A DNA stretch of 64,000 bases from a virus. Below are positions 1 to 64,000 of this stretch, one piece after another. A program made the translations under genes and the position numbers. The notes under the pieces were generated by a model. That model saw nothing but the letters and a program-made list of their open reading frames with translations, did no database searches and was not told the DNA's origin. The stretch is taken from IMG/VR virus record IMGVR_UViG_3300025000_000061, positions 1 to 64,000 of that record; one strand, 5' to 3'. The stretch's first letter is position 1, and the number at the start of each line of letters is the position of its first letter.

Positions 1-745
1 ATTTAGACAAATTAAAAAACCAATATATAAAAAGAATCCTGATTATATTAAATTAACAGGGTATGAAAAATATTCTCAACCTTTTCATTATGAAGTATAT
101 GACTGTGATGGAACGATACTATTTAAATCTGATATAGTTAAAACTGATTTTGAATATTCAAATAATGAGCATTGGAAATTCTTTGACCATTTAGATGAAA
201 TAGAGAAAAAAGCAAAAGGCCAATGTCTAGAATGGCTGAATAATAATTATCCTGATTGGGAAAATGATTTAGCATATTGGGATTAGGAATAATTAATATG
301 AAAAAACTAGACTTAAATGAACTACACAATTTTGCATGGTTATGGTTAGTAGAAGGTGAACAATTTGAAAAGTTAACTTCAGAGCAATCATTGTTCTTGT
401 ATTATGTAATGGTTGTATTGAATAAGGTGAAACAGAGTGAAATGGATATAATTGTTTGGGGATGAAATACAGAGGAATATGTGTGTTGACAAATGTAGAA
501 AAGAGGTTAAGTAATAATATGATTAATATAGATTTACAATATGAAACTATGGAGAAATGTCAGGAGTATTATGATGCCGTAACTGCTGAGATAGGTAAAA
601 AAGGTTTTATATGGTTAAAGAATGAAGAAACAAGGCAATTAATGGTTTATACTAGAGGTGAATATACTGAGCAGATACTTAAATTTCTTAAGAGTTTAAA
701 ATAAATCATGTCCAAATGAGATTTTTATTCAAAGGAGAGAATATT

Positions 746-1189
746 ATGAATTTCATATTAATTGAAAATATTGTTGATACCTTAGTAAATACAAATTTGA
801 TGTTTGACGAAGGAATTAAAAAGACTTGGTATTATAATAATCAAATAAAAGATATATACCCAAATAAACAAGAAATTGAGGTTATTCATAGATTAATTTT
901 TTGGAGTACTCCTAGCCAGTTATGGTCAAAAACATATAAAAAGCCAACTAATGAAGAAAAATATAAACTAGTTGAAAATATTTCTGATAAAGAGAAAATA
1001 GTTCTTAAAGCTTTAATAATTTTGAAATATAATCAAATTTACAGATTGAATCATGTTTTTATTCCTGTAACAGAAACTTATGAAATAGATATTAATGAAA
1101 GAAATCACCCTCAATTATTTTTTTATGGTTTATTTCATAACTTAGAAAGAGAAGTTTTTTATAATATCAATAAATTATTAGAAATATAG
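746..1189 (+). CDS. hypothetical protein
   Basis: ORF; start moved to ATG 746 behind SD AAAGGAG. Confidence 0.7.
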   Translation: MNFILIENIVDTLVNTNLMFDEGIKKTWYYNNQIKDIYPNKQEIEVIHRLIFWSTPSQLWSKTYKKPTNEEKYKLVENISDKEKIVLKALIILKYNQIYRLNHVFIPVTETYEIDINERNHPQLFFYGLFHNLEREVFYNINKLLEI

Positions 1190-2218
1190 ATTATAACATG
1201 ATAGATTGTGAATATGGTCATGATATTAAAGGAGAATAATTTAATGAGTAATAAATATATGTGTGAAGGTTTAGGTCATAAAAATGATTATTGTTGTTAT
1301 ATGATTAGTCCAATATTATGTAAAGGGTGTCCTTACTTTGAAAAAGAATGGCAATATAAAATAAAACAAAGTCAATTTACATATTGTATAATCTATGAAA
1401 AAAAACCTATAAATGTCCTTATAAAACAATAAGAAAAGAATTTATAAAATAATAGAGGGAGATGTTATAATGAGTCATTCAATATTTAAAATTAATTTTG
1501 ACACTCAAAAACATACGGTATTATATGAATGTATAAGTAATATTAAAGATGCAGAATTATTAGCACAATTAGCAATGGTTAATAAAAGTGTTGATGATTT
1601 AATTTTTATAAGTGCAGGATGGAATAGAGGTATAGAAAATAATCCTGAAGAATATGAAAAGGCATTAGAATTAGCAGAGAAATATAAATGTGAAAGGAGT
1701 AAATAAATATGAAAGAAATTAAACCGTTTTTTATATCATGTTCAATAGAAAAAGTAAGATACATGAGAGGTGAATTTATTTACAATCATCCTATAAATTT
1801 ATCTCTTTGTATAAGCATAAGTAAAAGTAATTATTCTTGGTATCCTGATAATATTGGGAAACCATCTATAAAATTAAATGGTTGTGATCAAGAATGGGTT
1901 TACAATAATGAAGAAGAAAGAGAAATTGATTATTTGAAAATTGTCAATAATGAATATTAATTATAAAAGGAGATATAATTACATTATGAATAATAATTCT
2001 CACAAAGATATCAAAGGTAGTCATTTAGCACCCAATGAAATATGTGAATATTATTATAATTGTAAAATAGAAAATTGTGAAGGTAAGAATAAAAACAGAA
2101 ATAATAAATTAAGTTGTGGATTACGGAGAGCGTTTTTAATGTCAGATGGTTACGAAGTTGAATATGGCTGTATTAATAATAAATTAAAATAATAATTATA
2201 GAAAGGAGATGATTAACT

Positions 2219-2539
2219 ATGCTAAATAAAATCATGCAAGAATTTAACTTAAAACATGATTGGTGTTCTGATTATGATGTTTATGTTTGTAAAAACGATA
2301 ATTTACTAATTCAATTCATAAATCCTCATAATGGTACAGATTGGAAATATTGTTTAAGAGCAGATTTTCCAGAGACACTTGATAGATGGGGAGTATGTTT
2401 GTTTGAAGAATCATTTGAATATGATGAATTAGACATAGTTATTGAGAAATTGAGGGAGTTTGTTAATGATAAAGAGAGTATTATTAAGAAGCAAAAAGAA
2501 AAATATCTAGAATTGTATGATGATGATTATAAATTATAA
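2219..2539 (+). CDS. hypothetical protein
   Basis: 106-aa ORF with SD AAAGGAG. Confidence 0.75.
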   Translation: MLNKIMQEFNLKHDWCSDYDVYVCKNDNLLIQFINPHNGTDWKYCLRADFPETLDRWGVCLFEESFEYDELDIVIEKLREFVNDKESIIKKQKEKYLELYDDDYKL

Positions 2540-3079
2540 TAAAAGAAAAGGAGAGATTAATTATGAGCGACGAAGTATATTATAAAATTTATTATTTAGA
2601 TCGTGAAGATCATGTAACTGTAGTTTGTATGCAAGATTTTGATGAATATGATTATATACAAGAACATTTCTTTAAAGATGAGAATGGAGAAATATTAAAA
2701 TTTGAATGGGAACATGAAGCAATTCAATGGCTTATAGATAACGTAAAGGAAGATAAGGTTGATCCTGAGTATAAGCAATATGGATTTAATCAGAGTAAAT
2801 ATATGAAATAATATAGGAGGTAGTTATATGTTAAAATATCTACATTTACAATTTATTAAATTAAAATCATTAATAAATAAAGATATAATAATATGTGCTA
2901 TTGATAAAAAAAATAATATGTCTTACATTATTAAAAATGGTAGTATTGTAGATACTATTCCGATAAGTAATAATATAATTAGAGGCAAACGAAGTAAGAT
3001 ACCACTATTCTACGATGAATTTGAATATAATAAAGAGAATTTAGATAAGGTAATTAAAGAATACATAATATAATAAAGG

Positions 3080-3472
3080 ATGTTAATTAATATGCTCATT
3101 CCATTAAATAAAATAAAAGACACTTCAAATGATTTCTATCAACCATTAACTCAATGGGAATGCATTATAAAAGGTATTTATGCTGGTGTTAATGGTTTTT
3201 ATCATTGTAAAATAGTTAGATATTATAGTGTTTGTAGTATTGATGATATGGAATACGCTATGATTGATTTTATTGTAGAAGTTAATTTTGGAGAAACTGA
3301 GGAAATATCTAAAAATGTTATATTATCACAAAGTATAACTTGTTCTGCACATAGGATAGGTGGTACTAATATGGATATTAGGAAAAGACATGATAATCTT
3401 GAATCTGCAAAAAGATTTGCTAAATCATTAATCAATGAGAAGCAAGGAAGAATGAAATGGATTAAAACATAA
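3080..3472 (+). CDS. hypothetical protein
   Basis: 130-aa ORF (start may be 3092). Confidence 0.7.
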   Translation: MLINMLIPLNKIKDTSNDFYQPLTQWECIIKGIYAGVNGFYHCKIVRYYSVCSIDDMEYAMIDFIVEVNFGETEEISKNVILSQSITCSAHRIGGTNMDIRKRHDNLESAKRFAKSLINEKQGRMKWIKT

Positions 3473-3530
3473 TAAAAGATTGATTTGGTCATGACATACG
3501 ATTCAATAAACCCTTTGTTTATAAGGGTTT
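3472..3530 (-). repeat. Composite site (reverse orientation): core ATAAA-N8-TTGGT-CATGAC plus 23-bp palindrome AAACCCTT-N7-AAGGGTTT
   Basis: Core 3472-3489, palindrome 3508-3530, 18-bp gap as in six other copies. Confidence 0.8.
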
Positions 3531-3557
3531 TTGTTTTATATAATTTAAATATTTATA

Positions 3558-3606
3558 AGAATACTAAAATAAATATGTTGACATTGTATTTCTTATATGT
3601 TATCAT
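3558..3606 (+). promoter_or_regulatory. sigmaA promoter with upstream AGAATACTAAAATAA motif
   Basis: Motif 3558-3572; TTGACA 3578-3583, 17 bp, TGn-TATCAT 3601-3606. Confidence 0.8.
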
Positions 3607-3642
3607 TAATTAATTAATTAATCCAATCGAGGAGGAATACAT

Positions 3643-4119
3643 ATGATTACACAAGAACAATTTAATAAACTCGAAATGGAATATGGTTGTGGATACTGGA
3701 ATATATGTTGGGAACATGCTTGCCCTTGTGCTATTACTATTGAGAATAAAGGATTAACAAAAGAAATATATGATAGTTTAGTAGAAGAAGCAAGAGAAAT
3801 TGTTGAGATGGATGAGCAACAAAACGATGATTACTATGAAGAATACGGAGAAGAAAATAGTTTAGAAGATATTTTCTATGAAGATTATGAACAAGATTGG
3901 TTTGAGGAAGAAGATTTATTAATAAATTTTACTGAGAAGCAATTACCATTATATGAAAAAGCTGTTCAGGAATTTGGTGACGATACACTTTTTATTAGTG
4001 ATGAAACATATCATAGCAATGGATTTAGACTTGAAGGATATTATTCATTAAGAACAAAAGAGCATAAAGATAGACATGAATTTTGGAATTTATTTGATTC
4101 AATAAGAAAATCATTTTAA
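3643..4119 (+). CDS. acidic hypothetical protein
   Basis: 158-aa ORF, SD GGAGG. Confidence 0.8.
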   Translation: MITQEQFNKLEMEYGCGYWNICWEHACPCAITIENKGLTKEIYDSLVEEAREIVEMDEQQNDDYYEEYGEENSLEDIFYEDYEQDWFEEEDLLINFTEKQLPLYEKAVQEFGDDTLFISDETYHSNGFRLEGYYSLRTKEHKDRHEFWNLFDSIRKSF

Positions 4120-4370
4120 GATATAAAAAGGAGAAAAATACAATGAAAACTATTAAACAACAAAATAAATTCGATGAACAATTATTCAGAAGATACAAAA
4201 AGGCATTAGAAGGTTTAACCGTTGGTGGTTCTGAATATTATAATAATCCTAAAAGATGTGCTGAGTATGTAAGGAGTAGGTTAGATGGTCACGTTAAAAC
4301 AATAAAAAGGTTAATTAAAGAAAGAAATGATAGTAGGAATAAGAATAAATAAAATAAAGGAGAGATACAT

Positions 4371-4913
4371 ATGTTAGTAGATATTAATTTTAAGCAAAGT
4401 TTAATTGACGAATACAGAAAAAAGATTGAAGAACATTGTACACCTGAAAAATTTGAAGAAATCAAAAATCATATACCTAAAAATCTTAATGATATATTTC
4501 ATAGAATAGACACAGGTATATATTATACTGGGTTAAATTTTAATCACAGAATTAAATTACTCTCAACTAATAAAATTAAAGATAAATTTGAAAGTTTTAC
4601 TTTTATGAAACGAGTAAATGGAGAAGTGGATTGGGAATACATCCGTAAGTGTATTAAAGAAGGTAAGGAGCATAAAGACAATTATGGTGTATGTGACAAT
4701 TATCAACAAGTATTAGATCGTTATCCAGAATTAAATGATGTTAATAGGAAATTTGTGTTGTCCTTATGTAAGATCAGTAAAAAAGAAAATAGTGGTTGGA
4801 GATGGCATAAATGGGGAAAGTATATAGGCGTTCAAAATTCTCAATGTGAGTATATTGATGATGAATCTGAGATTGAAGAAGTTTATGTTTATCATATTTA
4901 TGAAATGGAATAG
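4371..4913 (+). CDS. hypothetical phage protein (GWRWHKWGxYIG motif)
   Basis: 180-aa ORF, SD AAAGGAG, motif I recognise from phage proteins. Confidence 0.8.
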   Translation: MLVDINFKQSLIDEYRKKIEEHCTPEKFEEIKNHIPKNLNDIFHRIDTGIYYTGLNFNHRIKLLSTNKIKDKFESFTFMKRVNGEVDWEYIRKCIKEGKEHKDNYGVCDNYQQVLDRYPELNDVNRKFVLSLCKISKKENSGWRWHKWGKYIGVQNSQCEYIDDESEIEEVYVYHIYEME

Positions 4914-5439
4914 GAGGAATTACATAATGTTTGCAACAGACCAACAAGGATGGGATACTTTTGATATGGCAGGTGTATTATCAAATATACCTGATAGTAT
5001 GAAATATATATTTGCAGAAATAATTCGTAGTACTATGACAAGTAGAGAATTAAATCAAGAAATTAAGGATATATTGATTTATGCTTGTTATCATAGTACG
5101 TTATCTTTTGATGATAAAGAAGTGTTAAGTTGGTAATAAGGAGTTAAAAATATGAAAAAATATTTTAAAATTAATGATAAACATACTATCATTATCGAAG
5201 ATACTTGTTCAAATAATTATTATTATGCTGTTATAGCAAAAACTATATTTACTATAAATATACCTTTTACTAATGGGTGCTATACATTATTTAGTAAGAT
5301 AAAATATTATGATATGCCATATTATCATGGTATGGATTTTAAAGAGGAATGTAATAAAATATATGAAATGTATATTAAGGAATTACAAGATAAGAAGGAT
5401 AAATATGAATTGTTAAAGAATTTATAAAGGAGATAAATT

Positions 5440-5874
5440 ATGCAATTAAAATATGGTGGAGAGCGTAAAGTATTTATATTTGATAAAATAGTAATCAAAA
5501 TTCCTTATACATGAAAAGGATGGTTGTCAAATGTTAATGAAATTTATAATTGGCATACATACAAAGAATTAAGATATATTATGTGTCCTATATTGTTTCA
5601 TGATCTATTAGGAATATTTATAGTAATGCGAAAGGCAAATCAAGATAATTTAAAAGAATATGAAAATTATTTAAACACAATAATGAATAAACACAAAGTA
5701 ATATATGATAATACAGAGTATCCACATCCTGTATTGAATGATAAACACCATTCTAATTTAGGTGTATATGAGGGTAAATTAGTTAAAATAGATTACGGAA
5801 ATTGGTATTGGTTATATAATATATATGTAGATATTAAAAACAAATTAAATAATATAAGGAGGAAAATAATATGA
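5440..5874 (+). pseudogene. ORF interrupted by in-frame TGA (5512-5514); weakly kinase-like (VIKIP...KIDYG)
   Basis: SD and ATG at 5440 are in frame with ORF 5524..5874; single TGA in KIPYT*KGW. Confidence 0.6.
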
Positions 5875-7043
5875 TAATCAAGAAAACAGAATTTGAAGGT
5901 ATTATGCATGGAAATGGTGAACAAACTATATTTGCAGTAACGGAAGATAGTTTTATGAATATATTTTTTGATTATCCACAGAAATATGATAGAGATTCTA
6001 GGTATGAAAACTTATATGAATTGTTGCCTGAACATTGCTATCCAGAATTAGAAGATGGTAAGATGTATAAGTTTGAGATAATTGTTAAGGCAATACCTAT
6101 TGATAAATAACATGATAAAAGCAATTTTTCATGCAAACTTAAATTAAATTTAGGAGGAATAAAATATGAAAATTCAAGATTATGTAAATCAAGGTATAAA
6201 CGTAGTAGATAGCATGAGAGGATTAAGAAAAACTACATACTCAGATACTTATATTTCTATTGTATTTCCCAATGGATACGTTGCGAGTATTTCTATAAGA
6301 GACAATAAATATTCAGTTGCCACTTGTGATTATGATGGTTATTTTGATTGGGATATATTAAAGCAATTTAAAAATAGTGATAGTGGTGCAGTTAGTTGTG
6401 ATACCGAAGATGAAGTATGTAGTATATTAAAATTTATTAAGGAATTGAGAGGTAGATAACCATGAATAATACTCAGAAAATACTAAATAAGATTATTAAT
6501 TTCATAGATGATTATTATAAAATAGCACCTATATTTTACAAAGATTGGTTAGATAAATATGGAATTAGTAATTTCAATTTTATAAATTATATATCTTTTA
6601 AAGAAGAGAATGAGGATATTGAAGAATATTTAAATTATTGTTTGTATATGCTTGAAGAATGTGAAAGACAATATCCTAAAGGTAGTGAGATTGTAGGATT
6701 TCAAATTGCTGATGTTATGAGAATGATGGCAGAAAGTAAAGAGTTGAATGGATTGTAAAGAGAGAGAAAAGGAGGAATACATATGAAATTAACAATAGAG
6801 AAAGAATTAAATCAAATTAATAATTTTAAGAAAAGTGAAGAAATAGAAGTAAAAGAAATAAAATTAGAAATAGGCAATATTACATTGTGTATAACTGAAC
6901 ATCAATTAGGATTGCCGTTAAATAAACCATATATTAATATAATAACTGATAGTGTAGTATATAGTATGGATTTAGATGCATTTATTAATAAAGGTATAAG
7001 TTAATACAAAGAGAATTTTAATCACAAAAAAGGAGCAAATAAT

Positions 7044-7409
7044 ATGAAAAAGTCAGATTTAAAAAATGGAATGATAGTAAAAACAAATGGTGACGATTAC
7101 GGAGTAGTTATAATTAAAGATTCTACAAATGAGAATTGTATAAAATTTTTATATTGTCCTAGATATTTAGTAGATAACGGTTGTTTGTTGAATAGTAATT
7201 TTGGTATAGTACATCCATTAGATGAATTAGATGATAATTTAAACTTTTATCATATTGTTACTGAGAATGATTTAGAACATTTTATAGATTCTAAAGTAGG
7301 AGATAAAATAATATTAGGACAAATAATTGAAGTGTTTGACTTAAATAGAATATGGATAAGAAATAATTTACAACCAACTCCTAGCGGGTTAATGGGAGAT
7401 TGTGAATAA
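7044..7409 (+). CDS. hypothetical protein
   Basis: 121-aa ORF with SD. Confidence 0.75.
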   Translation: MKKSDLKNGMIVKTNGDDYGVVIIKDSTNENCIKFLYCPRYLVDNGCLLNSNFGIVHPLDELDDNLNFYHIVTENDLEHFIDSKVGDKIILGQIIEVFDLNRIWIRNNLQPTPSGLMGDCE

Positions 7410-7423
7410 AGGAGGAAAAATTT

Positions 7424-7726
7424 ATGTATTATAGAGGAATGGAAATAATAGGAAATGATATTTTAAATTATAAATATCCCCATAATTTTAGTATAGATGA
7501 TATTATCAATGAATTATCTAAAGATAATAATAAAAAAGTTAAAAAACATTTATTATGGATGTTAGGGAAACATTTAAATCATATGAAAGAAACTATAAAT
7601 AAACACGAAGAAGTTATAAATAAACTTGTTAATTATATTAATAGGGTTGATAGAATGGTTTCCATGATGGATCATAGTGGTACAGCTAGAAATCTCGTTA
7701 ATAAACATAATTATGATTGGAGATAA
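7424..7726 (+). CDS. hypothetical protein
   Basis: 100-aa ORF with SD. Confidence 0.75.
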   Translation: MYYRGMEIIGNDILNYKYPHNFSIDDIINELSKDNNKKVKKHLLWMLGKHLNHMKETINKHEEVINKLVNYINRVDRMVSMMDHSGTARNLVNKHNYDWR

Positions 7727-7750
7727 ATAATTCAAAATCTATGATCCTAC

Positions 7751-7809
7751 AAACCATTGATTTTATTGGGTTTGTAGACTTGTAAATTATGACAAAAGAG
7801 ACATTTTAT
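7751..7809 (+). repeat. Composite site: 23-bp palindrome plus ACAAA-N8-TTTAT core
   Basis: AAACCATT-GATTTTA-TTGGGTTT 7751-7773; core 7792-7809. Confidence 0.85.
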
Positions 7810-7832
7810 TCAAACTTTAAGGAGGAAATATA

Positions 7833-8276
7833 ATGAGAGATAAAATAAGATTGAATGCCAGTTTTCCATTATTTACTGATGAATTTATGAAAAAATTTTT
7901 ATTAGATGTTAAAAATACTATTGACAATGAAGATATATTGTATGAACATTCTACTAATAATACTAATATATTTGTTTATAAATTAGATGAAGCAGAAGTA
8001 TGTATTAGCAACATGCATTTTTGTTTAGAATTTAATCCAGAGAATATTAACATAAGAAAATTTATTGATACGTTAAGGTGTGAATATAATAAATTAAAAA
8101 TTATTTATGAACACTTGGATACATTGTATAAATTTACTATCTACACACCTTATGCCTACAATGATGAAATCAAAAATCAATTAATTGAATTAGGAATTAT
8201 ATTTGAGGAAAATAAATCATGTAGGGATAATACAATGTATTTTACGGTTCATAGTCAAGTAAAGTTTTATAATTAA
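7833..8276 (+). CDS. hypothetical protein, paralog of 34419..34859
   Basis: Shared MRDKIR...FMK.FLL..KN.ID.EDIL.EH sequence. Confidence 0.8.
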   Translation: MRDKIRLNASFPLFTDEFMKKFLLDVKNTIDNEDILYEHSTNNTNIFVYKLDEAEVCISNMHFCLEFNPENINIRKFIDTLRCEYNKLKIIYEHLDTLYKFTIYTPYAYNDEIKNQLIELGIIFEENKSCRDNTMYFTVHSQVKFYN

Positions 8277-8443
8277 AGGAGGAGATTATATTGAAAAACA
8301 AAAGAAGACAACTAACACTATTAGAAAGTATTAAATTTAATATTTACATTGACAAATTAGGCATAACCAATATGCTTATCTATGAAGCAATATTAGAAGA
8401 TTATCTTGATGGTTATATAAAAATATAAAGGGAGGAATTATTA

Positions 8444-8764
8444 TTGGAATTAAGCAATAATGATATTTATGAATATATCAACAAATTAAATTTTAATGAA
8501 GGTTATGAATTGATTAAAAATTTAGTAAATATAATTAACAATAATATTAGTAAAGATAATAGTTATCAATTAACAAATATTAAACTAGGAACAATAAATC
8601 CTTATATAATTGATGTTTCATTAAAAGATATAAGAGAAAATGTTAATTATGGTTCTTTTTTATTAGATAGATTAGAGGGACAAAAACAGGCAGAGTGTAA
8701 TTATACAAATAGTTTAGATTGGCATACAAGAATTCAATATGATAAGTTTCATAAAGAAGGATAG
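8444..8764 (+). CDS. hypothetical protein
   Basis: TTG start with SD GGAGG. Confidence 0.7.
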   Translation: MELSNNDIYEYINKLNFNEGYELIKNLVNIINNNISKDNSYQLTNIKLGTINPYIIDVSLKDIRENVNYGSFLLDRLEGQKQAECNYTNSLDWHTRIQYDKFHKEG

Positions 8765-9004
8765 AAAGGATTGATTAATTCATGACTAGATTACAGGCAC
8801 TAGAAGCAATGAAACAGGGACATAAAGTAACTCATAGATATTTTATACTCCAGACGAATATTTGTATATGGTAGATGATAATATTAAATCAGAAGAAGGT
8901 TATAACTTCGATGATTGGTTTGAAGATGGAACTGAATGGAAGGAAGATGGATGGAGTATTTATTGATAAATATATAGTTATAAAATATAAAGGAGGAATT
9001 AATT

Positions 9005-9610
9005 ATGGGATTATACGATATATTTTTAGGTGAAGTAAAATGTCCTTATTGCGGAGAAATACATGAATTTGAAGATCAAACAAAATCTTATGAATGTTCA
9101 TTAGAAAATTTTCATATAGGAGATTATGTAGATAGAGGTAATGCCAATTACATTCATAAATTTAAATGGTGGTGTGATAATGATAGAAGTAAATTATTTG
9201 ATATTGGTATTGCTATTCGTAAAGGACAAATAATTAAATTTCTTATAAACGATGAAATAGAAACAATTAATATTATGGATTTAGATAATATTGAAGATGG
9301 ATTAGGTAGAAGATTGCTTTATGAAAAAACATGTAAAGAAGCAGATGGATACCCAAAAGAAGAATTAAAATATGAATTAAATCCATATTCTGAAAGTTAT
9401 AAATTTATTGCATTTGGTGTTGAATGGGAGATAAATAAATTTTATATGCAAAGAAAAGCATTTTTTGTTGGTGATATGGAATATTATTATGAAATTAAAT
9501 CTAAAGAGCATGGAATGAGAATTATGAAATCTATTAATATGTATGGTGAAGGTAAGATGGAGATTGTTAGTTTAGAATTTGCAGAGAAATATAAGGAATT
9601 ATATTTTTGA
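9005..9610 (+). CDS. hypothetical Zn-ribbon protein (CPYC...QTK)
   Basis: 201-aa ORF, SD AGGAGG. Confidence 0.8.
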   Translation: MGLYDIFLGEVKCPYCGEIHEFEDQTKSYECSLENFHIGDYVDRGNANYIHKFKWWCDNDRSKLFDIGIAIRKGQIIKFLINDEIETINIMDLDNIEDGLGRRLLYEKTCKEADGYPKEELKYELNPYSESYKFIAFGVEWEINKFYMQRKAFFVGDMEYYYEIKSKEHGMRIMKSINMYGEGKMEIVSLEFAEKYKELYF

Positions 9611-9666
9611 TAAAATAATCGGTGCAATATTATTTAATTTTCTCTTGCAAATAATCAAATTTTATC

Positions 9667-9695
9667 TTGACATTCTAACAGAATACTAATATAAT
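9667..9695 (+). promoter_or_regulatory. sigmaA promoter containing AGAATACTAATATAA motif
   Basis: TTGACA-17-TATAAT; motif 9680-9694. Confidence 0.85.
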
Positions 9696-9990
9696 AATAT
9701 TAAAAAAAGGAGGTGAGCAATACATGAAAAATATTAAAATCAAAGTAGTAGAATCAGAAAGAGGTTATATCCTAACTGCTAATGGTTGTAAATATCATTT
9801 AGGCACTACTTAGATAAAGATTGTGCAAATGAAATTGCTTTAAGGGATGCAAAATATTATGGCTGTCAAGTTGAATTAGCGTAAGGTTAATATATTCTGC
9901 TTTGGTAAATTTCTGCTAGGGCAGATAAAATAAATAAAGGGGAAAAATTTATACTAATAGACAATACTATAATGAAAGGAGATAAATTAG

Positions 9991-10314
9991 TTGAGATTAG
10001 ATACATATTTTATAATTCTTGCAATTATATTTGCGGTAATATTTATACATTTTCTTGTAAAAGAAAAAATAAATATTGCAATACCATTTCTTATATTATT
10101 TTTATCATGTTCTTTTATTATATTGCCAATACAAGATAAACAAAATGCAATAGTATTTAAAAAATCTACAATAGAACAACTTAAAAATACAGAATATAAA
10201 GATTTTAAAATAGATAATAATTATTCAAATTCATCAAGTATAAAAATTTATATGAATAATAAAGCATATATTGTGAAAAGAGAATATGGTAAATTAGTAT
10301 TTATAGAGAATTAA
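9991..10314 (+). CDS. membrane protein, hypothetical
   Basis: Two N-terminal hydrophobic segments, SD AAAGGAG. Confidence 0.7.
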   Translation: MRLDTYFIILAIIFAVIFIHFLVKEKINIAIPFLILFLSCSFIILPIQDKQNAIVFKKSTIEQLKNTEYKDFKIDNNYSNSSSIKIYMNNKAYIVKREYGKLVFIEN

Positions 10315-10819
10315 AAGAAATAATAAAAAGGAGAGATGATACATAAATGACTATAGATAAAGATTTACTAAAACTTGCAGAATTCTACGGGATTGAAATT
10401 ACAGAAGGAAATGGAGGTGTTATAATAATGCCAGATGGTACAGAGAAATTGTTTAGTGAATTGTTAGATGAAGAATTACTTGAAATTATGAGTTTGAATT
10501 ATATTTTGAGTTGATAAAAAGTAGAGATAGATGAATAAAATTAATATCGAATATAAAATTAATGATTATAAATTAGTTGATAGTAAATCCATATTAGATG
10601 TATAATATAGAAAGGAGATTGAAATATGTTAGCACTAGAATCAATATCTGATAATAATAAGATATTAATAACCAAAGGTAAGAAGTATAGAATAGGGAAA
10701 GAAAGTTATAATTATCATATTAAATATTATGTTATTGATGATTATGGAGAAAAATTATATATATCAAAAGAAGAAGTTGTATTTAAATTTAAACTATCAG
10801 GTAAGGAACATGAAAGGGT

Positions 10820-11386
10820 ATGATTAAAATGATTAACTTCGTATTTGACTTACCAAGAAAAAGTGACATACTAGATTCAAAATCATTATGTGTGCTTGCA
10901 ATTAGCAAAGATGAAATATTAACTAGAGATTTTAGAAGAGTAGACAAATTTATGAAATTATTACAAGAATGTAAAATATCCTCTCGTCAAAAAGTTATGA
11001 TAACATTCATGGGATATGACAATACGCCACAAGAAATATATGAAATTAAAGCAATAAGAAGATTTACAGAGAAGTTATTTCGTAAATATCCATATATTTT
11101 ATATTTTATTAATAACTTCGAATCTAATGCAGGATTATTATTAGCGTGTATTGCTGATATTAAGATGCAAGTAGATATAGATAGAAAACCATTTGTTGAT
11201 TATATGGGTAGTAAGGAGAAATTTATAAATAGACCACAACAATCAGTTGAAGTTAGTTTACCAGAAGCTAAATGTATAGGTATAATTAATGATATTGTTG
11301 AATATGGGTTGAAAATTGGTGAGAGTGAAGCAAGAATGAAGGAATTAATTAATAGTATCCCATTATTGGGCAAATATTTGAAATAG
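10820..11386 (+). CDS. CRR6/DUF1817-like domain protein
   Basis: ITFMGYDNTPQEIYEIKAIRRF...YPYILYF resembles the family signature. Confidence 0.55.
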   Translation: MIKMINFVFDLPRKSDILDSKSLCVLAISKDEILTRDFRRVDKFMKLLQECKISSRQKVMITFMGYDNTPQEIYEIKAIRRFTEKLFRKYPYILYFINNFESNAGLLLACIADIKMQVDIDRKPFVDYMGSKEKFINRPQQSVEVSLPEAKCIGIINDIVEYGLKIGESEARMKELINSIPLLGKYLK

Positions 11387-11402
11387 TAAAGGAGAGAATA
11401 AT

Positions 11403-11792
11403 ATGAAACCAACACAAATAAAATGTGAATTAATAGGTCTAGAAAGAAGAAAAGATAATAAAGTAGGTACAATCATTATACTAAAAGAATTAGCGAACAA
11501 TACTAAACATGAAATAATCGTTGATGAATCATTAGGTAGAGTTAAACCAAGATTAATTCAACAATATTATGGTGATTCAAGGGATGGTATTTATTTAACC
11601 AGAAATATGACCAATATTGATATTAATACTCAAGGTGATATTTGGGATATTAATCAAGAGGATTGGATTTGGTATACATTTAGTAAGGAAGATGTTTTGA
11701 AAAATGTTATTGATAAGGATAAAGTGTCTATCCCTATTGATTATGAGAAGATTAAAGAAATTGCTGAAGGATTAAAACCGGGAAATAGATAA
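11403..11792 (+). CDS. hypothetical protein
   Basis: 129-aa ORF with SD. Confidence 0.75.
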   Translation: MKPTQIKCELIGLERRKDNKVGTIIILKELANNTKHEIIVDESLGRVKPRLIQQYYGDSRDGIYLTRNMTNIDINTQGDIWDINQEDWIWYTFSKEDVLKNVIDKDKVSIPIDYEKIKEIAEGLKPGNR

Positions 11793-12338
11793 ATTATATA
11801 GTGATAATGAAAAGTAAATCTATTAAATATAAAAGGAGATATATTATGAATAAAATAATTGAAAAATGTGCATGGTGTGAAGAAGATTTATCTATGTTTC
11901 AAAGTTTAAAATTTGAAGGTAAATTAATAAATTGTCCATTATGCAATAATCAATATTTAGTAGAATATGATGATAATTGTTATAGTTATCTTCTTAAGAA
12001 ATGCATAAATGGAGAAACAGTTAATAGTATATGTATTAAAAGATATTCAAATAAAAAATAAGGAATGGTGAATTATATGAATGAATATGTTCTAGATCAA
12101 GAAGTTAATAAACTTTCAGTAAAAGATATGAAAACTGCATATTATGAATTGAAAGAACTTTCTGAAACAGGAATATTAGTAAATGGGATTGTTAGAGATA
12201 TTTTACGTAAATCTCAATTACAAAATCCATCTTTAAGTATTACTAATGTTCAATTAGCAATCTATGATAAATTAATTGAAAAATTAATATCATTATAAAT
12301 TCGTGAATTTATAATGATATTTTAAGGAGGAATGTTTA

Positions 12339-12827
12339 ATGTCTAAAATATTTAAATGTAATTATTGTGGTAAAAAATTTACGATGGAATATTATGAAGG
12401 TGGATATATAGATCATGAAAATTTTTGTAGAAATGTAAGTAATAGAGATGCGGAAGATATTATTGGAATGCTTGAAGAAGAAAAAGGATCTTCGGATTGT
12501 ACAATAAGCGTTCAGCAAAATAAATTAGATAGTTTGCTTAAAAGAAAAGATGTAAAACAAGATGTTAAAGATTCAGTTAAAAAACATTTTGACGAGAAAT
12601 ATGAATTTTTAAGAAATATTTTTAATGAAGATTTTATTGAAAAATTTAATTTTTATGTAAAAGATATTAATAAATTATTGAAATTTTCAAAAGAAATGGA
12701 CTTAAAGAACAAAGAATTTCAAATTGTGTATTTAGAAAGTTATCCAAAATCATATTTGTCATGGGCAGAAAAACCAAATATAGCAATAGTTATTGATGGT
12801 AATGGTTATTTATTATTAAATAAATGA
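12339..12827 (+). CDS. hypothetical protein with N-terminal CxxC
   Basis: 162-aa ORF, SD AGGAGG. Confidence 0.75.
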   Translation: MSKIFKCNYCGKKFTMEYYEGGYIDHENFCRNVSNRDAEDIIGMLEEEKGSSDCTISVQQNKLDSLLKRKDVKQDVKDSVKKHFDEKYEFLRNIFNEDFIEKFNFYVKDINKLLKFSKEMDLKNKEFQIVYLESYPKSYLSWAEKPNIAIVIDGNGYLLLNK

Positions 12828-13366
12828 ATTTAAGGAGATTATTAAAAAATGAGCAGAGAAGCGTCTATGAATTATACAAAACATCAAATAGATACTCAAT
12901 TAAATGAATTTCTAGAAAAGTTTAATATTGCAAGTAAGAAAATATCAGATATTATCAATTCTAATATATCTCCTGTTAGTAAAATTACAACCTTATTAGT
13001 ATTACTTAAAGGTATAGATAGTAGTTTAGATGTAGCAACATTAGTAAATCTTTGTGCAAATTATGAATTTAATTATGGTTGTCTATATAATAGTAAAGGA
13101 GAATCAAAATTATGATTAAAACAACAATATACTTGCATAGAATAGGCGAAAGATTATATGCTAGGGATTGTGATTTAATAGCAGAATTTGATATAATAAA
13201 TGAACCTGATGATGAATATATTGGTAAAATAATCAAGCAAAAATTTGGGTTTGAAATGAAAAAGAGTGAAGTAGAAAGTAATTCTTTTGTAACTGAGGAT
13301 GGAAGAATAGAAGTTAGGTATCATAATTATAAAAGAGTAAATTAAAATTAAGGAGAGTGTTTAATA

Positions 13367-13690
13367 ATGTTATATGAAATTAAAAGAGATGAAAAAGAGG
13401 TTAATGGTGTTAGAGTAGAAACATGGAAAAGAGAAATTATACATTGTAATATTCTTGAAGTAGAAGTAGGAACAACGGGATTTCAAGGTGGAGACACAGG
13501 ACATGGTGGAAGAACATATTTAAGGATAGAAAATTTAGCAAGCACAGATATAAATGTTGCCGTAATAAAAGATGATAACTTTGATACACAAGGACTTACT
13601 CTTGAATTAGGTGGAGATGCAGAATTAGAAACATTTATTGAAGCATTAGAATTTGCTTTAAGAGTATTGAAAGAGCAAAGTAAAGAATAA
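13367..13690 (+). CDS. hypothetical phage protein (GTTGFQGGDTGHGGRT)
   Basis: 107-aa ORF, Gly-rich motif, SD. Confidence 0.8.
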   Translation: MLYEIKRDEKEVNGVRVETWKREIIHCNILEVEVGTTGFQGGDTGHGGRTYLRIENLASTDINVAVIKDDNFDTQGLTLELGGDAELETFIEALEFALRVLKEQSKE

Positions 13691-13711
13691 CATTATTGGA
13701 GGTAATTAGAA

Positions 13712-14047
13712 ATGCTTTTGAATTTTATAATTGACAAAAATATTGTTTTCCCAGTAGCTTTAGAATGGTTAATTGAAAATGGAATTTTAAATAAGGCAGG
13801 TGTGTCTTCGGTATTTTCTAAGGAAAAAGATTTATATTTAACTATTGAATTAAAAGTTGCTCCTAATTTGTTAATAGATTACATGATAAAATTTAATCAC
13901 CCTGATTTATATTTAACAAATGTAAATTTATATGGTATTGTTGGATTTACAATGAGTGAATATGAGGATGAGGATGATAATATAGAAAATTTATTTATAC
14001 CATTTAGTAATATTAGTTGTATTTATAAAAAGGAAAAATCTGTATAA
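13712..14047 (+). CDS. hypothetical protein
   Basis: 111-aa ORF with SD. Confidence 0.75.
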   Translation: MLLNFIIDKNIVFPVALEWLIENGILNKAGVSSVFSKEKDLYLTIELKVAPNLLIDYMIKFNHPDLYLTNVNLYGIVGFTMSEYEDEDDNIENLFIPFSNISCIYKKEKSV

Positions 14048-14362
14048 AAATCTAGTTTTGTTTTAAATAGAAAGGAGTGATTATTTATTATGGGATCATA
14101 TTATGTAGAAATTCCTATTGTTTTAAAGTTGATGGTATCTATAGAAGCGGAAAGTAGAGAGGATGCAAGAGAAAAAGTTTTAAATAGTGATATAAATATA
14201 GACATAAATGATGAAAAGAAAGAATTTGAATCTATTGATTATGAATGGGATATTTATGAAAGAATAGTGCAAGGAAATGTTTATTATGGTATTATTAATG
14301 AAATGAGTATTGAAGAAGATGAATAAAAAATATTAAAAATATTAAAGGAGGAATTACATATT

Positions 14363-15058
14363 ATGGACGATGCAAAAACATACGAACATGAAAGTTTTGC
14401 AATGTTAGGAATTTCAAGAACTACTTGTAACAAAGGTCAGAATCTATTTGGTAGTTCAATCAAACATAATAATACAATCAGTTTAAGAATTAAACCAGCA
14501 AAGGTTGATAGATATTTAAATAGAGATTGGTATCATGCAAAAAGTTTACCATATATCGAAGTTGAAATGTCATATTCCCAATTTGCCGAAGCAATTACAT
14601 CATTAAATTGTGGTGATGGAATTCCTGTAACACTTAGACAATTAAATGGGAAACAAATGGAAGAATGTCCTCAGTTTGATAAAAGACAAGAATTTGAAGT
14701 AGAATTTGAAAAGGAAATGCAAGGTATTGGTCAAAGTTTAAGAAAATTAACTGAACATGCTGAAGCATTATTGAATAGTAAGAAAGCACCTACTAAATCA
14801 GAAAAAGAAATAATACTTAATGGTATTAAATCTTTGAGACAAGAGATAGAGAAAAACATTCCATTTATTCAGCAGAGTTTTAATGAGCAAATGGATAAAA
14901 CTGTGCTTGAAGCAAAAGGTGAAGTAGAAGGATTTGTGATGCATAAAATTATCTCAGCAGGATTGGAAGGACTTCAGAATGAGTTGAAGTTACTTGGTAA
15001 TAATGAAAATGAAGATGAAGAGATGTTAGAATTGGAGGTTATAAGCGATGGAAAATAA
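14363..15058 (+). CDS. hypothetical phage protein
   Basis: 231-aa ORF, SD AGGAGG, LFGSSIKH...EVEMSYSQFAEAITS. Confidence 0.8.
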   Translation: MDDAKTYEHESFAMLGISRTTCNKGQNLFGSSIKHNNTISLRIKPAKVDRYLNRDWYHAKSLPYIEVEMSYSQFAEAITSLNCGDGIPVTLRQLNGKQMEECPQFDKRQEFEVEFEKEMQGIGQSLRKLTEHAEALLNSKKAPTKSEKEIILNGIKSLRQEIEKNIPFIQQSFNEQMDKTVLEAKGEVEGFVMHKIISAGLEGLQNELKLLGNNENEDEEMLELEVISDGK

Positions 15059-15428
15059 AGTATGGGATATTTTAAAGAATCAAAAAGAAGTTTACACAGA
15101 AGAAGGACAGAAGCAAATTGAACAATTACATGACGTTATTGCTATGATATTTGAAAAAGTAAATAAAAATGATATAAGAATATTACATGATGGTATGTGT
15201 ACAAAATTATTTCCAACAATGGATATATTAGAGGAATATTTAAAAGAAGAAAATTGCAAAATAGAAGATAAAAAATATTCATTTTCATATAATTGTAAAG
15301 GTGCAGTAACATGGATTGGTGGTTGTAAAACTGGTTATGTAATGGCAAAAGATGAAAATGAAGCAAGACAAAAAATTAAAGAATTAATGGAAAGAATGAA
15401 TGGTGAAGTGTGCAATGAATATTTTTAA
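15048..15428 (+). CDS. hypothetical protein
   Basis: 126-aa ORF with SD. Confidence 0.7.
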   Translation: MENKVWDILKNQKEVYTEEGQKQIEQLHDVIAMIFEKVNKNDIRILHDGMCTKLFPTMDILEEYLKEENCKIEDKKYSFSYNCKGAVTWIGGCKTGYVMAKDENEARQKIKELMERMNGEVCNEYF

Positions 15429-15448
15429 AGAAGGAGGAATGAAAAACC

Positions 15449-15763
15449 ATGAGAAAAATAATCCCAATCATAGCAGGTAGGCAGATAGATATATCTTCTC
15501 ACATTGATTTATCTAAAATTAAAATAAATCATCTATGGACATTATATGATGAACAAAAGATGTGGGATTCTTGTAAGTTTAATCCGCAAACAGGTGAACC
15601 AGTTAAAACACTAGAAGATTTATATTTACAACATCATGAAGGTGTATTTATTGAGGATTGGGTACACGATTGGAACATTAGAAATGGTAAGTTAGATTAT
15701 TATTCTAGGGTTGTTGGGCAGGGTGAAAGTGTTAAGATATTGATTGAGTATGAGGAGATGTAA
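15449..15763 (+). CDS. hypothetical protein
   Basis: 104-aa ORF with SD. Confidence 0.75.
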   Translation: MRKIIPIIAGRQIDISSHIDLSKIKINHLWTLYDEQKMWDSCKFNPQTGEPVKTLEDLYLQHHEGVFIEDWVHDWNIRNGKLDYYSRVVGQGESVKILIEYEEM

Positions 15764-17593
15764 ATGAATATATTTAACATATTTAACATATTTAAGAACA
15801 AGAAGGATAATAAAATTACGTGTAAAAATTGTGGAAAACATATTTATAATTTAATTGGCAATGTAGAAATTCAAGGTGAACATCCTGTATACCCTCCAGA
15901 GTCATTTCAACCAGTAAATATAGATATTAAACAACCTAAACATGGTGATAAAACTATTTGTCCTTATTGTAATGAGCAATGGCATAATTAATAAAGATAT
16001 TAAAGAGGAGTTAATATAATATGTATAAATATGATATTTTTCAAGTTTACAGAGCATTAATTGATTATGATTGTGGTAGAGGAACTATTATTCCAAAAGA
16101 TACATTATTGCAAATTAAACAATATAGAGGTTCAAGCATTGCACTATTAGCAGAAGATAAAGAAGGATACTATTGGATTCAAGCAAGGGATTTATTAAAC
16201 GAAGATAATTTTCAGAGAGTATTTTAAGAAGGAGGAATAATTATTATGAAAAAAATTGAATTAGAATTAACTGATGATGAAGCATTATATTTGAAAAGTG
16301 AAATGGATATGTTATTAAGATCATATAAAAGAAATTATGCAGGACAAAGATATGATAATGATACTATGGGAGATGTTTTTAATAAGGTTTATAAAGCATT
16401 GTCTGGTGAAGACCATAATCATTATTTGAGAGTTAATATATTAAAATTTTAATTGAATATGAGGAGGAGAATAATTAATATGTTTACAGTAAAAGATGCT
16501 ATTTTAACTTCATTGAGAAATAGTAATAAGCAAGTATATGAATTTATATGTATTCTTGAAAATGAGATAATAAGTGAATCTCATAAAGGTAATAGATATT
16601 GTAATGGAGAATTTATTTTACAAAATAAGGTAGAAATAATAGATATAAATATTGGTGATGTAATAGAATATTTTGAAATATTAGGATATGAAATAGATTT
16701 TGATAGGTCTATTAGTCCTTTTAACCAAGCAATAACTTATGAAGTTAAAATACAGTGGTGAGATTATAAAAACGGAAAATTTATTACTAATTAGGGAGTT
16801 ATATTATGAAAATTAGAAATATAAATAGCGGTGAAATATATCAAGTTTATGGAATTAGTGGTTCAGGATTTAGCAGATGGATTAATCGTTCAGATAAAAT
16901 TGATAGACTTTTAATTTGGGATTTTGGTTATAGATGGGTAAGTATAGATAACTTTGAATTAATATAGGAGAATAAATTATGCAAATATTAAAAGAAAATA
17001 TAGAAGTAGAAGTTGTAAAAATGACAAAACAAGAGTATGAGAATAAATTAAAGGAATATTACAATAAAGGAAAAAAATCTTTAGCAATTGATATTATGAA
17101 TATGATAAAAAATTTTGAATATAGATTAAATTGGGGAGGATTAGATATATTATGTTCTAGAATAATTAGTAAAGTAGCAAAGGAATCGGAATAAATATGT
17201 TAGGAGACATGTCAAATGAGAATTGATAGTTTAGTAAAAGTAAAAGGTAAAAATATTACAGGCATTGTAAAATGGATTGGTGCAGATTATCCACAAACAA
17301 TTAAAATTAAAAATTTAGAGAATGGTGAATTAATAACTTGTTTAAAAAATGAATTAGAAAATATTAACAAACTTTTATTTCTAATCATAAGGGGTGAATG
17401 AATATTTTATTTGATATATTATTATTTATATTATTATTTTTATCTTGTTTTATTATTGGATGTGGTATTTGTATAATAAACGACAAAAGTATAAATGGTC
17501 AGTCTTATATAAAAAATACATCTTATTTAAAAAAATTAGTAGATGAGACACCATTACCATCAAAAAGAAAATAAAAAAGGAGATTGTATAAAT

Positions 17594-17986
17594 ATGAACA
17601 TTAACAGAGATACAATTGAGAAAATATCTAAAGACAATAATATTCAAACTATATCAGAATTGTTAAAACATATTGACCACGAAGAATTCTTTGAATTAGT
17701 TTATGAAAAAAGCAAAGAACTAGAAAATGGAATATTAAGATTCAGATATAAAGATAGGGAAGAAGTATTGAATAATTATAAAAGAGAATTATATGATATA
17801 ATGATAAGTAAAGGAAGATATTTAGATAAGGAAAAATGTGGTATAAGTGAAGAAGTAAAAGATAATGTAAAATATGTTTGTAATTATATTATTAAATGTG
17901 ATAATCAAAAATATGATTCTCAATTACAAACTATGATTTGTGAATGGGAAGATGCGGAAGATTGTGTACATTGTTTTAAAGTATAA
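17594..17986 (+). CDS. hypothetical protein
   Basis: Start moved to ATG 17594 behind SD. Confidence 0.7.
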   Translation: MNINRDTIEKISKDNNIQTISELLKHIDHEEFFELVYEKSKELENGILRFRYKDREEVLNNYKRELYDIMISKGRYLDKEKCGISEEVKDNVKYVCNYIIKCDNQKYDSQLQTMICEWEDAEDCVHCFKV

Positions 17987-18426
17987 TTATTAAGGAGGTT
18001 ATTAACATGAATAAAAATGATAGAATATTATTAAATGAAGCAACAAGAGAAGCAGGGAAATTAATGATAAATCAAGGTATATCTATAGCAAATATTTTAA
18101 ATGAGTATGAGAAAGTTAAACATTTAATACTTTATGAAGACTTTGTAGAGTTATGTAAGAAAAGAGTTGTTAATTTTTATAAGGATGTGGTGTAATTGGA
18201 CAAAAATGAAGCATTAGACATATTGAAAGCATTTGTAATTTGTCATATTCCAAGTAGAAAATTTACTTGCAATGATTGTCCTTTTAATGGAGATTTTATA
18301 AAGGAAAATGGAAAAACTATATTACATTGTACTTATCATAAGAAACTATCAAATGAGAGAGTGGAAGAAGCATTGAAAGTTTTGTCTGAGTGAGATATGA
18401 TTATTATAAGAGGAGGAATTTTTAAT

Positions 18427-18738
18427 ATGGATAAGTTATTTATTAAATGTATTGATAATAGTCAAAATGTTGATAATTTATTAGTATGGAAACTAGTGGA
18501 TTGTGTTAAGAAAAACATATATAGTGAATTATCTATAGGTGAATTATATGAATTATTATTTTGGGATGTAATGTTAACTGAATATATTGTTAAAATTCCT
18601 TATGTACAATTAGTGTTTATAAAATATGGTGATAATGTTGCTACTTTAATGATTGAGTATATAAAACAATCAACAAAAGAGTATAATTTAAAAGGTGAAG
18701 ATAAAGTTATATTTAAAAATATTATTAAAAAATTATAA
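18427..18738 (+). CDS. hypothetical protein
   Basis: Start moved to ATG 18427 behind AGGAGG. Confidence 0.7.
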   Translation: MDKLFIKCIDNSQNVDNLLVWKLVDCVKKNIYSELSIGELYELLFWDVMLTEYIVKIPYVQLVFIKYGDNVATLMIEYIKQSTKEYNLKGEDKVIFKNIIKKL

Positions 18739-19467
18739 AAATTATTAATAATAAATTGGAGATTTCGATTGGAGGTTTCGTTGTGAATACAGATAAATAT
18801 AGTGATATGATTAATAAATTAAAGAAGGAAAAGAAATTAGATTTAACTGAACAGGAATATATTGAATTAAAAATGCATGTTAGTAAGAGTAGAAATTTTC
18901 ATGATGCAGTTAATTTATTTTATTACGAGGATAAAATTAATGTCATTCATAGATAAGATCAAATTTTCATTTTTAATACAATATAAAAGGAGAATATAAA
19001 TGGAATATATTGGTGGAGTATTAAATGTATTAGGTTCACTTATAGCTTTAATTAGTAATATTAATTTTAAAAAAGATATTAAAAAACAAACAGAAGCAAT
19101 TTGTGGTGGGAATCCGCATTTAGAAAAAAGTCTTATTAAACAATCTATATTATCAGCTATAGGGTTTTCTATGATAACTATAGGTTTTATATTGCAGTTG
19201 ATATCAAAATAAAAACATAGGAGGTATATATTATGGAATTAAAAAATTGTTTTTCAAATACAGATGATTCAATATTATTTAAAGCATTTGAGGAGTTTCT
19301 TAAACATGAAGAAACAGGAGATTTGAAAAGTGGTATAATTAAAAATCTTGCATATCAAATAAATCAATTTCAAGCTATTTCTATAGCAATTAATTTTGTA
19401 GAAATGGAATTGCTAAAAGAAATGGCAATGAGATATTATGAACGAGGTTAAAACAGGTTTAGATTGC

Positions 19468-19496
19468 TTGACAGAATACAAAAATAATGTTATTAT
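19468..19496 (+). promoter_or_regulatory. sigmaA promoter containing AGAATACAAAAATAA motif
   Basis: TTGACA-17-TATTAT with extended -10 TG; motif 19473-19487. Confidence 0.8.
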
Positions 19497-19528
19497 GTTT
19501 GAAATACATATAAGGAGATGAATAAACT

Positions 19529-20008
19529 ATGGATATTAAACCTAATCCCAATAAGCAAATTAAGCAGTTTAAAAAGCTAATCAAATCATTTGAGAAACAA
19601 ATACAACAAATTAAAGTAGAAAACTTTATTAATAAGAAAAATATAATTGAAGAACGTATTAAATTGCATTGTGGATTAACTGGTTCTAAATATACTATAG
19701 ATAAATATTCAGAAGAAAATATGGAATTAAAAATTATAGTAAGAGAAAAACCTATTTACAAAAATGAAGAAACAGGGTTAGATATTTATTTTACTATTGA
19801 AAATGAACATTTGGCAATATCAACAGGAATATGTCAACCTTATAAATATTGGGAGAAAAATCCTGATTGGTTTAAGATTATGAGTATGAATAATACTGAT
19901 GAATGTATATTAGGTAAAGTAAATAAAATACTTGTAAAAGTAGATCATCATATGCAAAGTAGAATTCAACGGACAGAGTATCAAGAATGTAAATTTAAGA
20001 TTGTATAA
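19529..20008 (+). CDS. hypothetical protein
   Basis: 159-aa ORF with SD. Confidence 0.75.
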   Translation: MDIKPNPNKQIKQFKKLIKSFEKQIQQIKVENFINKKNIIEERIKLHCGLTGSKYTIDKYSEENMELKIIVREKPIYKNEETGLDIYFTIENEHLAISTGICQPYKYWEKNPDWFKIMSMNNTDECILGKVNKILVKVDHHMQSRIQRTEYQECKFKIV

Positions 20009-21469
20009 ATTTTGATTGGATAGGTGAATGAAATGATTAAAGATAATTGTAATAATTGTTTATGTAATAATTGTGCTAAGAGAAAACATGATGGTGCAAA
20101 TGGATATTATTGGCATGGTAAATGTGAAAGATGCAATAAAAATAATTGTAATAAATCGGTGATTGAGTGTGATAGATATTTAAGTGAAGAAAAATATAAA
20201 GAAATGTAATAATTAATATTAAATATTAGGAGGAATAAATTATGGAGAACAAAAATTACCTAGAAGAAATTATTTATGAATATATTAAAAAACATCAAGA
20301 CCATAATCTTGATAGTTTAGATATAATTAGTCATTTTATGTTACGTGATACATTAATTACACTTAGTAGTTTAGAAGAGAAAAATAGAATTAAACGTGAA
20401 TATGTTTATGGAGTTAATTATAGATATGTTGTTTGTTGAAATAATTTATAAATGAAAAGGAGAATAATGATGAATAAAAATAAAATATATGTTGTAACAA
20501 TGTATAGAAATGGAACTAGAGACAAACATTCTTATGTACTTGGAGCATATACAAAGAAAGCATTGGCATTGTCAGAAGCAGATAAAGAAGAAAATGATAG
20601 AGGTGGTAAATATTTATCTGAAATATTAGAATATAATCATAATGAAACCAATAGTCAACCAAAAGAAATTAGAGGATTGTTTAGATAATTAACATCATAT
20701 AAACCTTTGTTCAAATTTTAAGGAGGAATTTTTAACATGCCAGATAAAAATTATCGTGATATGAGTAAACCATGTGCATTTGTTACTGGTGAAGAAATGA
20801 TGGATTTAGTTGATTATCACCATGCTTTTAGTAGAAGTCATAGTTTTATGTTAATTACTTATAAATTATGGAATGAATTAATGAAGAATGAAGATAATAA
20901 GAAATTGGTTAAATCATTGCAAAGTAAAGGAGATAATTAATATGCATACAGAAAAAGAATTATTAAAACTAGCAGGTAAACTTGCTATGGCATGTGAACA
21001 AATTTTATTAAGTAATTCAAAAACATTAAGTGATAATATTAAATTAATGGAAATTGCTTTAAATAGTTATAATAATGCTATCATTGAAAATTTAATGGAA
21101 AATGAATTAAATAATAAATAATAAATAATAAATAATAAAAGGAGAATATCAAATGCCAAAAATTAAATGTATCGGTTGTGGAAAATCTAAAATAATTCCA
21201 TCACAGAATATAGATTTACAAATAGTATTAGACAATGGATTTAACTTTGTTTGGAATGTATCAGATGGATTAGTTAGTGAGATACTATGTGGTGAATGTG
21301 CTGAGAAGGTTAGAGAACACGTTCATGCAATTGAGGATATTATAGGAATTGAAATTGGGTTATTACATTTAGGTGATTATAGTAAGTATAAGTTAGATAA
21401 ATCTGATTGAATAAGAATACTAAAATAATAAATAGTATGTAAGCACATGTAAATAAAATCAGAAAGGAA

Positions 21470-21916
21470 TTGATAATGAAAAATATAATTGTAGCAACAT
21501 TTACTTTACTTTTTGTATTTACGTTTTCTACAGAGTTGTCTTATAGTCAAATCAGCACACAATTAATTAATAAACCAATAGAATCAGTTAGTATTCATAA
21601 TCCTCCTGTTATACCTTTGAAAATAGAAAAAGAAAATTACATAATCATGAGAGCATCGGCATATACAAAAAGTGTTGAAGAAGGGACAAGCAGAGGAATT
21701 ACTAGATGTGGGACAAAAGTAAACAGAGGTACAGTCTCAGTAGATCCTAGAATAATACCACTAAAAACTAAGTTATATATAGAAGGATATGGGGAAGCTA
21801 CTGCATTGGACACTGGTGGAGCAATTAAAGGTAATAGAATTGATCTATATATGGAAACAAAGAAAGAAGCATTAGAATGGGGATTAAAGGAAGTTAAGGT
21901 TTTTATTTTAGAATGA
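21470..21916 (+). CDS. secreted 3D-domain cell-wall hydrolase-like protein
   Basis: Signal peptide; ASAY...VSVDPRIIPL...ALDTGGAIKGNRIDLY (three Asp). Confidence 0.92.
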   Translation: MIMKNIIVATFTLLFVFTFSTELSYSQISTQLINKPIESVSIHNPPVIPLKIEKENYIIMRASAYTKSVEEGTSRGITRCGTKVNRGTVSVDPRIIPLKTKLYIEGYGEATALDTGGAIKGNRIDLYMETKKEALEWGLKEVKVFILE

Positions 21917-21938
21917 TAGTATTAATAATAGAATTAAT

Positions 21939-21985
21939 AGAATAATAAAATAAATGTTGACATTATATTTGATATAGACTATTAT
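21939..21985 (+). promoter_or_regulatory. sigmaA promoter of uvsE with upstream motif variant
   Basis: AGAATAATAAAATAA 21939-21953; TTGACA 21957-17-TATTAT. Confidence 0.75.
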
Positions 21986-22020
21986 ATATTTATAGTATAA
22001 TAAATCGGAGGTAATTTTAT

Positions 22021-22911
22021 ATGATTCGTAACATTGGATTTGCTTGTATGTCTTTAAAATGTAATACTAAATACAAAACATTTAGACTTGCTAATTTTAG
22101 TGAGCATAAATTATATCAAACTGTAATGCACAATATAAAAGAGACTGAGAGAACCATTAGACAGTGTTCTATAGATGGTATTAAAATTTTTAGATTAAGT
22201 TCTGACATTGTACCATTTGCTACTCATGAGGTAGTAAAAGGTATTGATTTTATGTCTTGGATTAGAAATGATTTAAAGAATATAGGTAAACTATGTAAAG
22301 ATAATGAAATACGTTTTAGTATGCACCCTTCACAAATAGTTAATATAAATTCACCAAGTAAAGATGTTGTTAAGGCTTCGATAAAGGATTTAATATATCA
22401 TTATAATATATTGAATTCTATGAGATTGGAAATGGATGATGATTTTAATATAATCATTCATGTAGGTGGTGTATATGGTGACAAAGTTGAAGCAATGAAG
22501 AGATTTATTAAAGTATTTAATAAATTACCAGAGCAGTTACGAAATCATATTGTGCTAGAGAATGATGATAAAAGTTATAATATTAATGATGTTATGGAAA
22601 TACATAATCATACTGGAGTGAAGATTGTGCTTGATCTACATCATCATATATGCTGTAACGATGGTTTAGTATTAAATTTAAAATCTATATTTAACACTTG
22701 GAACGGTAAATGTCCAAAGATACATATAAGTTCTCCTAAGTCGGACAAAGAGTTTAGGAGTCATGCAGAGATGATTGATTTTGATTATTGTAAGGAGTTT
22801 TTGAAACGGTCAGAAGGTTATGAGTTTGACGTTATGTTGGAGTGTAAGAATAAAGATTTAGCAGTTGATAAATTTAAAAAAGATTTAATGGAATACAAAA
22901 ATAATAGTTGA
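22021..22911 (+). CDS. uvsE: UV DNA damage endonuclease
   Basis: IGFAC, FRLSSDIVPF, SMHP, IHVGG, LENDD, DLHHH, HISSP, HA, MLECK motifs. Confidence 0.95.
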   Translation: MIRNIGFACMSLKCNTKYKTFRLANFSEHKLYQTVMHNIKETERTIRQCSIDGIKIFRLSSDIVPFATHEVVKGIDFMSWIRNDLKNIGKLCKDNEIRFSMHPSQIVNINSPSKDVVKASIKDLIYHYNILNSMRLEMDDDFNIIIHVGGVYGDKVEAMKRFIKVFNKLPEQLRNHIVLENDDKSYNINDVMEIHNHTGVKIVLDLHHHICCNDGLVLNLKSIFNTWNGKCPKIHISSPKSDKEFRSHAEMIDFDYCKEFLKRSEGYEFDVMLECKNKDLAVDKFKKDLMEYKNNS

Positions 22912-22936
22912 CAGGTGAAAATATATAGTATAGAAT
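22890..22936 (+). promoter_or_regulatory. sigmaA promoter with motif GGAATACAAAAATAA embedded in the uvsE 3' end
   Basis: Motif 22890-22904; TTGACA 22908-17-TAGAAT. Confidence 0.75.
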
Positions 22937-23006
22937 AGTTATTAGTTAAATAAATTCCTGAATGGTTAATAGTAAGTTAAATATAAAATATAGGAGATAA
23001 TAATTA

Positions 23007-23333
23007 ATGTATAATAGGATTTTGAGTATTGCAGATATTGATTGGTGTATTAGAAGAATTGAATTTAAAGAAGATACATTGGTATGTCACAAAAAATTTG
23101 GTGTTGGAATAGTATTACATAAAGATTATGAGATTATGAATAATCCAAATGTATTTGCTGAAAATTATTGGTATGTATGTTTTGATAAATCTACAGATGG
23201 GAAAGTAATAAGAAGTATAAGAGCAGATCAATTAAAAAGTATTAAGAATAAAGAAGAAGCAAAATATTATGATTGGAATAAACATAATGATAAATTGATT
23301 AATGCTTATAGAAAAGGAGAATATTATAATTAA
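23007..23333 (+). CDS. hypothetical protein
   Basis: 108-aa ORF with SD. Confidence 0.7.
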   Translation: MYNRILSIADIDWCIRRIEFKEDTLVCHKKFGVGIVLHKDYEIMNNPNVFAENYWYVCFDKSTDGKVIRSIRADQLKSIKNKEEAKYYDWNKHNDKLINAYRKGEYYN

Positions 23334-23342
23334 AAATAAAAT

Positions 23343-23368
23343 AAGGAATGATTTCCACATCATTCCTT
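23343..23368. terminator. hairpin between convergent genes
   Basis: AAGGAATGA-N8-TCATTCCTT. Confidence 0.55.
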
Positions 23369-23875
23369 AGACAAAATTTTTATATCTTTGATAGGATAGT
23401 AAATAAATTCTGCTTTGCCTATTATATCATATATAGGAACTGTTCCCCAATACCTACTATCGTAACTATTGTTTCTATTATCACCCATTAAGAAATAATT
23501 ATTATCAGGTATCTTATAAGGTGAAAAATTGTTAATAGGTGGTGCAGATATATATGATTCTCTCAATGGTTCATTGTTAATATAAACTATACCATTATTA
23601 ACACTTATAGTTTCATTAGGTAAACCGATAACTCTTTTCACAAAAGGTTTATTGTCAGATTCTATTGGAGGATTAAATACAACAACGTCACCTCTATTAA
23701 TATCTGTGAATTTATAAGTGAATTTACTTGTTATAATACGATCACTAATATTTAATGTTGGAATCATAGAACCACTTGGAATGTAATAAGCTTCAGCAAT
23801 ATAGGTTCTAAATACAAAGAAAAATACGAGAGTTATTAATAAGGTTTTAGCATATTCTAAGATTGTTTTCTTCAT
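23360..23875 (-). CDS. lepB: signal peptidase I
   Basis: N-terminal TM, SGSMIPTL, RGDVVVF, FVKRVIGLP, MGDNRNNSYDSR; SD AAGGAGG on minus strand. Confidence 0.95.
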   Translation of the reverse strand: MKKTILEYAKTLLITLVFFFVFRTYIAEAYYIPSGSMIPTLNISDRIITSKFTYKFTDINRGDVVVFNPPIESDNKPFVKRVIGLPNETISVNNGIVYINNEPLRESYISAPPINNFSPYKIPDNNYFLMGDNRNNSYDSRYWGTVPIYDIIGKAEFIYYPIKDIKILSKE

Positions 23876-23982
23876 GTTTTAACCTCCTTGATTATTGATA
23901 GATTTAATTATATCATAATTAAATATAGTGAGCAAGAAATAGCAAGTAAACAAACTGTAAAGTTAAATACCTTGACACTAAC

Positions 23983-24041
23983 AAAGTATTGATATATAAA
24001 GGTTTTAAAAAGTGTAAATCATTACAAAAGAATGGTTTTAT
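23983..24041 (+). repeat. Composite site: 23-bp palindrome plus core
   Basis: AAAGTATT-GATATAT-AAAGGTTT 23983-24005; ACAAA-AGAATGGT-TTTAT 24024-24041. Confidence 0.8.
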
Positions 24042-24757
24042 GATGAAATTAAAAAGGAGTGTATTATGAGTAAGCATTATGAATTTATACATAAAAAAGT
24101 AATAGATATTTGTAATTGTATTTTTGGTAATATAAAAACAAAAACAGATGCAAAAGAAACTATATTACTAATGATTGCTACATCTTGTAAATTATATGAA
24201 AGTGACAATAACTTCAGAAATAAAATTAATGAAACTGAAAGATATATAAAATTAAAAATGAAATTGGAAAAATTATAATAATAAAAAGGAGAATATAAAA
24301 ATGTTTACTTGTTATAATGAAGATACTCATAATTGTGACGGTAGATGTCAAGGTGCATCAGATTGTCCTTTAGCACATGATATAAATATAAGTAAAAGAG
24401 TAATGAAATTATATATTAAACAAGCAATCGAACGGAAGAAAGAATGGGATAAATTTACTGAAGAATTACATCAAGATGAAGAATTTATAAAAGAAATTAA
24501 AAGTATTTTAGATAAATTTAATTATGGAAGGAGAGCAAATAAATAATGAATAAAATTGATCGTTTAATTTATGAATCAGAAAAAGGTCAATCAATCCATA
24601 ATTTTGCAGAAGAACTTTGTGAAGAATATAAATTAAACAACATAGAATTTTATGGTATATTCAATGATATTAAATTAGTAGTAAATCAATATGAAAATCC
24701 TATGTCTTTGTATTGGCAGTATATGTATAAAAGAGAATTAGAAAGGAGTAGATAATT

Positions 24758-25090
24758 ATGAAATACCCAAACTATATTAAAATCTACTTTGATAATGAAG
24801 AATGGTGTGAAAAATTAAACACAAAGAAGAAAGAATATTTTTCAGAGGATTTAGCATTAAGTTGTACAAAAGGTAAAGAAAATGAATTAGTTGTTTTTGA
24901 AAGTGAAACTTATTCTATAGAAGATTTAAAAAACGATGGGTTGAAATATGAAAAGATAACTGAAAAAGAATACAAAGAATTTATAAGGCAAAAACTTAAA
25001 CAGCAATTTAAAGAAGAAATAGAGAGATTGTATAAAAGAATAGAGGAAACTAAAAGAGAAGAAGAATTGATTTTAAGTAAGTATTGTTAA
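24758..25090 (+). CDS. hypothetical protein
   Basis: 110-aa ORF with SD. Confidence 0.7.
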   Translation: MKYPNYIKIYFDNEEWCEKLNTKKKEYFSEDLALSCTKGKENELVVFESETYSIEDLKNDGLKYEKITEKEYKEFIRQKLKQQFKEEIERLYKRIEETKREEELILSKYC

Positions 25091-25649
25091 TAGGGGGAGA
25101 ATTAATTTATGAAATATATTTGTAAAAGCATTGAAAAATGTCCTTGTCAAAATTATGATACTGAATTACGAACAATGACTTGTGATAGTGAATTTAAAGA
25201 AGATTGTTCACATTGTTTTGAAGCAGAAAAGAATGAAGAATCATCTTTAAGATGTCCAGTATGTAAATATAAATATCAATCGTGAAGATTTAATAGAAAT
25301 TATGAGTGATAACAATTTTTATATTTCTAATCCAGAAATAAAAGAATATCCTTGGCTTAGTGATAAAGTAAGAATAGTACTATTTGGCTGTCCGAAGTGT
25401 CATAGTATATGGTTTGTAGATTGAAATAAATATAATTAGAAAGGAGAAAATAAATTATGCGTATAACTATTGACAAAAAATTATATTTCAAACCAGTTAA
25501 TCTACCAATTAAATTCAATAAAAAGTTATCTTGTGTAAATTGTATATTATCAAAAACATGGCCTTGGGTTTTGACATTTGGATTGTTTTATGGATTGGCT
25601 GTTTTAGGGTTAAGGTGTTTTTAAATTATATATAAAAGGAGATATAAAT

Positions 25650-26027
25650 ATGAAAATAGAATTTGAAATTCCTGATTTAAAATTTAATGTTGAAGATATT
25701 GTAGAAATTAAGAATACTGAAAATGATAAATCAATATTTGTGAGAGTTGAATCTTATGAAATATCAGGTAATTGGATACATAGTGATAAGCATACGACAG
25801 TAAGAGAAAATAAACATTGTTTTTATAATACAACGGTACAGTTAAATAGTTATTACAATACTAGTGATATAGAATTAATAAGACCTGGGAAAATTATATG
25901 TTTTAGTATAGAAAGATTAGAAAAATTCAAAAAGGTAAATTGGGATTTGCAAGTTACAACACCTGATACAATAGAAAATATAGATCGAAGAGAAAAAGAA
26001 TGGTTAAAGAGCAAATTAGAAATTTAG
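25650..26027 (+). CDS. hypothetical protein
   Basis: 125-aa ORF with SD. Confidence 0.75.
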   Translation: MKIEFEIPDLKFNVEDIVEIKNTENDKSIFVRVESYEISGNWIHSDKHTTVRENKHCFYNTTVQLNSYYNTSDIELIRPGKIICFSIERLEKFKKVNWDLQVTTPDTIENIDRREKEWLKSKLEI

Positions 26028-26036
26028 ATAGTCTAT

Positions 26037-26095
26037 AAACCCTTATAATATAAGGGTTTATAAAACACAAAATCATGACAAAAGTGTAATTTTAT
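26037..26095 (+). repeat. Composite site: 23-bp palindrome plus core
   Basis: AAACCCTT-ATAATAT-AAGGGTTT 26037-26059; AAATCATG-ACAAA-AGTGTAAT-TTTAT (core 26078-26095). Confidence 0.9.
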
Positions 26096-26301
26096 GCAAA
26101 GTTGAAAAAGGAGATTAAAATATATGAGATATTTAATTTGGTATTTTAAAAGTTGTTTCTGTAAACATGAATGGATATACGAAGAAAGAAAATGGACGGG
26201 TTCTAGTCTTTTAGGACAACAATCTAGTGGAGTAACTGTTTCTGCAACATGTAGTCAATGTGGATGGCATAGAAAATATGAAAAGTTTTAATAAATAATT
26301 C

Positions 26302-26330
26302 TTGCAACATTACTAAAATGATAATATAAT
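26302..26330 (+). promoter_or_regulatory. sigmaA promoter with degenerate motif
   Basis: TTGCAA-17-TATAAT; ACATTACTAAAATGA 26307-26321. Confidence 0.7.
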
Positions 26331-26364
26331 AATAAGCAAGTAAATAAACAAGGAGGAATTTATC

Positions 26365-26691
26365 ATGTCAAGAACAACACAATACATAGGGTTATCATCT
26401 AGAGCAGAGGAGTTTTTAAATAAACATAAATACATTAAATTATGTGATTATCATATGACAGAGGGTATGTTTGGTGAGCCAGTTTTAGGAAGTATTTATG
26501 AATGTACATTGCAAAGAGAAGGTATGTATAGTATACCTGATAATAGATACATGGAAGATTATAAGGAAACTTATGCAGAAGTAGTTCAAGCAACACCTTG
26601 GAGTGGTGGTATGATGATTTTTACTTGTTTACAAGAAATTCAGACAGGTAGAAGGATAGGTGAATGGACAAAAGAAGAAATTAATAGTTAA
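26365..26691 (+). CDS. hypothetical phage protein
   Basis: 108-aa ORF, SD AGGAGG. Confidence 0.75.
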   Translation: MSRTTQYIGLSSRAEEFLNKHKYIKLCDYHMTEGMFGEPVLGSIYECTLQREGMYSIPDNRYMEDYKETYAEVVQATPWSGGMMIFTCLQEIQTGRRIGEWTKEEINS

Positions 26692-26707
26692 GGAGGTAAA
26701 TTAAATA

Positions 26708-27040
26708 ATGGTTATTAAAAACAATTATGATACTATAGAAAAATTATATAAATTAAAAGATAAAACAAGTATATTTGAATTTCTTGATAGTAATAGTTAT
26801 TTAACTGATTTTCTTATTGATGCTCATAAACAAATAGTAAATATTTTTGAGAATTCAGTTATTCAATTAAACCTAGTGATAGATGAAGGGATAGAAAGTT
26901 TGTTTGCAAACATTTTTACAGATTTATTAGTTGATGAAGCAATGTCAAAAATGGACTATTTAGATGAGAATTGGTTTTTGAGTAATATGGATAAAGCAAA
27001 AGGAAAGTTTAATTTTGATGTAGAATGGAATTTTAATTAA
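26708..27040 (+). CDS. hypothetical protein
   Basis: 110-aa ORF, SD AGGAGG. Confidence 0.75.
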   Translation: MVIKNNYDTIEKLYKLKDKTSIFEFLDSNSYLTDFLIDAHKQIVNIFENSVIQLNLVIDEGIESLFANIFTDLLVDEAMSKMDYLDENWFLSNMDKAKGKFNFDVEWNFN

Positions 27041-27295
27041 ATATAAATAAATAAGGAGATTAAAAATGAGAGGTAAAAGAATTGTATTATATATGTTACT
27101 AAGTATGTTATTAGGATTTTTAAATCAATACTTTAAAATATTTATTATTAACTACAGTGTAAAGTATATGATGGATGCGTGTGTAATATTTTTTGGTATT
27201 ATGTTTTTCTTATCAATGTTTGATTATTACTACAGTGTACATTGATTTGTTAGATAAATAAATATAAATTTATAAAAAATAAGGAGGAATTTATC

Positions 27296-27922
27296 ATGCG
27301 TGAAGATTTTGAAAGAAAGTTAACTAAAAACGAATTTGATAACTTAATAAAAGTATTAAACAGACACTTTAAACCTAAGTCAGTATTAGAAATCTTTGAA
27401 TATTTCATGGAAAAAGGTAGTTATACATGGACTAAAGGTAAATTTACTAATAAGATCGGATTATTATATAAAACTCATGCCGATATTATGTTACATAAGA
27501 TTAATAAGCAAGAAGATTTAGAAATACTCAAAGATATGATTGATAGTGAACAAGGTGAAAATAAACAATATTTCTTGTTTATCAATTATCATAAAGCACT
27601 TCAAATGTGGAGATTAGAAGATGATAGATGTATATGGGGTGTAGACGTACATGAGAATTATAAACCATTGCAGAGTGAATATTTTTTAAGGTTAAGAGAA
27701 TTGAAAGAGAAAGAAAGACAGAAAAATTTAAATGAATTTTACAATAAATACGTCGAAGAAATTGAAGTAAAAGATAATCATATAATTAATGGAACATCTG
27801 GAGTATGTAATCGTTGTAACACATATAATACACTTTATTATTCTGAAATTATTAATAAATATGTTTGTAAAAATGTTGGGATTATATTAATGACACAGAT
27901 AATAATGAAGAATTGCAAATAA
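27296..27922 (+). CDS. hypothetical protein (probable A-run frameshift near 27870)
   Basis: 208-aa ORF; the CxxC pair is completed only in an alternative frame. Confidence 0.7.
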   Translation: MREDFERKLTKNEFDNLIKVLNRHFKPKSVLEIFEYFMEKGSYTWTKGKFTNKIGLLYKTHADIMLHKINKQEDLEILKDMIDSEQGENKQYFLFINYHKALQMWRLEDDRCIWGVDVHENYKPLQSEYFLRLRELKEKERQKNLNEFYNKYVEEIEVKDNHIINGTSGVCNRCNTYNTLYYSEIINKYVCKNVGIILMTQIIMKNCK

Positions 27923-28014
27923 TTATAGACGATGTATTTGAGAAATATGATAATGAATAATATGAGGAAATTCTGGTTTCGTTTTAATATTAAATAAAAG
28001 GAGATATATAAATA

Positions 28015-28422
28015 ATGGCAACATGGATAGATGGTAAAGCATTTGTACCTGAAATAAGTGAAGAAAAATTAAGTAGTTTAATTGAGAAAATTGTCCCTGT
28101 GGTAAGGGAAAATAATAAATTGTATCAGATTAAAATACCTGATTTACGTAATGTGGCTTATACATGGGATTATAAAGTTGTTGAAGAATGTAAAAATCTA
28201 AAAGAAATTGTAAGAATCAAAACTCATCATTATTGTGGATATTATGGTTTATTCAAACCAAGTATTGCTGAAGTATTATCTCAAATACCTGAAGATTTTA
28301 TTGACAAAGTAAATGCTTTTGAAATTATTAGTGATGTTTGTTCTGGAACAGATGATGAAACAAAGATATTTAAAGAAGGTAATGGACATTTAGCAACTAC
28401 GATATTATATGAAAAATTATAA
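28015..28422 (+). CDS. hypothetical phage protein (YGLFKPSIAEV)
   Basis: 135-aa ORF with SD. Confidence 0.75.
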   Translation: MATWIDGKAFVPEISEEKLSSLIEKIVPVVRENNKLYQIKIPDLRNVAYTWDYKVVEECKNLKEIVRIKTHHYCGYYGLFKPSIAEVLSQIPEDFIDKVNAFEIISDVCSGTDDETKIFKEGNGHLATTILYEKL

Positions 28423-28440
28423 TTTGGAGGGAAATAATTA

Positions 28441-28824
28441 ATGGGATTTATGACAACATTAACATTTCTTAATGATGGATTTGACCAGATTGAAAAACAT
28501 CCTGAACAATTTATTGAAGCAATTAAATTAGGTATTAACGGAATTGATAAATACCATAAAAATTCAGGTAGAAAGTTTATTACTACTCATGGTATTGGGT
28601 TTCATGTAAATTTAGTAAAAGTTGCTAAATCTCATCATGCAGATGATTATAGATTATATTTAGTTGGTAGAAATACAATGACCACATTTGGATATGCGAA
28701 TGAGATCGATGATATTAAATATAGAAAAGAATTAGTAGAAATAGCTAAGTTTATTATTGAGGAAGAAGAAAATAGGATTAAAAAGTTAGAAAAACATTTA
28801 AAAGGAGAAATAGAATATGAATAA
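28441..28824 (+). CDS. hypothetical protein
   Basis: 127-aa ORF with SD. Confidence 0.75.
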   Translation: MGFMTTLTFLNDGFDQIEKHPEQFIEAIKLGINGIDKYHKNSGRKFITTHGIGFHVNLVKVAKSHHADDYRLYLVGRNTMTTFGYANEIDDIKYRKELVEIAKFIIEEEENRIKKLEKHLKGEIEYE

Positions 28825-29587
28825 AAAAGATGGTTTAGGTGACAGAATGAAGAATTATGAAAATGTTACACGTAATCATTTAATTAGGAGAGTGCCAGTT
28901 ATAATTCGCATAGACGGTAAGGCATTTCACTCATTTACAAAAGGATTTCAAAGACCATTTGATGAAATATTAATTTCAACTATGCAACAAACAGCAAAAT
29001 ATTTTTGTGAGAATATTCAAGGTTGTAAATTAGCATATACACAATCAGATGAAATAACTTTGTTATTAACTGATTATGAAACTATTGGAACGCAGGGATG
29101 GTTTGATTATAATATTCAGAAAATAGTGTCTGTATCTGCAAGTATGGCAACATTAGCATTTAATAAAATATTTAGAAATATATATGATGAAATTGATTTA
29201 GAAAATATATCAGATTATGTTGACATCTATCGAAAAAGAATTGGTAATGCAATGTTTGATTCAAGAGTATTCAATATTCCCAAAGAAGAAGCATGTAATT
29301 GTTTTATTTGGAGACAGCAAGATTGCACAAGAAATGCTATTGAAATGGTAGGTAGAAATTATTTTAGTCATAAAGAATTGCACAAAGTAAATTGTAATCA
29401 GATTCAAGAAAAATTATTTCAAGAAAAAGGTATTAATTTTAATGATTTACCAACTTATCAGAAACGTGGTAGTTGTATAGTTAAAGAGCAGTATGATAAG
29501 GACGGTACTGAACGTAGTAGATGGATTATTGATAAAGATATACCTATATTTACTCAAAATAGAGATTACATTGAGAAATATTTGTAA
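28817..29587 (+). CDS. tRNA(His) guanylyltransferase Thg1-like protein
   Basis: RMKxYE, IRIDGKAFHSFT, YTQSDEI, FDSR, WRQQDCTRN motifs. Confidence 0.93.
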   Translation: MNKKDGLGDRMKNYENVTRNHLIRRVPVIIRIDGKAFHSFTKGFQRPFDEILISTMQQTAKYFCENIQGCKLAYTQSDEITLLLTDYETIGTQGWFDYNIQKIVSVSASMATLAFNKIFRNIYDEIDLENISDYVDIYRKRIGNAMFDSRVFNIPKEEACNCFIWRQQDCTRNAIEMVGRNYFSHKELHKVNCNQIQEKLFQEKGINFNDLPTYQKRGSCIVKEQYDKDGTERSRWIIDKDIPIFTQNRDYIEKYL

Positions 29588-29853
29588 AAATTAAAAAATT
29601 ACTTCAAAAGGATGATTTGGTTATGAATTTATTAGACAATAAAAATTTTATGGAAAATGTTTATAAAAAATTTCCAAGAAAGGATATGTATCCTAATACC
29701 TATTATGATGGATTACATAATTGTTTTGATAATTCACAAGTAATTTATTGTGGATTGGATACAGATATTCGCAGATGTAATCTATGTGGTGATGAATGGG
29801 AATGTAAATGTAATTTTGATAATAATTTTAGTTAAAATTATGAAAAATAATCC

Positions 29854-29882
29854 TTGACAAATAAACAGAATATTAATATAAT
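29854..29882 (+). promoter_or_regulatory. sigmaA promoter containing AGAATATTAATATAA motif
   Basis: TTGACA-17-TATAAT; motif 29867-29881. Confidence 0.85.
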
Positions 29883-29959
29883 AGTAAACAGATACAGTAA
29901 TGATAAAAACAAAAATAATTAATAAAATAAAAATATAAATAAAAAAGGAGATTAAAAAC

Positions 29960-32017
29960 ATGTCAAACTTTAAAAATTTCAAAATTTTATTCCAAAAGAA
30001 TTTTCAAGAATTAACTAAAGATGTTAGTCATTTGTTTCAAGTAGAATTAAATAAAGATGAATTATGGGAAAAAATTTATCTTGAGAGTTTTAGACCAGAA
30101 GATAATCCAATCTTTAGAGAACGCAGAGAATTTGATTGTACTTGTTGTAGACAATTTATCAGAAATATTGGAAATGTAGTTCTTCTAAAAGATAATCAAA
30201 TTAAAACTATTTGGGATTTTGATGCAAAAAGTGAAACATTTCAGCCAGTAGTTGATGCTTTAGATAAATATGTTAAATTACATATTGTCTCAGATGTGTT
30301 TGTTAGTAAATTAAAGAAAATTGGCACAGATAAGAATTTTGAGCAATTATCGAATGGACAAATTAATACATGGGAACATTTTTACTTAGAACTTCCGCAG
30401 AAATTTTTAGATCGATCAGGAAAATCCGAAGGTGAAATTAAAGGTGAATTTAGAAGTACGAGAGATGTATTTAAAGGTTCATTAGAAAAAATTACAGAAG
30501 ATAGTTTATTAACTGTTTTAGAGTTAATTTCTCAGAACAGTTTATATCGAGGAAAAGAATGGGAAGGTGTATTGACGGAATTTTTAAAGTATAAGAAAGA
30601 ATATGATAAATTAGAAACAACAGAAGAAAAAGAAAATTATACATGGGAACAGTCAGTTAAAGTTGGTGGTGCTGTTGGCAGAATCAAGAATCACTCAATG
30701 GGAACATTGTTATTAGATATTAGCGAAGGAATGGATTTAGATAAAGCAGTTGGTAAATTTGAATTTATTGTAGGAGATGGATATAAAAGACCAAATCCAG
30801 TATACACAGAAAGAATGTTAAATGATTTTAAAAATAAGATTATTGAATTGGGATATTTAGAATCGTTAGACAGAAGATTTGCTAATCTAAATGATATAAC
30901 TATTAACAATATCTTATTCTCTAATAAAGATTCTGCAAAGAAAATGCAAGGTGGATTAGATGTATTTGATGAAATGTCAAAAAATATTCCTCTTAATCCT
31001 AAAAAATTTAATAAAGTTACTGAAATTTTAATTGATGATTTCATTGCGAATGTATTGCCAATAACAAGAGAAATTGAAGTCTTCTTAGAAAATAAACATG
31101 CTAGTAATATGGTATCATTAATTGCACCTGAGAATAAAGACAGCAAAACAATATTTAAATGGGATAATAACTTCTCATGGGCATACACAGGGAATATAAC
31201 TGATAGTAGTATGAAAGAAAGAGTTAAATCAGCAGGTGGAAAAGTAGATGGAGTATTAAGATTTAGTATTCAATGGAATGATGACAATAGTAAACATGAT
31301 AGAAATGATCTTGATGCACATTGTATTGAACCTAATAGTAATGAAATTTATTTTGGAAATAAAACAAATAGATATACAACTGGACAATTAGATGTTGATA
31401 TAACTAATCCACAAAGAAATAATCCTGCTGTTGAGAATATAACTTGGTTAGATAGAAATAAAATGCAAGAAGGTGTCTATAAATTCTTTGTTAATAATTT
31501 TGCTCATAGAGGTGGGAAAGAAGGATTTAGAGCAGAGATTGAATTTGATGGTCAAGTATTTAGTTTTGATTATGGAAAAGAATTAAGACAAAGCGAGAAA
31601 GTTTTAGTGGCAGAAGTTACCTTTAGTAGAATTAAGGGATTTAGTATTAAAGAAAAACTACCATCTAATATATCGAGTAAAGAAGTATGGGGATTGAAAA
31701 CTAATCAATTTATTCCTGTGAGTGTGATTTGTTATTCACCGAATTACTGGAATTTGCAACAAGGAATTGGGAATAAGCATGTGATGTTTATGCTGAAGGG
31801 TTGTATTAATAATGAGAAACCGAATTCAATGTTTAATGAATATTTGAATCAAGAATTAAATCAACATAGAAAAGTTACAGAGGCATTGGGTAGTAAAATG
31901 GCAGTTAAAGATACACCAAATCAGCTTAGTGGATTAGGTTTTTCGTCAACTAAGAGAAATGAATTGCTAGTGAAGATTAAAGGACAGACTGAAAGAATGT
32001 TAAAAATTAAATTTTAA
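29960..32017 (+). CDS. large hypothetical phage protein with YfaP/DUF2135-like C-terminal domain
   Basis: 685 aa; CTCCRQF; LRFSIQW..DLDAH..GQLDVD..AVENI motifs. Confidence 0.7.
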
Positions 32018-32046
32018 ATAAAATAAAATATAAAATAAAAGGAGAA

Positions 32047-32442
32047 ATGATTATTATGACAATGCAAAATGTAAATATGTTTGAAATGGCAGTTAAAAGT
32101 AAGTTTAGATTTCCTTATAAGGGCATGATTAATGTTGAGGATTTATTTGATTTATCATTGAATGATTTAAATGTTGTTTATCAAACCTTAAAGAAACAAC
32201 AAAAACAAACACAAGAAGAAAGTTTACTTGAAGTTAAATCTCAGGAAGATCAAGAATTGGACATTAAGATTCAAATTGTTAAACATATTTTTGATGAAAA
32301 AGTAAATGAAAGAGAAATGAAACTTAAAGAGAAAGAATTTAAACAACATGAACAAAAAATTATGGCAATAATTGCAAAAAAACAAGATGCAGAATATGAA
32401 AATATGTCCATTGAAGAATTGAATAAGATGATTAGTAAATAG
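32047..32442 (+). CDS. coiled-coil hypothetical protein, probable partner of the upstream gene
   Basis: FRFPYKGMINVEDLFDL motif; co-transcribed. Confidence 0.75.
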   Translation: MIIMTMQNVNMFEMAVKSKFRFPYKGMINVEDLFDLSLNDLNVVYQTLKKQQKQTQEESLLEVKSQEDQELDIKIQIVKHIFDEKVNEREMKLKEKEFKQHEQKIMAIIAKKQDAEYENMSIEELNKMISK

Positions 32443-32451
32443 TTTTAAATG

Positions 32452-32480
32452 GTAGGGAGTAATATAAACATACTCCCTAC
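32452..32480. terminator. stem-loop after the 29960-32442 operon
   Basis: GTAGGGAGTA-N9-TACTCCCTAC. Confidence 0.65.
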
Positions 32481-33029
32481 TAAAATAATAACAATAAATT
32501 ATTTTTAAAAAGGAGAAAATATAATATGAAAGGTAAAGATGCTTTTAAATTATTAGAAGAAGGTATTCTTAAAAAAGGTGTAAAAGTAAAGATGAGTAGT
32601 CTTAAAGATTTTGATAAATTTACAGAAATTGATGATGTTTTTGTAAAAAGAGCAAGACCAGGAAGATTAGAAGATGATTGGGTTGTTGTTATGATTGATG
32701 GACAATTATATGATGCTTTTTGGATTGATGAGATAGAAGGTTATAATATTTAATAAAAGGGAGAAAATATTATTATGTTTAATAAAATTAAAAAAGATAT
32801 TATACCACCTGAATACATATTGCCTGAAAATGTACCTTTAGGTGAGGTTAAATATATTACAGATGGGCAATTTATTAAAGATGAACGATTTATATACAAT
32901 GGTTATATGTATAAATATCATCATAATGCAATATCTACTTTAAGTTCATTTTTAGGATTTAATGATGGTAAACATGCATACATAAGAGGAGAAAAATATA
33001 ATACATACAAATAAAAGGAGATAATAATT

Positions 33030-33392
33030 ATGAATATAAATGAAATATCAGATGAAGAATTAAATAATCTAAAATTAAACATATTAAAAGAAGAAAATAA
33101 ACGTAAAAATAATGATAAAGAATATATTCCAATAACAAGTATAGAAGAGTTGGTAAAACTTGTTAAAAATAATCACCAATTATATTATAAATTATTAAAT
33201 AAATATTGGAAAGTAGATTATGCTAATGTGGTATATTATAATCCAAGTAGGGGAAGATATATGGTTAGTTTTGGAGCAGGTCATATGTCTAATCAAGTAG
33301 ATGAAAATTATGGTTGTTGGTCATGTAATATGGCAGGTGGAGGCAGAAATAATATTTGGTCAGGTTATTATATGTTTATAAAAAATAAATAA
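33030..33392 (+). CDS. hypothetical protein
   Basis: 120-aa ORF with SD. Confidence 0.7.
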   Translation: MNINEISDEELNNLKLNILKEENKRKNNDKEYIPITSIEELVKLVKNNHQLYYKLLNKYWKVDYANVVYYNPSRGRYMVSFGAGHMSNQVDENYGCWSCNMAGGGRNNIWSGYYMFIKNK

Positions 33393-33444
33393 TAAATATC
33401 ATTACCAAATAATATAACATGATATTTAAAAAGGAGCAAAATTT

Positions 33445-33912
33445 ATGAAATCAATATTTCAATTTAAAATATATGAATATTTTTATAAAATAGAAAATTA
33501 TTTATCAATTGATTATATAAAAGATGTCTATCTTATAGGTACTGATATAAAGCATGAAAGAGTATTACCAATACATACTCTGAAAGATAATGAATTGATG
33601 GTATGTAAATACAGTTTGTTTAAAGAAATAATAGATTATTATGAAACAGATAAATATAATTGTAGGTTTAAAGAAAAAGATAAAATATGTATAGATGATG
33701 AAATATATGAAATTATAAGTTGTGTATATGGAGAAGATAAAAATACATATATAATTAAAGGGAAAGATAATATAATTATTGATAATAATAAAGAGAAAGA
33801 AGAGATTATTAAGACATATGAAGAAATGAAAGAAAAAGAAAATATTAAGGTAATAAAATGGTGGCAATTTTGGAAGCAAATTAATAATTTTATTAATAAG
33901 GAGGATTCATAA
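33445..33912 (+). CDS. hypothetical protein (C-terminal KWWQFW)
   Basis: 155-aa ORF with SD. Confidence 0.7.
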   Translation: MKSIFQFKIYEYFYKIENYLSIDYIKDVYLIGTDIKHERVLPIHTLKDNELMVCKYSLFKEIIDYYETDKYNCRFKEKDKICIDDEIYEIISCVYGEDKNTYIIKGKDNIIIDNNKEKEEIIKTYEEMKEKENIKVIKWWQFWKQINNFINKEDS

Positions 33913-34375
33913 CATGAAAAAGTTTTATCTTGATGATGGATGTTTTTACTGCAATAAAGAAGTTGATAATATAATACATGAAACACATATAGAAATAAAA
34001 GCATTAGTAGAGTATGATGTAGAATTTAATCGTATTCAAACACCATATATAATAAGTAGACCTTTAGATAACTATATTGGTTTAGTATGTTCTTGTGGAG
34101 AAGTAGAAGATATTTCGGATGAGTTTATGATTGAAGGTGATTATATTGTTAAAAGGGAAGATGAAGGAGAATTAAAATGATTATACGTGAATTAGGTGAG
34201 CATCAATGTATTGTTAGATTTGGTTATGATAATATTACATTAGAAAAATTAATTGCAGATAATATTATGTATATGTATGATTTAATTGATAAATGCAATG
34301 ATTGTGGATTATGTTGGATGAATGAAGAAGAAACTGATTGGTATATGAGGAAAATAGGGGTATTTTAGAGTCAAA

Positions 34376-34399
34376 ATGAAAGTTTAGTTTCATCACGAT
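34376..34399. repeat. stand-alone core site ATGAA-N8-TTCAT-CACGAT
   Basis: Matches the 18-bp core with a CATGAT-like arm. Confidence 0.7.
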
Positions 34400-34418
34400 A
34401 TTAGGGGGAGGAATATTA

Positions 34419-34859
34419 ATGAGAGATAAAATAAGATTTCATTTTAGTTCAGGTTGTTATGTTAATGATTTTATGAAAGAATTTTTACTAAAAATTAAAA
34501 ATAATATTGATAAAGAAGATATATTATTTGAGCATAAATCAACATTAATTTATAAATCAAATAATGTAGAAGTATCTATTTCTAATGTAGGTTTAGATGT
34601 GCATTTATCTAACATTGAAGAAATAAATATAGAAAAATTTATTAATATATTGTTACAGGAACATAAAAAATTAAAAGATTTATATGAGCAATTCCCAAGA
34701 TTATATGAATTTACTATATTTACTAATGATAAATACTGTGATGAAGTTAGGAAACAGTTAATTGAATTAGAAGCAGATTTTACTGAGAATAATTTTAAAT
34801 CATTTGATGAAATGACGTATACGTTTTGTGTATGTACTAAAATTAAATTTTACAAATAA
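34419..34859 (+). CDS. hypothetical protein, paralog of 7833..8276
   Basis: End-to-end similarity. Confidence 0.8.
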   Translation: MRDKIRFHFSSGCYVNDFMKEFLLKIKNNIDKEDILFEHKSTLIYKSNNVEVSISNVGLDVHLSNIEEINIEKFINILLQEHKKLKDLYEQFPRLYEFTIFTNDKYCDEVRKQLIELEADFTENNFKSFDEMTYTFCVCTKIKFYK

Positions 34860-34864
34860 AGGAG

Positions 34865-35284
34865 ATGAATAATATGGAAAATGAAATTGTTCAATATTTT
34901 GTAGTTAATAATGAGATTAATATTTCTTCGCCCAAATTATCTGCTCAGATAGGGCATGTAGCAACCATAATTACATATGAAATTACCAAATTAATGTATC
35001 AACCAATAAATTTAGATGAATATGTTAATCCTAATGTATTAATAAATATTAATGATTGGATAAATTGGTATGATAATGGCAAAGGGCAAAAGAAAATTAT
35101 ATTAGCAGGTAAAGAAAAACAATTATTAAAATTAATTGATCAAGGATTTTATTATATTAGAGATAATGGTTTAAATGAATTATTGCCGGATACATTAACG
35201 TGTGTAGGACTTCCACCTATGAAAAGATTTGAAGCACAGAAATACATAAAAAGATTACAATTATATAAAGGGGAGAAAGTATAA
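34865..35284 (+). CDS. peptidyl-tRNA hydrolase type 2 (Pth2-like)
   Basis: PKLSAQIGHVA, W...GQKKIIL, IRDNGLNEL.P.TLTCVGLPP. Confidence 0.88.
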   Translation: MNNMENEIVQYFVVNNEINISSPKLSAQIGHVATIITYEITKLMYQPINLDEYVNPNVLININDWINWYDNGKGQKKIILAGKEKQLLKLIDQGFYYIRDNGLNELLPDTLTCVGLPPMKRFEAQKYIKRLQLYKGEKV

Positions 35285-35668
35285 TGAATAAACCATATTA
35301 TATATTAAATAGAGATGAATTTATAAGTATTTTAAATTTATTTCATGCTTATGGATTTGATTTCAAAGAAAATGAATTACAAGAATTTGGCTTGTTAGTT
35401 TTAATTGATAAAGTAATTGGTGATATATCAAAAGAAAAATTTGATTTGAAATATAAATTAAGCAAATTGGAAGGAGAATAATAATCATGTTAGTAGAATT
35501 CAAAGCATGTGAAACTTGTTTATGTGTATCATGTTGTTGGACTTATGATTGTCCAAAAGCAAAAGGATATGTATGTGTTGATTGTAGTGGTGATCCTCCT
35601 AAATCAGAAGAAGAATGTGAATATTATGAAATGGAATCTTATTTTAAAAATAAGGGAGAGTAAAATAT

Positions 35669-36097
35669 ATGAGTTATCAAGAAGCATGGGAAGAACTTAA
35701 AGAATGGTTATTAAGAAGTCAAGAAATAGTTAAAGAATTTAAAGATGATAAGAGTATAGAAAATAATAGATATTTTATTTTAAGATTAAATGAAAAACTA
35801 AAAACGATGAAAATGATTAATAGAAAAATAGATCAATTAGAGAAAATTCATATTGATGACGGAGGTTGTAAGTTAATTGTAAGTCCTGAATTAGAGTATT
35901 TTAGCAATAACTTTGATGAAATATGTTGTAAATATGATGGACGATGGATAGCAATAAAAGGTGATAAGATAGTTGGTCATGGTGATACATTGCATAAAGC
36001 ATGTGAAATGGCAAGAAATAATGGATACGAGAAATATGTGACTACTAGAGCAAATAGAGATGGGTGGAATTGTGACTATGTAAGTTTGTTGGGTTAA
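35669..36097 (+). CDS. hypothetical protein with C-terminal DUF5678-like domain
   Basis: KYDGRWIAIKGDKIVGHGDT motif. Confidence 0.6.
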   Translation: MSYQEAWEELKEWLLRSQEIVKEFKDDKSIENNRYFILRLNEKLKTMKMINRKIDQLEKIHIDDGGCKLIVSPELEYFSNNFDEICCKYDGRWIAIKGDKIVGHGDTLHKACEMARNNGYEKYVTTRANRDGWNCDYVSLLG

Positions 36098-36850
36098 GAT
36101 TAAAAGAGGAGGAATTAAGAAATATGTATACAAATAATTGGGTAGATTTTACAATTGAAGATTTAACATGGGGTGAAGAAACATTATACACTCAAGAAAT
36201 ATTTGAAGAAATGTGTGACGATAAATTTGTAACTATGGAATTAGATGATGAAGGGAAACCAAAATATATTTGGACAGAAAAATTTGCATTTGTAATTAAT
36301 ACTTTTCGTAAGATTGGGATTGGAAATCCTGCTATAGTAGGTGTACCAAGAAATCCTGATTGGAATGATGTATGAATATAATATTTAAAATACTTTGTAC
36401 ATCATTTGGATTGTGGACTATAACATTATGTGCAATTCTAACAGCTATGATTACACCTAATATTATGATGTTTGAAATATCGTATGAATATATTAAATTA
36501 TTAGTATTTTGGTTAGGGAGTATAGTATTAGGATGTTTTTCTTTAGAACAAATTAAAAAATATATTATTGAAGTTTGGAAAGGAGATAATTAATTATGCC
36601 TAGACCATATGTAGTAGGATGGTATTATTTTATAAGAAAAGTAATATATGATATTAGACTACATGGTTTTAAAATTGTAAAGAAAAGAAAGAATATTTAT
36701 AAACAAATGATAAAGAAAAAACATTTTTGGTATACTACTGAAGAAAGAGTAGAAAAACATAAGAGATTTATTGAGGAATTGAAAAAAGTAAGTGCAGAGA
36801 TACAAGATGATTATAAAAAAGTTTTGTTTGATTGTGAGGAATAAAATATT

Positions 36851-36898
36851 TATCTATATATTGTGTGTATATGGTTGTTAGACTACAATATATAGTAT
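36851..36898. promoter_or_regulatory. tandem NrdR-box-like motifs
   Basis: TATCTATATATTGTGT 36851-36866 and CTACAATATATAGTAT 36883-36898 match acaCwAtATaTwGtgt; 32-bp period. Confidence 0.65.
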
Positions 36899-36900
36899 AA

Positions 36901-36926
36901 AAATCATGATAAAAGACAGATTTGGA
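36901..36926. repeat. core site AAATCATG-ATAAA-N8-TTGGA
   Basis: Full left 13-bp arm of the repeated site. Confidence 0.75.
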
Positions 36927-38500
36927 ATTAAAATAAGGAGGTAGTTAAGTTTAAATGACATTAGATGAAGCTATTAAACATGCTAGAGAAATTGCAGACA
37001 ATAAAAAATGTACAGAATGTGGAGAAAATCATAGACAATTAGCTGATTGGTTAGAAGAATTAAAATACTATAGGGAAGAATGTGAAACATTTAAAGTAAA
37101 AAAGATTATTCAACCATTAAAACCGATTAATACAGTGACAGGAAATGTAAGAATTGTAGAAAAACCAAAGAAAATATTTGAATAAAAGGAGAATGATATG
37201 ACAAATAAATCAATTTTTCAATGTCCTAAATGTGGAAAGAAATATATTAGAAATTTTCATTATATTTCAATAGTAGGTATGCAAAATATAATTGCTATTT
37301 CTTCTGGTGGAAAAGAAATTGAAGATATGTGTATGTGTTGTGGTTATGTTATTGAAAAGGAGATAAACAAATATGGATTTTAATATTAATTTAACTATGT
37401 ATGCTATTGTTGATAGTACAGAAGAAGGATATTATTGGAATTTTAAGAAAGAAGATATGAGTAGTAAATTAAATGGAGAATGTTTATTACCTACAAAATT
37501 GATGGCAGAGCAATATATTGAAGAAGAATTGGCAATTTATTATAAAGTTATTGAAGTTAATATAGAAAGCATATCTAAAATTGGAACATGGTGTTATAGT
37601 ACCAATGAACATGAAATATTTGATGAGTATTTTGATGAATAGAAGGAGATAAATAAATATGGATGATAGAATATTTATATTAGGGTTTCCATTGTTAATT
37701 TATTTTATGGCACAATCAAGAAAACAATATGAAAAATCAAATATAGAAAAAATATTTATAGATATTATAGCATTTATATTTGCTTCGTTATTTGGATTTG
37801 GTTTAAATTTTATATTAATGACTTGGAAGGGAAATTAATATTTTAATGAAGTAGGACTTTTATTATGATTTAGAAAGGAGAAAAAGATATGAATTATAAT
37901 TTACAATTAATATTGTTTTTAGGGCTATCTATTTTATTGTTTAGGATTTTTAGTTGGTGGACAAATTGGTTGGAAAGCAGGATATGATTTTTATGATAGA
38001 AATAAAGATGTAATAAATGAAAATAATAAAGATAATAAGATAAGATTGAAATATCCAAATAATTTTTAATTTTTCTTAAAGGAGAATAATACATATGACT
38101 ATGAAATGGAATGATTATCATCCAGATTTAAAGAAACTTTGGAATGCGATAGCAGATAGTTATTTTGAAGTGAGTAGTTATAGGATAAAAGAAGAAGCTA
38201 ATCAGGAAGCGATTAGTTTAATGGGAAAGTTGACGATTGAGTTGAATAAATTGGAGGATGAATAATGTGTGAACATATTTATAGACATTTAGAAACAAGA
38301 AAATTTACTAATGGTGATTTAAATTATAAAGAAAAAACTGTAAATGGCAATACTTATATAAAAATATTTACATTTTATTGTCAAAAGTGTTTGGATATTA
38401 TAGATGTTAGAAAAGAAGTGTATATTAAAACAGGTGAAAAAATACCTGAATGGTATAGGGAATTATAAATAAAATAAAATAAAAAGGAGAATAAATAATT

Positions 38501-38820
38501 ATGAAGAAAAAATTCAAATGTAAAGTAGAAAGAGTAGACGAATACATAATTGAATTTGATGATGAGATTATCAATCAAGAATGGTTAGATGATTTTCAAA
38601 TGATTTTCGTAATTTTAAAACATTAAAAGAACATGCTGAACATTTGGCACAATTTAGAGCAAGATTTTCTGAAATTAATTTTATTGAGGGTTATAGAGTA
38701 CCATTGATTGATGGTAAACTGCCTTTATTTTCAGATAAAAATGATATTGAAGAAGGTATTAATATTATTATTGTAAGTGAAGATGAAGATTGTGAAGTTG
38801 ATGTTGAGGAAATTGAGTAG
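38501..38820 (+). pseudogene. frameshifted hypothetical gene
   Basis: SD and ATG at 38501; coding continues in another frame to TAG 38820. Confidence 0.55.
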
Positions 38821-39301
38821 GGAAAAGGAGAATAGATATGTTTAAGAAAAGAAAAGATGTTATTGTTTTGGATAAACATTTGACACGTTTAGAATCATCA
38901 CCTAAAGATAGTAGACCAAATTATAAATATTCAATCACAAATAATAAGCAAGTTGCGCCAAAATTAAAATGTTGTCCTATTTGTGGAGAATTAGAAGATA
39001 TTGCAACTAGATATGAGAGTTGGAGTATTGATTTTCATTGTAACAAATGTGATTTTAATGGTTCTGTAGATTATTTATGGATAGAAGAATGGGAACCTAA
39101 TGTGAAGGGTGAGGAAGTGCTGTTTTAGGTTGTTTTAGATTGTTTTAGGTGGAAATTAATTATAAAATGGTAAGAAAATATTAAATATTAGTAAAATAGT
39201 AAAATAAATATTCCATAATAAGGTATGAATAGGACATGTGTTGGACAGAATACTATTATAATATAAGAAACAAAATATATTATAATAGGAGAGTGAATTG
39301 A

Positions 39302-39724
39302 TTGAAAATATTACATAATGCTCAGTGTTATAAGCAAGATAGGGAGTTGGATTGGAGAGGGTGGTGTCCGAAGAGGGGTGAGATTTATTTGTGTCAATTG
39401 GGTAATGAAGGTCTTATATATTCAGAGATTAAGGGGTATCGTCCCGTATTGGTTGTGTCAAATAACATAGCAAACAAACATAGTCCAGTAGTTTCTATTA
39501 TACCATTAACTTCTAGTCAAATAAAAAATAATAATATGCCTGTTCATGTTAAAGTAGGAGTAGAAGAAGGGTTACGAACTTCGAGTTTAATTTGTTGTGA
39601 GCAGACTAAAACCGTATCTAAAAATCGTATGTTCATAAATGGTAGTTTAACTAGAATTTGTAAATTGAGTAGTAAATCGATGTGTAAAGTGGACGAGGCA
39701 ATACGAATACAATTTGGATTGTAA
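39302..39724 (+). CDS. mazF: MazF/PemK-family endoribonuclease
   Basis: PKRGEIY, SEIKGYRPVLVVSNNIANKHSPVVSIIPLTS, HV, S.ICCEQ.KTVSK.R. Confidence 0.92.
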   Translation: MKILHNAQCYKQDRELDWRGWCPKRGEIYLCQLGNEGLIYSEIKGYRPVLVVSNNIANKHSPVVSIIPLTSSQIKNNNMPVHVKVGVEEGLRTSSLICCEQTKTVSKNRMFINGSLTRICKLSSKSMCKVDEAIRIQFGL

Positions 39725-39873
39725 ATAAATTGGGAATAGATTATAAATATAAATTATAATATATATTATCATATATTATAAAAGGGTGTGATGTCTTTGA
39801 TTGTGTAAAAATAAATTAAAAAGTTATTGTGTTTAAATTGTATCTATTAAAAAATAATATAAAAGGAGGATAT

Positions 39874-41412
39874 ATGTTAGTAAAAAATCAAAAAGTTAAA
39901 ATGAATTGGAGTGGAAGTAATAGAAAACATTATGAATTAAAAGGATATCCTTTTACTAATTATAATGATGAATTTGAAGTTAAAATAGAGGATTTAGCAC
40001 CAAAAAGTCAAAAATATGTTTTGATTAGATGTGATTATTGTGGGATACCTTTTTTGAGAAGGTATGTAAATCATAATACAAGAAAAGAGAAATATGGTAT
40101 AAATGATAAAGATTGTTGTGATGATTGTAGAGCATATAAAAGAGAAGAAACATGTTTAGATAAATATGGTGTTAAAAACGCTGCTCAGACAGAAGAAATA
40201 CAAAATAAAATAAAAAGAACAATTAAAGAAAAATATGGAGTAGAATATATTTCTCAATCAGAAGAAATTAAAAACAAAAAGAAACAAACTTGTTTAGATA
40301 AATATGGAGTAGAATATACCTTACAAGTGCCAGAAATTAGAGAAATAATTACAGAAACTAATATAAATAAATATAGATGTGAAAATCCATTTCAAGCAGA
40401 AGAAATTAAAGAAAAAATAAGACAAGTCAATATGGATAAATATGGAGTTGAATATGCTTCCCAATCTTTAGAAGTGAAAGAAAAAACCAAACAAACTAAT
40501 TTAATAAAATATGGGAAAGAATACTACTTACAAACAGATGAATACAAAGAAAAGATTAAACAAAATAACCTAGACAAATACGGAGTAGAATATTATTCAC
40601 AAACAGAAGAATATAAAAACAAATATAAGCAAACCTGTCAAAATAAATATGGTGTTGATAATGTTTCACAAGTTCCAGAAATTGCAGAAAAAATTTCACA
40701 ATCACGTACAAAAGAATTTAAAGATTTGACAAATATAAAATTTAACCATTTAACAGTAATTTCTTTAGTACCTGATAAAACAAATAAGCACCATGATAGG
40801 TATTGGCTATGCGAATGTGATTGTGAAAATAAAACTAGAAAGGAAATTTCAGAAAATCATTTAGTTAGAGGAAATATTAAAAGTTGTGGGTGTATACGAA
40901 AAGAATCATTAATTGAAAGATGGGAAGGTAAAACAAAAAAGGATATATATCCTTATTACAAAGAAATATATTGTACATATGATAGTATGAGAAAAAGATG
41001 TTATAATGAAAAACATGATAATTATAAAAGATATGGTGGTAGAGGAATAATTATTTGTGATGAATGGTTGAATGATTTTATGAATTTTTATAATTGGGCA
41101 ATAAAAAACGATTATAAAGAAGGATTAACTATTGAAAGAATTGATTATGATGGCAATTATGAACCTGATAACTGTAAATGGGCAACATGGGAAGAACAAA
41201 GTTATAATAAATCAAATACGTTATACATAGAAGTAGACAATGAAATGAAAACAGTTAAACAATGGTCTGATGAAACAGGGATACCTCAACATATAATATA
41301 TCAAAGATATGCCAGATATAAAAGAAAAGATAAAAAAGAATTAGAGTTATTAACTAAAGAAAAATTCTTTAAACCAGTTAGACAACTCAAAAGAAAGGGT
41401 GATGTTGTCTGA
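39874..41412 (+). CDS. homing endonuclease-like protein: Zn ribbon, KYG repeats, HNH-type C-terminus
   Basis: About 8 repeats of T.L.KYGVEY..Q.EE.K.K; YWLCECDC, KSCGC, MRKRC, YGGRGI, TIERID..GNYEPDNCKWAT..EQ..N; start moved to 39874 behind AGGAGG. Confidence 0.85.
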   Translation: MLVKNQKVKMNWSGSNRKHYELKGYPFTNYNDEFEVKIEDLAPKSQKYVLIRCDYCGIPFLRRYVNHNTRKEKYGINDKDCCDDCRAYKREETCLDKYGVKNAAQTEEIQNKIKRTIKEKYGVEYISQSEEIKNKKKQTCLDKYGVEYTLQVPEIREIITETNINKYRCENPFQAEEIKEKIRQVNMDKYGVEYASQSLEVKEKTKQTNLIKYGKEYYLQTDEYKEKIKQNNLDKYGVEYYSQTEEYKNKYKQTCQNKYGVDNVSQVPEIAEKISQSRTKEFKDLTNIKFNHLTVISLVPDKTNKHHDRYWLCECDCENKTRKEISENHLVRGNIKSCGCIRKESLIERWEGKTKKDIYPYYKEIYCTYDSMRKRCYNEKHDNYKRYGGRGIIICDEWLNDFMNFYNWAIKNDYKEGLTIERIDYDGNYEPDNCKWATWEEQSYNKSNTLYIEVDNEMKTVKQWSDETGIPQHIIYQRYARYKRKDKKELELLTKEKFFKPVRQLKRKGDVV

Positions 41413-42008
41413 TTGAATTTATTATAGGAGCAATTTTATATGCAAAATATAAAAAGAAATATAAATTAAAATACATATTTAAATACCCATACATATTTGC
41501 AATAATACCACCTTTATTATGTGCCTTACTATACATATTTATAGAAATATCAGTTTGGAATCAATGGTATTGGTTTTTACCATATCAACATATAATAAAA
41601 ACTACAACTTTGTTAAGTTATATACCTTTACTTTATATATATAATCTTTATGAAAATGATAATCAAAAATACATAAATAATAATATAATGAATGTAGTTA
41701 CTTCACCTATGTTTAAAGCAGGATTCTGCTTATGGTTAGGTTCGACATTAAATAAAATAGTTATAAATGCTAACAATGGTATGCCAGTTTTCCCTAGTAA
41801 TACATACTGGACTGGTTACGCCAAACCAGATTTATTTAATGATGGTATACATATATTAGGTAATGCTTATACAAAATTAATTCCTTTGTCAGACTGGATT
41901 GATATTTTTTACTCGGTGATTTCCCCAGGAGATATTTTAATTCGTATGTATGTTTTTTTAATTATATATTATGCTATAAAATATTCTAATAAATTATTAA
42001 TAAAATAA
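41409..42008 (+). CDS. DUF5317-family membrane protein (likely CTG start)
   Basis: Frame open from 41403; LIEFIIGAILYAK..., LN..VI.ANNGMPV, H.L, L.D.I, SPGD motifs; SD AAAGGGTG. Confidence 0.8.
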   Translation: MIEFIIGAILYAKYKKKYKLKYIFKYPYIFAIIPPLLCALLYIFIEISVWNQWYWFLPYQHIIKTTTLLSYIPLLYIYNLYENDNQKYINNNIMNVVTSPMFKAGFCLWLGSTLNKIVINANNGMPVFPSNTYWTGYAKPDLFNDGIHILGNAYTKLIPLSDWIDIFYSVISPGDILIRMYVFLIIYYAIKYSNKLLIK

Positions 42009-42048
42009 TAAAATAAATGTTGACACTTAAACAACTCTATGGTAATAT
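42002..42048 (+). promoter_or_regulatory. sigmaA promoter for sensor-agrD with upstream motif variant
   Basis: AAAATAATAAAATAA 42002-42016; TTGACA 42020-17-TGnTAATAT. Confidence 0.7.
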
Positions 42049-42080
42049 ATAAATAGAAAATTACTAAGGGAGTTGGTTAT

Positions 42081-42881
42081 GTGGAACAAAATATTATAAA
42101 TGCGATATTGAATTTTTTCACAATTAGTTTGTTCGAGGAGTTAGGTATAGTTTTACTAATTTTAATATTTTTAAAAAGATTTGATTTACTTGATAAATAT
42201 ATGTGGAGATGGAATATAAAATGGATAATTTTGCCTACAATTTTAACGTCATTCTCCATAAATATATTTATATACATAATACCAAATTTTATATTAAAAT
42301 TTTTTGTTTCTATTATTGTTTTATACTTTTCTATAAATTATATCTTAATTAAAACAGACCCATTAGATGAAAAAATAAAATGGTATAAAATATTAATCAG
42401 TATAATATTAAGCATAGTTATGATAACAAGTGCAGAAATAATATATTTACCAATAATGCTTCAATATGTTAATCAACCAATAGAAATATTGAATAATAAT
42501 ATGTTATTAAAATTTATAGTAAGTTTGCCAGCAAAAACATTTCAAGTGTTATTGATTTATTTCATGTATAAAAAACATAATCAAAGTGAAAAATATGTTT
42601 CTAATATTTTAAAAGATAGAATATTATCTTTAGTTACAATTAGTTTTACTGGTTTAATATTGTTTGCTTTAACATGTATAGTAAAAATTGTAATTAGTTC
42701 AGAAATGATTGGTAAATATTCAATACAAACTCAAATGATGATTAGTGTATTAATAACAATTGTACCAACAATACTAATATTTCTTTATATCATACCAATT
42801 AATTACCTATTATCACGATTATTCAGAATACAACAGAGTTATCAACAAATGTATGATGATGTTGATGATACTGATGTATAG
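42081..42881 (+). CDS. multi-pass membrane protein resembling an AgrC sensor domain, lacking the kinase domain
   Basis: About 7 hydrophobic segments, immediately upstream of agrD, no H/N/G boxes. Confidence 0.6.
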   Translation: MEQNIINAILNFFTISLFEELGIVLLILIFLKRFDLLDKYMWRWNIKWIILPTILTSFSINIFIYIIPNFILKFFVSIIVLYFSINYILIKTDPLDEKIKWYKILISIILSIVMITSAEIIYLPIMLQYVNQPIEILNNNMLLKFIVSLPAKTFQVLLIYFMYKKHNQSEKYVSNILKDRILSLVTISFTGLILFALTCIVKIVISSEMIGKYSIQTQMMISVLITIVPTILIFLYIIPINYLLSRLFRIQQSYQQMYDDVDDTDV

Positions 42882-42913
42882 ATACAATGAATTGAAAGGA
42901 GGTGAAATTTATT

Positions 42914-43039
42914 ATGAAAAAATATACTCTTTTAGTCGTAGCTGGTTTTATTGCTTTAGTTGCTACTGCACTTACTAATTCCGTAGCATCTTTCATGGGA
43001 TTGAATCAACCTAAGAGTCCTTCTATGTTAGTAAAGTAA
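42914..43039 (+). CDS. agrD: cyclic lactone autoinducer peptide precursor (41 aa)
   Basis: MKKYTLLVVAGFIALVATALTNSVASFMGLNQPKSPSMLVK; SD AAAGGAGGTG; leader, S-X4 ring, xQPKxP tail. Confidence 0.9.
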   Translation: MKKYTLLVVAGFIALVATALTNSVASFMGLNQPKSPSMLVK

Positions 43040-43055
43040 TATGACTACATAGAAA

Positions 43056-43093
43056 ATTCTAAAGTAGAGTGTTTACTTCCTCTACTTTAGAAT
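43056..43093. terminator. 14-bp perfect stem-loop after agrD
   Basis: ATTCTAAAGTAGAG-N10-CTCTACTTTAGAAT. Confidence 0.75.
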
Positions 43094-43179
43094 AAAAAAA
43101 TAATATAAAAACTATTGTGTTCTATATTAATATATGGTAACATATAGACAAGAATATAATAAATAAGGAGTGGTAAAAA

Positions 43180-44055
43180 ATGATGTTATTTAATAAAAAA
43201 GAAATTCTTAAAAAAGATAATCTTGTGGATGATAAATTTAAAAAAGAGATGGCATTTTTAGTATTTAAAGCAAAAGGTAGACGAAATATTGAACAATTCG
43301 TAAAAGACATGAAAATGTTTGATCCTACACCAATCGTTAATTTAATAAATAAAAATTATAATGAATTACCTGATAGAAAATTATTAAGGAAAATAGCCGA
43401 TAATAGTATGGGAATGGTTAATTTTAGGATATTATATGATCTCTGTGGTTACTCCGAGAGAGATCCTGAAGAAGATCGTAGTTGGATAAAATGGGTTCCA
43501 AGATGGGCAGAAGTTTATATGTGTGATCTAGGCATAGGAGAGGATTGTATTCAAGGAGGGAAAAGAAATGTATTAATAATTCAAAATAATAAAGGCAACC
43601 AACACTCACCGAATGTATCTATATTGCCAATATCCAGTAAATGTAAATTTAACCATATGCATATACTATTAGAAAAAGAATTGGGTTTTGAAAGGGATAG
43701 TTACGCATTGTCAGAAATGCCATTAACTGTAAGTAAGAGGAGGTTCTTTTATAATACAGTACCTTATAAAATTACAACACTTTCAGATTTTAAAATGAAA
43801 GAAATACAGGTATGTCTTGAGAAACAATTTGGATTTTTACCACTTTATTTTGACGTAGAACATGCATTTGAACTAGTCAGACATATAAAAAATCTAGAAC
43901 AAAATATAAAAATCAAAAAATCACATAATTTAGTAGATATTATGGAAGATAAATTAAATGACCTAAAAGAATACTGTTCAAAATACAAAAAGAATTATCA
44001 ACATTACCTACAAGAATACGATAGAATCAATAACTATGGTATTCAAGCAATATAG
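43180..44055 (+). CDS. extended MazF/PemK protein with N-terminal Xre-HTH-like region and C-terminal helical extension
   Basis: KAKGRRNIEQF..P..KLLRKIA..LYDLCGY, then PRWAEVYMCDLG..IQGGKRNVLIIQNNKGNQHSPNVSILPISS. Confidence 0.8.
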   Translation: MMLFNKKEILKKDNLVDDKFKKEMAFLVFKAKGRRNIEQFVKDMKMFDPTPIVNLINKNYNELPDRKLLRKIADNSMGMVNFRILYDLCGYSERDPEEDRSWIKWVPRWAEVYMCDLGIGEDCIQGGKRNVLIIQNNKGNQHSPNVSILPISSKCKFNHMHILLEKELGFERDSYALSEMPLTVSKRRFFYNTVPYKITTLSDFKMKEIQVCLEKQFGFLPLYFDVEHAFELVRHIKNLEQNIKIKKSHNLVDIMEDKLNDLKEYCSKYKKNYQHYLQEYDRINNYGIQAI

Positions 44056-44126
44056 TGTAAATACTATATTTCTTCTATAAAATATTAATAATAAACAAAA
44101 AACAAATAAAAGGAGATGTTCAACAA

Positions 44127-44600
44127 ATGATTAACGAACACAAATTAAAGTATCTATGCAACAAATATGGTATTAATTATCAAGTATTTCATGCAACAGA
44201 TACCATATTAATAGATGCAAAATTAGATATATGGGAGGTGAAATATTATGAAGAAATACAAAAAAAATTAAATTTATTATACAATAAACAAAAAGAAATT
44301 CAATTGCAATTATTATCTCCTGTATTAGATGAACCAATTAAGAAAAAATTATTATATGAATATGAAAAAATAAACAAAAAAATAAAAGAAACAAAACCAT
44401 ATTATTTACTTCATAAAAATAAATCTGATAATAAATTTAGCAATCAGCACACACAAGGATGGAAGAAAAATTTATATCAAGTAATAACTTTTATATTAGC
44501 ACATAAAAGAGTTTTATATGGCATCCAATTAGGAAAGCCATATATACATAAGCACAATATTAAAATAAATAAGAAGGGAAAAGTATGTTTAAATACATAA
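44127..44600 (+). CDS. hypothetical protein overlapping the agrB start
   Basis: 157-aa ORF with SD. Confidence 0.7.
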   Translation: MINEHKLKYLCNKYGINYQVFHATDTILIDAKLDIWEVKYYEEIQKKLNLLYNKQKEIQLQLLSPVLDEPIKKKLLYEYEKINKKIKETKPYYLLHKNKSDNKFSNQHTQGWKKNLYQVITFILAHKRVLYGIQLGKPYIHKHNIKINKKGKVCLNT

Positions 44601-45271
44601 GATACCTATTAACATTCCGATATATCAAACTAATATCCTATATATCTGCTAAATATCTTCATAATAAAATACCTGTATTCCCACTAATAGATTCAAAAGT
44701 TTTATTAAAATTTTTACCAAAAAATATGTTAGATTTATTTGAAAATTTACATCAACAATCTAAATTAAAACCATATAAACTTAAATATGTTTATTACTAC
44801 GGTTGTCAAATCATCATAGGAGGCATTAACAAATTCCTACTCTTAATCACACTAGGCATCCTACTCAACATCCTCCCATATCTCATACTAACAACAATAT
44901 CATTCGTATCATTGCGAATTTGGTCTGGAGGGTTACATTTTGACTCTTACTCTAAGTGTGCCTACATTTCACTCTTATCATTTACAATCATGGCACTATT
45001 AGCAAAATACATCTACATATCAACCATACCTACTATATTAATATTCTTAATTGTCTTAATTTTAATTCTATTATATGCACCAGTAGAGCATCCCAACAGA
45101 CCAATAAAAAATAACGAAAAAGTTAAATTTAAATTAATTTCAATTTTCTCATTGTTAATATTACTATTAGTTATTTTATGCGTAAATAATATTATTATCT
45201 GTAATTCTATAGTGTTTGGAGTGCTATTAGCAGGTATAATTATGTTGCCTATTATAAACAAACTGAAATAG
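44585..45271 (+). CDS. agrB: AgrB-family autoinducer-processing peptidase
   Basis: YG.QII, LR..SGGLH....C (catalytic His/Cys), YAPVEHPNRPI, several TM segments. Confidence 0.93.
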   Translation: MFKYIRYLLTFRYIKLISYISAKYLHNKIPVFPLIDSKVLLKFLPKNMLDLFENLHQQSKLKPYKLKYVYYYGCQIIIGGINKFLLLITLGILLNILPYLILTTISFVSLRIWSGGLHFDSYSKCAYISLLSFTIMALLAKYIYISTIPTILIFLIVLILILLYAPVEHPNRPIKNNEKVKFKLISIFSLLILLLVILCVNNIIICNSIVFGVLLAGIIMLPIINKLK

Positions 45272-45388
45272 TTGTTAACGCAAGTATATAAAAAGTCGAA
45301 AAATGTCGCTAGGTAATTGTTGTCTATATGTGAAATTTTATGTAAAATAATATACAATAAAATTATTAACAAAATTCAAAAAAAACAC

Positions 45389-45435
45389 TTGTTCTTTTGT
45401 TATCAATGTATTATAATTGGACGAACAGGTGTTCT
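45389..45435 (+). promoter_or_regulatory. sigmaA promoter followed by a LexA (Cheo) box
   Basis: TTGTTC-17-TATAAT (45412-45417); CGAAC-AGGT-GTTCT 45422-45435. Confidence 0.75.
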
Positions 45436-45472
45436 ATAAATAATAACATAATAATATTAGGAGGAGATTGCA

Positions 45473-45703
45473 ACGAATAGTGAAAAAATTTATACAATCA
45501 AAGATGAAAAAGGTAATTTTGTTCATGGTGATGGTATTAGAAAGATCGGCAAAGAATATTATTATTTGCCATATGAAAGTTTAAAAGATGGCTGTATTGT
45601 TTATACTAATAAAATAAGAGTAGAGAAGGCTCTGAATAATCTTGAAATACATAATCGATTAGGTGAGTTAGGACATAAATTTATTATTGAACTTGTCTCT
45701 TAA
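45473..45703 (+). CDS. small unannotated protein (about 76 aa, ACG or ATT start)
   Basis: AGGAGG, then an open frame TNSEKIYTIKDEKGNF...FIIELVS*. Confidence 0.55.
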   Translation, partial: TNSEKIYTIKDEKGNFVHGDGIRKIGKEYYYLPYESLKDGCIVYTNKIRVEKALNNLEIHNRLGELGHKFIIELVS

Positions 45704-45732
45704 TAAGATAAAAATAATAACTGACTTTCCTA

Positions 45733-45761
45733 TTGACATAGTATGAAGATACATATATAAT
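45733..45761 (+). promoter_or_regulatory. sigmaA promoter of the yopQ/mrpR-like operon
   Basis: TTGACA-17-TATAAT; degenerate motif AAGATACATATATAA 45746-45760. Confidence 0.8.
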
Positions 45762-45809
45762 AAGTATTAATGATTATTATATATAATTTAAAATGAGAGG
45801 TGAAGAATT

Positions 45810-47183
45810 ATGCTTAGTATAAAAAATGCTATGTTAATAGGAGAGTTAAAACCACTAATATTAAAGTATGGCAACAATTCAAAAATCTATAACATTATAC
45901 AAGAGGAATTTATTAAAAAAGGGTTATCTGGTAGCAATGCAAAAAACTTACTAACAGGTAAAATTGCTTTAGAAACATTAGATATTACCAATCAAAAAGA
46001 ATTATTCTTATTATTTTCTTTTACAGATGCTATGAAGAAAGCACTAAGTACATTTGATGAAATGTCCAAGGACACTTTTGGCATGGAAGAGGAATATATT
46101 AAATTAAAATTAGAATATTATTTTACACCCATAGAGATTGAAGAATTTACAGAATTCGTTATAGAGAAAGAAGAAGTAAGAAAATATCCGTATAGATTAA
46201 GAAATATGTTAAAAGTAGGAGAAAATCATTATATAGGGATTATAACTTCTAAAGAATTAGCCGAAATAGATTCTACTAATGATATAGTATATGACTTTGC
46301 AACACAAAGAGATCCTAAAATTGATATATTTGGAATGAGACGTATTAATGTTGACACAAGAAAAATTGATGCAATTGAAAAAAGTTTACTTGCTGGTGAA
46401 TATTTTTCAGATGAAATCAAGTTGAATGTTAAGAATGATGGAGAAGATCATATCGAATTCGATTCAAAGGACGGAATTTATGGTGATCTTATTATTCATT
46501 CAGGAACAATAACTTGTTTTGATGGCTATCACAGAAAAACTGCCAATTCTAAAGCGCAAAATAAAAATAATGAATTGCAATTTAACTGGAAGTTAGGTGT
46601 CACCAATTATCCAGAACCTAAAGCAAGAAAATTTATGACACAGATTAATAAACAAAAACCTATTAAACGTGAATACGTTAAAAATATTGATGAAACAAAA
46701 AATGAAAATACAATTGTCAATAATATTATTAATAATTCTAATTCTGAATTTGCCGATAAAATTAAAGAATCTGATGCAGAATTAAAATTTAGTGGTTTAA
46801 CTAAAAAATCTATATTATCTCTAGCAATAGAAGAACAATATGAAGAATTTTTAAACACTAAAATTTATAATATTGAAATCTCTAATTGGATAGTAGACTT
46901 TACAAATTATTTAATGGGACTATATCCTAATGAATTTTTATTTAATGTAGACAAAACTAAAAAAGTAAGTTATATTAATAATAGAAATATGTTCATAGGT
47001 TATATTGCACTTTCAAGAAAGTTATATAAGCAAGATGATTGGAAGAGTAAGACCGTTAAAATAATGAACAGTATTGATTTTAGCATTGAAAATAGCATAT
47101 GGAAGAATATTCGTATTGATGATAATATTTTAAATAAAACATCAAGAAAAGAATTATATAATCTATTTATAAAGGAGGTGTAA
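45810..47183 (+). CDS. DGxHR (DndB/ParB-like) domain protein, SPbeta YopQ-like
   Basis: Y...TQR, I.LN, FDGYHR, F.QINKQKP motifs; 457 aa; precedes an integrase-like gene. Confidence 0.7.
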   Translation: MLSIKNAMLIGELKPLILKYGNNSKIYNIIQEEFIKKGLSGSNAKNLLTGKIALETLDITNQKELFLLFSFTDAMKKALSTFDEMSKDTFGMEEEYIKLKLEYYFTPIEIEEFTEFVIEKEEVRKYPYRLRNMLKVGENHYIGIITSKELAEIDSTNDIVYDFATQRDPKIDIFGMRRINVDTRKIDAIEKSLLAGEYFSDEIKLNVKNDGEDHIEFDSKDGIYGDLIIHSGTITCFDGYHRKTANSKAQNKNNELQFNWKLGVTNYPEPKARKFMTQINKQKPIKREYVKNIDETKNENTIVNNIINNSNSEFADKIKESDAELKFSGLTKKSILSLAIEEQYEEFLNTKIYNIEISNWIVDFTNYLMGLYPNEFLFNVDKTKKVSYINNRNMFIGYIALSRKLYKQDDWKSKTVKIMNSIDFSIENSIWKNIRIDDNILNKTSRKELYNLFIKEV

Positions 47184-47186
47184 ATA

Positions 47187-48251
47187 ATGGTAAAGCATAA
47201 AAATGGTAAGATTAACTTAGCAGAGAGAGTATTTAAACATGATAGAGATGTTAAAGAAGAATTTTTAAAAGATATTAAACCATCAACTGCAAAAACTATA
47301 AGAAGCATACTTTTTAAAGTAGATGATTATGAAGATCGAATCGGTAAAAGTATATATGATTTTACCTTTGAAGAGCGTGATGATTTCTTTATTTCTCAGT
47401 TTTGTAATAAAAGTAAGGGCGTTATTAATACAACAAGATCATATTTAGTAAAGTATATTAACCATTGTATTGATAACAACCTTGTTAGACATATGGAGAA
47501 TAGGTTTGATTTAATTTCTAAAGATGATATTGATAAATATATTAATGATACTGCAATGCAAATGAAATATCTATCTAGAGAAGAAATTAAAGAAGCACAG
47601 GATAAATTAGTTAATAATTGTGATAAGTTAATTTTGCAATTAATACCTTTGTCTGTCAGAGGGCGTACAGAATTGAATAATACTAATGAAGAATTAATTA
47701 ATTTGAGAGTAAAAGATGCTGAAGAATCTTATGAAACAGGTATTTTGCATGTCTGGAATAATGACGGTGATAGAAGACCTGTGAAAATTGATGAAGAAAC
47801 AATAGAATTATTGAAAAAGACAATAAATGATGATAGTTATATTATTAATAACGGAAGCATTTATGATAAAAAAGGGAGAATACTTGGCAGGGGTATCGGA
47901 GAAAAATGTTTTCCTTTAAATGATACTGGTTATGTATTTAGAACTGCTGGTAAGAATAAAAAAGGAAAAGTTAAAACTAATTTTTTTGGTTCTAGGATGA
48001 GAATAATGAAAACCTGGACGATGAATCCATTTATCACCGTAACGAATTTGTATTATTCTGGAATTATCGATTATGCTATGCAATTAAGAAAAGAAAAAGG
48101 TACAGAATTAGATAATCATGATTATATTAAAATAATTGATAAGTTTTCTTATGGTAAACCACAAATACTATCAAACAAAGAATTAGATTGGAGTGTACCA
48201 ATATCAAAAGTAAAATCTATGGTGGAAGATTATATTAATAGAAAATTATAA
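47187..48251 (+). CDS. tyrosine-recombinase-fold protein without catalytic HxxR, MrpR/YopR-like lytic-cycle repressor
   Basis: KEEFL..., E....K.IYDF, YLSREE, DKLIL..VRG..EELINLRV.D; TNLYYSG in place of HxLRHS. Confidence 0.75.
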   Translation: MVKHKNGKINLAERVFKHDRDVKEEFLKDIKPSTAKTIRSILFKVDDYEDRIGKSIYDFTFEERDDFFISQFCNKSKGVINTTRSYLVKYINHCIDNNLVRHMENRFDLISKDDIDKYINDTAMQMKYLSREEIKEAQDKLVNNCDKLILQLIPLSVRGRTELNNTNEELINLRVKDAEESYETGILHVWNNDGDRRPVKIDEETIELLKKTINDDSYIINNGSIYDKKGRILGRGIGEKCFPLNDTGYVFRTAGKNKKGKVKTNFFGSRMRIMKTWTMNPFITVTNLYYSGIIDYAMQLRKEKGTELDNHDYIKIIDKFSYGKPQILSNKELDWSVPISKVKSMVEDYINRKL

Positions 48252-48263
48252 AGAGGTGATAAA

Positions 48264-49145
48264 ATGGCAAAAGACGTTAATTTATCTGATTACACTGATA
48301 TAGAAGTTTATAATATGCTTAGATTTGGTATTATAGGTAGATTTCCTAATAATTTTTGGGGTGGTTTAGATACCTTTAAAACTGCAAAAGATTTAACCAA
48401 GTATATGTTTGAAAATATTCTCAAATGGGATATAGAAGATATTAAAAATAATACAACAGCAGATATTTTTTATGACTATAGACTTGGTGGTATGCTGAAA
48501 CAATTATTTAATGGTAATGTTTTAGATGCATTATTAAATGCATATCCAGAATTAGAAGAAGAATGGGTAGAATCTAAAAGAAGGACTAAAAACGAAAAAG
48601 AAGAAGATAAAAGAGAAAAAGAAGAAAAAGAAACAAGAGAAAAATATACAGATGAACAATTGATAGAAAATTTACAGCAAAAATTTAAACAATTAAATAG
48701 AAATCCTTATATAAGAGAAATGTCAGATCCAGATGGAAATGTATATTTAACAAGATTTGGTAGTTGGACTAAGGCATTAATTGCAGCAGAATTGCTTGAT
48801 GATATTTGTGCAGATGTAGATGATTCCGAAGAAGCAATTTATGAAGCACAAATTAAGATTAAAGAATTTGCATATCAATTAGGAAGATACCCTACAGAGG
48901 AAGAAGTTAATGATTTATTTTCACAAGGAGAAATAAAAGTTTATTTTAAATCTTTAGTTGGACTTTATAATTATTTAAATGAAGGGTATACAAAAGAAGA
49001 ATTGATAAATATTTTGGTTGATAAAAGAAATAAATTAGATAGAAATCCAATAAACAAAGATATAAAATTCCCAAGACCAATTATTTTTATTGATAAATTT
49101 GAAAGTTGGGAAAATGCTTTAAAAGAAGCGGGATTAGATAAATAA
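48264..49145 (+). CDS. DUF4046-like protein with homing-endonuclease-associated repeats
   Basis: RFPNNFW..KYMFENILKW..LGGML..AYP; two copies of YT.E.LI..L...P..F.SW..AL..A. Confidence 0.7.
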   Translation: MAKDVNLSDYTDIEVYNMLRFGIIGRFPNNFWGGLDTFKTAKDLTKYMFENILKWDIEDIKNNTTADIFYDYRLGGMLKQLFNGNVLDALLNAYPELEEEWVESKRRTKNEKEEDKREKEEKETREKYTDEQLIENLQQKFKQLNRNPYIREMSDPDGNVYLTRFGSWTKALIAAELLDDICADVDDSEEAIYEAQIKIKEFAYQLGRYPTEEEVNDLFSQGEIKVYFKSLVGLYNYLNEGYTKEELINILVDKRNKLDRNPINKDIKFPRPIIFIDKFESWENALKEAGLDK

Positions 49146-49163
49146 CTAAATCCTGCTTCTTTT
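49121..49163. terminator. bidirectional terminator
   Basis: AAAAGAAGCGGGATT...AATCCTGCTTCTTTT. Confidence 0.7.
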
Positions 49164-49172
49164 ATTTTTAAT

Positions 49173-49415
49173 TTACATATTCTCTTTCCTAATCCATTCT
49201 TCAGCTACCAATCTACACTCTTCAAAACTATTAAATTTAATATTCTCATCCAAAGACATATATACAATAATTCCATTATAATCTATATGAAAATGATAAT
49301 AATTCATATCAGGTATATAATAAATATATACTTTGCATCCTTTTGCTCATCTTGTTTTGCTTGTCCATGTCGGATAAACATTACGTTTTAATATCCTTTT
49401 AAATTTCATTTTCAT
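49173..49415 (-). pseudogene. 80-codon minus-strand ORF with in-frame TGA (49347-49349)
   Basis: SD GGTGGTG; MKMKFKRILKRNVYPTWTSKTR*AKGCKVYIYY... Confidence 0.55.
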
Positions 49416-49642
49416 ATCACCACCTATATATTAATACGTTATTATTTGTAGAAATATGTCGATTATTCTTAATATTATATATTATTTAAAGAATAAATCT
49501 AATGTAATATATGACATTTTATAGGTATAAGTAGTGTATTAAAAATTTGCTAAAAATTCATAAATAGTTGTTGTAATTATTTTAGTATTATGTTAATATG
49601 TATCTAAGGAAAATTTAATTATCGAAAGGGGCGAAATAAATT

Positions 49643-49792
49643 ATGAGTAACACACATAATAAACCAGAGATATTAGTTCCTCCATACGGTGTTTGCTTGA
49701 ATCCACCTAGACTATCTAATCTAAATTGTAAAGATTGTAAGTATTTTGAAGGATGTACAAATGCAAAAAAAGGTAATTATAAGAGTAAATAA
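49643..49792 (+). CDS. small Cys-containing peptide (49 aa)
   Basis: SD AAAGGGG; MSNTHNKPEILVPPYGVCLNPPRLSNLNCKDCKYFEGCTN... Confidence 0.55.
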   Translation: MSNTHNKPEILVPPYGVCLNPPRLSNLNCKDCKYFEGCTNAKKGNYKSK

Positions 49793-50138
49793 AAGTAAAT
49801 TGAATGTTTTCAGAAAATATAGTACAATATATATTAACATTATCTTATAAAGGATGTTGCATATGACTAAAAATAATGATAATTTTAAAACGTATATCAT
49901 TTGTTCAGGTGACAACCTTGGTAATATAGAGACACTCGATTACAGATGCCCGAAGAAAGGGATTCATAAGGGAGATTGTAGATTGAATGGAAAACAATGT
50001 GAGTATTTTTTAGGGATTAAGAATGATAGACTGAATTTTGATATAATGAATATTAAAGGGTATTGTGAGTATATTTTGAATATGAAGTGATAATTCAATT
50101 CAACATAAACATAAACATAAGGAGTGTGATATAGTAAT

Positions 50139-50897
50139 ATGAATATTGGTGGTAGAGCAATGGCAAATGGTATAATATTACAATCCAATAAAGCAATTGT
50201 AAAGGCTGTGAGAAATAAAAATAATAAAATTGATATTTTTGTTAAAGAATTAAAGAAAGAAAAATTACAAACAAAGAATAAATATAAAAATATTATCAAA
50301 AAGATACCATTGGTTAGAGGTATATATAGTTTTGCATTTACAAATGGAACGTCTTTTGTAAGATTAATAATTGTACTAACAATAATTATAGATTTTTTAG
50401 GGTTTATTAAAACAGATACACAAAATACTGCAATATCTAATATGTATTTATTTTTACTATCAGTATTAAGTCTAATTTCAATAGTATTTTATATTTATAG
50501 TTTTATCAACTTAAAAAATTTTCTTCAGTATCATGGAGCAGAACATAAAACTGTCAATGCATATGAAAATAATATATCATTAGATATTGGTGAAGTGAAA
50601 AAATGTAGTAGAATTAATTACAGATGTGGTACAATATATGCAATATTTTTGCTATTATGTGTGTTAATTTTAAGTAAATTTATAAATTTTACAAGTCTAA
50701 TATTTTTATTGTCTGTAAGTATTGCTGAAGAATTATATTCTAATGATAAATTATATAAATATGGTTTTAAATATTTATATGTGTTAGGTGGATATATTCA
50801 GAAATATTTAACAACATTAGAACCAAATGAAAAACAACTTGAAGTTGGTATTGTTTGTATGAAAAAACTTATAGAAATTGAAAATAAGATTGAATAA
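50139..50897 (+). CDS. DUF1385-family membrane protein
   Basis: IGGRAMANGI, IPLVRG, QYHGAEHKTVNAYE, RCGT, Q..TT.EP. Confidence 0.9.
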   Translation: MNIGGRAMANGIILQSNKAIVKAVRNKNNKIDIFVKELKKEKLQTKNKYKNIIKKIPLVRGIYSFAFTNGTSFVRLIIVLTIIIDFLGFIKTDTQNTAISNMYLFLLSVLSLISIVFYIYSFINLKNFLQYHGAEHKTVNAYENNISLDIGEVKKCSRINYRCGTIYAIFLLLCVLILSKFINFTSLIFLLSVSIAEELYSNDKLYKYGFKYLYVLGGYIQKYLTTLEPNEKQLEVGIVCMKKLIEIENKIE

Positions 50898-52190
50898 ACT
50901 CTTTATTTTGTTATAACTAAAATTTTGAGGTGATTTCATGGAATTTACAAAAGAAGGGTTTGTTGTAGAAACGGAAAGAGGTTGGTATTTAGCAGAAGAA
51001 GGAATAGGCAGATATATTGAAATATCTGATATATTTAGAGCAAATGTTTATGATGATTTAGATTCTGCAATTTATTATTTAAAAAGATTAAAAATATGAG
51101 AAAGAAGATTATCTTGATGCAAGAATTATTAAAGTAAATTGTGTAATTAAAGGAGAAATATTTTAAATGATACAACAAATAATAAGAACACCTCAACAAA
51201 GCAAAAATTGGTATAAATATGTTAATGAATCGCAATTTAGAATAAAATTATTTAATAGAAGTAAATATTGCGAAGAAGGATTCCCTAGATATATTTATTC
51301 AGATCATGGAATGATAAAATTTATTGTTATATTACGTAATGGAGATATTATTGAAGATGTGATATTAGATGTTAGTAGACAGTATATGTCCGAAGGTAGT
51401 CAATGGATAGATAAATATGGTAGAATATATAATGAATATGAAGTGCTTGCTTGGAAAGAAATAATAAACTGAAATATGGAATAATAAAAATGGAGGTAAA
51501 ACACTATGAATTCAAAAGAAGCAATAGAAAATTATATGACCAATGGCAAGAATACACAAACGAAACTTTCCCTGATAATGAATCATTAGACACATATTTT
51601 ACTATACAAGAAAAGAAATGTATATTTTTATCATCTGCTATCGTAGGTATTACAACTTATGATGATGAATTAAGTAAAGAATATGGTAAAATGATTCTTG
51701 ATACATTAATTCAAATTAAAAATAGAACAATTTTTGAGTATATTAAAGATAAAGAAAATTATAAGAATTTTATCTTTTCTTGTAATTTTATTAAAGATTG
51801 GTTAGAATGGGGAATAAGTATTAGGGGTGCATGGTTTAATACTGGTGATGGGAAAATAGTACCAGATGAAGCATTAAGTAATGTTGGTTATGAAGAGGAT
51901 AGTATTAGGATTACTGATGAATTTATGGAATGGTTTATTGATAAGTGAGAAGAATAAGGAAAGGAGATAAATATGACAAAACTAAAAGATATTTATTTAA
52001 AAGAAGATGAATGTTTAGTTGTTTGGTTAAAATCATCTGATGGAACATATGAACCAATAGAGATAAGTGTTGATAAGAATAATAATAAAGAAGTTAAATA
52101 TGGTATTGGTATTTCAGGAAGATGTATTTTAGGTATGAGTAGTAAAAGTAAGAGTATAATATAAAATAATATTTGAAAGGGGAATAAAAT

Positions 52191-52271
52191 ATGTTTTTAT
52201 ATTTAGATGATATTAGAAATCCAAAACTTAATAGTCTTTATATTGTCAGAAACTATGAAGATTTTAAATAA
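52191..52271 (+). pseudogene. truncated remnant of a receiver-like (LDDIR) phage protein
   Basis: MFLYLDDIRNP...VRNYEDF then stop. Confidence 0.45.
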
Positions 52272-52846
52272 AGGAGAATAAAATATGAAAAAAGTAATAA
52301 TAAAATCATGTACTAGATGTCCATATTCTGATTTTAGTATACCTGATGAAGATGAGATGGGAAGTTATATTTGTTATAAAGTAAAAAGAGAACAGTATGA
52401 TTATGAATCTGATTATGATAACAAAGAAGGTAAATTTATTATCACTTTAAAAGGTATTAGTGATCTTGAATATTCTAAAATGCTAGATAGTTATATTCCT
52501 GATTGGTGTCCATTAGAAGATAATTAAAAATTATAAAAAGGAGATAATTTAATTATGAATGTAAGAGAATTAAAGAAATTATTAGAAAATATGAAGATGA
52601 CGTAGAAATTATTACATCATCAAGTAATTATGAGTTAAGTGGTGGTAGAGTTAAAGCAAGAATTATAGAAACAAAATGTTCTATAATAAGAGAAAGATTT
52701 AGAGATGATTTTGATGGAACAATGTATAGTAAAGAAATTTATAAAAGTGATCAAAATGGTAAAACAATGTTATTGGTAGTAGGGTAAAGGAAATAAATGC
52801 CCAAAAAATGTGAATTTTAACAATCTATGAAAAATAGACATGCCAC

Positions 52847-52905
52847 AAACCATTGATATTACTGGGTTTGTAAAACTCAATATCATGACAAAATACTCGT
52901 TTTGT
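52847..52905 (+). repeat. Composite site: 23-bp palindrome plus core
   Basis: AAACCATT-GATATTA-CTGGGTTT 52847-52869; ATATCATG-ACAAA-ATACTCGT-TTTGT (core 52888-52905). Confidence 0.85.
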
Positions 52906-53143
52906 GTTAAATGGAAAGAGGTGAAAATATGACTTGTAAATATTGTGATAAACCTCATATATTTGAATCCGAATATACAGGTGACAAAGTATGTCTTGAA
53001 CATTTGTGCAATATATGTTATTGTAATGATTGCCATAGAAGATTAACTGATTGTCCATGCGGAGGTTGTAATCGTTGTAATGATGATCCACTTGAAATTC
53101 AAGATGGTTGTAGTTGGAGATAATTAATAAGGAGTAAAATATA

Positions 53144-53536
53144 ATGGAATGGAATAAACAAGAAAAATGCAATTCATGTGGTATAAAATATGAAAATGGT
53201 AAACTGATATTTAAAGAATGTTTTCAATATGGATTTTCTGGTGGAACATTAAATACAAGTGGCAAAGGTATATCTATATGTGATTTTGGTTCACTAAGAT
53301 ATTGCAAATGGACAATAGAGAAAGGTAAAAATAATGATTATTGGATTGTTCAAGGAGACAAAGCAAATTTAATTTATCCAACAAAAGATAAATTGATTTA
53401 TATAAAAGATTTTAAAGAGTACGAAGAATATATTGAAATAGTTGATGTAAATAATAATAAGTATAGAATTTGTTGTTGTGATTGTATTTATGTTGAGTGG
53501 TTGCCGATAAGGTATTTGAAAATTAGTTTAAAATAA
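53144..53536 (+). CDS. hypothetical protein
   Basis: 130-aa ORF with SD. Confidence 0.7.
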   Translation: MEWNKQEKCNSCGIKYENGKLIFKECFQYGFSGGTLNTSGKGISICDFGSLRYCKWTIEKGKNNDYWIVQGDKANLIYPTKDKLIYIKDFKEYEEYIEIVDVNNNKYRICCCDCIYVEWLPIRYLKISLK

Positions 53537-53566
53537 GTTATATAAAATAGATAAGGAGAGAATGCT

Positions 53567-53971
53567 ATGAAAATTAAAATAAGAATAAAAGATTTGAATG
53601 GCAATACTGAATGGAATGAAATTTATGACATTGATAATAATATTAATCCTAATATATATGCTAATAATTTAATTAATAATTTTAATGCAACTCTAAGAAA
53701 CAATGAAACTCCTAGAGAATTAATCAATGTAGAAATAATTGATAATAATGAAATGAAACATGAACATGATTGGCAGAAACAAAATATTATTACTATTATA
53801 AAAGGTAATAATATTTATGATATTATGAAATGTTCAAGATGTGGGATAACTGCAAAAAGATATGATTTAAATAATATTGTTCGTGATGCTAAATATAAAG
53901 CAAAAATATATGATTATTGCGAGGATGCTTTAAAACAATTAGAAAAATTAGCAAATAAAAAACTTAAATAA
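53567..53971 (+). CDS. hypothetical phage protein
   Basis: 134-aa ORF; HDWQKQN..YD..KC.RCGIT. Confidence 0.75.
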   Translation: MKIKIRIKDLNGNTEWNEIYDIDNNINPNIYANNLINNFNATLRNNETPRELINVEIIDNNEMKHEHDWQKQNIITIIKGNNIYDIMKCSRCGITAKRYDLNNIVRDAKYKAKIYDYCEDALKQLEKLANKKLK

Positions 53972-54207
53972 AAGGAGAATAGATAATTATGAAATGTTTA
54001 AATTGTAATTGTGAATCAATGTTTAAAACAAAAATTGGTTTTACATTTGAAGGTGGGTATCCTGAAGGAATATTAATGGAAGAAGAAATAAAAATTAGGG
54101 AAAAGGGTTGGGTTTATACTAATTTAAATGCTTATAAATGTGACAATTGTGGATTTGTTATGTTATTTAGTGAGAAAGAATAGATATTATAAAAAATTGA
54201 AATTTTA

Positions 54208-54266
54208 AAAGTATTGATTTATAAGGGTTTGTAGCATGTAAAATTGCGACAAAACCATCATTTTAT
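54208..54266 (+). repeat. Composite site: 23-bp palindrome plus core
   Basis: AAAGTATT-GATTTAT-AAGGGTTT 54208-54230; ACAAA-ACCATCAT-TTTAT 54249-54266. Confidence 0.85.
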
Positions 54267-54700
54267 GAGGAAAGGAAAAAATTATGATAGATAAATTTTT
54301 ATTAACTGGTCAAGATAAATTAATATTTACTGAAATACCACAAAAACCGGATGAATTTACTAATAGTAATTTTGTAAAGATGATTATTCCTATTAAGTAT
54401 ATTGATTATGAAACTGGTGTATTTAAATTAAAAGAATTTATTGATAGTATTAATAATGAAGTAATTCAATTTGAATATAATCCTAAAAATTAAAAACAAA
54501 ATTTAAAAGGAGGTTTTATCATATGCCTAATAAATTATATGAAGAATTAAAAATATATGTATTTGTCAGAGATTATCTTAGACAATATAATGCAATGTGT
54601 ATAAACGGTATTAATGATTGTATTGAATGTGGTTTATGTTGGATGAATCCAAAAGAGATAACTGAAGTAGAAAAATGTTTATAAAAATTAAAATAAATGC

Positions 54701-54729
54701 TTGACATTAGAATAGAATACTAATATAAT
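54701..54729 (+). promoter_or_regulatory. sigmaA promoter containing AGAATACTAATATAA motif
   Basis: TTGACA-17-TATAAT; motif 54714-54728. Confidence 0.85.
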
Positions 54730-56388
54730 AATAACCACAAATAAAAATAAAAGGAGGACACCTACTATGACAGAAATTACACTAAACAGTGAAGTATACG
54801 TTAAGAAAGATGAGATTGAAATTGATTATGAAATGGCAGTTAATATTTTAAAAATCTAGAAGAACACAAATTTATTCAATTAGTTGATGAAATTGTATTA
54901 GAAATGCTTAAAGGAAAATATGATGATTTAGAAAGTTTAATGGAAGGACATTGTAATACAAATAGAACATTACTTAAAATTCACTATGCTACGCATGACT
55001 ATTAAAAATAAATAAAAAGAAAGGATGTGTACTCTATTGGCTTTTGATTATCTTAAAATGACTATGCAAGGATTAAGCAATATTCTTTATAATACTACTC
55101 AAAGTAATTCAGTACATAACTCTAAAGATGAGATTCTTAATAGTATTAAAAGAATGATTTTAGATTACAATAATAAAGTAGATAACAAAAATAAAGTTAA
55201 TTGTGTTGATTTTAGGAAAGGAATAAATTAATATAATGAAAGTTTTTAGAGTATATAGAAAAGATATTAATGAATTGCCTGGATGGTGGAATGAAGTAGG
55301 GTATAGAGAAGTAATTTGTGTTGCAGAAAATGCTAATCAGGCAAAAGGAATTGCTCTAGCAAAACACAGAAGTTTAATGGATGATATAGCTAAAAGGGAT
55401 ATTTTAGTTGAAGAAATAACATTAGAAATAGGAATGATATTGGGAGCAGATTAAATAATAAATATAATATATTAGGAGGAATAATAATATGTGGTATCGT
55501 ATGAGTGGTAATGGAAATATAATTTGTAAAGAATGTAATATGGTGTTTAGTATAATGATTCAACATGATTATTTTTGTCCAAGATGTCAGAATGGTATGG
55601 AAGAAGTAAAAGAAGTTATAAGAAAAGCAGAAAATAAAAATAAATAAAAATAACTAGGAGATAAATTTTATGAATGATTATCATGTAATAACATTTATTA
55701 CTGGAATTGTTGTTGGTGCATCTTTAATGATATATAAACTAAATAAAATAGAAAAGGCTTATTGGACTTGGAAAAATGGTTATGAGCAATTAGAATGTAA
55801 ACTTAAACATTATGAAGAAGTTTTTAGATTAATGGGTAAAGAGGTTGAATAAATTATTGATAATGAAAGGAATTAATATTATTATGGAAAATAAAGAAGA
55901 AATAATATTTGATGTAACAATTATGCATAAAGGTGATGTAATCAGTTATTTTACACACGATAACGGAAGATACTTTATTGAACAAGGTGAAGTCAGAAGC
56001 GAAAATCCATATAAAGATGGTGTAGAAGTTTATGGAGATGGTTGGAGACAGTATGTAGGTAAATGGTTTATTAATAAAGTAGTGCGAAATGGTGAAGTTA
56101 TATTTAAAAAATAATAATGAAATGAAATGAAATTTCATTTCATTTGATCATGATTAAGAAAGGAGAAATAAATTGCTAACTAAAAAGAGTTATATATTGT
56201 TAAAACCTATTGATATAATAGAAACTGTTAATAAATATCATTATAATGAAATTACTATTGAAGTTAATGTATTTTATTTATTTTGGTTTATACCTATTTA
56301 TAAAACACAAAAAACAACTCATATTAATAAATTTAAAAATTCATATGTAAAACCAAAAATAAGAAAGTTAAAATAAAAGGAGTTTCTA

Positions 56389-56982
56389 ATGGATACATCA
56401 AAAGAATACACATTAATGTGCAAAAAAGCAATAGAAATACAAGGTAAAATTAATGAAGATAAAAATAAAGATATTTTAGGTATTTTTCAAGAACGAGGAT
56501 TAAAAAGTGGTGATTATGTAGTAATTCAAAGATATAGTGCATTATCAGAATATGAAGAAAGATGGAAAGAAACAATAACTAATATTCATGTTGATTTTGT
56601 AGTAATTAATGAGGAAGATAGGGATAATTTTTATTTACAAGGAGTAGAAAACTATTCACAATGGCCTTTTGGAATAGTTAAAAGAAATGCAGTTTATTTT
56701 GAATTCCCTTGTTGGGATGTTGATGAAGACGATTTATGCTATACGTCTGGTGAATATGTTTATTGGCTTCCTAGACAAGATCAAATTCATTCAATGTTTT
56801 TAAATGGACTTACCGAATATAATAAATTAAGAAAACTTATAGAATGGTTAGATTCTAAAGCAGAATATAATCCATATACATATTCATTAGAAATGCTATG
56901 GTTAATGTTTTATATGTATGAAAAACATAATAAAAAGTGGAATCCTATTAATAATATAAAGGAATGGGAATATTTGAATTAA
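56389..56982 (+). CDS. hypothetical phage protein (MDTSKEY..MC...WLPRQDQ)
   Basis: 197-aa ORF with SD. Confidence 0.75.
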   Translation: MDTSKEYTLMCKKAIEIQGKINEDKNKDILGIFQERGLKSGDYVVIQRYSALSEYEERWKETITNIHVDFVVINEEDRDNFYLQGVENYSQWPFGIVKRNAVYFEFPCWDVDEDDLCYTSGEYVYWLPRQDQIHSMFLNGLTEYNKLRKLIEWLDSKAEYNPYTYSLEMLWLMFYMYEKHNKKWNPINNIKEWEYLN

Positions 56983-57484
56983 AGGAGAAATCATGAATAA
57001 GGAATTATTATATAAAGCAGAAGGTGTTAAAGAATGTGTTAAATGGTTGATTAAAGAAATAAAATTAGAACAAGAACAACAAAACAGAGCATTATTTTGG
57101 TATGATGATACTACAGATTATAATGAAAGAATAAATACTATGATAAGAATTAAAATTGGATTAGAAAAGTATGCCAAAAAATTAAAACATCAATCAAAAG
57201 AAAATTAATACTCTATTATCTAAGGAAGCGAGGTGAAATATAATATTATATACAAACTATAAAGATAATAAATTTATTAAACATTATAAGGAACGTAGAA
57301 TAGGGATGACCACTAGAATTATTGTTTCAGACATAGCACAAGAATACAATACATATAAAAGACAGAAAAGAAATAAATTGCATAATATTAATGTCGATGA
57401 AGCAACGGAGAGAATTTGTAATATAATTGGTATTTAATTTAAAGAAACAAATAAATAAATAATATAATAAAGGGGTTTATAATT

Positions 57485-57868
57485 ATGAGCAAAGAAAATA
57501 TTTTAATATTTGATAAAGTTAAATGTAATATGGTTTTTGAAATTCAATTTTATACTTTTGATAATGATGAACCATTTGATGAATATGTCGAAGTGTCTTG
57601 TGGAGAAGATATTGAAAGTTTATTAAATGCTTATAAAAGTAAAAAATGGGACGAATTGTTTTATAAGCAAAGTTATAGAAACACTGATATTGCATATGTT
57701 GAATTTAAAGGTTTACATTTTTTTGCAGAAAGTATTGATGGACATAAATTTAGAGTAGGAAATAAAAATGGTATGAAACAATATGCAAATGCTGTTTTAA
57801 ATATTGAAAAACTAGGTGAAGACAATTCTTTAAAGTTAAAACAAATCAGAAATATATTAGATAAGTAA
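57485..57868 (+). CDS. hypothetical protein
   Basis: 127-aa ORF with SD. Confidence 0.7.
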   Translation: MSKENILIFDKVKCNMVFEIQFYTFDNDEPFDEYVEVSCGEDIESLLNAYKSKKWDELFYKQSYRNTDIAYVEFKGLHFFAESIDGHKFRVGNKNGMKQYANAVLNIEKLGEDNSLKLKQIRNILDK

Positions 57869-59208
57869 TATAAATGTAAAATATAAAAATCATAAAGTGA
57901 GGTGAAAATATGAAATTCCAAGATAGTGACTTAGATAAATATACACTAATGAAAAGTGAAAAATTAGATAAATGTTTTATATGTCAAGAAGAGACTTATT
58001 ACATTGATTATTGTTGTGAAGGTAGGTTATGTAGTACAGAATGTCATGATAAATGTTATGAACAATTAATGAATATGATTGAAAGAAATGATTAGGAGGA
58101 ATACATATTATGTTTAATTTATTTAGTGTTTTTAGAAGAAAACAAAGTAAATCAAATAATACTATCACAGTAGAAAAATATATTGTAGATATTTATTATA
58201 AAAATAATACTATGAATTCATTTATTAATGATGGTGATACCTTCCCTATTGATTACCGTAAATTTTTAAAATGGTATTTTTGTAGAGATAGTGAGTTATA
58301 TTGCTTTGGTTATAAAAATGGAGGAATGTTACTTATTAATAGGAATGAGATTAGTAAAATTAATTTCTATAGGAAGGAGGTACAAGAAAAAGTAAAAATA
58401 TAATGTAATAAGAAGTATAAAGTATAAATGAAAGTGAGGTGAAAGTTATATGAATTATAAAGAAGAATTAATTATAATTTGGGATGAGTGTATTGAAGAA
58501 ATATTTGAAGGTGAAGAATTAACTGAAGATGATAAATTAGATTTTGATATAGTAAAAGAATCTATAATTGCACAAATAAAGAATGAAAAAGCATCAGAAG
58601 AAGATCAAAAATATGTATGTGACAATATAGAATTATATAAAAAATTTTTTATGACTATGTTAACTTGTAATGAGAAAGAAATGAAATTAATTACATTGGA
58701 ATTATTAAAAATTAAAAATAAGTAAAATTAAAAGGAGAAATGATAATTATGTTCAATATGTTTAATACCAAGAAAGTTACTCACGCAGAAAGGTTGGACC
58801 AAGCAAAGACAAGGGTATCTTCGGCATTATCTATGTTTGTACAAGCAAAAGAGGAAATGATTAATGCTAAGAATCAACTGAATGAAACTATTAGCAATAT
58901 TGATAATGAAATTAATGATTTGCAGAGTGTTAGAGATAATGTTGTGAGTGAGATGGGCAGTTATGATAGTTTGATTAGGAAATTTGATGAATTTACTTTG
59001 TAGGATAGATTTGCATAGAATAATAAAATAAAAATAAATACATAAAGGAGATAAATTTATTATGAAAACAATGACAAGGAAAGAAAAAAGAAAATTATGG
59101 AAGATAGATTGGATGATTGTTAAAGACAGTATTGAAGGTGATAATAGAAAAGAAAAACGTGAAAATTGGTATCAATCTTGGAGTAAGTTTAAAATTTAAT
59201 TTCTATAA

Positions 59209-59248
59209 GTTTAAGAAGTTATTATATATTTTAAATAACTTCTTAAAC
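59209..59248. terminator. 15-bp inverted repeat
   Basis: GTTTAAGAAGTTATT-N10-AATAACTTCTTAAAC. Confidence 0.55.
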
Positions 59249-59816
59249 CAAAATAAATTATTATAAAGGAGAAAATTATTATATGAATAATCAAACAGAA
59301 AATTATATCATTCTTAAACCTATTGCTGAAAGATTTAATAAAGTTGCTAAAGAAATATCAGACGAAGATATTAAATATATTATTAAAGAAGCAATGCGAG
59401 AACAAATTAAAGGTGTATTTGATTTTAGTAAATTAGAAGAATTGACTTACGAGTATATTGATAAAAATGAAGAAGATATTAAACAAATGATTGCAGATTC
59501 AATTATTGATAGACTTAGATATAGGTAAAAATATTTGTTACAATATATTTTTTTTATTCAAACTTAAAATTAAAGGAGGAAAATAAATATGAATATATTA
59601 CATCAAAAAATACCAATTAATAGCAATGGTGAATACTTATTAAAATTAAGAGAAGTATCAAGAATGCATGATTCTATTAAAGATGTTTTACCTGAAGATT
59701 ATATATTAATAACTTCACCAACCGATATTGCTAAAATTGATGGAAATTATAGAGAAAGCGGAAATATATGATGGACTGTGTAAATGATAAAAAATTAAAA
59801 AAGGTGGAATATAAAA

Positions 59817-61070
59817 GTGGGTGCTACAGCACTAAGCGTTAAAGATTTTGTAATTGATATTTCTGAAGCAAAAGAAAAAACAAAACAAAAAAAGATTCAA
59901 CAAAAACAAAAAGCAAAAACTACATATAATGTGATTCTACAAAATAATATTGATTTTGTAATACACAAGAAAACTACAACTACAGATAAGAATTTAGTAT
60001 TTTTAATTAGTCAAAATCAATTTTATATTCAAGATAATAAAACTAAAGATATTGATACTCTATCCAAAGAAAAATTACGTGGATTTTTTCAATCAATATA
60101 TTGGGATAAATTTGAGAAACTAGATAGGGTCGTTTGGTGGCAAGGAAGTCCTGAAAAAATGATAGAGAAAATGATTGAAATAGTTAGCAATACAGATATG
60201 CAAAAAATGTACCAACATGGAATTTGCGTTGATAGGTATAAAATAGATTCTTGGAAAGAGTCATTTAACAATAATGTTAAGTTATTTAAATATTGCTATG
60301 ATAAATGTCAAGAATCAAGAACAAACAGAAGTTATTTTGATCATATATTAAAACTTGCAACTACTATTGAAAAAGAAATAAATTTTAATAATGCAAGATT
60401 ATTTATTGATAAATTTTGCGAATCTAATGTAAAAATGTTTTTAGAAGAAGGATATAAATATAATGCTAATATTAAACCAAATCATGAAATGTTCTTAAAT
60501 TTAATTAATACATATTCATTAGATTTTAGTAGATTTATTGATTATATTTCTATTGATTTATATTCTCAAGGAATTAGTCAATTTGATAAAAATATATTAA
60601 CTGAATATAATGATTATTTACAAATGCAAGTTAAATTGTATGATAAGGTTAAAGAAAAATATCCTAAATATTTAAGAACTGAACATGATATTGTTGCTTT
60701 AAAGGTAACTTTATATGAAAAACATAAACAGGAATTGATGTTACTTGACATAGTAGACAATTTTAAACATTTAGAGTATAAAGATAGAGAATTTTGTATT
60801 GTATTACCTGAATCAAGTATGAATATAGTTGACGAAGGGGTTAATTTGTCGCATTGTGTCGCAGATTATATTGACAAGGTAGCAAATAATGAAAAATTAA
60901 TTGTATTTTTAAGAACAGTAGATGAACCAGATAAATCATTGGTTACAGTAGAAATAAAAGATAATTCTATTGTTCAAGCAAAAGGATATGCAAATAGATT
61001 AATTAATAAGGAAGAAGAAAAGTTTTTAAAGAAATGGGCAAAAGCAAAAGAATTACATTATAGTATTTAA
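59817..61070 (+). CDS. PcfJ-like domain protein
   Basis: Y.DYL.M...YPKYL..EHD, P.S..I..EG..L.HCV..Y, FLR...PDKSLVTVE, Q..G..N. Confidence 0.85.
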   Translation: MGATALSVKDFVIDISEAKEKTKQKKIQQKQKAKTTYNVILQNNIDFVIHKKTTTTDKNLVFLISQNQFYIQDNKTKDIDTLSKEKLRGFFQSIYWDKFEKLDRVVWWQGSPEKMIEKMIEIVSNTDMQKMYQHGICVDRYKIDSWKESFNNNVKLFKYCYDKCQESRTNRSYFDHILKLATTIEKEINFNNARLFIDKFCESNVKMFLEEGYKYNANIKPNHEMFLNLINTYSLDFSRFIDYISIDLYSQGISQFDKNILTEYNDYLQMQVKLYDKVKEKYPKYLRTEHDIVALKVTLYEKHKQELMLLDIVDNFKHLEYKDREFCIVLPESSMNIVDEGVNLSHCVADYIDKVANNEKLIVFLRTVDEPDKSLVTVEIKDNSIVQAKGYANRLINKEEEKFLKKWAKAKELHYSI

Positions 61071-61110
61071 TGAAATAATAAAATAAAAATATAAAAAGGA
61101 GAATGATATT

Positions 61111-62343
61111 ATGAAAATTGAAGTAGGAATGAAATGTAAACAAATTAAGGCAATTGAAAAGTATGGTTTTGATTGTATTGGTATGGAATTTGAAATCACA
61201 AAAATAGATGACAATGTGATTATGTGTATGGGTAATGGAATTGGTTTTGGCATTGATCCTAATGAGTTTGAGAATTATTTTGAAATAGTTAAAGAGAAAG
61301 TTAAGGAAAAAGGGAAAGAAGATTGCATTATGAACACAAACTACAAAGGCAAAAAAATTAGAATTATCAACACAGAAGGATTCATTAGAGATGATTACAA
61401 AGATTTGGATAAATATATTGGTCAAACAGGAATCGTTAGATGGGATTTTGAAGGTAGTGAACATAGATTATCTATAAAATTTGATAATGAAGTATTAGAT
61501 AGTATAAATGAAAGTAATGGTAGATTATGTTTTAGAGTTGATAGTGTAAAGTTTATTGATGATACTTGTGAAAGAAATATTGATAAAGATAATAAAAATA
61601 AAACTTTAGATATTAATGATATTAAAATTGGTCAAAAATATAGAGTAATTAAGAACAGAGATACTCGTTATGGTTCATGTAGAGATTTAATAGAAATCGA
61701 AAGTCAAGAAGTTGAAATTATGGGGTTGAATGTAGGAGTTAATGGAGATATAAGGATTAAATCAAAAAATAATATACATATTTGTAGAGTTGAAAATCTT
61801 GATAAAATTAATAGTTACGCAAAATTAGGTGATATTGTAGAATTATCAAATGGTTTAAAAATGAAGATATGTGAAGATGAAAATATTAATGGATATTATA
61901 AAACGGTAGATATCTTTACTAATAAAAATATAACAACATATATATCAGAGAATAAATTAAAAGAATATTATTTAGGTAATAAAGTTTGGGGATATGATGC
62001 ATACAAATATGAAATAATTAATATTAAAACTGAGGAAATTAAAAAAGAAACAAAATCTGTAAAAACAAATAAAGTTTATTTCTATAAGATGATACCACAT
62101 AAAATTAATTGGGAAATAACACATGATGATGAAATAATAAATCAAACAACTGATTCAGGTGATGAATCATATAAACTAATAATCAATGGATTAACTACTA
62201 TTGTTATTCTTGATGACGGATGTAAGGGTGTAGCAAAGTGTTTGCCTAGTGATGAATATGATATGGATAAAGGAGTAGATATAGCTTACACGAAAGCATT
62301 AATTAAATCTTATCAGAAAAAATTAAAGAGATTGGTAAAATAG
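61111..62343 (+). CDS. multidomain hypothetical phage protein
   Basis: 410 aa; repeated small beta-barrel-like units and C-terminal TIVILDDG.KGVAKC.P.D.YD..KG. Confidence 0.7.
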   Translation: MKIEVGMKCKQIKAIEKYGFDCIGMEFEITKIDDNVIMCMGNGIGFGIDPNEFENYFEIVKEKVKEKGKEDCIMNTNYKGKKIRIINTEGFIRDDYKDLDKYIGQTGIVRWDFEGSEHRLSIKFDNEVLDSINESNGRLCFRVDSVKFIDDTCERNIDKDNKNKTLDINDIKIGQKYRVIKNRDTRYGSCRDLIEIESQEVEIMGLNVGVNGDIRIKSKNNIHICRVENLDKINSYAKLGDIVELSNGLKMKICEDENINGYYKTVDIFTNKNITTYISENKLKEYYLGNKVWGYDAYKYEIINIKTEEIKKETKSVKTNKVYFYKMIPHKINWEITHDDEIINQTTDSGDESYKLIINGLTTIVILDDGCKGVAKCLPSDEYDMDKGVDIAYTKALIKSYQKKLKRLVK

Positions 62344-62368
62344 TTTAATTCAAAAATATTGATTTTAG

Positions 62369-62433
62369 AAACTGTTGATTTATAATGGTTTCTAAACTTC
62401 AATATTTGCACAAAAGAGAATTTTTATCGTGAT
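62369..62433 (+). repeat. Composite site: 23-bp palindrome plus core
   Basis: AAACTGTT-GATTTAT-AATGGTTT 62369-62391; ACAAA-AGAGAATT-TTTAT-CGTGAT (core 62410-62427). Confidence 0.85.
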
Positions 62434-62968
62434 ATAAAAGGAAAATAAGAGGTAATTTATATGGAAAACTTATTAATTGGTACAATTATTATATATAGTG
62501 TTATTAGTATGCTTATTTCTGGAATACATGTAGATTATTATATAAAAGAAAATATTAACCCATTCAAAGATGCCAAAGATTCAATTAAAGAAATAGAAAC
62601 AATTGGTGATTTAATTATTTTTATACTATTATCTTATGCTTGGTTAATTGCAGTATTGTTTTATGGTATAGTGAAAGTATTCTATAATCGTTATACAATT
62701 TCTTTAATGAATGTAAGAATAAAGAAGAAAGGATAAAATATATGAATAGATTGATTATTAGTAATAATCCTTCAGATTTTACTGTAATAGATCATACTTA
62801 TCATGAAATTAAAGGTAATTATGAATTTTCATTTTATCAAAATCTAAATTATGGTGGTATAAGTAAATATGGTGAAATAGTTATTGATGATTTTGATATT
62901 GATAAAGTGATTGAATATTTACAGTTAATGAAAAAGTTAGGGGATAGAAACAAAGAAAGGAGAGAAAT

Positions 62969-63433
62969 ATGAATCCAACAATTAAAAAACTCTTAGAAAC
63001 AAAACAACCTAAAATAACTACATTATCAGACAAAGAAAAAAGAATATATAAAACTGGTCTAACTATGTTAGGTGCAATTATATCTGATGATTTCTTTGAT
63101 ATTCCTAGATTACCTAAAGATAAATATTCTACTGAAGGATTATTTTATGAAATTACTTATTATGATAGTGATCAATTGTGGACACAAAGTGATGGACAAA
63201 GATTTCTTTTAGTAGTATATAAAATTGAAAAAAGTAAATTAGGTATGAGTTCTCGGTGTCCATTAAGAATTGATTTTAAAATTGTTGATGAAAAGAATTA
63301 TGGTATATATTTTTATGATCAGTCTGGACAGAGGACTGTAAAAAGAGATTTAATGTCTTGTGAAGATGGTAAGTATTATACTGAAATTGATAATTATGAT
63401 AGGGTTAAATTGAGTAAATTGGTGAATATTTAA
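62969..63433 (+). CDS. hypothetical protein
   Basis: 154-aa ORF with SD. Confidence 0.75.
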   Translation: MNPTIKKLLETKQPKITTLSDKEKRIYKTGLTMLGAIISDDFFDIPRLPKDKYSTEGLFYEITYYDSDQLWTQSDGQRFLLVVYKIEKSKLGMSSRCPLRIDFKIVDEKNYGIYFYDQSGQRTVKRDLMSCEDGKYYTEIDNYDRVKLSKLVNI

Positions 63434-63602
63434 TGGATAAATATGAGAAGGAGATAAATATGAATAAATTTATAAAAAGATTAAAGAAAAGAATTAAAAT
63501 GAAATTTTGTAAGCATGAATATGAATGGAAAGCATCTTATTTAGTGATGTTTCAACAATGTAAAAAATGTGGGAAGGTAATACCATAAGATAGATAATAA
63601 AA

Positions 63603-63636
63603 AAATCAACACAAATCATTTCTTTCGTCATGATTT
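63603..63636. repeat. 34-bp 13-8-13 site
   Basis: AAATCAACACAAA-TCATTTCT-TTCGTCATGATTT. Confidence 0.75.
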
Positions 63637-63641
63637 TAGTA

Positions 63642-63670
63642 TTGACAAAATACAAAAATAAATATAAAAT
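63642..63670 (+). promoter_or_regulatory. sigmaA promoter with motif variant
   Basis: TTGACA-17-TAAAAT; AAAATACAAAAATAA 63647-63661. Confidence 0.75.
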
Positions 63671-63705
63671 ATAATAAAACAAAATGAAAGGAGGATAGAT
63701 AAAAT

Positions 63706-63963
63706 ATGGGTAATTTAAACAAAGAAAAAATTAATAATTTGTTTCAACAAATAAAAGATGAGTTATTCCAAAATGAAATAGATGAAGAGTATAATAATTA
63801 TATGATAAAGGTTAAAGAATTGCAAAAAGGATTATGTGAATTAGATATTAAAGAAAGTCAACCAGAAACATATATCCATGCTAGAAATGATGAAATAGAT
63901 GGTTATGGTTATAAAAAGAAAAATAATTATTGCAATTGTAGTGGCAACGGTGGAATATATTAA
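63706..63963 (+). CDS. hypothetical protein
   Basis: 85-aa ORF, SD AGGAGG. Confidence 0.7.
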   Translation: MGNLNKEKINNLFQQIKDELFQNEIDEEYNNYMIKVKELQKGLCELDIKESQPETYIHARNDEIDGYGYKKKNNYCNCSGNGGIY

Positions 63964-64000
63964 ATTAAAAATATTAAAATAAAAATAAAATAAAAATACA

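Follow-up and report, generated by a model that had tools for sequence, protein, structure and literature searches.

Background

In SPbeta, ChAP-seq and EMSA show MrpR on a repeated element, SPBRE, at about ten promoter regions (PMC10516654). In phi3T, SroF, which is without the catalytic tyrosine, recognizes as a monomer an asymmetric 26-bp box that is rich in A-tracts and present at many sites genome-wide (bioRxiv 10.1101/2025.11.27.690993). Inspection of the SPbeta record placed the end of SPBRE 4 nt 5' of the -35 for both aimR and the first copy of yonX, and directly against the SD at yopM, yopV and yonP. PDB entries 9rd5 and 9rgl are presumably the phi3T SroF system. Exchange of the Cre/FLP type between two sites requires matching overlap regions, and dif/pdif, the 11-6-11 sites of XerC/XerD, bound modules on Acinetobacter plasmids.

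The window is a 64-kb stretch of a 152-kb phage record from a groundwater metagenome. A sequence-only reading had listed 16 dispersed sites in it, and interpreted them as loxP-like boundaries of gene cassettes shuffled by a recombinase encoded elsewhere, or alternatively as binding sites of a recombinase-fold repressor. The alternative, in which the sites are putative boxes of that repressor, is the best-supported reading, and the sites are most likely a fresh instance of the known MrpR/SroF operator boxes (SPBRE/Phi3TRE type).

Motif statistics and symmetry

The exact 18-bp core proposed as the motif, AYAAA-N8-TTTRT, occurred 11 times in the 64-kb window against 5.8 ± 2.5 in shuffles, with 4 of 100 shuffles reaching 11, and the bare core is thus hardly enriched. 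Nine of the 11 exact matches were listed sites, the other two (1793 and 7749) being off the earlier list, and the remaining seven of the 16 listed sites were mismatched core variants. The 14-nt arm AAATCATGAYAAAA, allowing up to one mismatch, was found 8 times against 1.2 ± 1.05 expected (0 of 100 shuffles reached 8). A 29-nt matrix was derived from six seed copies with the spacer masked, and the 152-kb record was scanned using block dinucleotide shuffles as background. At a score of at least 16, 17 matches besides the seeds were obtained against 0.86 expected (shuffle maximum 5), and at a score of at least 14, 23 matches against 3.3 expected; at a score of at least 12, about 11 chance matches are expected per genome. 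About 21 of 25 distinct sites were intergenic, though intergenic DNA makes up only about 14% of the genome. The whole-genome motif check therefore came out in favor of enrichment for the longer motif, and the dispersed longer motif is real and non-random.

Each box spans about 26–34 bp, with a conserved arm AAATCATGAYAAA(A), a variable centre of 6–8 bp, and TTTTRT, after which some copies carry a mirror-image second arm. The full extended consensus that had been given for the sites was carried by no single copy, since its halves CATGAYAAA (8 copies genome-wide) and TTTRTCATG (4 copies) never fell at the same site. Dyad symmetry at 9 or more of 13 positions was found for 7 of 28 scored sites (12295, 75875, 111272, 63611, 151449, 24024 and 37846), compared with 0.7% of intergenic positions. 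The inverted 13-8-13 arms that had been described apply to these seven, and in the other scored sites symmetry was confined to the inner AAA/TTT. The spacers differed in all copies, as had been noted (centres include gagaca, gaatgg, gtgtaa, tactcg, ccatca and gagaat).

Individual sites

Nine of the 16 listed sites passed the matrix (711, 3472 on the minus strand, 7792, 24024, 26078, 52888, 54249, 62410 and 63611), 12295 was retained as a palindrome, and 36909 and 37846 were retained for one near-perfect arm each. Two more, 6115 and 14044, were borderline, and 34376 and 50894 are unsupported, as they were not distinguishable from chance. About a dozen sites beyond the window had been missed. 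Sites within the window, other than those in the composite elements below, are as follows.

701–729, plus strand: one-armed box, ATAAATCATG-TCCAAA-N6-TTTTAT, 16 nt 5' of the next start codon, matrix score 16.2
3464–3499, minus strand: box, best on the minus strand with matrix score 18.6; 3' of it lie a canonical terminator hairpin (3499–3531) with a T run, and then a promoter at 3578
6107–6132, plus strand: borderline site, matrix score 12.8
12286–12321, no strand assigned: perfect 15-6-15 palindrome, AATATCATTATAAAT-tcgtga-ATTTATAATGATATT, symmetry 13/13, overlapping the stop of the upstream ORF, with an ATG 17 nt later at 12339
14036–14061, plus strand: borderline site, matrix score 12.4
36901–36926, plus strand: half-site, left arm AAATCATGATAAAA perfect (zero mismatch), right arm poor, matrix score 8.8
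37846–37871, minus strand: half-site, good arm AAATCATAATAAAA on the minus strand with one mismatch, symmetry 9/13
63598–63641, no strand assigned: palindromic box, arms 10/13 symmetric, matrix scores 13.3 (plus) and 19.4 (minus)

The low matrix score of 12295 reflects its being an AyAAAT/ATTTrT variant, a form also found at 75875 and at G001:16149 in a relative.

Composite elements

Six box copies were found to sit in one directional element of about 88 bp (nhmmer E 1e-14 to 1e-18), which the sequence-only reading had also missed.

7733–7820, plus strand: composite element 1, nhmmer E 1.2e-17; box at 7782–7810, matrix score 23.3, AAATTATGACAAAA-N6-TTTTAT, 22 nt 5' of the ATG at 7833; the box is preceded by an inverted repeat, ACAAACC..GGGTTTGT, around TTGAT plus an A/T hexamer
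23966–24052, plus strand: composite element 2, nhmmer E 5.7e-14; box at 24014–24042, matrix score 25.1
26020–26106, plus strand: composite element 3, nhmmer E 5.7e-15; box at 26068–26096, matrix score 29.4, left arm AAATCATGACAAAA perfect
52829–52916, plus strand: composite element 4, nhmmer E 2.6e-18; box at 52878–52906, matrix score 28.1
54192–54277, plus strand: composite element 5, nhmmer E 2.6e-15; box at 54239–54267, matrix score 24.2, 16 nt 5' of the ATG at 54284
62351–62438, plus strand: composite element 6, nhmmer E 6.4e-15; two-fold symmetric box at 62400–62437, matrix scores 23.2 (plus) and 19.5 (minus)

Each of the six boxes stands a fixed 16 nt from another conserved inverted repeat, a rigid coupling for which the operator reading does not account and which counts against it. 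The Part A hairpin of element 3 folds with z = -3.95, and the orthologous copy of element 1 in relative G001 is a conserved island amid unrelated flanks. Element 2 contains TTGACA-17-TATAAA at 23972, with a promoter matrix score of 4.9 (top 0.02% of positions); as sigma-A promoters, the composite elements score weakly.

Placement relative to genes and promoters

The boxes follow a stop codon and precede the next SD, in agreement with the location first reported. Three end 4–5 nt 5' of a TTGACA (63642, 75906 and 148704), the first of these being box 63598–63641, which ends 4 nt 5' of the -35 of a strong sigma-A-type promoter; the others occupy a leader position 16–35 nt ahead of start codons, and most strong copies are oriented with transcription. 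No box with a matrix score of at least 13 was found in 26.1–52.7 kb, which includes the repressor operon, and the region 39.3–48.3 kb is site-free, as had been stated.

The constant 16–35 nt distance to start codons, the mostly co-directional strong copies, and the weak sigma-A scores of the composite elements would fit a signal that a phage-specific sigma factor or RNA polymerase uses as promoter or start site to drive the next gene. We consider this improbable, since many copies either have two-fold symmetry or score higher in the opposite orientation, three copies directly adjoin strong canonical promoters on their upstream side, and a tblastn search of the record found no YonO-like polymerase.

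Recurrence in relatives and RNA folding

Box matches exceeded expectation in every tested relative with a repressor about 50–84% identical to that of the window (G001, 8 against 1.8; G005, 13 against 1.75; G007, 16 against 2.0; L035, 4 against 1.0; L037, 6 against 0.5; L006, 2 against 0.3), and the box was not enriched in G003 and L016, whose repressor has 38% identity, nor in SPbeta. Two genome fragments, G004 (47% complete) and G006 (73% complete), are box-rich and carry no repressor gene, an absence that is uninformative because the genomes are incomplete; in both, perfect palindromes recur every 1.2–2 kb, and those of G004 are flanked by A and T runs. Shared ancestry of the phages could by itself explain why box and repressor clade go together, a point against the boxes being operators.

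Those A and T runs, the location between stop codon and next SD, and the stable folding of palindromic copies (12295, z = -4.57) could suggest RNA hairpins that terminate, stabilize or process polycistronic transcripts at gene boundaries. Such a role is very unlikely: most box copies fold no better than shuffles (z -0.5 to -1.2), the arm sequence itself is conserved beyond pairing, there is no U tail, and the box sequence matched no Rfam family.

Recombination

For the sites to be loxP- or dif-like, the blocks between them would have to move as cassettes through a tyrosine recombinase, either one of Xer type from the host or one that the phage encodes in the 18% of its genome missing from the record. 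A few copies do have a 13-6/8-13 architecture, the gene arrays are highly mosaic, with only 22% DNA-level sharing with G001, the palindromes of G004 and G006 are closely repeated, the repressor clade retains Arg I, Glu and Tyr, and the record is just 82% complete. Against this, all spacers differ, which blocks Cre/FLP-type exchange between sites, and most copies are asymmetric. A search of the 152-kb record (82% complete) for an active tyrosine recombinase (R-K-H-R-H/W-Y) gave no PF00589 match, so that the recombinase postulated elsewhere was not found there, and no YopP homologue was found in the record; the only recombinase-fold protein has lost Arg II, Lys and both His positions. The record holds one large serine recombinase, a family that does not use such sites.

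Comparison of G000 with G001, of limited power (22% of the region shared at the DNA level, consensus contigs only), placed a homology boundary inside none of 17 sites, and thus in no site spacer, which is the outcome of the breakpoint check that had been proposed; three of the 17 lie wholly within blocks shared with G001. Intergenic regions with and without a box held a boundary at rates not clearly different (4 of 13 and 19 of 115, respectively), and contigs from four other samples were colinear over 37–58 kb, across three sites. Given the unmatched spacers, the lack of an active recombinase in the record, and the lack of breakpoints in sites, loxP/FRT-type sites delimiting cassettes are not supported; cassette movement by a tyrosine recombinase is extremely improbable. 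A similarly remote prospect is that the boxes are still recombinogenic, with occasional exchange by a recombinase in the missing part, a host Xer-type enzyme, or the repressor itself, where Arg I, Glu and Tyr are retained. If so, operators of an integrase-fold repressor would double as cassette-exchange points, feeding the extreme small-gene-array mosaicism in this phage group.

Repressor gene and lysogeny module

The proposed box-binding protein is encoded in an operon within the box-free region.

45733–45761, plus strand: strong sigma-A-type promoter of the yopQ/repressor operon, TTGACA-17-TATAAT, without a box
45810–47183, plus strand: yopQ-like gene directly 5' of the repressor gene, phrog_5732; SPbeta YopQ matches at 46119–47168 (tblastn 4.6e-19)
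47187–48251, plus strand: repressor gene, encoding the proposed binder of the boxes, a catalytically degenerate integrase-fold protein (354 aa) of the MrpR/SroF family

The 47187 protein matched PF22822 (5.9e-14), and a clade-only profile matched PDB 9rd5 (3.6e-25) and MrpR 8a0a (7.5e-23) at full length (residues 13–328), with 25% identity to YopR across 86% of length. Judged by these matches, it is a full-length MrpR/SroF relative with CB plus CAT domains. Catalytic residues were mapped onto the MrpR catalytic table (PMC10516654) by two concordant sequence alignments, on which the protein retains three of the seven, with R158 as Arg I, E169 as the Glu and Y349 as the Tyr. At the remaining positions the Lys is replaced by D193, a His by T286, Arg II by Y289/Y290 and the His/Trp by P325. 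None of the 12 clade members has Arg II. The protein has a tyrosine-recombinase fold and, on this alignment, is no longer a recombinase.

The order yopQ-like gene, then repressor gene, is kept in all relatives. An Agr-type module occupies the place of the SPbeta arbitrium genes, and a LexA-type box lies 5' of a small ORF in the vicinity of the repressor gene. The box-free promoter of the repressor operon, unlike yopM in SPbeta, is a further point against operators.

Assignment of the boxes

The sites are probably operator boxes of the MrpR/SroF-family master repressor encoded at 47187–48251, silencing early genes. Both binding and repression by this protein are proposed by analogy with MrpR on SPBRE in SPbeta and SroF on its 26-bp box in phi3T. 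The assignment is favored by a non-random and intergenic motif, a full-length MrpR/SroF relative behind a yopQ-like gene, and an SPbeta-like box geometry, together with the absence of boxes around the repressor operon, a box that tracks the repressor clade, the lack of HTH_3 proteins in the record, and mostly no RNA fold. In a lysogen, the repressor would clamp the boxes, and their occupancy would keep the small-gene arrays and the replication genes from being transcribed; the lysogeny module, which would have to stay on, carries no box. Several boxes are two-fold symmetric and phi3T SroF is monomeric, so the binding mode may differ, and the symmetric boxes, with arms of 13–15 bp, suggest that two protomers can bind.

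The link between repressor and box being by analogy only, the boxes could instead be operator or activator sites of a different DNA-binding protein, either a small phage regulator that lacks annotation or a factor supplied by the host, with the MrpR-like repressor binding elsewhere. The palindromes coupled to boxes (Part A of the composite elements, and pairs of TACTAnATATAGTA) suggest multi-factor control, and most phage ORFs in the record are without annotation. We regard this as unlikely, though worth some weight, as no HTH_3 (Cro/CI-type) protein was found in the 152-kb record, no further DNA-binding regulator was recognized in the lysogeny module, the arm length of about 13 bp and the roughly 21 bp between arm centres would fit recombinase-fold clamps better than typical helix-turn-helix dimers, and the motif follows the repressor clade.

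Comparison with known systems

As in loxP/Cre and FRT/FLP, the best copies (12286–12321, 63598–63641 and 75865–75902) have inverted arms of about 13 bp and an asymmetric 6–8 bp centre, and the putative box-binding protein shares the Cre fold; unlike loxP/FRT, the spacers all differ, mostly one arm is good, and no active recombinase or recombination junctions were found. As with dif/pdif, the sites are imperfect palindromes of 28 bp with a centre of 6 bp, dispersed along the genome at the boundaries of gene blocks; unlike dif/pdif, they do not coincide with homology breakpoints in the comparison with G001, and they are associated with promoters and SDs.

With the phi3T system are shared a long A-tract-containing box with many genome-wide sites (one arm, centre and inner TTTAT amounting to 26 bp here), a putative integrase-fold clamp as reader, and a LexA-type box 5' of a small ORF close to the gene of the repressor, an arrangement also known for the antirepressor Sar. 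Unlike phi3T SroF, the catalytic tyrosine Y349 is kept, and two-fold symmetry, with arms of 13–15 bp, occurs in about a quarter of the boxes.

The box sequence is unrelated to that of SPbeta (CAAATACAAAWAATATGTATAWA, read from the SPbeta record), the repressor is just 25% identical to MrpR/YopR, and the present clade keeps Arg I and has lost the Lys that MrpR keeps. Unlike in SPbeta, some boxes are long palindromes, the repressor operon promoter is box-free, and an Agr-type module replaces the arbitrium genes. As with MrpR/SPBRE, a homologous tyrosine-recombinase-fold repressor with a degenerate active site lies behind a yopQ-like gene (the yopQ-yopR pairing), and an A/T-rich box of about 24 bp recurs in about 10–25 intergenic copies in the early region, 4 nt 5' of -35 hexamers or directly ahead of the SD.

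Motif search and site distribution

The loxP-like 13-8-13 motif (hereafter the box, a candidate operator) is genuine. The 18-bp core from which the sequence-only reading had defined it is weak alone, with 11 exact copies against 5.8 ± 2.5 in shuffles, and the two outer extensions typed for it never occur together (0 copies); it is the longer motif that is real. The 14-nt arm AAATCATGAYAAAA, allowing at most one mismatch, was found 8 times against 1.2 expected. A 29-nt matrix was built from six seed copies with the centre masked, and the whole genome was searched against a background of block-wise dinucleotide shuffles, giving 17 additional matches at a score of at least 16 (0.86 in shuffles) and 23 at a score of at least 14 (3.3 in shuffles); the motif is thus enriched genome-wide over shuffled DNA.

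Intergenic DNA makes up about 14% of the genome but holds about 21 of the 25 distinct sites. Nine of the 16 positions proposed from sequence alone pass the matrix, and 34376 and 50894 are inseparable from chance; 6115 and 14044 are borderline, 36909 and 37846 each carry a single near-perfect arm, and 12295 is a perfect 15-6-15 palindrome. Part of that earlier yield is due to the way gene junctions are composed, with a TAA stop followed by A/T-rich filler and then an SD. Two-fold symmetry, claimed for the sites in general, was present in 7 of 28 (at least 9 of 13 arm positions, attained at 0.7% of intergenic positions) and absent from the remainder, in which one arm and the inner TTTTRT are conserved. 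About a dozen boxes lie past the window (64.7, 75.9, 83.2, 88.2, 88.3, 90.0, 107.2, 111.3, 128.8, 148.7 and 151.4 kb). The box was not singled out by a screen for enriched 5-mer dyads, since A/T words are common; the screen surfaced TACTA-N4-TAGTA palindromes instead.

Phage record and lysogeny module

The virus record (linear, 151,782 bp, 82% complete by CheckV, initial 64 kb forming the window) originates from a groundwater metagenome (IMG/VR), has a G+C content of 24.5% and carries nearly every gene on the + strand. The window's DNA is present in four DNA runs of one groundwater study, with no RNA run listed, and megablast of 20 kb against a phage collection gave no match. Replication and nucleotide-metabolism genes (DNA polymerase, helicases, ligases, ribonucleotide reductase) lie past the window, as does the record's one large serine recombinase, on the minus strand near the right end (143736-145220, near 144.8 kb; Resolvase domain, 8.4e-19; open frame of 513 aa), which is likely the integrase, resembling SprA of SPbeta. 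The window holds long small-ORF arrays, a phage-borne UvdE UV-damage endonuclease (22021-22911; PF03851, 1.9e-67), and a lysogeny module at 39.3-49.1 kb, which includes the following genes.

39302-39724, MazF-type toxin gene
43180-44055, second MazF-type toxin gene, with an additional N-terminal part
44585-45271, AgrB gene (7.4e-37)
47187-48251 (+), 354-aa MrpR/SroF-family protein (MrpR N-terminal core-binding domain PF22822, 5.9e-14; PHROG 'integrase' family phrog_5830)

DUF5317 also falls within the 39302-45271 stretch, and a yopQ-like gene is a further member. The two MazF-type genes, DUF5317 and AgrB occupy the place held in SPbeta by the arbitrium genes, and the AgrB position is the same in relatives; one relative (L035:6814-7947) carries an IS605-type OrfB/TnpB (Cas12f-like) gene as an insertion that separates AgrB from the yopQ-like gene. 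In the present phage, an insertion amid the module's genes (39829-41412) encodes a 527-aa HNH/homing-endonuclease-like protein with DUF7487 and has internal DNA repeats at 40.1-40.7 kb. The sole Cheo/LexA-type box of the window, GAACAGGTGTTC (45423-45434; at least one in 12 of 100 shuffles), precedes a 79-aa ORF (45461-45697) that lies just ahead of the yopQ/repressor operon, an arrangement reminiscent of Sar, the antirepressor under LexA control in phi3T and SPbeta.

The integrase-fold protein

A profile built only from the clade of the 47187 protein matched MrpR/YopR of SPbeta (PDB 8a0a, 7.5e-23) and 9rd5 (3.6e-25), both over their full length, and nothing else; no catalytic recombinase was found up to an E-value of 1. 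By tblastn, YopQ and YopR homologues are adjacent, as in SPbeta, and no YopP, AimR or YonO homologue was found in the record. Seven catalytic positions, taken from a table comparing MrpR with Cre, XerH and lambda Int (PMC10516654), were mapped through two concordant alignments, according to which Arg I (R158), Glu (E169) and Tyr (Y349) appear to be kept, and Lys, His II, Arg II and His/Trp III appear to be replaced by D193, T286, Y289/Y290 and P325, respectively. Arg II is missing in every clade member.

By analogy with SPbeta and phi3T, the boxes are probably sites at which this integrase-fold master repressor acts; bound there, it would repress early transcription. The sequence-only reading had offered repressor sites as its second choice, and this is now the most likely reading. 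Binding of the boxes by another protein is rather unlikely: no HTH_3 protein was found in the record, and no other regulator was recognised in the lysogeny module.

Homology boundaries and recombination

The sequence-only reading had preferred shuffling of gene cassettes by a tyrosine recombinase encoded elsewhere, with breakpoints at the sites. The record contains no PF00589 gene, and the centre of every box differs from all others, so that Cre/FLP-type exchange between boxes, which differing centres prevent, is not to be expected. When the genome was compared by blastn with the related phage G001, a homology boundary fell in none of 17 boxes, and boxes 7782, 75865 and 88333 lay wholly within shared blocks; 4 of 13 box-bearing intergenic regions contained a boundary, against 19 of 115 without a box. 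The segments 7733-7820 and G001:16100-16177 are orthologous and form a conserved island with unrelated flanks, and homology to a paralogous gene begins at the SD/ATG, not at the box centre. Contigs from four other samples were 99.6-100% identical and colinear over 37-58 kb, three boxes included. That the boxes are sites of recombination is accordingly scarcely credible.

Promoters and box placement

A consensus promoter/terminator scan was dropped as uninformative in this 24%-GC DNA, since its counts were the same as in shuffles. About 21 strong promoters of the sigma-A type, nearly identical in sequence (aaaataaatnTTGACA-N17-TAtAAT), are present in the genome. Several have a TGn extended -10, and the class probably heads the main early operons; those in the window are at the following positions, with 11 more past it.

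3578, 9667, 19468, 21957, 22908, 29854, 42020, 45733, 54701, 63642, strong sigma-A-type promoters

Palindromic boxes end 4-5 nt before the TTGACA of strong promoters 63642, 75906 and 148704, and the remaining boxes lie 16-35 nt ahead of start codons. Between 26.1 and 52.7 kb, a stretch holding the lysogeny module and its strong 45733 promoter, no box scoring at least 13 was found. As sigma-A promoters the boxes themselves were ruled out, ATGACA occurring without the required -10 hexamer 17 nt downstream; that they are a phage-specific promoter is improbable.

Palindromes of 14 bp, TACTAnATATAGTA, occur in pairs with a period of 31-32 bp. A box follows three of the pairs at a distance of ~5 nt, and the first palindrome encloses the -10 of a TTGACA promoter at 89947.

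L009:676-721 (genome 64676), TACTAnATATAGTA palindromes
L009:17748-17792 (genome 81748), TACTAnATATAGTA palindromes
L009:19205-19218 (genome 83205), TACTAnATATAGTA palindrome
L010:5969-6013 (genome 89969), TACTAnATATAGTA palindromes

Composite element

Sites 7792, 24024, 26078, 52888, 54249 and 62410 are copies of one ~88-bp directional element (nhmmer E 1e-14 to 1e-18), in which an inverted repeat, ACAAACC(C)...(G)GGTTTGT (Part A), stands upstream of the box and encloses TTGAT and a TATAAT-like hexamer.

7733-7781, 23966-24013, 26020-26067, 52829-52877, 54192-54238, 62351-62399, Part A copies

In all 13 composite copies, which come from three phages, a rigid 16 nt lies between the end of Part A and the box A-tract. 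Part A is neither a clear promoter nor a clear terminator: it scores weakly with a replacement promoter matrix derived from the 21 strong promoters of this genome, and it was ruled out as an intrinsic terminator because a U tail is missing on both strands. Its stem shows compensatory changes in some copies and is broken in others. Action of the boxes at the RNA level is very improbable, as most copies of the box are not RNA structures and no Rfam family was found in the window. Pfam searches of ten box-following genes gave no domain.

Boxes in related phages

No relatives were recovered from viral or genome contigs by a single-protein query, and an alignment query found three. Groundwater and other metagenomes contain homologues of the repressor at 41-84% identity, in every case with a yopQ-like gene upstream. 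The box matrix is enriched wherever repressor identity is about 50% or above; no enrichment was found in G003/L016 (38% identity) or in SPbeta.

Box matches in related phage genomes (G) and loci (L), found versus expected
G001, 8 versus 1.8
G005, 13 versus 1.75
G007, 16 versus 2.0
L035, 4 versus 1.0
L037, 6 versus 0.5
L006, 2 versus 0.3

ACCAAA is favoured in G001 and ACAAAA in this genome; one L035 box is a perfect 16-6-16 palindrome whose outer arm differs. The more distant fragments G004 (L130-L133) and G006 (L140-L144) carry at least 17 boxes, many of them perfect ATCATGAyAAAA-N6-TTTTrTCATGAT palindromes, one per 1.2-2 kb, each preceded by a different hairpin, ACAAATCCCAwTATATAGGGATTT, and followed by an SD. 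No repressor gene was found on these fragments, whose arrays are well suited to a definition of the box and of its partner element.

Comparison with known systems

To our knowledge, tyrosine-recombinase-fold repressors have been described only in 2023-2025 and only in Bacillus SPbeta-like phages. The present sites are most likely, by analogy, the counterpart of SPBRE and Phi3TRE, the repressor-bound repeats of SPbeta and phi3T, in a new, uncultivated phage lineage; the system would thus extend to 24%-GC groundwater phages, for which ~25 sites with a clear consensus provide a concrete operator candidate. The best copies probably owe their loxP-like look to the descent of the protein proposed to read them from a recombinase, a warning that such repeats in phage genomes need not signify recombination.

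MrpR of SPbeta binds SPBRE in about ten promoter regions, which it represses (PMC10516654). In the SPbeta record, 4 nt separate the SPBRE copy from the -35 at aimR and at the first yonX copy, and at yopM, yopV, yonP and the second yonX copy it lies directly against the SD; both geometries, before a -35 and near a gene start, recur in the present boxes. In phi3T, a single SroF molecule clamps the 26-bp A-tract box, and its multiple genome-wide sites were stressed by the authors (bioRxiv 10.1101/2025.11.27.690993); here one arm, the centre and the inner TTTAT likewise span 26 bp. About a quarter of the boxes retain the two-armed 13-6/8-13 layout of a recombinase core and the clade its Arg I, Glu and Tyr, and the lineage could therefore be an intermediate between a dimer-bound recombination site and the asymmetric box that phi3T SroF binds as a monomer.

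Follow-up and report, generated by a model that had tools for sequence, protein, structure and literature searches.

Two palindromic site types held at fixed spacing suggest a promoter-operator cassette at gene junctions of an SPbeta-like phage

Palindromic elements and their spacing

We analyzed a 64,000-nt stretch of viral DNA (positions 1 to 64,000 of the 151.8-kb IMG/VR record IMGVR_UViG_3300025000_000061; hereafter the window) that carries seven copies of a 23-bp palindrome, the box, each paired with a 28-bp dyad, as well as further dyads without a box and adjacent genes for homologues of YopQ/SroE and MrpR/YopR/SroF (Table 1). A pattern search allowing up to three mismatches gave seven matches in the window against 0.36 expected, and six of these are the boxes of Table 1 other than the one at 23983, a genuine copy with four mismatches that scores 24-26 bits with a weight matrix. 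The two methods together confirmed all seven boxes at the positions given in the original prediction. The pattern search also picked up the neighboring core at 24016 as its seventh match, which is not a box.

Table 1. Composite elements, lone dyads and candidate binder genes in the window
Feature	Coordinates	Strand	Box	Dyad	Remarks
Inverted composite	3467..3530	-	3508-3530 (perfect)	3467-3494	13-nt gap; dyad overlaps stop of gene 3080-3472
Composite	7751..7814	+	7751-7773	7787-7814	13-nt gap; Shine-Dalgarno and start of gene 7833-8276 follow 18 nt on
Composite, divergent intergenic region	23983..24046	+	23983-24005 (degenerate left arm, no fold)	24019-24046	TTGACA-17-TATAAA across box; gene start 24066
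Composite	26037..26100	+	26037-26059 (perfect)	26073-26100	Gene start 26124
Composite	52847..52910	+	52847-52869	52883-52910	Gene start 52929
Composite	54208..54271	+	54208-54230 (no fold)	54244-54271	TTGAAA-17-TATAAG spans box; gene start 54284
Composite	62369..62432	+	62369-62391	62405-62432	TTGATT-16-TATAAT spans box; gene 62461-62736 next
Lone 28-bp dyad (example)	706..733	.		706-733	No box
Further lone dyads	starts at 6110, 12290, 14039, 29599, 34371, 36904, 37841, 63606				No box
YopQ/SroE-like protein	45810..47183	+			Directly upstream of MrpR-like gene, as in SPbeta; second candidate binder
MrpR/YopR/SroF-like integrase-fold repressor homologue	47187..48251	+			May bind one of the two site types

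The box has an 8-7-8 layout with the extended consensus ACAAACCCTT-gatttat-AAGGGTTTGT. Exactly 18 nt from each of the seven window boxes lies a core of the form ACAAAA-N6-TTTTrT, downstream of the box on the plus strand in six cases and on the opposite side, inverted, at 3472, an arrangement that agrees with the original prediction in every copy. The core at 3472 has a lower score (10 bits), yet no more than 30 of about 303,000 genome positions reach that value, so its placement at the exact offset is not due to chance. The 18-bp core is the inner portion of a 28-bp, 11-6-11 dyad, TCATGAyAAAA-N6-TTTTrTCATGA, and the gap between box and dyad is therefore 13 nt, without exception in the window. 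Across the record we found 37 copies of the dyad, about 16 of them within the window, compared with 0.8 in shuffled sequence.

The original prediction had also held that the spacing exceeds chance and had named random box-core distances across the genome as the outcome that would speak against it. We saw no such randomness: 10 of the 12 boxes in the genome keep the 13-nt gap, as do 8 copies from five related contigs, giving 18 copies on six contigs. The remaining two genomic boxes lie at 41 and 23 nt, so the spacing is not universal. Pairwise identity among copies was 0.68 in the box, 0.49 in the gap and 0.37-0.41 in the flanks; box and dyad thus form one length-invariant cassette of about 64 bp in which the sequence of the gap drifts and its length is fixed. 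The 6-bp centers of the dyads are mutually unrelated, with a pairwise identity of 0.30, at or below the flank background.

Nearly all of the 12 boxes and 37 dyads are intergenic. At about 37 gene junctions a dyad lies in the interval from a stop codon to the following Shine-Dalgarno sequence, and at most of these it ends 0-18 nt ahead of the latter. Most lone dyads start within a few nucleotides of the preceding gene's stop codon and reach to 12-30 nt from the following start codon. No Pfam families were found among the genes downstream of the cassettes.

Phage lineage and distribution of the sites

The phage is an SPbeta-like temperate phage, a large, uncultured and distant non-Bacillus relative. 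Its RecJ/YorK protein is 36-41% identical to counterparts in SPbeta-type phages and Geobacillus virus E3, and its yopQ/sroE and mrpR/sroF homologues are adjacent in SPbeta gene order. In BLASTP comparisons the MrpR-like protein matched YopR with an E value of 3e-19, and the adjacent YopQ homologue was detected at 3e-25. The MrpR-like protein also matches PF22822, with PF22823 in a precomputed table, and its structure matches were to MrpR/YopR only. It is the sole integrase-fold protein of the 151.8-kb record, anywhere in which the Phage_integrase family PF00589 gave no match.

Brady et al. 2023 (Cell Host Microbe) reportedly describe SroE/SroF binding sites. Lysogeny in SPbeta-type phages depends on an unusual repressor with a recombinase fold, which is joined by another repressor, SroE (bioRxiv 10.1101/2025.11.27.690993). 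MrpR is a repressor without recombinase activity, a function lost in its family, and binds the dispersed SPBRE at about 10 promoters (PMC10516654). SroF recognizes a 24-26-bp box as a monomer, and the catalytic tyrosine is absent from the MrpR/SroF family (bioRxiv 10.1101/2025.11.27.690993).

Relatives of the phage were found via homologous-protein searches and the contigs encoding the hits; a search for related loci with the MrpR-like protein alone found nothing. A megablast comparison of the lysogeny module with GenBank phages returned no match, and a scan of IMG/VR with the composite pattern returned two true relatives and four chance matches. Among 185,579 bacterial species genomes, GGGTTT-N13-TCATGACAAAA gave 81 single chance matches, with no prophage relatives and no clue to the host. 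The box is confined to the clade sharing 68% or more identity with this phage in the MrpR-like protein, and in the 41 kb covered from a clade with about 50% identity (L022, L112) dyads are present and boxes absent.

The dyad, in turn, is present in all relatives examined, and versions of it that differ in the outer bases are in excess in SPbeta (12 dyad-like sites against 0.2 expected) and phi3T (five against none in a reversed-pattern control). SPbeta dyads lie at 24122, 44411, 57142, 95123, 113658, 118464, 120070 and 132741. None of the dyad-like sites in SPbeta adjoins an SPBRE. They flank genes on either strand, as would be expected of a DNA site. The copy at 7787 shares 23 identical nt, spanning its right arm, leader and Shine-Dalgarno sequence, with the leader of SPbeta yosX; despite this common leader, the yosX product is not homologous to that of gene 7833-8276. 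A phage SpoIIID-like protein was considered as the dyad binder and rejected, given no PF12116 match in the genome, and none is annotated in the approximately 40 kb sampled from the 50% clade.

Possible functions of the cassette

Arm-to-arm covariation is absent in the dyad (z 0.9), and no compensatory covariation was detected in the arms or flanks of 17 box copies (p 0.75); in both elements it is the DNA word itself that is conserved, each arm changing independently of the other. Together with a U-tract in one box only, this makes the elements look like protein sites on DNA rather than hairpins or terminators, and the original prediction that the box is not a simple terminator was borne out. 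Five of the seven window boxes do fold, at -6.5 to -14.3 kcal/mol, in several of them the stem runs into flanks of differing sequence, and the box at 3508, with a T-run after it on the plus strand, probably also terminates gene 3080-3472. In addition, folding shows a weak tendency to be better where the end of a co-directional ORF is no more than 60 nt away (p 0.05), so some boxes close behind a gene may double as hairpins. It is nevertheless quite improbable that the box is an RNA or DNA hairpin that insulates the preceding gene, by weak termination or by stabilizing its 3' end, just ahead of an operator-controlled restart: with two of the seven unfolded and six without a U-tract, the boxes do not have the character of intrinsic (rho-independent) terminators, and a hairpin leaves the exact 13-nt distance to the dyad unexplained. 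We consider it very unlikely that the cassette works at the mRNA level, whether as a leader element for a translational regulator or as an RNase cleavage site just upstream of the ribosome-binding site. The closeness of the dyads to the Shine-Dalgarno sequence and the stretch shared with the yosX leader would suit such a role, but the symmetry of the dyad is kept without covariation, with U-G and C-A combinations equally numerous at variable pairs.

The original prediction took the dyads for Xer/dif-like crossover sites and the box for an accessory-factor site directing recombination; the invariant spacing does point to a further protein site kept in fixed register relative to the core, whereas a role in recombination is extremely improbable. 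The dyads do have the expected two arms of about 11 bp around a 6-8-bp center, an integrase-fold protein is encoded nearby, and the element at 52847 is kept in a relative (G001) as an isolated 114-bp match (52827-52940) with different flanks on both sides. The phage record, however, holds no competent tyrosine recombinase, its one integrase-fold protein belonging to a family that has lost this function, and the sites lack a common central crossover region. Unlike centers block strand exchange between sites by tyrosine recombinases, and exchange between these dyads should therefore be blocked. Recombination across an orientation-free array of 37 sites would delete the genome, breaks in homology to relatives are no more frequent at the elements (3 of 13) than at other gene ends (45 of 130), the exact composite pattern has only chance matches among bacterial genomes, and the stop-to-ribosome-binding-site location resembles that of SPBRE. 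Another reading, which we judge unlikely, takes the box as the -35/UP region of a sigma-A promoter, with the -10 directly adjoining the dyad; the box would then have no binder of its own, the spacing would reflect RNA polymerase geometry and the dyad would be the sole operator. Across the 18-copy alignment TTGAt is conserved at box columns 7-11 and CAAwAT is conserved with its last position on the dyad's first base, an indel-free gap would follow from a constant distance between -35 and -10, and lone dyads also tend to have AAAAT before them. Against this, the implied spacer of such a cassette-internal promoter is an unusual 19 nt, compared with the canonical TTGACA-17-TATAAT of the phage and its relatives; both box arms are conserved as a dyad, a symmetry not required of a promoter; and among the 10 composites with 13-nt gaps in this genome, the asymmetric TTGAT is reversed with respect to the dyad in 2 (107156, 128727) and missing in 3 more (3508, 26037, 111231). 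The two boxes at 41 and 23 nt likewise do not fit. For the promoter-operator reading given below, a -35 placed ahead of the box suits only some 7 of the 18 copies, which counts against it. In several copies the box overlaps good hexamers of the form TTGACA/TAGACA-16/17-TATAAn, yet sigma-70-type matches are no commoner than in shuffles of this 24% GC sequence, and consensus scans for promoters and terminators were uninformative in such AT-rich DNA.

The cassette is most likely a gene on/off switch rather than a DNA-recombination site. Specifically, we suggest from the sequence that box and dyad form a promoter-operator cassette in which the box is the counterpart of SPBRE and the dyad a second operator, a proposal that we give about an even chance of being correct. 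The cassette would serve as the promoter-operator unit of early or accessory genes: the integrase-fold master repressor encoded at 47187-48251 would use the box, which overlaps sigma-A-like hexamers, as its operator, and the dyad, at or just past the transcription start, may be read by a conserved factor, with the YopQ/SroE-like protein and a host protein as candidates. A constant gap could hold two bound proteins and RNA polymerase in one register, allowing cooperative repression. The assignment of proteins to sites is a candidate pairing. In its most specific form, the SroF/MrpR-like protein would read the clade-specific box and a second conserved factor, most attractively the YopQ/SroE-like co-repressor, would read the dyad, making the dyads an overlooked operator class of the whole SPbeta group that in SPbeta and phi3T stands apart from SPBRE; this we put forward tentatively, as possible but on balance unlikely.

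Comparison with known systems

The PeSL (promoter-early stem-loop) cassettes of T4-type phages, which Arbiol et al. 2010 reportedly proposed to mediate cassette shuffling, resemble the present cassette in being repeats of about 60-90 bp that combine a promoter-like part with a palindrome before small accessory genes of a large phage. In contrast to PeSL, the palindromes here show no structural covariation, and breakpoints with relatives show no enrichment at the elements.

Like dif, cer and psi sites, the dyad has 11-6-11 geometry and is accompanied on one side by another site at a defined distance. Xer accessory sequences are about 180 bp long and bind ArgR/PepA or ArcA, whereas the accessory element here is 23 bp long at a distance of 13 nt; differing centers, copies at 37 gene junctions and the lack of an encoded competent recombinase further separate the two. 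A dif-like geometry beside an integrase-fold gene thus need not imply recombination.

Several features are shared with SPBRE and the 26-bp SroF box of phi3T, which belong to the same phage lineage, where the repressor homologue likewise adjoins a yopQ/sroE homologue. As in those systems, an MrpR/SroF homologue in sro-type order accompanies a dispersed, multi-copy motif in the 15-26-bp range, and the box is a putative repressor-bound operator. SPBRE and box are both dispersed over intergenic and promoter regions in about 12 copies (12 motif matches each), have short arms around a 7-bp AT-rich center and overlap TAGACA/TTGACA and TATAAT-like hexamers, and SPBRE and the cassette occupy similar positions, which range from immediately ahead of the ribosome-binding site to about 80 nt upstream of the start. 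The comparison used an SPBRE consensus derived from SPbeta and the published phi3T box (bioRxiv 10.1101/2025.11.27.690993). Beyond a common ACAAA, these sequences are unlike both box and dyad, which counts against the operator model. In its favor, the SroF boxes of SPbeta and phi3T differ from each other. SPBRE in SPbeta is not paired with a dyad, so the composite, in which the box is coupled to one at 13 nt, is without direct precedent. Two coupled site types at a fixed distance offer a concrete, testable model of how two such proteins might cooperate on DNA, and since SPbeta and phi3T are laboratory phages, their dyad family is open to direct checking.

Spacing of the box and the dyad

Searching the window for AAACCCTT-N7-AAGGGTTT with up to three mismatches returned seven matches against 0.36 expected, six of which are boxes of the original prediction (23-bp palindromes with 8-bp arms and a 7-bp centre); the match at 24016 is the neighbouring core instead. 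The remaining box, at 23983, has four mismatches, yet it lines up with the other boxes at every column. An ACAAAA-N6-TTTTrT core stands 18 nt after each box, or on the opposite side and inverted for the box at 3508. This inverted core is weak, at 10 bits, but only 30 of ~303,000 genome positions score equally high or higher, so its occurrence at the exact offset is not chance. Pattern search and alignment thus uphold the seven predicted boxes and their cores, including the inverted copy, as a real and highly non-random arrangement.

The core extends to a 28-bp dyad with 11-bp arms, TCATGAyAAAA-N6-TTTTrTCATGA, which leaves a box-to-dyad gap of 13 nt. An iterated, symmetrised matrix with a cut-off of 14 bits found 37 dyads in the whole record, compared with 0.8 in dinucleotide shuffles, and ~16 lie within the window. 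They are almost all intergenic, many beginning a few nucleotides from the upstream stop codon, with 12–30 nt between the dyad end and the next start.

The spacing, predicted to be invariant, is so for all seven boxes in the window, but genome-wide only 10 of the 12 boxes keep exactly 13 nt, with the dyads of the other two at 41 and 23 nt. Eight more boxes at 13 nt were found in the related contigs G001, G002, L019, L024, and L113, the last three of which encode an MrpR-like protein 68–75% identical, and two orthologues of the 41-nt site in related contigs retain 41 nt. Among 18 composite copies, pairwise identity was 0.68 for the box, 0.68–0.70 for the dyad arms, 0.49 for the gap, and 0.37–0.41 for the flanks, without a single insertion or deletion. 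Because the gap stays constant in length as its sequence drifts, its length is under selection, not just inherited. The extra DNA of the 41-nt variant (88297–88337 of the record) holds a further 8-7-8 palindrome, TTATACTT-AAAATAA-AAGTATAA, and dyads flank the box there on both sides (88188 and 88338), in a region conserved in G001 and G002.

Protein sites, hairpins, recombination, and promoters

The best-supported reading of these sequences is a promoter–operator cassette, in which two proteins would occupy two distinct putative site types in fixed register. The original argument that the box is no simple terminator was supported: two of the seven window boxes are not foldable (the other five range from -6.5 to -14.3 kcal/mol), and a U-tract follows only the one at 3508. 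Complementary pairs were not over-represented in the box with its flanks (right-arm permutation; p 0.75, 17 sequences) or in the dyad arms (right arms permuted among copies; z 0.9, 50 sequences), where U-G is as common as C-A combinations at variable pairs. Overall, box and dyad behave as putative dyad-symmetric protein sites on DNA, though some box copies may have a secondary insulating role, since better folding tends to go with a short distance to the end of a preceding co-directional ORF (p 0.05). The proposal that the box is an accessory site directing or phasing recombination at the cores was not supported. No PF00589 match was found in the 151,782-bp record, whereas 14 of 14 control genomes respond. 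Tyrosine recombinases are not known to exchange sites with unrelated centres, so exchange between dyads, whose 6-bp centres are mutually unrelated (identity 0.30), would be prevented. Homology breakpoints with relatives were not enriched at the elements (3/13 vs 45/130 at other gene ends), and a scan of bacterial genomes for the exact composite pattern gave chance-level occurrences only. In the MrpR family itself, recombinase function has been lost in MrpR (PMC10516654), and SroF is without the catalytic tyrosine (bioRxiv 10.1101/2025.11.27.690993).

As for the proposed promoter half of the cassette, several boxes are overlapped by promoter-like hexamers (TTGACA-17-TATAAA, TTGAAA-17-TATAAG, TTGATT-16-TATAAT, and TAGACA-16-TATTAC). 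Two sigma-A-like arrangements are possible: a -35 just upstream of the box with the -10 inside it, or the conserved TTGAt in the box paired, 19 nt apart, with a CAAwAT whose last base is the first of the dyad. Both arrangements are tentative. Hexamers match no more often than chance predicts in DNA this AT-rich. Among the ten 13-nt composites of the record, TTGAT is flipped in two and absent in three more. The genome also has canonical TTGACA-17-TATAAT promoters without a dyad, preceded by an A-rich box, TTATAAGAtAtwAAAATAAt, and conserved in the distant relative L022. A second upstream module, paired NrdR-box-like palindromes of the ACTACAATATATAGTA type, abuts some dyads and ends in TATAGT ~7 nt before them.

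Coordinates of predicted genes, promoters, modules, and dyads
Feature	Sequence	Position	E value
YopQ/SroE homologue	window	45810-47183	3e-25
MrpR/YopR/SroF homologue	window	47187-48251	3e-19
Canonical strong promoters, dyad-less	window	3554-3615, 54680-54735	
Canonical strong promoters, dyad-less	whole record	119426-119480	
Canonical strong promoters, dyad-less	L022	151, 2151, 5315, 14209, 19331	
NrdR-box-like module	window	36860-36903	
NrdR-box-like module	whole record	64690-64727, 66645-66686, 81760-81792, 83180-83223, 88150-88187, 89975-90019	
SPbeta dyads	NC_001884	24122, 39880, 44411, 57142, 73663, 95123, 113658, 118464, 118861, 120070, 132741	
phi3T dyads	KY030782	1727, 14372, 33900, 46631, 83276	

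Lysogeny module and comparison with SPbeta and phi3T

The window, which makes up the first 64 kb of the 151,782-bp IMG/VR record, has 24% GC, carries nearly all genes on the + strand, and encodes replication genes with nearest counterparts in SPbeta-type Bacillus phages and Geobacillus virus E3, including a RecJ/YorK homologue 36–41% identical to theirs. The YopQ/SroE and MrpR/YopR/SroF homologues are adjacent, in the gene order of SPbeta, and the only solved structures matching the latter are of MrpR/YopR (8A0A, 8BJ6, and 8BJV). The best-supported reading places the promoter–operator cassette in a phage that uses an SPbeta-type integrase-fold repressor; which protein sits on which site we can only infer. 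Upstream of these two genes (window 39829–45271), AgrB, MazF/PemK-like proteins, DUF5317, and DUF7487 replace the arbitrium genes, a layout kept in all relatives compared (L019, L022, L024, and L113).

[quoted passage not shown] The SPBRE consensus that we derived from the SPbeta record, acaaATACAAAwAATATGTATAtaa, often occupies a TAGACA-17-TATAAT promoter spacer or abuts a ribosome-binding site. Our box and SPBRE have similar copy numbers, both consist of short arms flanking an AT-rich centre of 7 bp, and several copies of our box likewise overlap promoter-like hexamers, but their sequences are not alike. The box was absent from 41 kb of L022 and L112 (MrpR-like protein ~50% identical), where dyads are present. 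In SPbeta, 12 dyad-like sites were counted where 0.2 would be expected, and their consensus is TCTAGATAAAA-N6-TTTTATCTAGA; like the dyads of our record, they are placed after a stop codon and ahead of the following start (those checked against annotation were intergenic, several stop-to-start), and none of the 12 is beside an SPBRE. We know of no prior description of this 28-bp dyad family in SPbeta or phi3T. Our genome and SPbeta share no exact match longer than ATTTTATTCAAACTTTAAGGAGG, which occurs at window 7803–7825, in the 7787 cassette, and at SPbeta 129307–129329, in the yosX leader; the second-longest has 19 nt. The shared stretch runs from the right arm of the dyad through the leader to the Shine-Dalgarno sequence, although the downstream proteins are unrelated. 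As phi3T carries the same dyad family though its SroF box differs, and the box is clade-limited while dyads occur in relatives, SPbeta, and phi3T, the pattern fits a box that may change with repressor specificity and a dyad that would be read by something conserved.

Follow-up and report, generated by a model that had tools for sequence, protein, structure and literature searches.

Gene order and annotation of the locus

The window analyzed here, 64 kb of DNA, is the first part of a phage record of 152 kb. This record is SPbeta-like, as indicated by an SprA-like integrase, YopQ, YopR, and a YorI-J-K-L replication block in order. The genes considered lie on one strand as mazF1, an HNH insert, DUF5317, a seven-helix membrane protein (TM266), agrD, HTH-MazF, orf157, agrB, a LexA-boxed small ORF, a yopQ-like gene, and an mrpR-like gene (Table 1). 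Each of these had been listed in a first-pass annotation and was found at the coordinates given there, and its family assignments were all upheld by follow-up searches, including those of the ORFs at 45810 and 47187, for which tblastn and profile matches identified homologues of YopQ and MrpR, respectively.

Table 1. Features of the agr-MazF locus and the adjoining repressor module
Feature	Position	Strand	Evidence or remarks
mazF1, stand-alone MazF/PemK toxin, 140 aa	39302..39724	+	PF02452 (PemK) 2.8e-24; phrog_1936
HNH/DUF7487 homing-endonuclease-like insert	39829..41412	+	PF24308 3.6e-43; phrog_374 3.3e-67
DUF5317 membrane protein	41409..42008	+	PF17248 3.9e-15
Promoter-like site, TTGACA-17-TAATAT with TG	42020..42048	+	5' of TM266-agrD
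TM266 membrane protein	42081..42881	+	AF2 pLDDT 85
agrD, 41 aa from ATG 42914	42914..43039	+	SD GGAGG at 42898-42902 favours ATG 42914
Hairpin with 14-bp stem, directly 3' of agrD	43056..43093	+	Fold z-score -4.28; tail A-rich, not T-rich
Promoter-like site, TTGTGT ... TATGGTAACAT	43115..43143	+	5' of HTH-MazF-orf157-agrB unit
HTH-MazF (xMazF), 291 aa	43180..44055	+	PF02452 (PemK) 1.4e-14; AF2 pLDDT 83
orf157	44127..44600	+	16-nt overlap with agrB start
agrB, AgrD-processing cysteine peptidase	44585..45271	+	PF04647 7e-37
SOS-controlled promoter region	45383..45434	+	Half-degenerate box AAACACTTGTTC 45383-45394; -10 TATAAT 45412-45417; Cheo/LexA box GAACAGGTGTTC 45423-45434
Small ORF (sm)	45468..45703	+	73% identical to L006 ORF
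Perfect sigma-70 consensus promoter, TTGACA-17-TATAAT	45733..45761	+	12/12 matches; 5' of yopQ-like gene
YopQ/SroE-like DndB-type (DGxHR) protein	45810..47183	+	tblastn phi3T 1e-20, SPbeta yopQ 3e-10; phrog_5732 2e-59
MrpR/YopR/SroF-like repressor, tyrosine-recombinase fold	47187..48251	+	MrpR_N_CB 5.9e-14; MrpR_C_cat 3.8e-07; tblastn SPbeta yopR 1.4e-16

The record contains two MazF genes, and MazE (PF04014) was not found anywhere in its 152 kb. Both the catalytic Arg (GYRPVLV) and the Thr (PLTSS) are retained in mazF1. The AF2 model of HTH-MazF comprises an XRE-type HTH at approximately residues 16 to 92 (Z of 9.3 to 7 against XRE regulators; VIA), a MazF RNase domain at residues 105 to 221 (Z of 17.9 against MazF; VIA; Foldseek match to MazF, 1.7e-9), and a C-terminal tail of three helices at residues 221 to 291; the catalytic Arg, R129, is invariant. 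The slot between mazF1 and DUF5317, filled here by the HNH insert (likely start, ATG 39874), differs from locus to locus in both its length and its content. Full length (approximately 199 aa) is reached by the DUF5317 protein only with a start codon at 41409 (CTG) or 41412 (ATT), in overlap with the stop of the HNH gene; in tblastn with the L006 and L021 proteins, residues 1 to 199 were covered in one frame. Downstream, agrB overlaps orf157 and has a conserved promoter in common with HTH-MazF, the motif of which was seen in nearly all related loci. No match to known families was obtained for orf157, which is present in most related loci and missing from some (L009, L011, and L078).

In the repressor module, the LexA box was found 5' of the small ORF in 5 of 5 loci checked, including L006, L007, L009, and L011, where it lies at the same place. 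The small ORF itself is split in this record by a frameshift in an A-run (45483-45488) and is intact in relatives (71 to 132 aa). It covaries both with YopQ (rho = 0.83) and with MrpR (rho = 0.81). Residues D238, G239, H241, and R242 of the YopQ-like protein are invariant, and its homologue in L009 matches PF14072 (1.2e-12); the MrpR_C_cat match, at 30.4 bits, exceeds its cut-off (27), and MrpR_N_CB was likewise over its cut-off. The small ORF is a candidate SOS-induced antirepressor analogous to Sar. It has no sequence similarity to phi3T Sar; the pairing of small ORF and MrpR is paralleled by LexA-controlled Sar-SroF pairs (bioRxiv 10.1101/2025.11.27.690993).

The predicted peptide and its membrane partner

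Although the match of AgrD to TIGR04223 (14.3 bits) is under the cut-off of 19, its motif is kept in 59 related loci. These loci carry 25 ring variants on one scaffold, all of which fit S(C)-x4-[N/H]QP[K/R]xP, with a Ser that is invariant (once Cys) and stands five residues ahead of the conserved [N/H]QPKxP tail. This pattern predicts a secreted five-residue Ser-lactone ring, which in this phage would be S-F-M-G-L, followed by NQPKSPSMLVK. The His/Cys dyad of AgrB is present (GGLHFDSYSKC from residue 115), and GGxH-x6-C was found in 46 of 46 AgrB homologues. Since the tail of the hairpin that follows agrD is A-rich rather than T-rich, it may be an attenuator or a processing site.

No family match for TM266 was obtained in a profile search, nor was there a fold match for its AF2 model. 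The protein is read as having seven membrane helices, with an N-out/C-in topology by the positive-inside rule; IPEE in helix 1, a loop with the sequence LKRFDLLD, and the acidic tail are conserved. The first-pass annotation had called it a kinase-less receptor. All 74 representatives of the family are 56 to 320 aa (full-length ones, 250 to 320 aa) and none is fused to a kinase. A reading of it as AgrC-like was rejected: TM266 has no detectable relation to AgrC, and its N-terminal 170 residues are instead related to an unexplained 149-aa accessory membrane protein, which is found together with DUF5317 5' of agrBD in clostridial agr operons (residues 12 to 172; hhalign, 82%; E = 1e-5) and of which TM266 is an extended relative. 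The annotation had also reported that the window lacks a kinase and AgrA, and this is true of the whole 152-kb record: HATPase_c_5 and LytTR were not found in it or in five relatives (completeness of one, 100%), and HATPase_c was not found in it or in four of the five.

The identity of TM266 tracks the ring, and that of HTH-MazF and AgrB does not. Pairs of TM266 proteins with the same ring are on average 93.5% identical (minimum, 70%), compared to a median of 35% for pairs with different rings, while xMazF, AgrB, and orf157 may be up to 99 to 100% identical across different rings. Where the AgrD leaders are at least 90% identical, TM266 identity is 95% with an identical ring and 69.5% (58 to 73%) with one ring change, and it is still 95 to 96% where the ring is identical and the leader has diverged; these comparisons represent only approximately 4 to 5 independent allele contrasts between genes that are also adjacent. 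Residues that differ between pherotypes occur throughout TM266 and show no concentration on its outer face (46% versus 42% expected). TM266 is the partner matched in specificity to the AgrD ring, and it may be a receptor or a maturation or export factor. Processing enzymes may covary with their peptide too. Because of the kinship with the 149-aa protein, maturation or export is a serious rival to reception. In clostridial agr operons of the DUF5317-149aa type, the gene for the receptor is presumed to lie at another place, which makes a biosynthetic or export role for TM266 at least as natural.

An alternative is that the phage makes a signal that it does not itself read and that is sensed by a host-encoded AgrC/VirS-type kinase, with AgrB cyclizing AgrD, DUF5317 and TM266 serving as maturation or export factors, and the MazF proteins having a separate role. 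Such a signal might reprogram host physiology (sporulation, toxins, or metabolism) for the benefit of the prophage, or it might be a non-cognate antagonist that interferes with quorum sensing in the host. Besides the relation of TM266 to the 149-aa family, DUF5317, which accompanies TM266, is homologous to the gene that opens clostridial agr operons, and a host MAG locus (L094) reads DUF5317-149aa-AgrB-AgrD. The agr operon of C. perfringens likewise has two unexplained upstream ORFs that are cotranscribed with agrBD, and complementation required all four genes (PMC2706048). The MAGs of prophage-bearing hosts also contain host agr loci, one with a pair of AgrC/GHKL kinase and LytTR regulator, and these loci could be readers of the phage peptide; the agr genes of phage phiCDHM1, a precedent, have been read as host directed (PMC3901668). 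However, each of the 25 ring variants of these closely related phages would require a matching host receptor, and the phage tail motif, QPKxPSMLVK, is unlike that of the host, QPEEPKCL. Moreover, the 149-aa proteins lack two of the helices of TM266 as well as its conserved cytoplasmic tail, and in L087 a second TM266 paralogue lies beside xMazF without an agrD of its own and with no peptide to process. Distant bacterial homologues of TM266 have an AgrD-like ORF directly 3', and agrB was not seen near these pairs within approximately 6 kb on each side in L012 and within less in L092 and L093. Together with the placement described below, these observations make a host-sensed signal less probable than one read by the phage itself.

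Placement between mazF1 and the repressor module

The same gene order was repeated in 55 non-identical metagenome loci retrieved with xMazF, and the full cassette was present in 8 of 10 IMG/VR loci retrieved with YopQ and in 2 of 5 genome loci (Clostridium/Bacillota MAG prophages). Among xMazF-seeded loci, counted for each gene only where there was enough flanking sequence, TM266 was present in 41/41, agrD in 39/41, DUF5317 in 34/35, mazF1 in 24/27, AgrB in 35/35, YopQ in 20/20, and MrpR in 16/16, so that agr and mazF genes are co-conserved with yopQ- and mrpR-like genes, as the proposal of a phage switch had supposed. Since the arrangement is repeated in dozens of diverged loci, it is not due to chance. 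In related loci the cassette had a single fixed place, with mazF1 on one side and the repressor module on the other, and in no case did it occupy a moron-like variable site. In addition, agrB belongs to the same operon as HTH-MazF. Both points count against a signal meant for the host alone.

It might still be supposed that an agr operon was captured once beside an ancestral repressor module and was inherited with no functional link to MazF or the switch, particularly as many of the loci were drawn from few related metagenomes and may share recent common ancestry. We regard mere historical adjacency as very improbable, since the order was maintained while the proteins diverged to 28 to 40% identity and since the agr genes do not lie together as a single captured block but alternate with those for MazF. 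Furthermore, three covarying blocks (DUF5317-TM266-ring, HTH-MazF-orf157-AgrB, and small ORF-YopQ-MrpR) recombine independently yet retain their relative places.

A further alternative is a peptide-gated module for conflict, in which the MazF proteins would be abortive-infection, superinfection-exclusion, or addiction toxins that a pherotype-specific peptide and TM266 hold off among kin or turn on at high density. Two MazF genes with no MazE, the fusion of an XRE HTH to a toxin as in autoregulated toxin-antitoxin modules, and an extreme pherotype polymorphism of the kind typical of kin-discrimination loci would all suit such a module, as would a bacterial TM266-AgrD pair that lies outside any phage and has genes for an XRE regulator and PemK nearby. 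EDF peptides, to which this mode of action may be likened, have been proposed to act on MazF. In contrast, MazF stands directly 5' of sm-YopQ-MrpR even in L083 and L082, which lack agr genes, and it is therefore tied to the repressor module rather than being part of a free-standing defence island. Indeed, related phages L083 and L091 and MAG L082 keep MazF-sm-YopQ-MrpR without any agr genes, which also means that the switch does not need the peptide. As MazF is, in addition, a documented part of the lysogeny decision of phi3T (PMC10769878), a conflict module appears unlikely.

A proposed peptide input to lysis-lysogeny control and its relation to arbitrium

These results make a well-supported case that a phage-owned Agr-type cassette is built into the lysis-lysogeny control region of a group of large, SPbeta-like Clostridium phages. 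We further infer, with a probability of approximately one-half, that the cassette functions as an input to the switch that acts through MazF. A role of the peptide in steering lysogeny, and of the MazF proteins in carrying out the decision, is suggested by position, operon interleaving, covariation, analogy to phi3T, and one weak complex prediction. In the latter, TM266 with HTH-MazF scored 0.50 (best of 3 controls, 0.01), with at least 66% of contacts agreeing between runs and a partner pLDDT of at least 74; among reference cases, 58 of 80 solved complexes came up to the score mark, as did 2 of 110 mismatched pairs, and the band at or below 0.60, with only 7 of the 80 solved complexes and both mismatches, is wrong more often than right. 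The model thus hints weakly that TM266 contacts HTH-MazF.

As proposed, the lactone would be secreted by infected cells or lysogens, so that its level would indicate how densely phages that share its pherotype are present. A pherotype-matched TM266 would read the peptide at the membrane and pass its state to HTH-MazF by direct contact through the conserved cytoplasmic loop and tail, and the RNase activity of MazF, the DNA binding of the HTH, or both would shift the decision toward lysogeny, the effect that host MazF has in phi3T. Alongside this, DNA damage would lift LexA repression of the small ORF, whose product would counteract the MrpR-like repressor as an antirepressor. Least secure in this proposal are the role of TM266 as receptor and the direction in which the peptide acts. 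The locus suggests a novel form of communication between phages, by which they would choose to kill or to stay dormant.

The arbitrium-like position pointed out in the first-pass annotation was borne out, as the cassette occupies the position of aimR-aimP-aimX 5' of yopQ-yopR in SPbeta and phi3T (PMC8612738), and no AimR homologue was found in the record. Its interpretation is partly supported: it stands as regards an agr cassette at the arbitrium position with no AimR, kinase, or AgrA, and a reading of TM266 as an AgrC-like receptor fails. In phi3T, from which the analogy is drawn, arbitrium works via modulation of the host MazE-MazF system (PMC10769878).

Gene content and conservation of the cassette

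The record that carries the cassette is 151,782 bp long (estimated completeness, 82% by CheckV), has a GC content of approximately 24 to 25%, and bears nearly all of its genes on the + strand; the window is its first 64 kb. When SPbeta open reading frames were searched against the whole record by tblastn, homologues were found of the large serine integrase YokA/SprA (27% identity; 7e-35), of YopQ and YopR (yopR match, 1.4e-16), and of the replication block YorI-YorJ-YorK-YorL, in which the SPbeta order was kept (YorK, 36%; 3e-88). Because of these integrase, YopQ, YopR, and YorI-to-YorL homologues, the phage is, as judged by homology, a distant SPbeta-like phage. The same search, which included yopK/aimR, gave no match to AimR at 1e-5, and it recovered no yopM-P homologues. 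The cassette was also present in two MAG prophages labeled Clostridium sp. and Bacillota bacterium, and further YopQ matches were from Clostridiaceae; because of these labels and matches, the hosts are probably Clostridium-like. The 9-kb region had no match among GenBank phages by megablast, and no match was obtained in a scan of species-representative genomes seeded with HTH-MazF, the fusion of an XRE-type helix-turn-helix with MazF. Two copies of the cassette (L074 and L075) lay on a single metagenome contig of 540,969 bp (Ga0209518_1000004), the first right at the contig start and the second near 270 kb; either two related prophages may sit in one host chromosome, or sequences may have been joined in assembly.

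Family and structure searches of the window confirmed each gene call of the first-pass annotation (see the table of features). Both mazF1 and HTH-MazF belonged to the PemK family (PF02452), the catalytic Arg was invariant in the MazF/PemK proteins of the cassette, and the PemK fold was found together with its Arg and Thr/Ser. In the model of the 291-residue HTH-MazF three parts were distinguished, namely, an XRE-type helix-turn-helix (residues 16 to 92; VIA Z 9.3 to 7 to many XRE regulators), a MazF domain (residues 105 to 221; Z 17.9 to Staphylococcus aureus MazF, with 37% identity), and a three-helix tail. MazE (PF04014) was absent from the 152-kb record, and mazF1 had no adjacent AbrB/SpoVT-type antitoxin. 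The open reading frame directly upstream of mazF1 encodes a 96-residue Zn-ribbon-like protein, in which two CxxC pairs and a weak Lar-like match (E 0.014) were seen; it is not a MazE. The slot between mazF1 and DUF5317 (PF17248), occupied here by a gene for an HNH/DUF7487 endonuclease, varied in content and ranged from about 60 bp to 2.6 kb among related loci. AgrB was recognized by PF04647 (7.4e-37), and the catalytic dyad GGxH-x6-C, with His and Cys seven residues apart, was found in the AgrB of the window (GGLH-x6-C) and in 46 of 46 homologues. TM266, orf157, the small ORF, and the N- and C-terminal parts of HTH-MazF gave nothing above threshold in Pfam, PHROGs, or NCBIfam; TM266, for which there was thus no family match, was modeled at an AF2 pLDDT of 85 and is read from that model as a protein of seven membrane helices. 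A promoter-like site of its own preceded TM266-agrD, and another preceded HTH-MazF-orf157-agrB, the latter being kept in nearly all related loci; a perfect sigma-70 consensus promoter lay 5' of the yopQ-like gene. The identification of the two downstream genes as yopQ and mrpR was borne out, since D-G-x-H-R was invariant in the YopQ homologue and both MrpR Pfam domains were detected in the other (PF22822, 5.9e-14; PF22823, 3.8e-07, 30.4 bits versus a cut-off of 27). No His or Tyr was invariant in the C-terminal half of the MrpR homologue (alignment A2). Downstream of mrpR, a 293-residue open reading frame with a weak match to a dGTPase-type defence model (E 0.0013) was kept in some relatives, and two Cys-rich small open reading frames were 74 to 79% identical in L006 and L007, even where YopQ and MrpR were just 35% identical.

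Features of the cassette, its borders, and related loci (positions in the window unless a locus is named; counts refer to metagenome loci with enough flank)
Feature	Position	Present in related loci	Remarks
Zn-ribbon-like ORF	38838-39128		Directly upstream of mazF1
mazF1	39302-39724	24/27	Stand-alone MazF
HNH/DUF7487 endonuclease gene	39829-41412		In the variable slot
DUF5317	from CTG 41409 or ATT 41412	34/35	Full length only from these starts (ATG in relatives); start overlaps endonuclease stop (41409-41414)
TM266	42081-42881 (+)	41/41	266-residue membrane protein
agrD	42914-43039	39/41	Most likely start, ATG 42914; predicted ring S-F-M-G-L
HTH-MazF	43180-44055		XRE-HTH/MazF fusion
orf157	44127-44600
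agrB	44585-45271	35/35
LexA box	45423		GAACAGGTGTTC
Small ORF	45468-45703		A6 run at 45483-45488
yopQ-like	45810-47183	20/20
mrpR-like	47187-48251	16/16
Region downstream of mrpR	48264-50090		Includes 293-residue ORF
Cys-rich small ORFs	49643-49792, 49854-50090
Variant cassette	L087:3031-7902		agrD ring, SAFLW
agr-less locus	L091:6015-9908
Chromosomal TM266 homologue	L012:6001-7049		Ring, SVWCF
Chromosomal TM266 homologue	L092:4926-6054		Ring, SVYII
Chromosomal TM266 homologue	L093:332-1443		Ring, SLFGI
Host agr locus, Clostridium sp. MAG	L094:1298-3093
Host agr locus, Clostridium sp. MAG	L099:811-2074

An alignment of HTH-MazF used as the seed returned 59 metagenome loci (55 of them nonidentical), in which genes were called with custom HMMs and counts were limited to loci with enough flank. 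A single order held throughout these loci: mazF1, the variable slot, DUF5317, TM266, agrD, HTH-MazF, orf157 (not in all), agrB, the small ORF, YopQ, and MrpR. The proposal that the agr and mazF genes are linked to a YopQ-MrpR module therefore stood when synteny was checked across relatives, the two sets being co-conserved. An independent search seeded with YopQ found the full cassette in 8 of 10 IMG/VR loci and in 2 of 5 genome loci. Many of the metagenome contigs have sample prefixes in common and probably stem from a small number of studies, so the loci should not be taken as independent observations. In three loci (L083, L091, and L082) a plain MazF gene lay upstream of YopQ-MrpR with no agr genes, the small ORF being present in the first two. 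Because of these loci, MazF looks like a core companion of this lineage's repressor module and the agr part like a very common but nonobligatory addition; that the whole is a conflict toxin gated by the peptide is improbable. One agr-less locus (L091) carried, upstream of its small ORF-YopQ-MrpR, a tyrosine recombinase, a 191-residue MazF-like protein, a 199-residue protein with a weak TPR match (TPR_12, 7e-4, below the cut-off), a 253-residue open reading frame, and an orf157-like open reading frame; the 199-residue protein with the TPR match may represent another type of sensor. A variant order was seen in L087: agrB, DUF5317, TM266-a, agrD, a shorter HTH-MazF, and a second TM266 paralogue that lacks an agrD partner, after which came the small ORF, an HNH insert, and YopQ.

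The AgrD ring and its coupling to TM266

In nearly every locus a small open reading frame between TM266 and HTH-MazF ended in a variable pentapeptide and a conserved tail. The pentapeptide started with Ser (once with Cys) and was followed by [N/H]QP[K/R]xP and usually by SMLVK; the motif S(C)-x4-[NH]QP[KR]xP was present in 53 of the 59 loci examined. Among 51 nonredundant loci there were 25 different pentapeptides, and Ser replaced Cys in 24 of these 25 ring types. The curated AgrD models remained below threshold (TIGR04223, 14.3 bits versus a cut-off of 19; no match to Pfam AgrD), and the assignment as agrD therefore rests on motif, context, and conservation. This architecture, in which a ring is followed by a conserved tail for AgrB recognition as in clostridial AgrD, predicts a five-membered Ser-lactone ring.

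By pairwise identities the cassette fell into three blocks: the small ORF, YopQ, and MrpR covaried (Spearman, 0.81 to 0.90), HTH-MazF covaried with AgrB (Spearman, 0.72), and TM266, with which DUF5317 travels, covaried with neither HTH-MazF nor AgrB. TM266 followed the ring instead (see the table of identities). Between L031 (SASWL) and L032 (SAAWL), TM266 was 61% identical, whereas HTH-MazF, orf157, and AgrB were 99%, 100%, and 90% identical, and between L033 and L064, which have the ring SAAWS in common, TM266 was 99% identical and HTH-MazF just 43%. When AgrD leaders were at least 90% identical, TM266 identity was 95% (76 to 100) with an identical ring and 69.5% (58 to 73) with one ring substitution; when the leader had diverged and the ring was identical, it was still 95 to 96%. 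It follows from this leader-controlled comparison and from the pairing of ring with identity that TM266 is tied to the ring and not to the AgrD leader or to the downstream genes, with the limits that TM266 and agrD are adjacent genes and that no more than about four or five allele contrasts behind the covariation are independent. In the L031/L032 pair, nucleotide identity jumped at the border of TM266 and agrD. The differences in TM266 between pherotypes (the ring variants) were spread over the whole protein, with no clustering on its predicted outer face. That these genes merely inherited their adjacency and share no function is hardly credible.

Protein identities between loci with the same or different AgrD rings
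Protein	Same ring	Different ring
TM266	Mean, 93.5% (minimum, 70)	Median, 35%
HTH-MazF	Down to 42%	Up to 98.7%
AgrB	Mean, 80.4% (minimum, 54.5)	Up to 100%
orf157	Mean, 75.0% (minimum, 39.1)	Up to 100%

When 1.84 billion representatives were searched exhaustively with HMMER, only 74 relatives of TM266 came back, the longest of 320 residues and none fused to a kinase; the nearest Atlas cluster was 76% viral. Fold searches with the TM266 model returned no informative relative (Foldseek against the PDB, best E 1.2; ESM Atlas, TM no higher than 0.40 by query; VIA wide, a best Z of 7.8 that was confined to coiled-coil-like pieces), and they speak neither for nor against an AgrC-like or a CPBP/MroQ-like fold. 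An AgrB-like cyclase was rejected for TM266 for lack of an invariant nucleophile (Cys, Ser, or His), as was a CPBP protease, the EExxxR/His motifs and any Pfam match being absent. Three distant bacterial members (302 to 322 residues) each had an AgrD-like open reading frame directly 3', with the motif S-x4-[H/Y]QPK[A/T]P. These chromosomal homologues have a longer cytoplasmic helical tail, and agrB was not seen in their available flanking sequence; one of the pairs lay by sleB/ypeB, and another had gyrase genes, a PemK toxin, and two XRE regulators nearby.

A Clostridium sp. MAG with the prophage has a chromosomal agr locus composed of DUF5317, a membrane protein of 149 residues, AgrB, and an AgrD with a Cys ring and a QPEEPKCL tail; across the two host agr loci (L094 and L099), the membrane protein has 149 to 155 residues. 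The family of this 149-residue protein is widespread in Clostridium, including Clostridium botulinum and Clostridium beijerinckii records, where it is without annotation; one member had a weak match to the SpoIIGA membrane domain (E 0.014). Profile-profile comparison aligned the family with residues 12 to 172 of TM266 (probability, 82%; E 9.9e-06; 146 columns), and common to both are IPE(E/A) in helix 1 and, in helix 4, a membrane Glu that is conserved; hhalign with single sequences was nonsignificant. Because of the profile-profile match and the host gene order, there is moderate support for DUF5317 and TM266 being relatives of two unexplained genes cotranscribed with agrBD in clostridial agr operons. 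The label of a kinase-less AgrC for TM266 was undercut by this relation. A role in maturation or export is a real rival, because processing components can covary with their peptide too. Beyond the part resembling the 149-residue protein, TM266 is longer by about 95 residues, which comprise two further helices and an acidic cytoplasmic tail that is conserved. When TM266 and HTH-MazF were modeled as a complex, the score was 0.50, versus 0.01 for the best control. Of 80 solved complexes 58 attained the mark for such predictions, as did 2 of 110 mismatched pairs; with scores of 0.60 or less, just 7 of those 80 attained it, along with the two mismatches. At least 66% of contacts agreed between runs, and partner pLDDT was at least 74. 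Three features point rather toward a sensing or transducing role, namely, the extra cytoplasmic tail, the orphan paralogue beside HTH-MazF in L087, and the weak complex prediction. Only tentatively do we raise the stronger proposal that TM266 is a new kinase-less receptor of seven helices that would bind the phage-made Ser-lactone outside and directly hold or release HTH-MazF inside; SPbeta-like Clostridium phages would then have a pherotype-specific means of communication, with at least 25 dialects, that sets lysogeny by a mechanism unrelated to arbitrium, and the role of the clostridial agr accessory genes would become clear as well.

Read-out, candidate SOS input, and a proposed mechanism

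The first-pass annotation had noted no kinase or AgrA in the window, and this observation was extended to the 152-kb record and to related phage records: HATPase_c_5 and LytTR were absent from that record and from five related ones, one of them judged 100% complete, and HATPase_c was absent from it and from four related ones. Because the hosts possess agr loci, a host read-out of the phage peptide is possible, and with one of the hosts carrying a GHKL kinase and LytTR, a signal made by the phage for a host receptor is a plausible, though less likely, alternative to the mechanism proposed below.

A Cheo/LexA box, GAACAGGTGTTC, lies just after a TATAAT and ahead of the small ORF, and a GAAC-N4-GTTC box was found directly 3' of the small-ORF -10 element in 5 of 5 loci inspected. 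The small ORF covaried with MrpR (rho, 0.81). In the window it is split by a one-base frameshift in a run of six A residues, for which misassembly, mutation, and slippage are all candidate causes; it is intact (71 to 132 residues) in relatives. The arrangement resembles that of Sar, a LexA-controlled antirepressor that inactivates SroF in phi3T and SPbeta (bioRxiv 10.1101/2025.11.27.690993), in that a LexA-controlled small ORF covaries with the repressor; the small ORF is upstream of the repressor here, whereas the Sar gene is downstream, and there was no sequence similarity to phi3T Sar (E 23). A strict scan (at least 10 of 11 matches) for dispersed 11-6-11 palindromes as candidate MrpR operators gave nine unrelated sites, versus about one in shuffles, and no repeated family; an operator family, if there is one, would have to be less palindromic.

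In the mechanism that we propose, AgrB would cyclize AgrD to a Ser-lactone, which would be released; TM266, with DUF5317, would be the pherotype-specific partner that reads the lactone or possibly matures it; the state of TM266 would reach HTH-MazF; and MazF activity would make lysogeny the likelier outcome, the effect that host MazF has in phi3T (PMC10769878). DNA damage would act through a separate arm, in which the LexA-controlled small ORF acts on the MrpR-like repressor. We assign the whole scheme, including the SOS arm, a probability of about 50%.

In the literature searched, communication between phages on lysis and lysogeny is arbitrium, with a linear peptide and an intracellular TPR receptor. 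In these Clostridium phages the same repressor module is accompanied, in arbitrium's place, by Agr-type genes for a predicted cyclic peptide, of which there are dozens of pherotypes, and by MazF genes of their own. If the peptide feeds the decision, this would be convergent viral communication with another chemistry and a kinase-free read-out, and it would support MazF as a general executor of the SPbeta-type decision. The link to TM266 and DUF5317 provides, independently of phage biology, a handle on two clostridial agr-operon genes whose function has been open since 2009, in operons that include those of toxin-regulating species, and the covarying TM266-ring pairs are natural specificity swaps for experiments. 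Phage-borne agr genes (phiCDHM1) and peptide communication in SPbeta-group phages are already known. In the literature searched there was no agr cassette fixed in the switch region of an SPbeta-like phage, no set of 25 or more phage AgrD pherotypes, no phage-owned MazF genes (one HTH-fused) in such a switch module, and no link of such phage cassettes to clostridial agr accessory genes; for agr with arbitrium, or a phage-encoded autoinducing peptide with lysogeny, there were just reviews and phiCDHM1.

Comparison with known systems

As in staphylococcal and clostridial agr, AgrB keeps the catalytic His/Cys dyad, AgrD combines a hydrophobic leader and a five-residue ring position with a conserved recognition tail at its C terminus, and a hypervariable specificity region gives rise to pherotypes. 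In contrast, the phage cassette is without the AgrC kinase and AgrA, the MazF fusion gene and orf157 sit between agrD and agrB, and the ring covaries with TM266 and not with AgrB. The four-gene clostridial agr operon, of the CPE1563-CPE1562-agrB-agrD type, is matched in the host MAG by DUF5317 and then a small multihelix protein 5' of agrBD; CPE1563 and CPE1562 are presumably members of DUF5317 and of the 149-residue family. The phage differs in its order (TM266-agrD ... agrB) and in a TM266 about 95 residues longer, and host AgrDs differ in having Cys and the QPEEPKCL tail. Complementation of an agrB mutant of Clostridium perfringens required all four genes of the operon (PMC2706048). In the literature searched there was neither an explanation of what the two upstream genes do nor a paper on DUF5317.

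The Clostridioides difficile phage phiCDHM1 carries agrD, agrB, and agrC without agrA (PMC3901668; reviewed in PMC11945551) and thus resembles the present phage in having phage-borne agr genes without agrA. However, its AgrC is of the kinase type, none being found here, and its agr genes have been interpreted as accessory genes of host origin, whereas the present cassette has a fixed place in the switch region of another, SPbeta-like lineage and extremely diverse pherotypes.

A positional parallel came from comparing the annotated phi3T and SPbeta regions with the window: as with arbitrium in SPbeta-group Bacillus phages, a phage gene for a secreted peptide lies directly 5' of the YopQ-YopR(MrpR/SroF) genes in an SPbeta-like genome. 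The yopN-yopR operon has been reported as unique to Bacillus subtilis arbitrium phages (PMC8612738). Both systems have polymorphic peptides with many pherotypes and, alongside the peptide, an SOS input (putative here) by way of a small ORF behind a LexA box, and in both MazF is at hand, since in phi3T MazF is part of the lysogeny decision, with host MazF biasing it toward lysogeny (PMC10769878), and MazF genes sit in the switch module here. The AimR/TPR (RRNPP-type) receptor and sroA-D (yopM-P) are missing here, and the host is probably Clostridium and not Bacillus. Whereas arbitrium uses a linear hexapeptide that is reimported and met by an intracellular TPR receptor, the present system has an Agr-type peptide, predicted to be a Ser lactone made by AgrB, and a membrane protein as the candidate sensor; and in place of host MazEF there are two phage-encoded MazF proteins, one of them HTH-fused.

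Follow-up and report, generated by a model that had tools for sequence, protein, structure and literature searches.

The stretch of DNA analysed here, called the window, covers positions 1 to 64,000 of IMG/VR virus record IMGVR_UViG_3300025000_000061, which is 151,782 bases long and has an estimated completeness of 82%. GC content is about 25% and nearly all genes are carried on the plus strand; the source is a large uncultured phage of low GC content. The genes of interest lie in a conserved module, whose upstream edge is a stand-alone MazF/PemK toxin homologue of 140 aa (39302 to 39724, plus strand, as are all features with coordinates given below; Pfam, 2.8e-24). Next come a DUF7487 protein of 527 aa and a DUF5317 membrane protein (41409 to 42008), both assigned by Pfam, the latter with a probable CTG start overlapping the upstream stop. 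A role for the DUF5317 protein as a GxGD-type protease was considered and found to be unsupported (model pLDDT 84, no Foldseek match, VIA-align Z no higher than 5.3). The kinase-less AgrC-type sensor gene (42081 to 42881) and agrD (42914 to 43039) follow. Beyond these are a gene for an N-terminal domain fused to a MazF/PemK domain, referred to as HTH-MazF (43180 to 44055; 291 aa, PemK_toxin 1.4e-14 at residues 111-216), an ORF of 157 aa, and the gene for an AgrB peptidase/cyclase of 228 aa (44585 to 45271; PF04647, 7.4e-37), 1.7 kb downstream of the sensor. This arrangement is nearly invariant in phage-type modules, the order being MazF, sometimes an inserted gene, DUF5317, sensor, agrD, HTH-MazF, agrB, sometimes a second sensor, and a DGQHR protein. 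The DUF5317 gene is always the immediate upstream neighbour of the sensor, and the HTH-MazF gene is always found between agrD and agrB. The MazF homologues and the sensor cassette are located just upstream of phage repressor-like genes.

The sensor gene is a complete open reading frame with a GTG start, encoding 266 aa. A ribosome-binding site, AAGGGAG (42066 to 42072), can be read from the sequence 8 nt before the GTG. An ATG at 42079 is in a different frame and runs into a stop after 6 codons. The GTG at 42081 is supported as the start because the N-terminus of the homologues begins at the same residue (M-x-Q-N-I). The first-pass annotation had credited the gene with its own promoter. A sigma-70-like candidate is indeed present at 42020 to 42048 (TTGACA and TAATAT with 17 nt between them, and an upstream TG), but it is a consensus match only, and the claim is accordingly weak: promoter-type matches are not enriched in this AT-rich region (71 found, 65 expected from shuffles).

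The protein ends in MYDDVDDTDV, followed by a TAG stop at 42879-42881, and its whole cytoplasmic tail is QQSYQQMYDDVDDTDV. The gap between the stop and the agrD ATG (42914) is 32 nt and holds the agrD ribosome-binding site, GGAGG. With that site and the ATG coming directly after the sensor stop, there is no room for a kinase remnant between the two genes, and the earlier description of a clean stop with no such remnant before agrD was correct. The 41 codons of agrD specify a predicted serine-lactone ring, S-F-M-G-L, followed by N-Q-P-K-S-P; the match to TIGR04223 is weak and below the cut-off. Just 3' of agrD is an RNA hairpin of 14-15 bp without a U tract (43056 to 43093). Its folding energy is -17.7 kcal/mol (z -5.25), and none of 200 shuffled sequences folds as well. 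The hairpin probably marks the 3' end of a sensor-agrD transcript or stabilises it, and its strength and position suggest that this transcript contains the two genes.

An AlphaFold2 model of the sensor, built with 13 sequences, has seven long helices (pLDDT 76, pTM 0.69), in keeping with the original reading of a protein of 266 aa with about seven hydrophobic helices and an acidic tail. The loops contain 16 lysines and arginines on one side of the membrane and 3 on the other, which by the positive-inside rule would place the N-terminus outside and the C-terminus inside. The AgrC topology is also one of seven helices, N-out/C-in, and the predicted orientation of the window protein matches it.

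The protein family of the sensor

Neither Pfam nor NCBIfam holds a family for the window protein or for 57 of its relatives. A phage collection, searched both by DNA and by protein, contained no match to the sensor. A profile search of the PDB returned only noise, the best match being RibU at E 0.056. Foldseek and VIA-align searches with the sensor model gave no meaningful PDB match (best Z 8.2, on a soluble helical domain), and a solved AgrC-type membrane sensor, sought by sequence among the known structures, was not found.

When 1.84 billion representatives were searched for relatives of any length, 74 clusters (50% identity, E ≤1e-3) were obtained, all of 56-320 aa, with full-length members of 250-320 aa. 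The protein and a 57-sequence profile were also used in word-indexed searches; every hit was 186-361 aa long (259-361 aa for the profile hits) and free of Pfam domains. Matches were also present in 11 of 399 sampled genomes of the class of Ruminiclostridium, as open frames of 150-343 aa. Together these sequences define a 'SIPEE' family of kinase-less seven-helix proteins of 230-361 aa. Its hallmarks are L-N-x-x-x-V-S-I-P-E-E in TM1, a conserved E in TM4, S-x-P at the opening of TM5 and a gene position directly upstream of agrD. The window protein has these features except that its TM1 motif reads I-S-L-F-E-E in place of VSIPEE, retaining the E but having F where the family has P.

A kinase is absent from every relative found. 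In the window protein there is no DHp domain with a phospho-accepting His (SPOB_a/HisKA type), nor any other Pfam or NCBIfam hit, and a GHKL ATPase domain (HATPase_c_5/HATPase_c) is absent from the protein, from the whole phage record and from all relatives. HATPase_c_5, LytTR and Response_reg were sought in all six frames of the 151,782-base record, the last two at E up to 1, and none was found; an AgrA-type response regulator (REC + LytTR) is thus without a match in a record estimated to be 82% complete. A kinase catalytic domain occurs within about 5 kb of a family gene in only 3 of about 110 loci. The term kinase-less, as first applied to this receptor, therefore holds for the protein, its relatives and the phage record alike.

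The missing kinase, and nothing beyond it, might be taken to mean that the gene is the remnant of a recently truncated AgrC, ie a pseudogene, and relatives with a full kinase had been named beforehand as the finding that would point that way. All relatives are without one: they are uniformly short, whether taken from the 74 clusters, the profile hits or the 11 Clostridia genomes. The clean stop, the immediate proximity of agrD and a conserved tail motif also argue against decay, and truncation can in practice be excluded.

The family falls into two types which differ most clearly at the C-terminus. Phage-type members are 260-287 aa long and have a conserved QQ-S/T-Y-Q/E-N followed by acidic residues, so the acidic tail highlighted in the first-pass annotation is a feature of the entire phage-type subfamily. 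Bacterial-type members, found in Ruminiclostridium, Anaerobacterium and many Bacillota MAGs, are about 315 aa long and carry a roughly neutral helical C-terminal extension of about 60 aa. Over the last 15 residues the net charge averages -3.5 in phage-type and -0.5 in bacterial-type members. Wherever flanking sequence is available, the acidic-tail subfamily is preceded by DUF5317 and followed by HTH-MazF; bacterial members lack both the acidic tail and a MazF gene. The bacterial extension was also compared with DHp domains as a possible degenerate version, and this idea was rejected, as the score of 0.6% was equal to that of the reversed control.

The invariant polar residues of the family are E19, D38 and E119, and there is no conserved set of catalytic His, Cys or Ser. 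The EE motif had suggested an intramembrane protease of the CPBP/MroQ type. That assignment was rejected, as the E-E-x-x-x-R, F-x-x-x-H and H-x-x-x-N/D motifs are absent: there is no R five residues past EE, no invariant His in any family alignment and no CPBP hit in Pfam.

Comparison with AgrC sensor modules

Since the family libraries, the PDB and the structure searches had given nothing, the family was compared with AgrC sensors profile to profile. HATPase_c_5 kinases were taken from four family-carrying genomes, and the group that gave a weak signal was extended by searching 300 genomes of the class, which yielded 18 relatives of full length. Two of these 18 clostridial AgrC kinases were checked in Pfam, and in each a membrane region of about 225 aa precedes SPOB_a and HATPase_c. 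Their loci have the order agrB-agrD-kinase or agrD-kinase-agrB; the layout agrD-agrC-agrB is known from Clostridium autoethanogenum (PMC8748961).

HHalign matched the family to the sensor region of the 18 kinases at 94.4% (P 8.7e-8, 139 columns) and to the full-length kinases at 95.3% (P 2.2e-8, 272 columns). Controls stayed far below these values: 0.6% for a reversed alignment, at most 0.7% for 20 column shuffles and at most 0.2% for AgrB and DUF5317 profiles. Only local matches remained when the alignment was block-shuffled. The full-length alignment is colinear, beginning at TM1 and ending just short of the H-box, and the tail of the window protein stops immediately ahead of the K-H-D-F-x-N-H-L box. 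In the reciprocal search, for which an HMM of AgrC sensors was run on 6,615 ORFs and proteins, family members appeared within the top 29 ranks (best E 1.2e-5). On its own, the window protein scored only E 0.086 with this HMM, and the homology therefore rests on profiles. For other HPK10 sensor groups of the same genomes the value was no higher than 6%, which shows that the likeness is to particular AgrC lineages and not to every HPK10 sensor. Taken with the comparison described next, for which HHalign values extend the range to 94-98%, these results support homology of the window protein to the sensing half of clostridial AgrC kinases, as judged from sequence profiles, and the AgrC-like label first given to it is upheld.

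A bridge between the two architectures was found in five Clostridia loci (L078, L079, L080, L082 and L085), in which, by the present analysis, AgrC is naturally split. The first gene encodes 160-172 aa with five helices and the motif SIPE(A/T)F. The product of the second gene, which abuts or overlaps the first, is 282-311 aa long and has two helices, an ATPase domain and an H-box that reads R-H-D-F-N-N-H or R-H-E-Y-N-R-H; AgrB comes next. The family HMM matches the five-helix pieces at E 2e-9 to 4e-7, and HHalign aligns the family with them at 98.0% (P 2.7e-13) over TM1-TM5. The split pieces in turn match the bacterial subfamily at 97.5% and intact AgrC sensors at 97.2%. Their existence shows that the sensor module is able to function as a polypeptide of its own. 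The window protein shares with the split pieces this separate state and, through its family, the SIPE motif of TM1; it differs in still having TM6 and TM7 and in the absence of a nearby kinase gene, whereas the kinase gene of the split loci abuts the sensor piece.

The split loci also lend weight to a different account of the window protein, in which it senses the peptide and signals in trans via a host membrane kinase contacted within the membrane. Separate five-helix sensor pieces must contact their two-helix kinase partners, and the clostridial genomes which carry the family hold many HPK10-type kinases. However, counterparts of TM6 and TM7 are already present in the window protein, a gene for a two-helix kinase is absent from the phage record, and kinase domains are, as noted above, scarce around family genes. 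The conserved cytoplasmic tail would, moreover, have no role. Signalling through a host kinase is, on balance, unlikely, though it deserves weighing.

Compared with the AgrC (HPK10) kinases of staphylococci and clostridia as a whole, the window protein is a homologous polytopic sensor module, colinear over TM1-TM7 and likewise linked to agrD and agrB. It differs in lacking both a DHp helix with its phospho-accepting His and the ATPase domain, in the absence of AgrA from the phage, and in the order of the genes, ie sensor then agrD. About where the pre-H-box residues align, it has a short conserved acidic tail.

Association with agrD and the peptide ring

In a first set, made up of 31 loci from genomes and 3 from phages, 33 of the 40 family genes have an AgrD-type gene of 38-52 codons (pattern C/S-x4, then x-Q-P-K/R-x-P) within about 40 nt downstream. 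In a further 16 viral and 58 metagenome loci, two collections which overlap in that some contigs are in both, every first-copy gene (62/62) is followed by an AgrD gene within 80 nt. Second paralogues, located after agrB, were seen 11 times (at L004 8821-9684 and in 10 further loci), and none has an adjacent agrD. The ring position in these loci is Ser in all phage-type peptides and mostly Cys in those of bacterial type in the genome loci.

In staphylococci the AgrC sensor co-varies with the peptide ring across specificity groups. Co-variation was examined in 43 non-identical phage-type loci by comparing pairwise protein identity with the similarity of the AgrD rings. The correlation was highest for the sensor (r = 0.71), followed by DUF5317 (0.59), AgrB (0.48), HTH-MazF (0.46) and the DGQHR protein (0.20). 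For the sensor the partial Mantel r remained at 0.57, 0.58 and 0.51 when HTH-MazF, DUF5317 and AgrB, respectively, were used as controls (p 0.0005); for the neighbours, with the sensor as control, it fell to 0.08-0.20. In windows of 20 residues the correlation was spread over the sensor at 0.42-0.64, with slightly higher values from TM4 through the following loop to TM5 and in TM6. Part of the co-variation could come from linkage, as the sensor gene and agrD are adjacent. However, HTH-MazF is equally near to agrD and co-varies little, and so linkage alone does not explain the signal of the sensor. A receptor role fits both the position upstream of agrD and the co-variation with the AgrD ring, and is in that sense supported by the gene sequences. 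Co-variation of this kind is a further resemblance to AgrC.

A close tie to agrD and a sequence that varies with the ring would also be expected of another peptide-specific partner, such as a biogenesis, export or self-protection factor which binds AgrD or the processed peptide and is not a receptor. No enzyme is known to remove the AgrD leader in systems of the clostridial type. In S. aureus the membrane protease MroQ is reported to serve in leader removal (bioRxiv 10.1101/516906). The window protein, however, is homologous to the AgrC sensing module and not to a protease or transporter, and a catalytic set of His, Cys or Ser is not conserved. Canonical agrB-agrD-kinase loci do without a protein of this sort, and the second paralogues in some phages have no agrD beside them. 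Biogenesis or export is on these grounds a distinctly improbable function.

The second paralogues bear in the opposite direction on the proposal, made at first sight of the sequence, that the protein is a decoy for host AIP. Without a cognate agrD they could listen to foreign peptides, and the window protein itself has no output domain, as might be expected of a sponge which binds the peptide of the host to silence it or to eavesdrop, with no output of its own. The proposal has not fared well for the first copy, which is always paired and co-varying with the agrD of the phage itself. The conserved tail motif argues for a function inside the cell, and it would be inefficient for a membrane protein to titrate, stoichiometrically, a peptide that diffuses outside the cell. 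A decoy is very unlikely.

Candidate signalling routes and precedents

As it is understood, agr signalling passes from the peptide to the AgrC kinase and on to AgrA. The family described here probably reads the neighbouring cyclic peptide by a phosphorylation-free route which is as yet undescribed. The explanation we prefer, and rate at somewhat better than an even chance, is a free-standing AgrC peptide-sensing module with no DHp or ATPase domain, which would signal via its tail to a cytoplasmic partner. In this scheme the sensor and agrD would be transcribed together, the phage AgrB would convert AgrD into a serine-lactone autoinducing peptide, and the peptide would bind the outer face of the sensor. 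As the sensor cannot phosphorylate, the resulting conformational change would be relayed by TM7 to the cytoplasmic tail, with its conserved QQ-S/T-Y-x-N and the acidic residues behind it. A cytoplasmic C-terminus which talks to a soluble partner is a candidate arrangement and the most economical reading. The tail would then hold or release the partner, and this step is the least certain.

The best candidate for the partner would be the HTH-MazF fusion encoded right after agrD. In antitoxins of the MazE type an acidic C-terminal segment occupies the RNA groove of the MazF dimer. The suggestion in the first-pass annotation that the tail could bind a MazF in this fashion has, at most, indirect support, namely that the subfamily with the acidic tail is invariably accompanied by an HTH-MazF gene and that both are missing from the bacterial subfamily. 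A partnership with HTH-MazF would tie the density of the phage peptide to an RNase/regulator encoded beside repressor-like genes. Co-folding of the sensor with two copies of HTH-MazF gave a score of 0.30, the mark being 0.32, a result which weighs neither way on binding. The bacterial members, with a neutral tail and no MazF gene, imply that an output based on MazF cannot be ancestral or general in the family. A fuller proposal is a phosphorylation-free branch of agr in which the tail of the peptide-bound receptor holds or releases HTH-MazF, the population density of the phage sets the choice between lysis and lysogeny, and the bacterial members are the receptors of 'orphan' agrBD loci in some Clostridia. 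Taken as a whole this is doubtful.

Two known systems resemble parts of the scheme. The C. difficile phage phiCDHM1 has an agr3 locus comprising agrD, agrB and agrC (Hargreaves et al. 2014, PMC3901668). It resembles the window in having Agr-type peptide-signalling genes on a phage of a low-GC anaerobe, but, going by the abstract and gene names of that paper, its AgrC is a complete kinase and the receptor of the window has none; the window cassette, as set against the genes named there, also holds DUF5317 and two MazF homologues. The literature consulted held no description of a kinase-less AgrC-type protein, nor of DUF5317.

The second is arbitrium (AimR-AimP-AimX) of Bacillus phage phi3T, in which the receptor AimR is a cytoplasmic TPR protein for a linear peptide taken up by the cell. 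The proteins are unrelated to those of the window, where the peptide is predicted to be cyclic and to be perceived at the membrane, and where the phage itself encodes the MazF homologues. The likeness is functional only, namely peptide communication of a phage tied to MazF and placed near lysis-lysogeny genes: in phage phi3T arbitrium is reported to act through the MazE-MazF of the host (PMC10769878), which sets a precedent for a link between peptide communication and MazF. The location of the sensor, with MazF homologues and upstream of repressor-like genes, suggests that it too may serve in lysis-lysogeny control. If so, the phage sensor and its MazF homologues may represent a second, independent invention of peptide-guided control of that decision. 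Direct control of MazF or of an HTH protein, if that is the output, would be a new mode of signalling, and the family as a whole implies an uncharacterised output by protein contact and not by phosphotransfer.

To our knowledge, agrB and agrD occur without an identified receptor in many Firmicutes and in some phages, and the kinase-less AgrC-sensor family offers a concrete candidate for such loci. The bacterial loci are arranged in several ways. AgrB is encoded immediately upstream of the sensor in about half of them, and genomes with 'orphan' sensor-agrD pairs have 2-4 AgrB genes elsewhere. A gene for an XRE-type HTH protein (117-141 aa) converges on agrD in about half of the bacterial loci, and these are chiefly the ones in which agrB is directly upstream. 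Comparison of the N-terminal domain of the phage HTH-MazF with these XRE regulators gave 1.6%, ie no homology was shown. The layout agrB-sensor-agrD-XRE is a result of the present analysis, and tandem sensor-agrD pairs are seen in L020.

The DUF5317 gene and the site 5' of it

In the phage modules the kinase-less AgrC-type sensor is always preceded directly by a DUF5317 gene, which in the window lies at 41409-42008 (+). Its frame contains 67 further open codons 5' of the listed TTG, and the start is probably CTG 41409. This CTG overlaps the stop codon of the gene 5' of it (CTGA), and in the DUF5317 homologue of a related locus, L003, the same start position is occupied by TTG. Across 32 phage homologues D165, S172, G174, D175 and R179 are invariant. 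The predicted structure is good (pLDDT 84); comparison of the model with PDB folds gave no match.

Between MazF and DUF5317 the window carries a 527-aa DUF7487 protein (39829-41412, +). MazF adjoins DUF5317 in the relatives L100, L101, L111, L113 and L127, and in other relatives the two are separated by a gap of 1.3-2 kb. Because the spacing is either none or 1.3-2 kb, the position of DUF7487 looks like a variable insertion site.

AgrD peptides and the 3' hairpin

In every phage-type AgrD peptide of the loci surveyed, including that of the window (42914-43039), the ring-forming residue is Ser (pattern A/N/H-S-x4, then N/H/Y/S-Q/E-P), and the products are therefore predicted to be lactones. Among the genome loci surveyed, most bacterial-type AgrD peptides have Cys (K-P-A-C-x4). 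Directly 3' of the window agrD there is a strong hairpin at 43056-43093 (+), with a folding energy of -17.7 kcal/mol and a z of -5.25. The tract behind it is A-rich rather than U-rich, so the hairpin does not qualify as a canonical intrinsic terminator.

Duplicated sensors and naturally split AgrC

Some related phages have a second paralogue of the sensor 3' of agrB. It is found in L004 (8821-9684) and also in L104, L107-L110, L119, L129, L133, L138 and L148. This second sensor has an acidic tail, often a longer one, and no adjoining agrD; in L148 it is followed by a second HTH-MazF gene.

Bacterial genomes carry the sensor-agrD unit in tandem repeats. L020 (5918-8360) has two sensor-agrD pairs whose rings differ by one residue, L032 (4639-7974) has three sensors, and L018 (5010-6957) has two, which overlap. 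Roughly half the bacterial loci have an XRE-family HTH gene (HTH_3, 117-141 aa) convergent with agrD, ie at L005 7282-7644 (-), L007 7319-7672 (-), L015 7144-7560 (-) and about 12 more, making a four-gene unit, agrB-sensor-agrD-HTH, with neither kinase nor AgrA.

Five loci from Clostridia genomes carry a naturally split AgrC (L078 992-2957, L079 114-2095, L080 815-2796, L082 807-2788 and L085 513-1936). The sensor piece is 160-172 aa long, with five helices and the motif SIPE, and a separate second protein comprises two helices, an H-box and the ATPase domain. The two genes abut or overlap, and AgrB comes next in L078, L079, L080 and L082.
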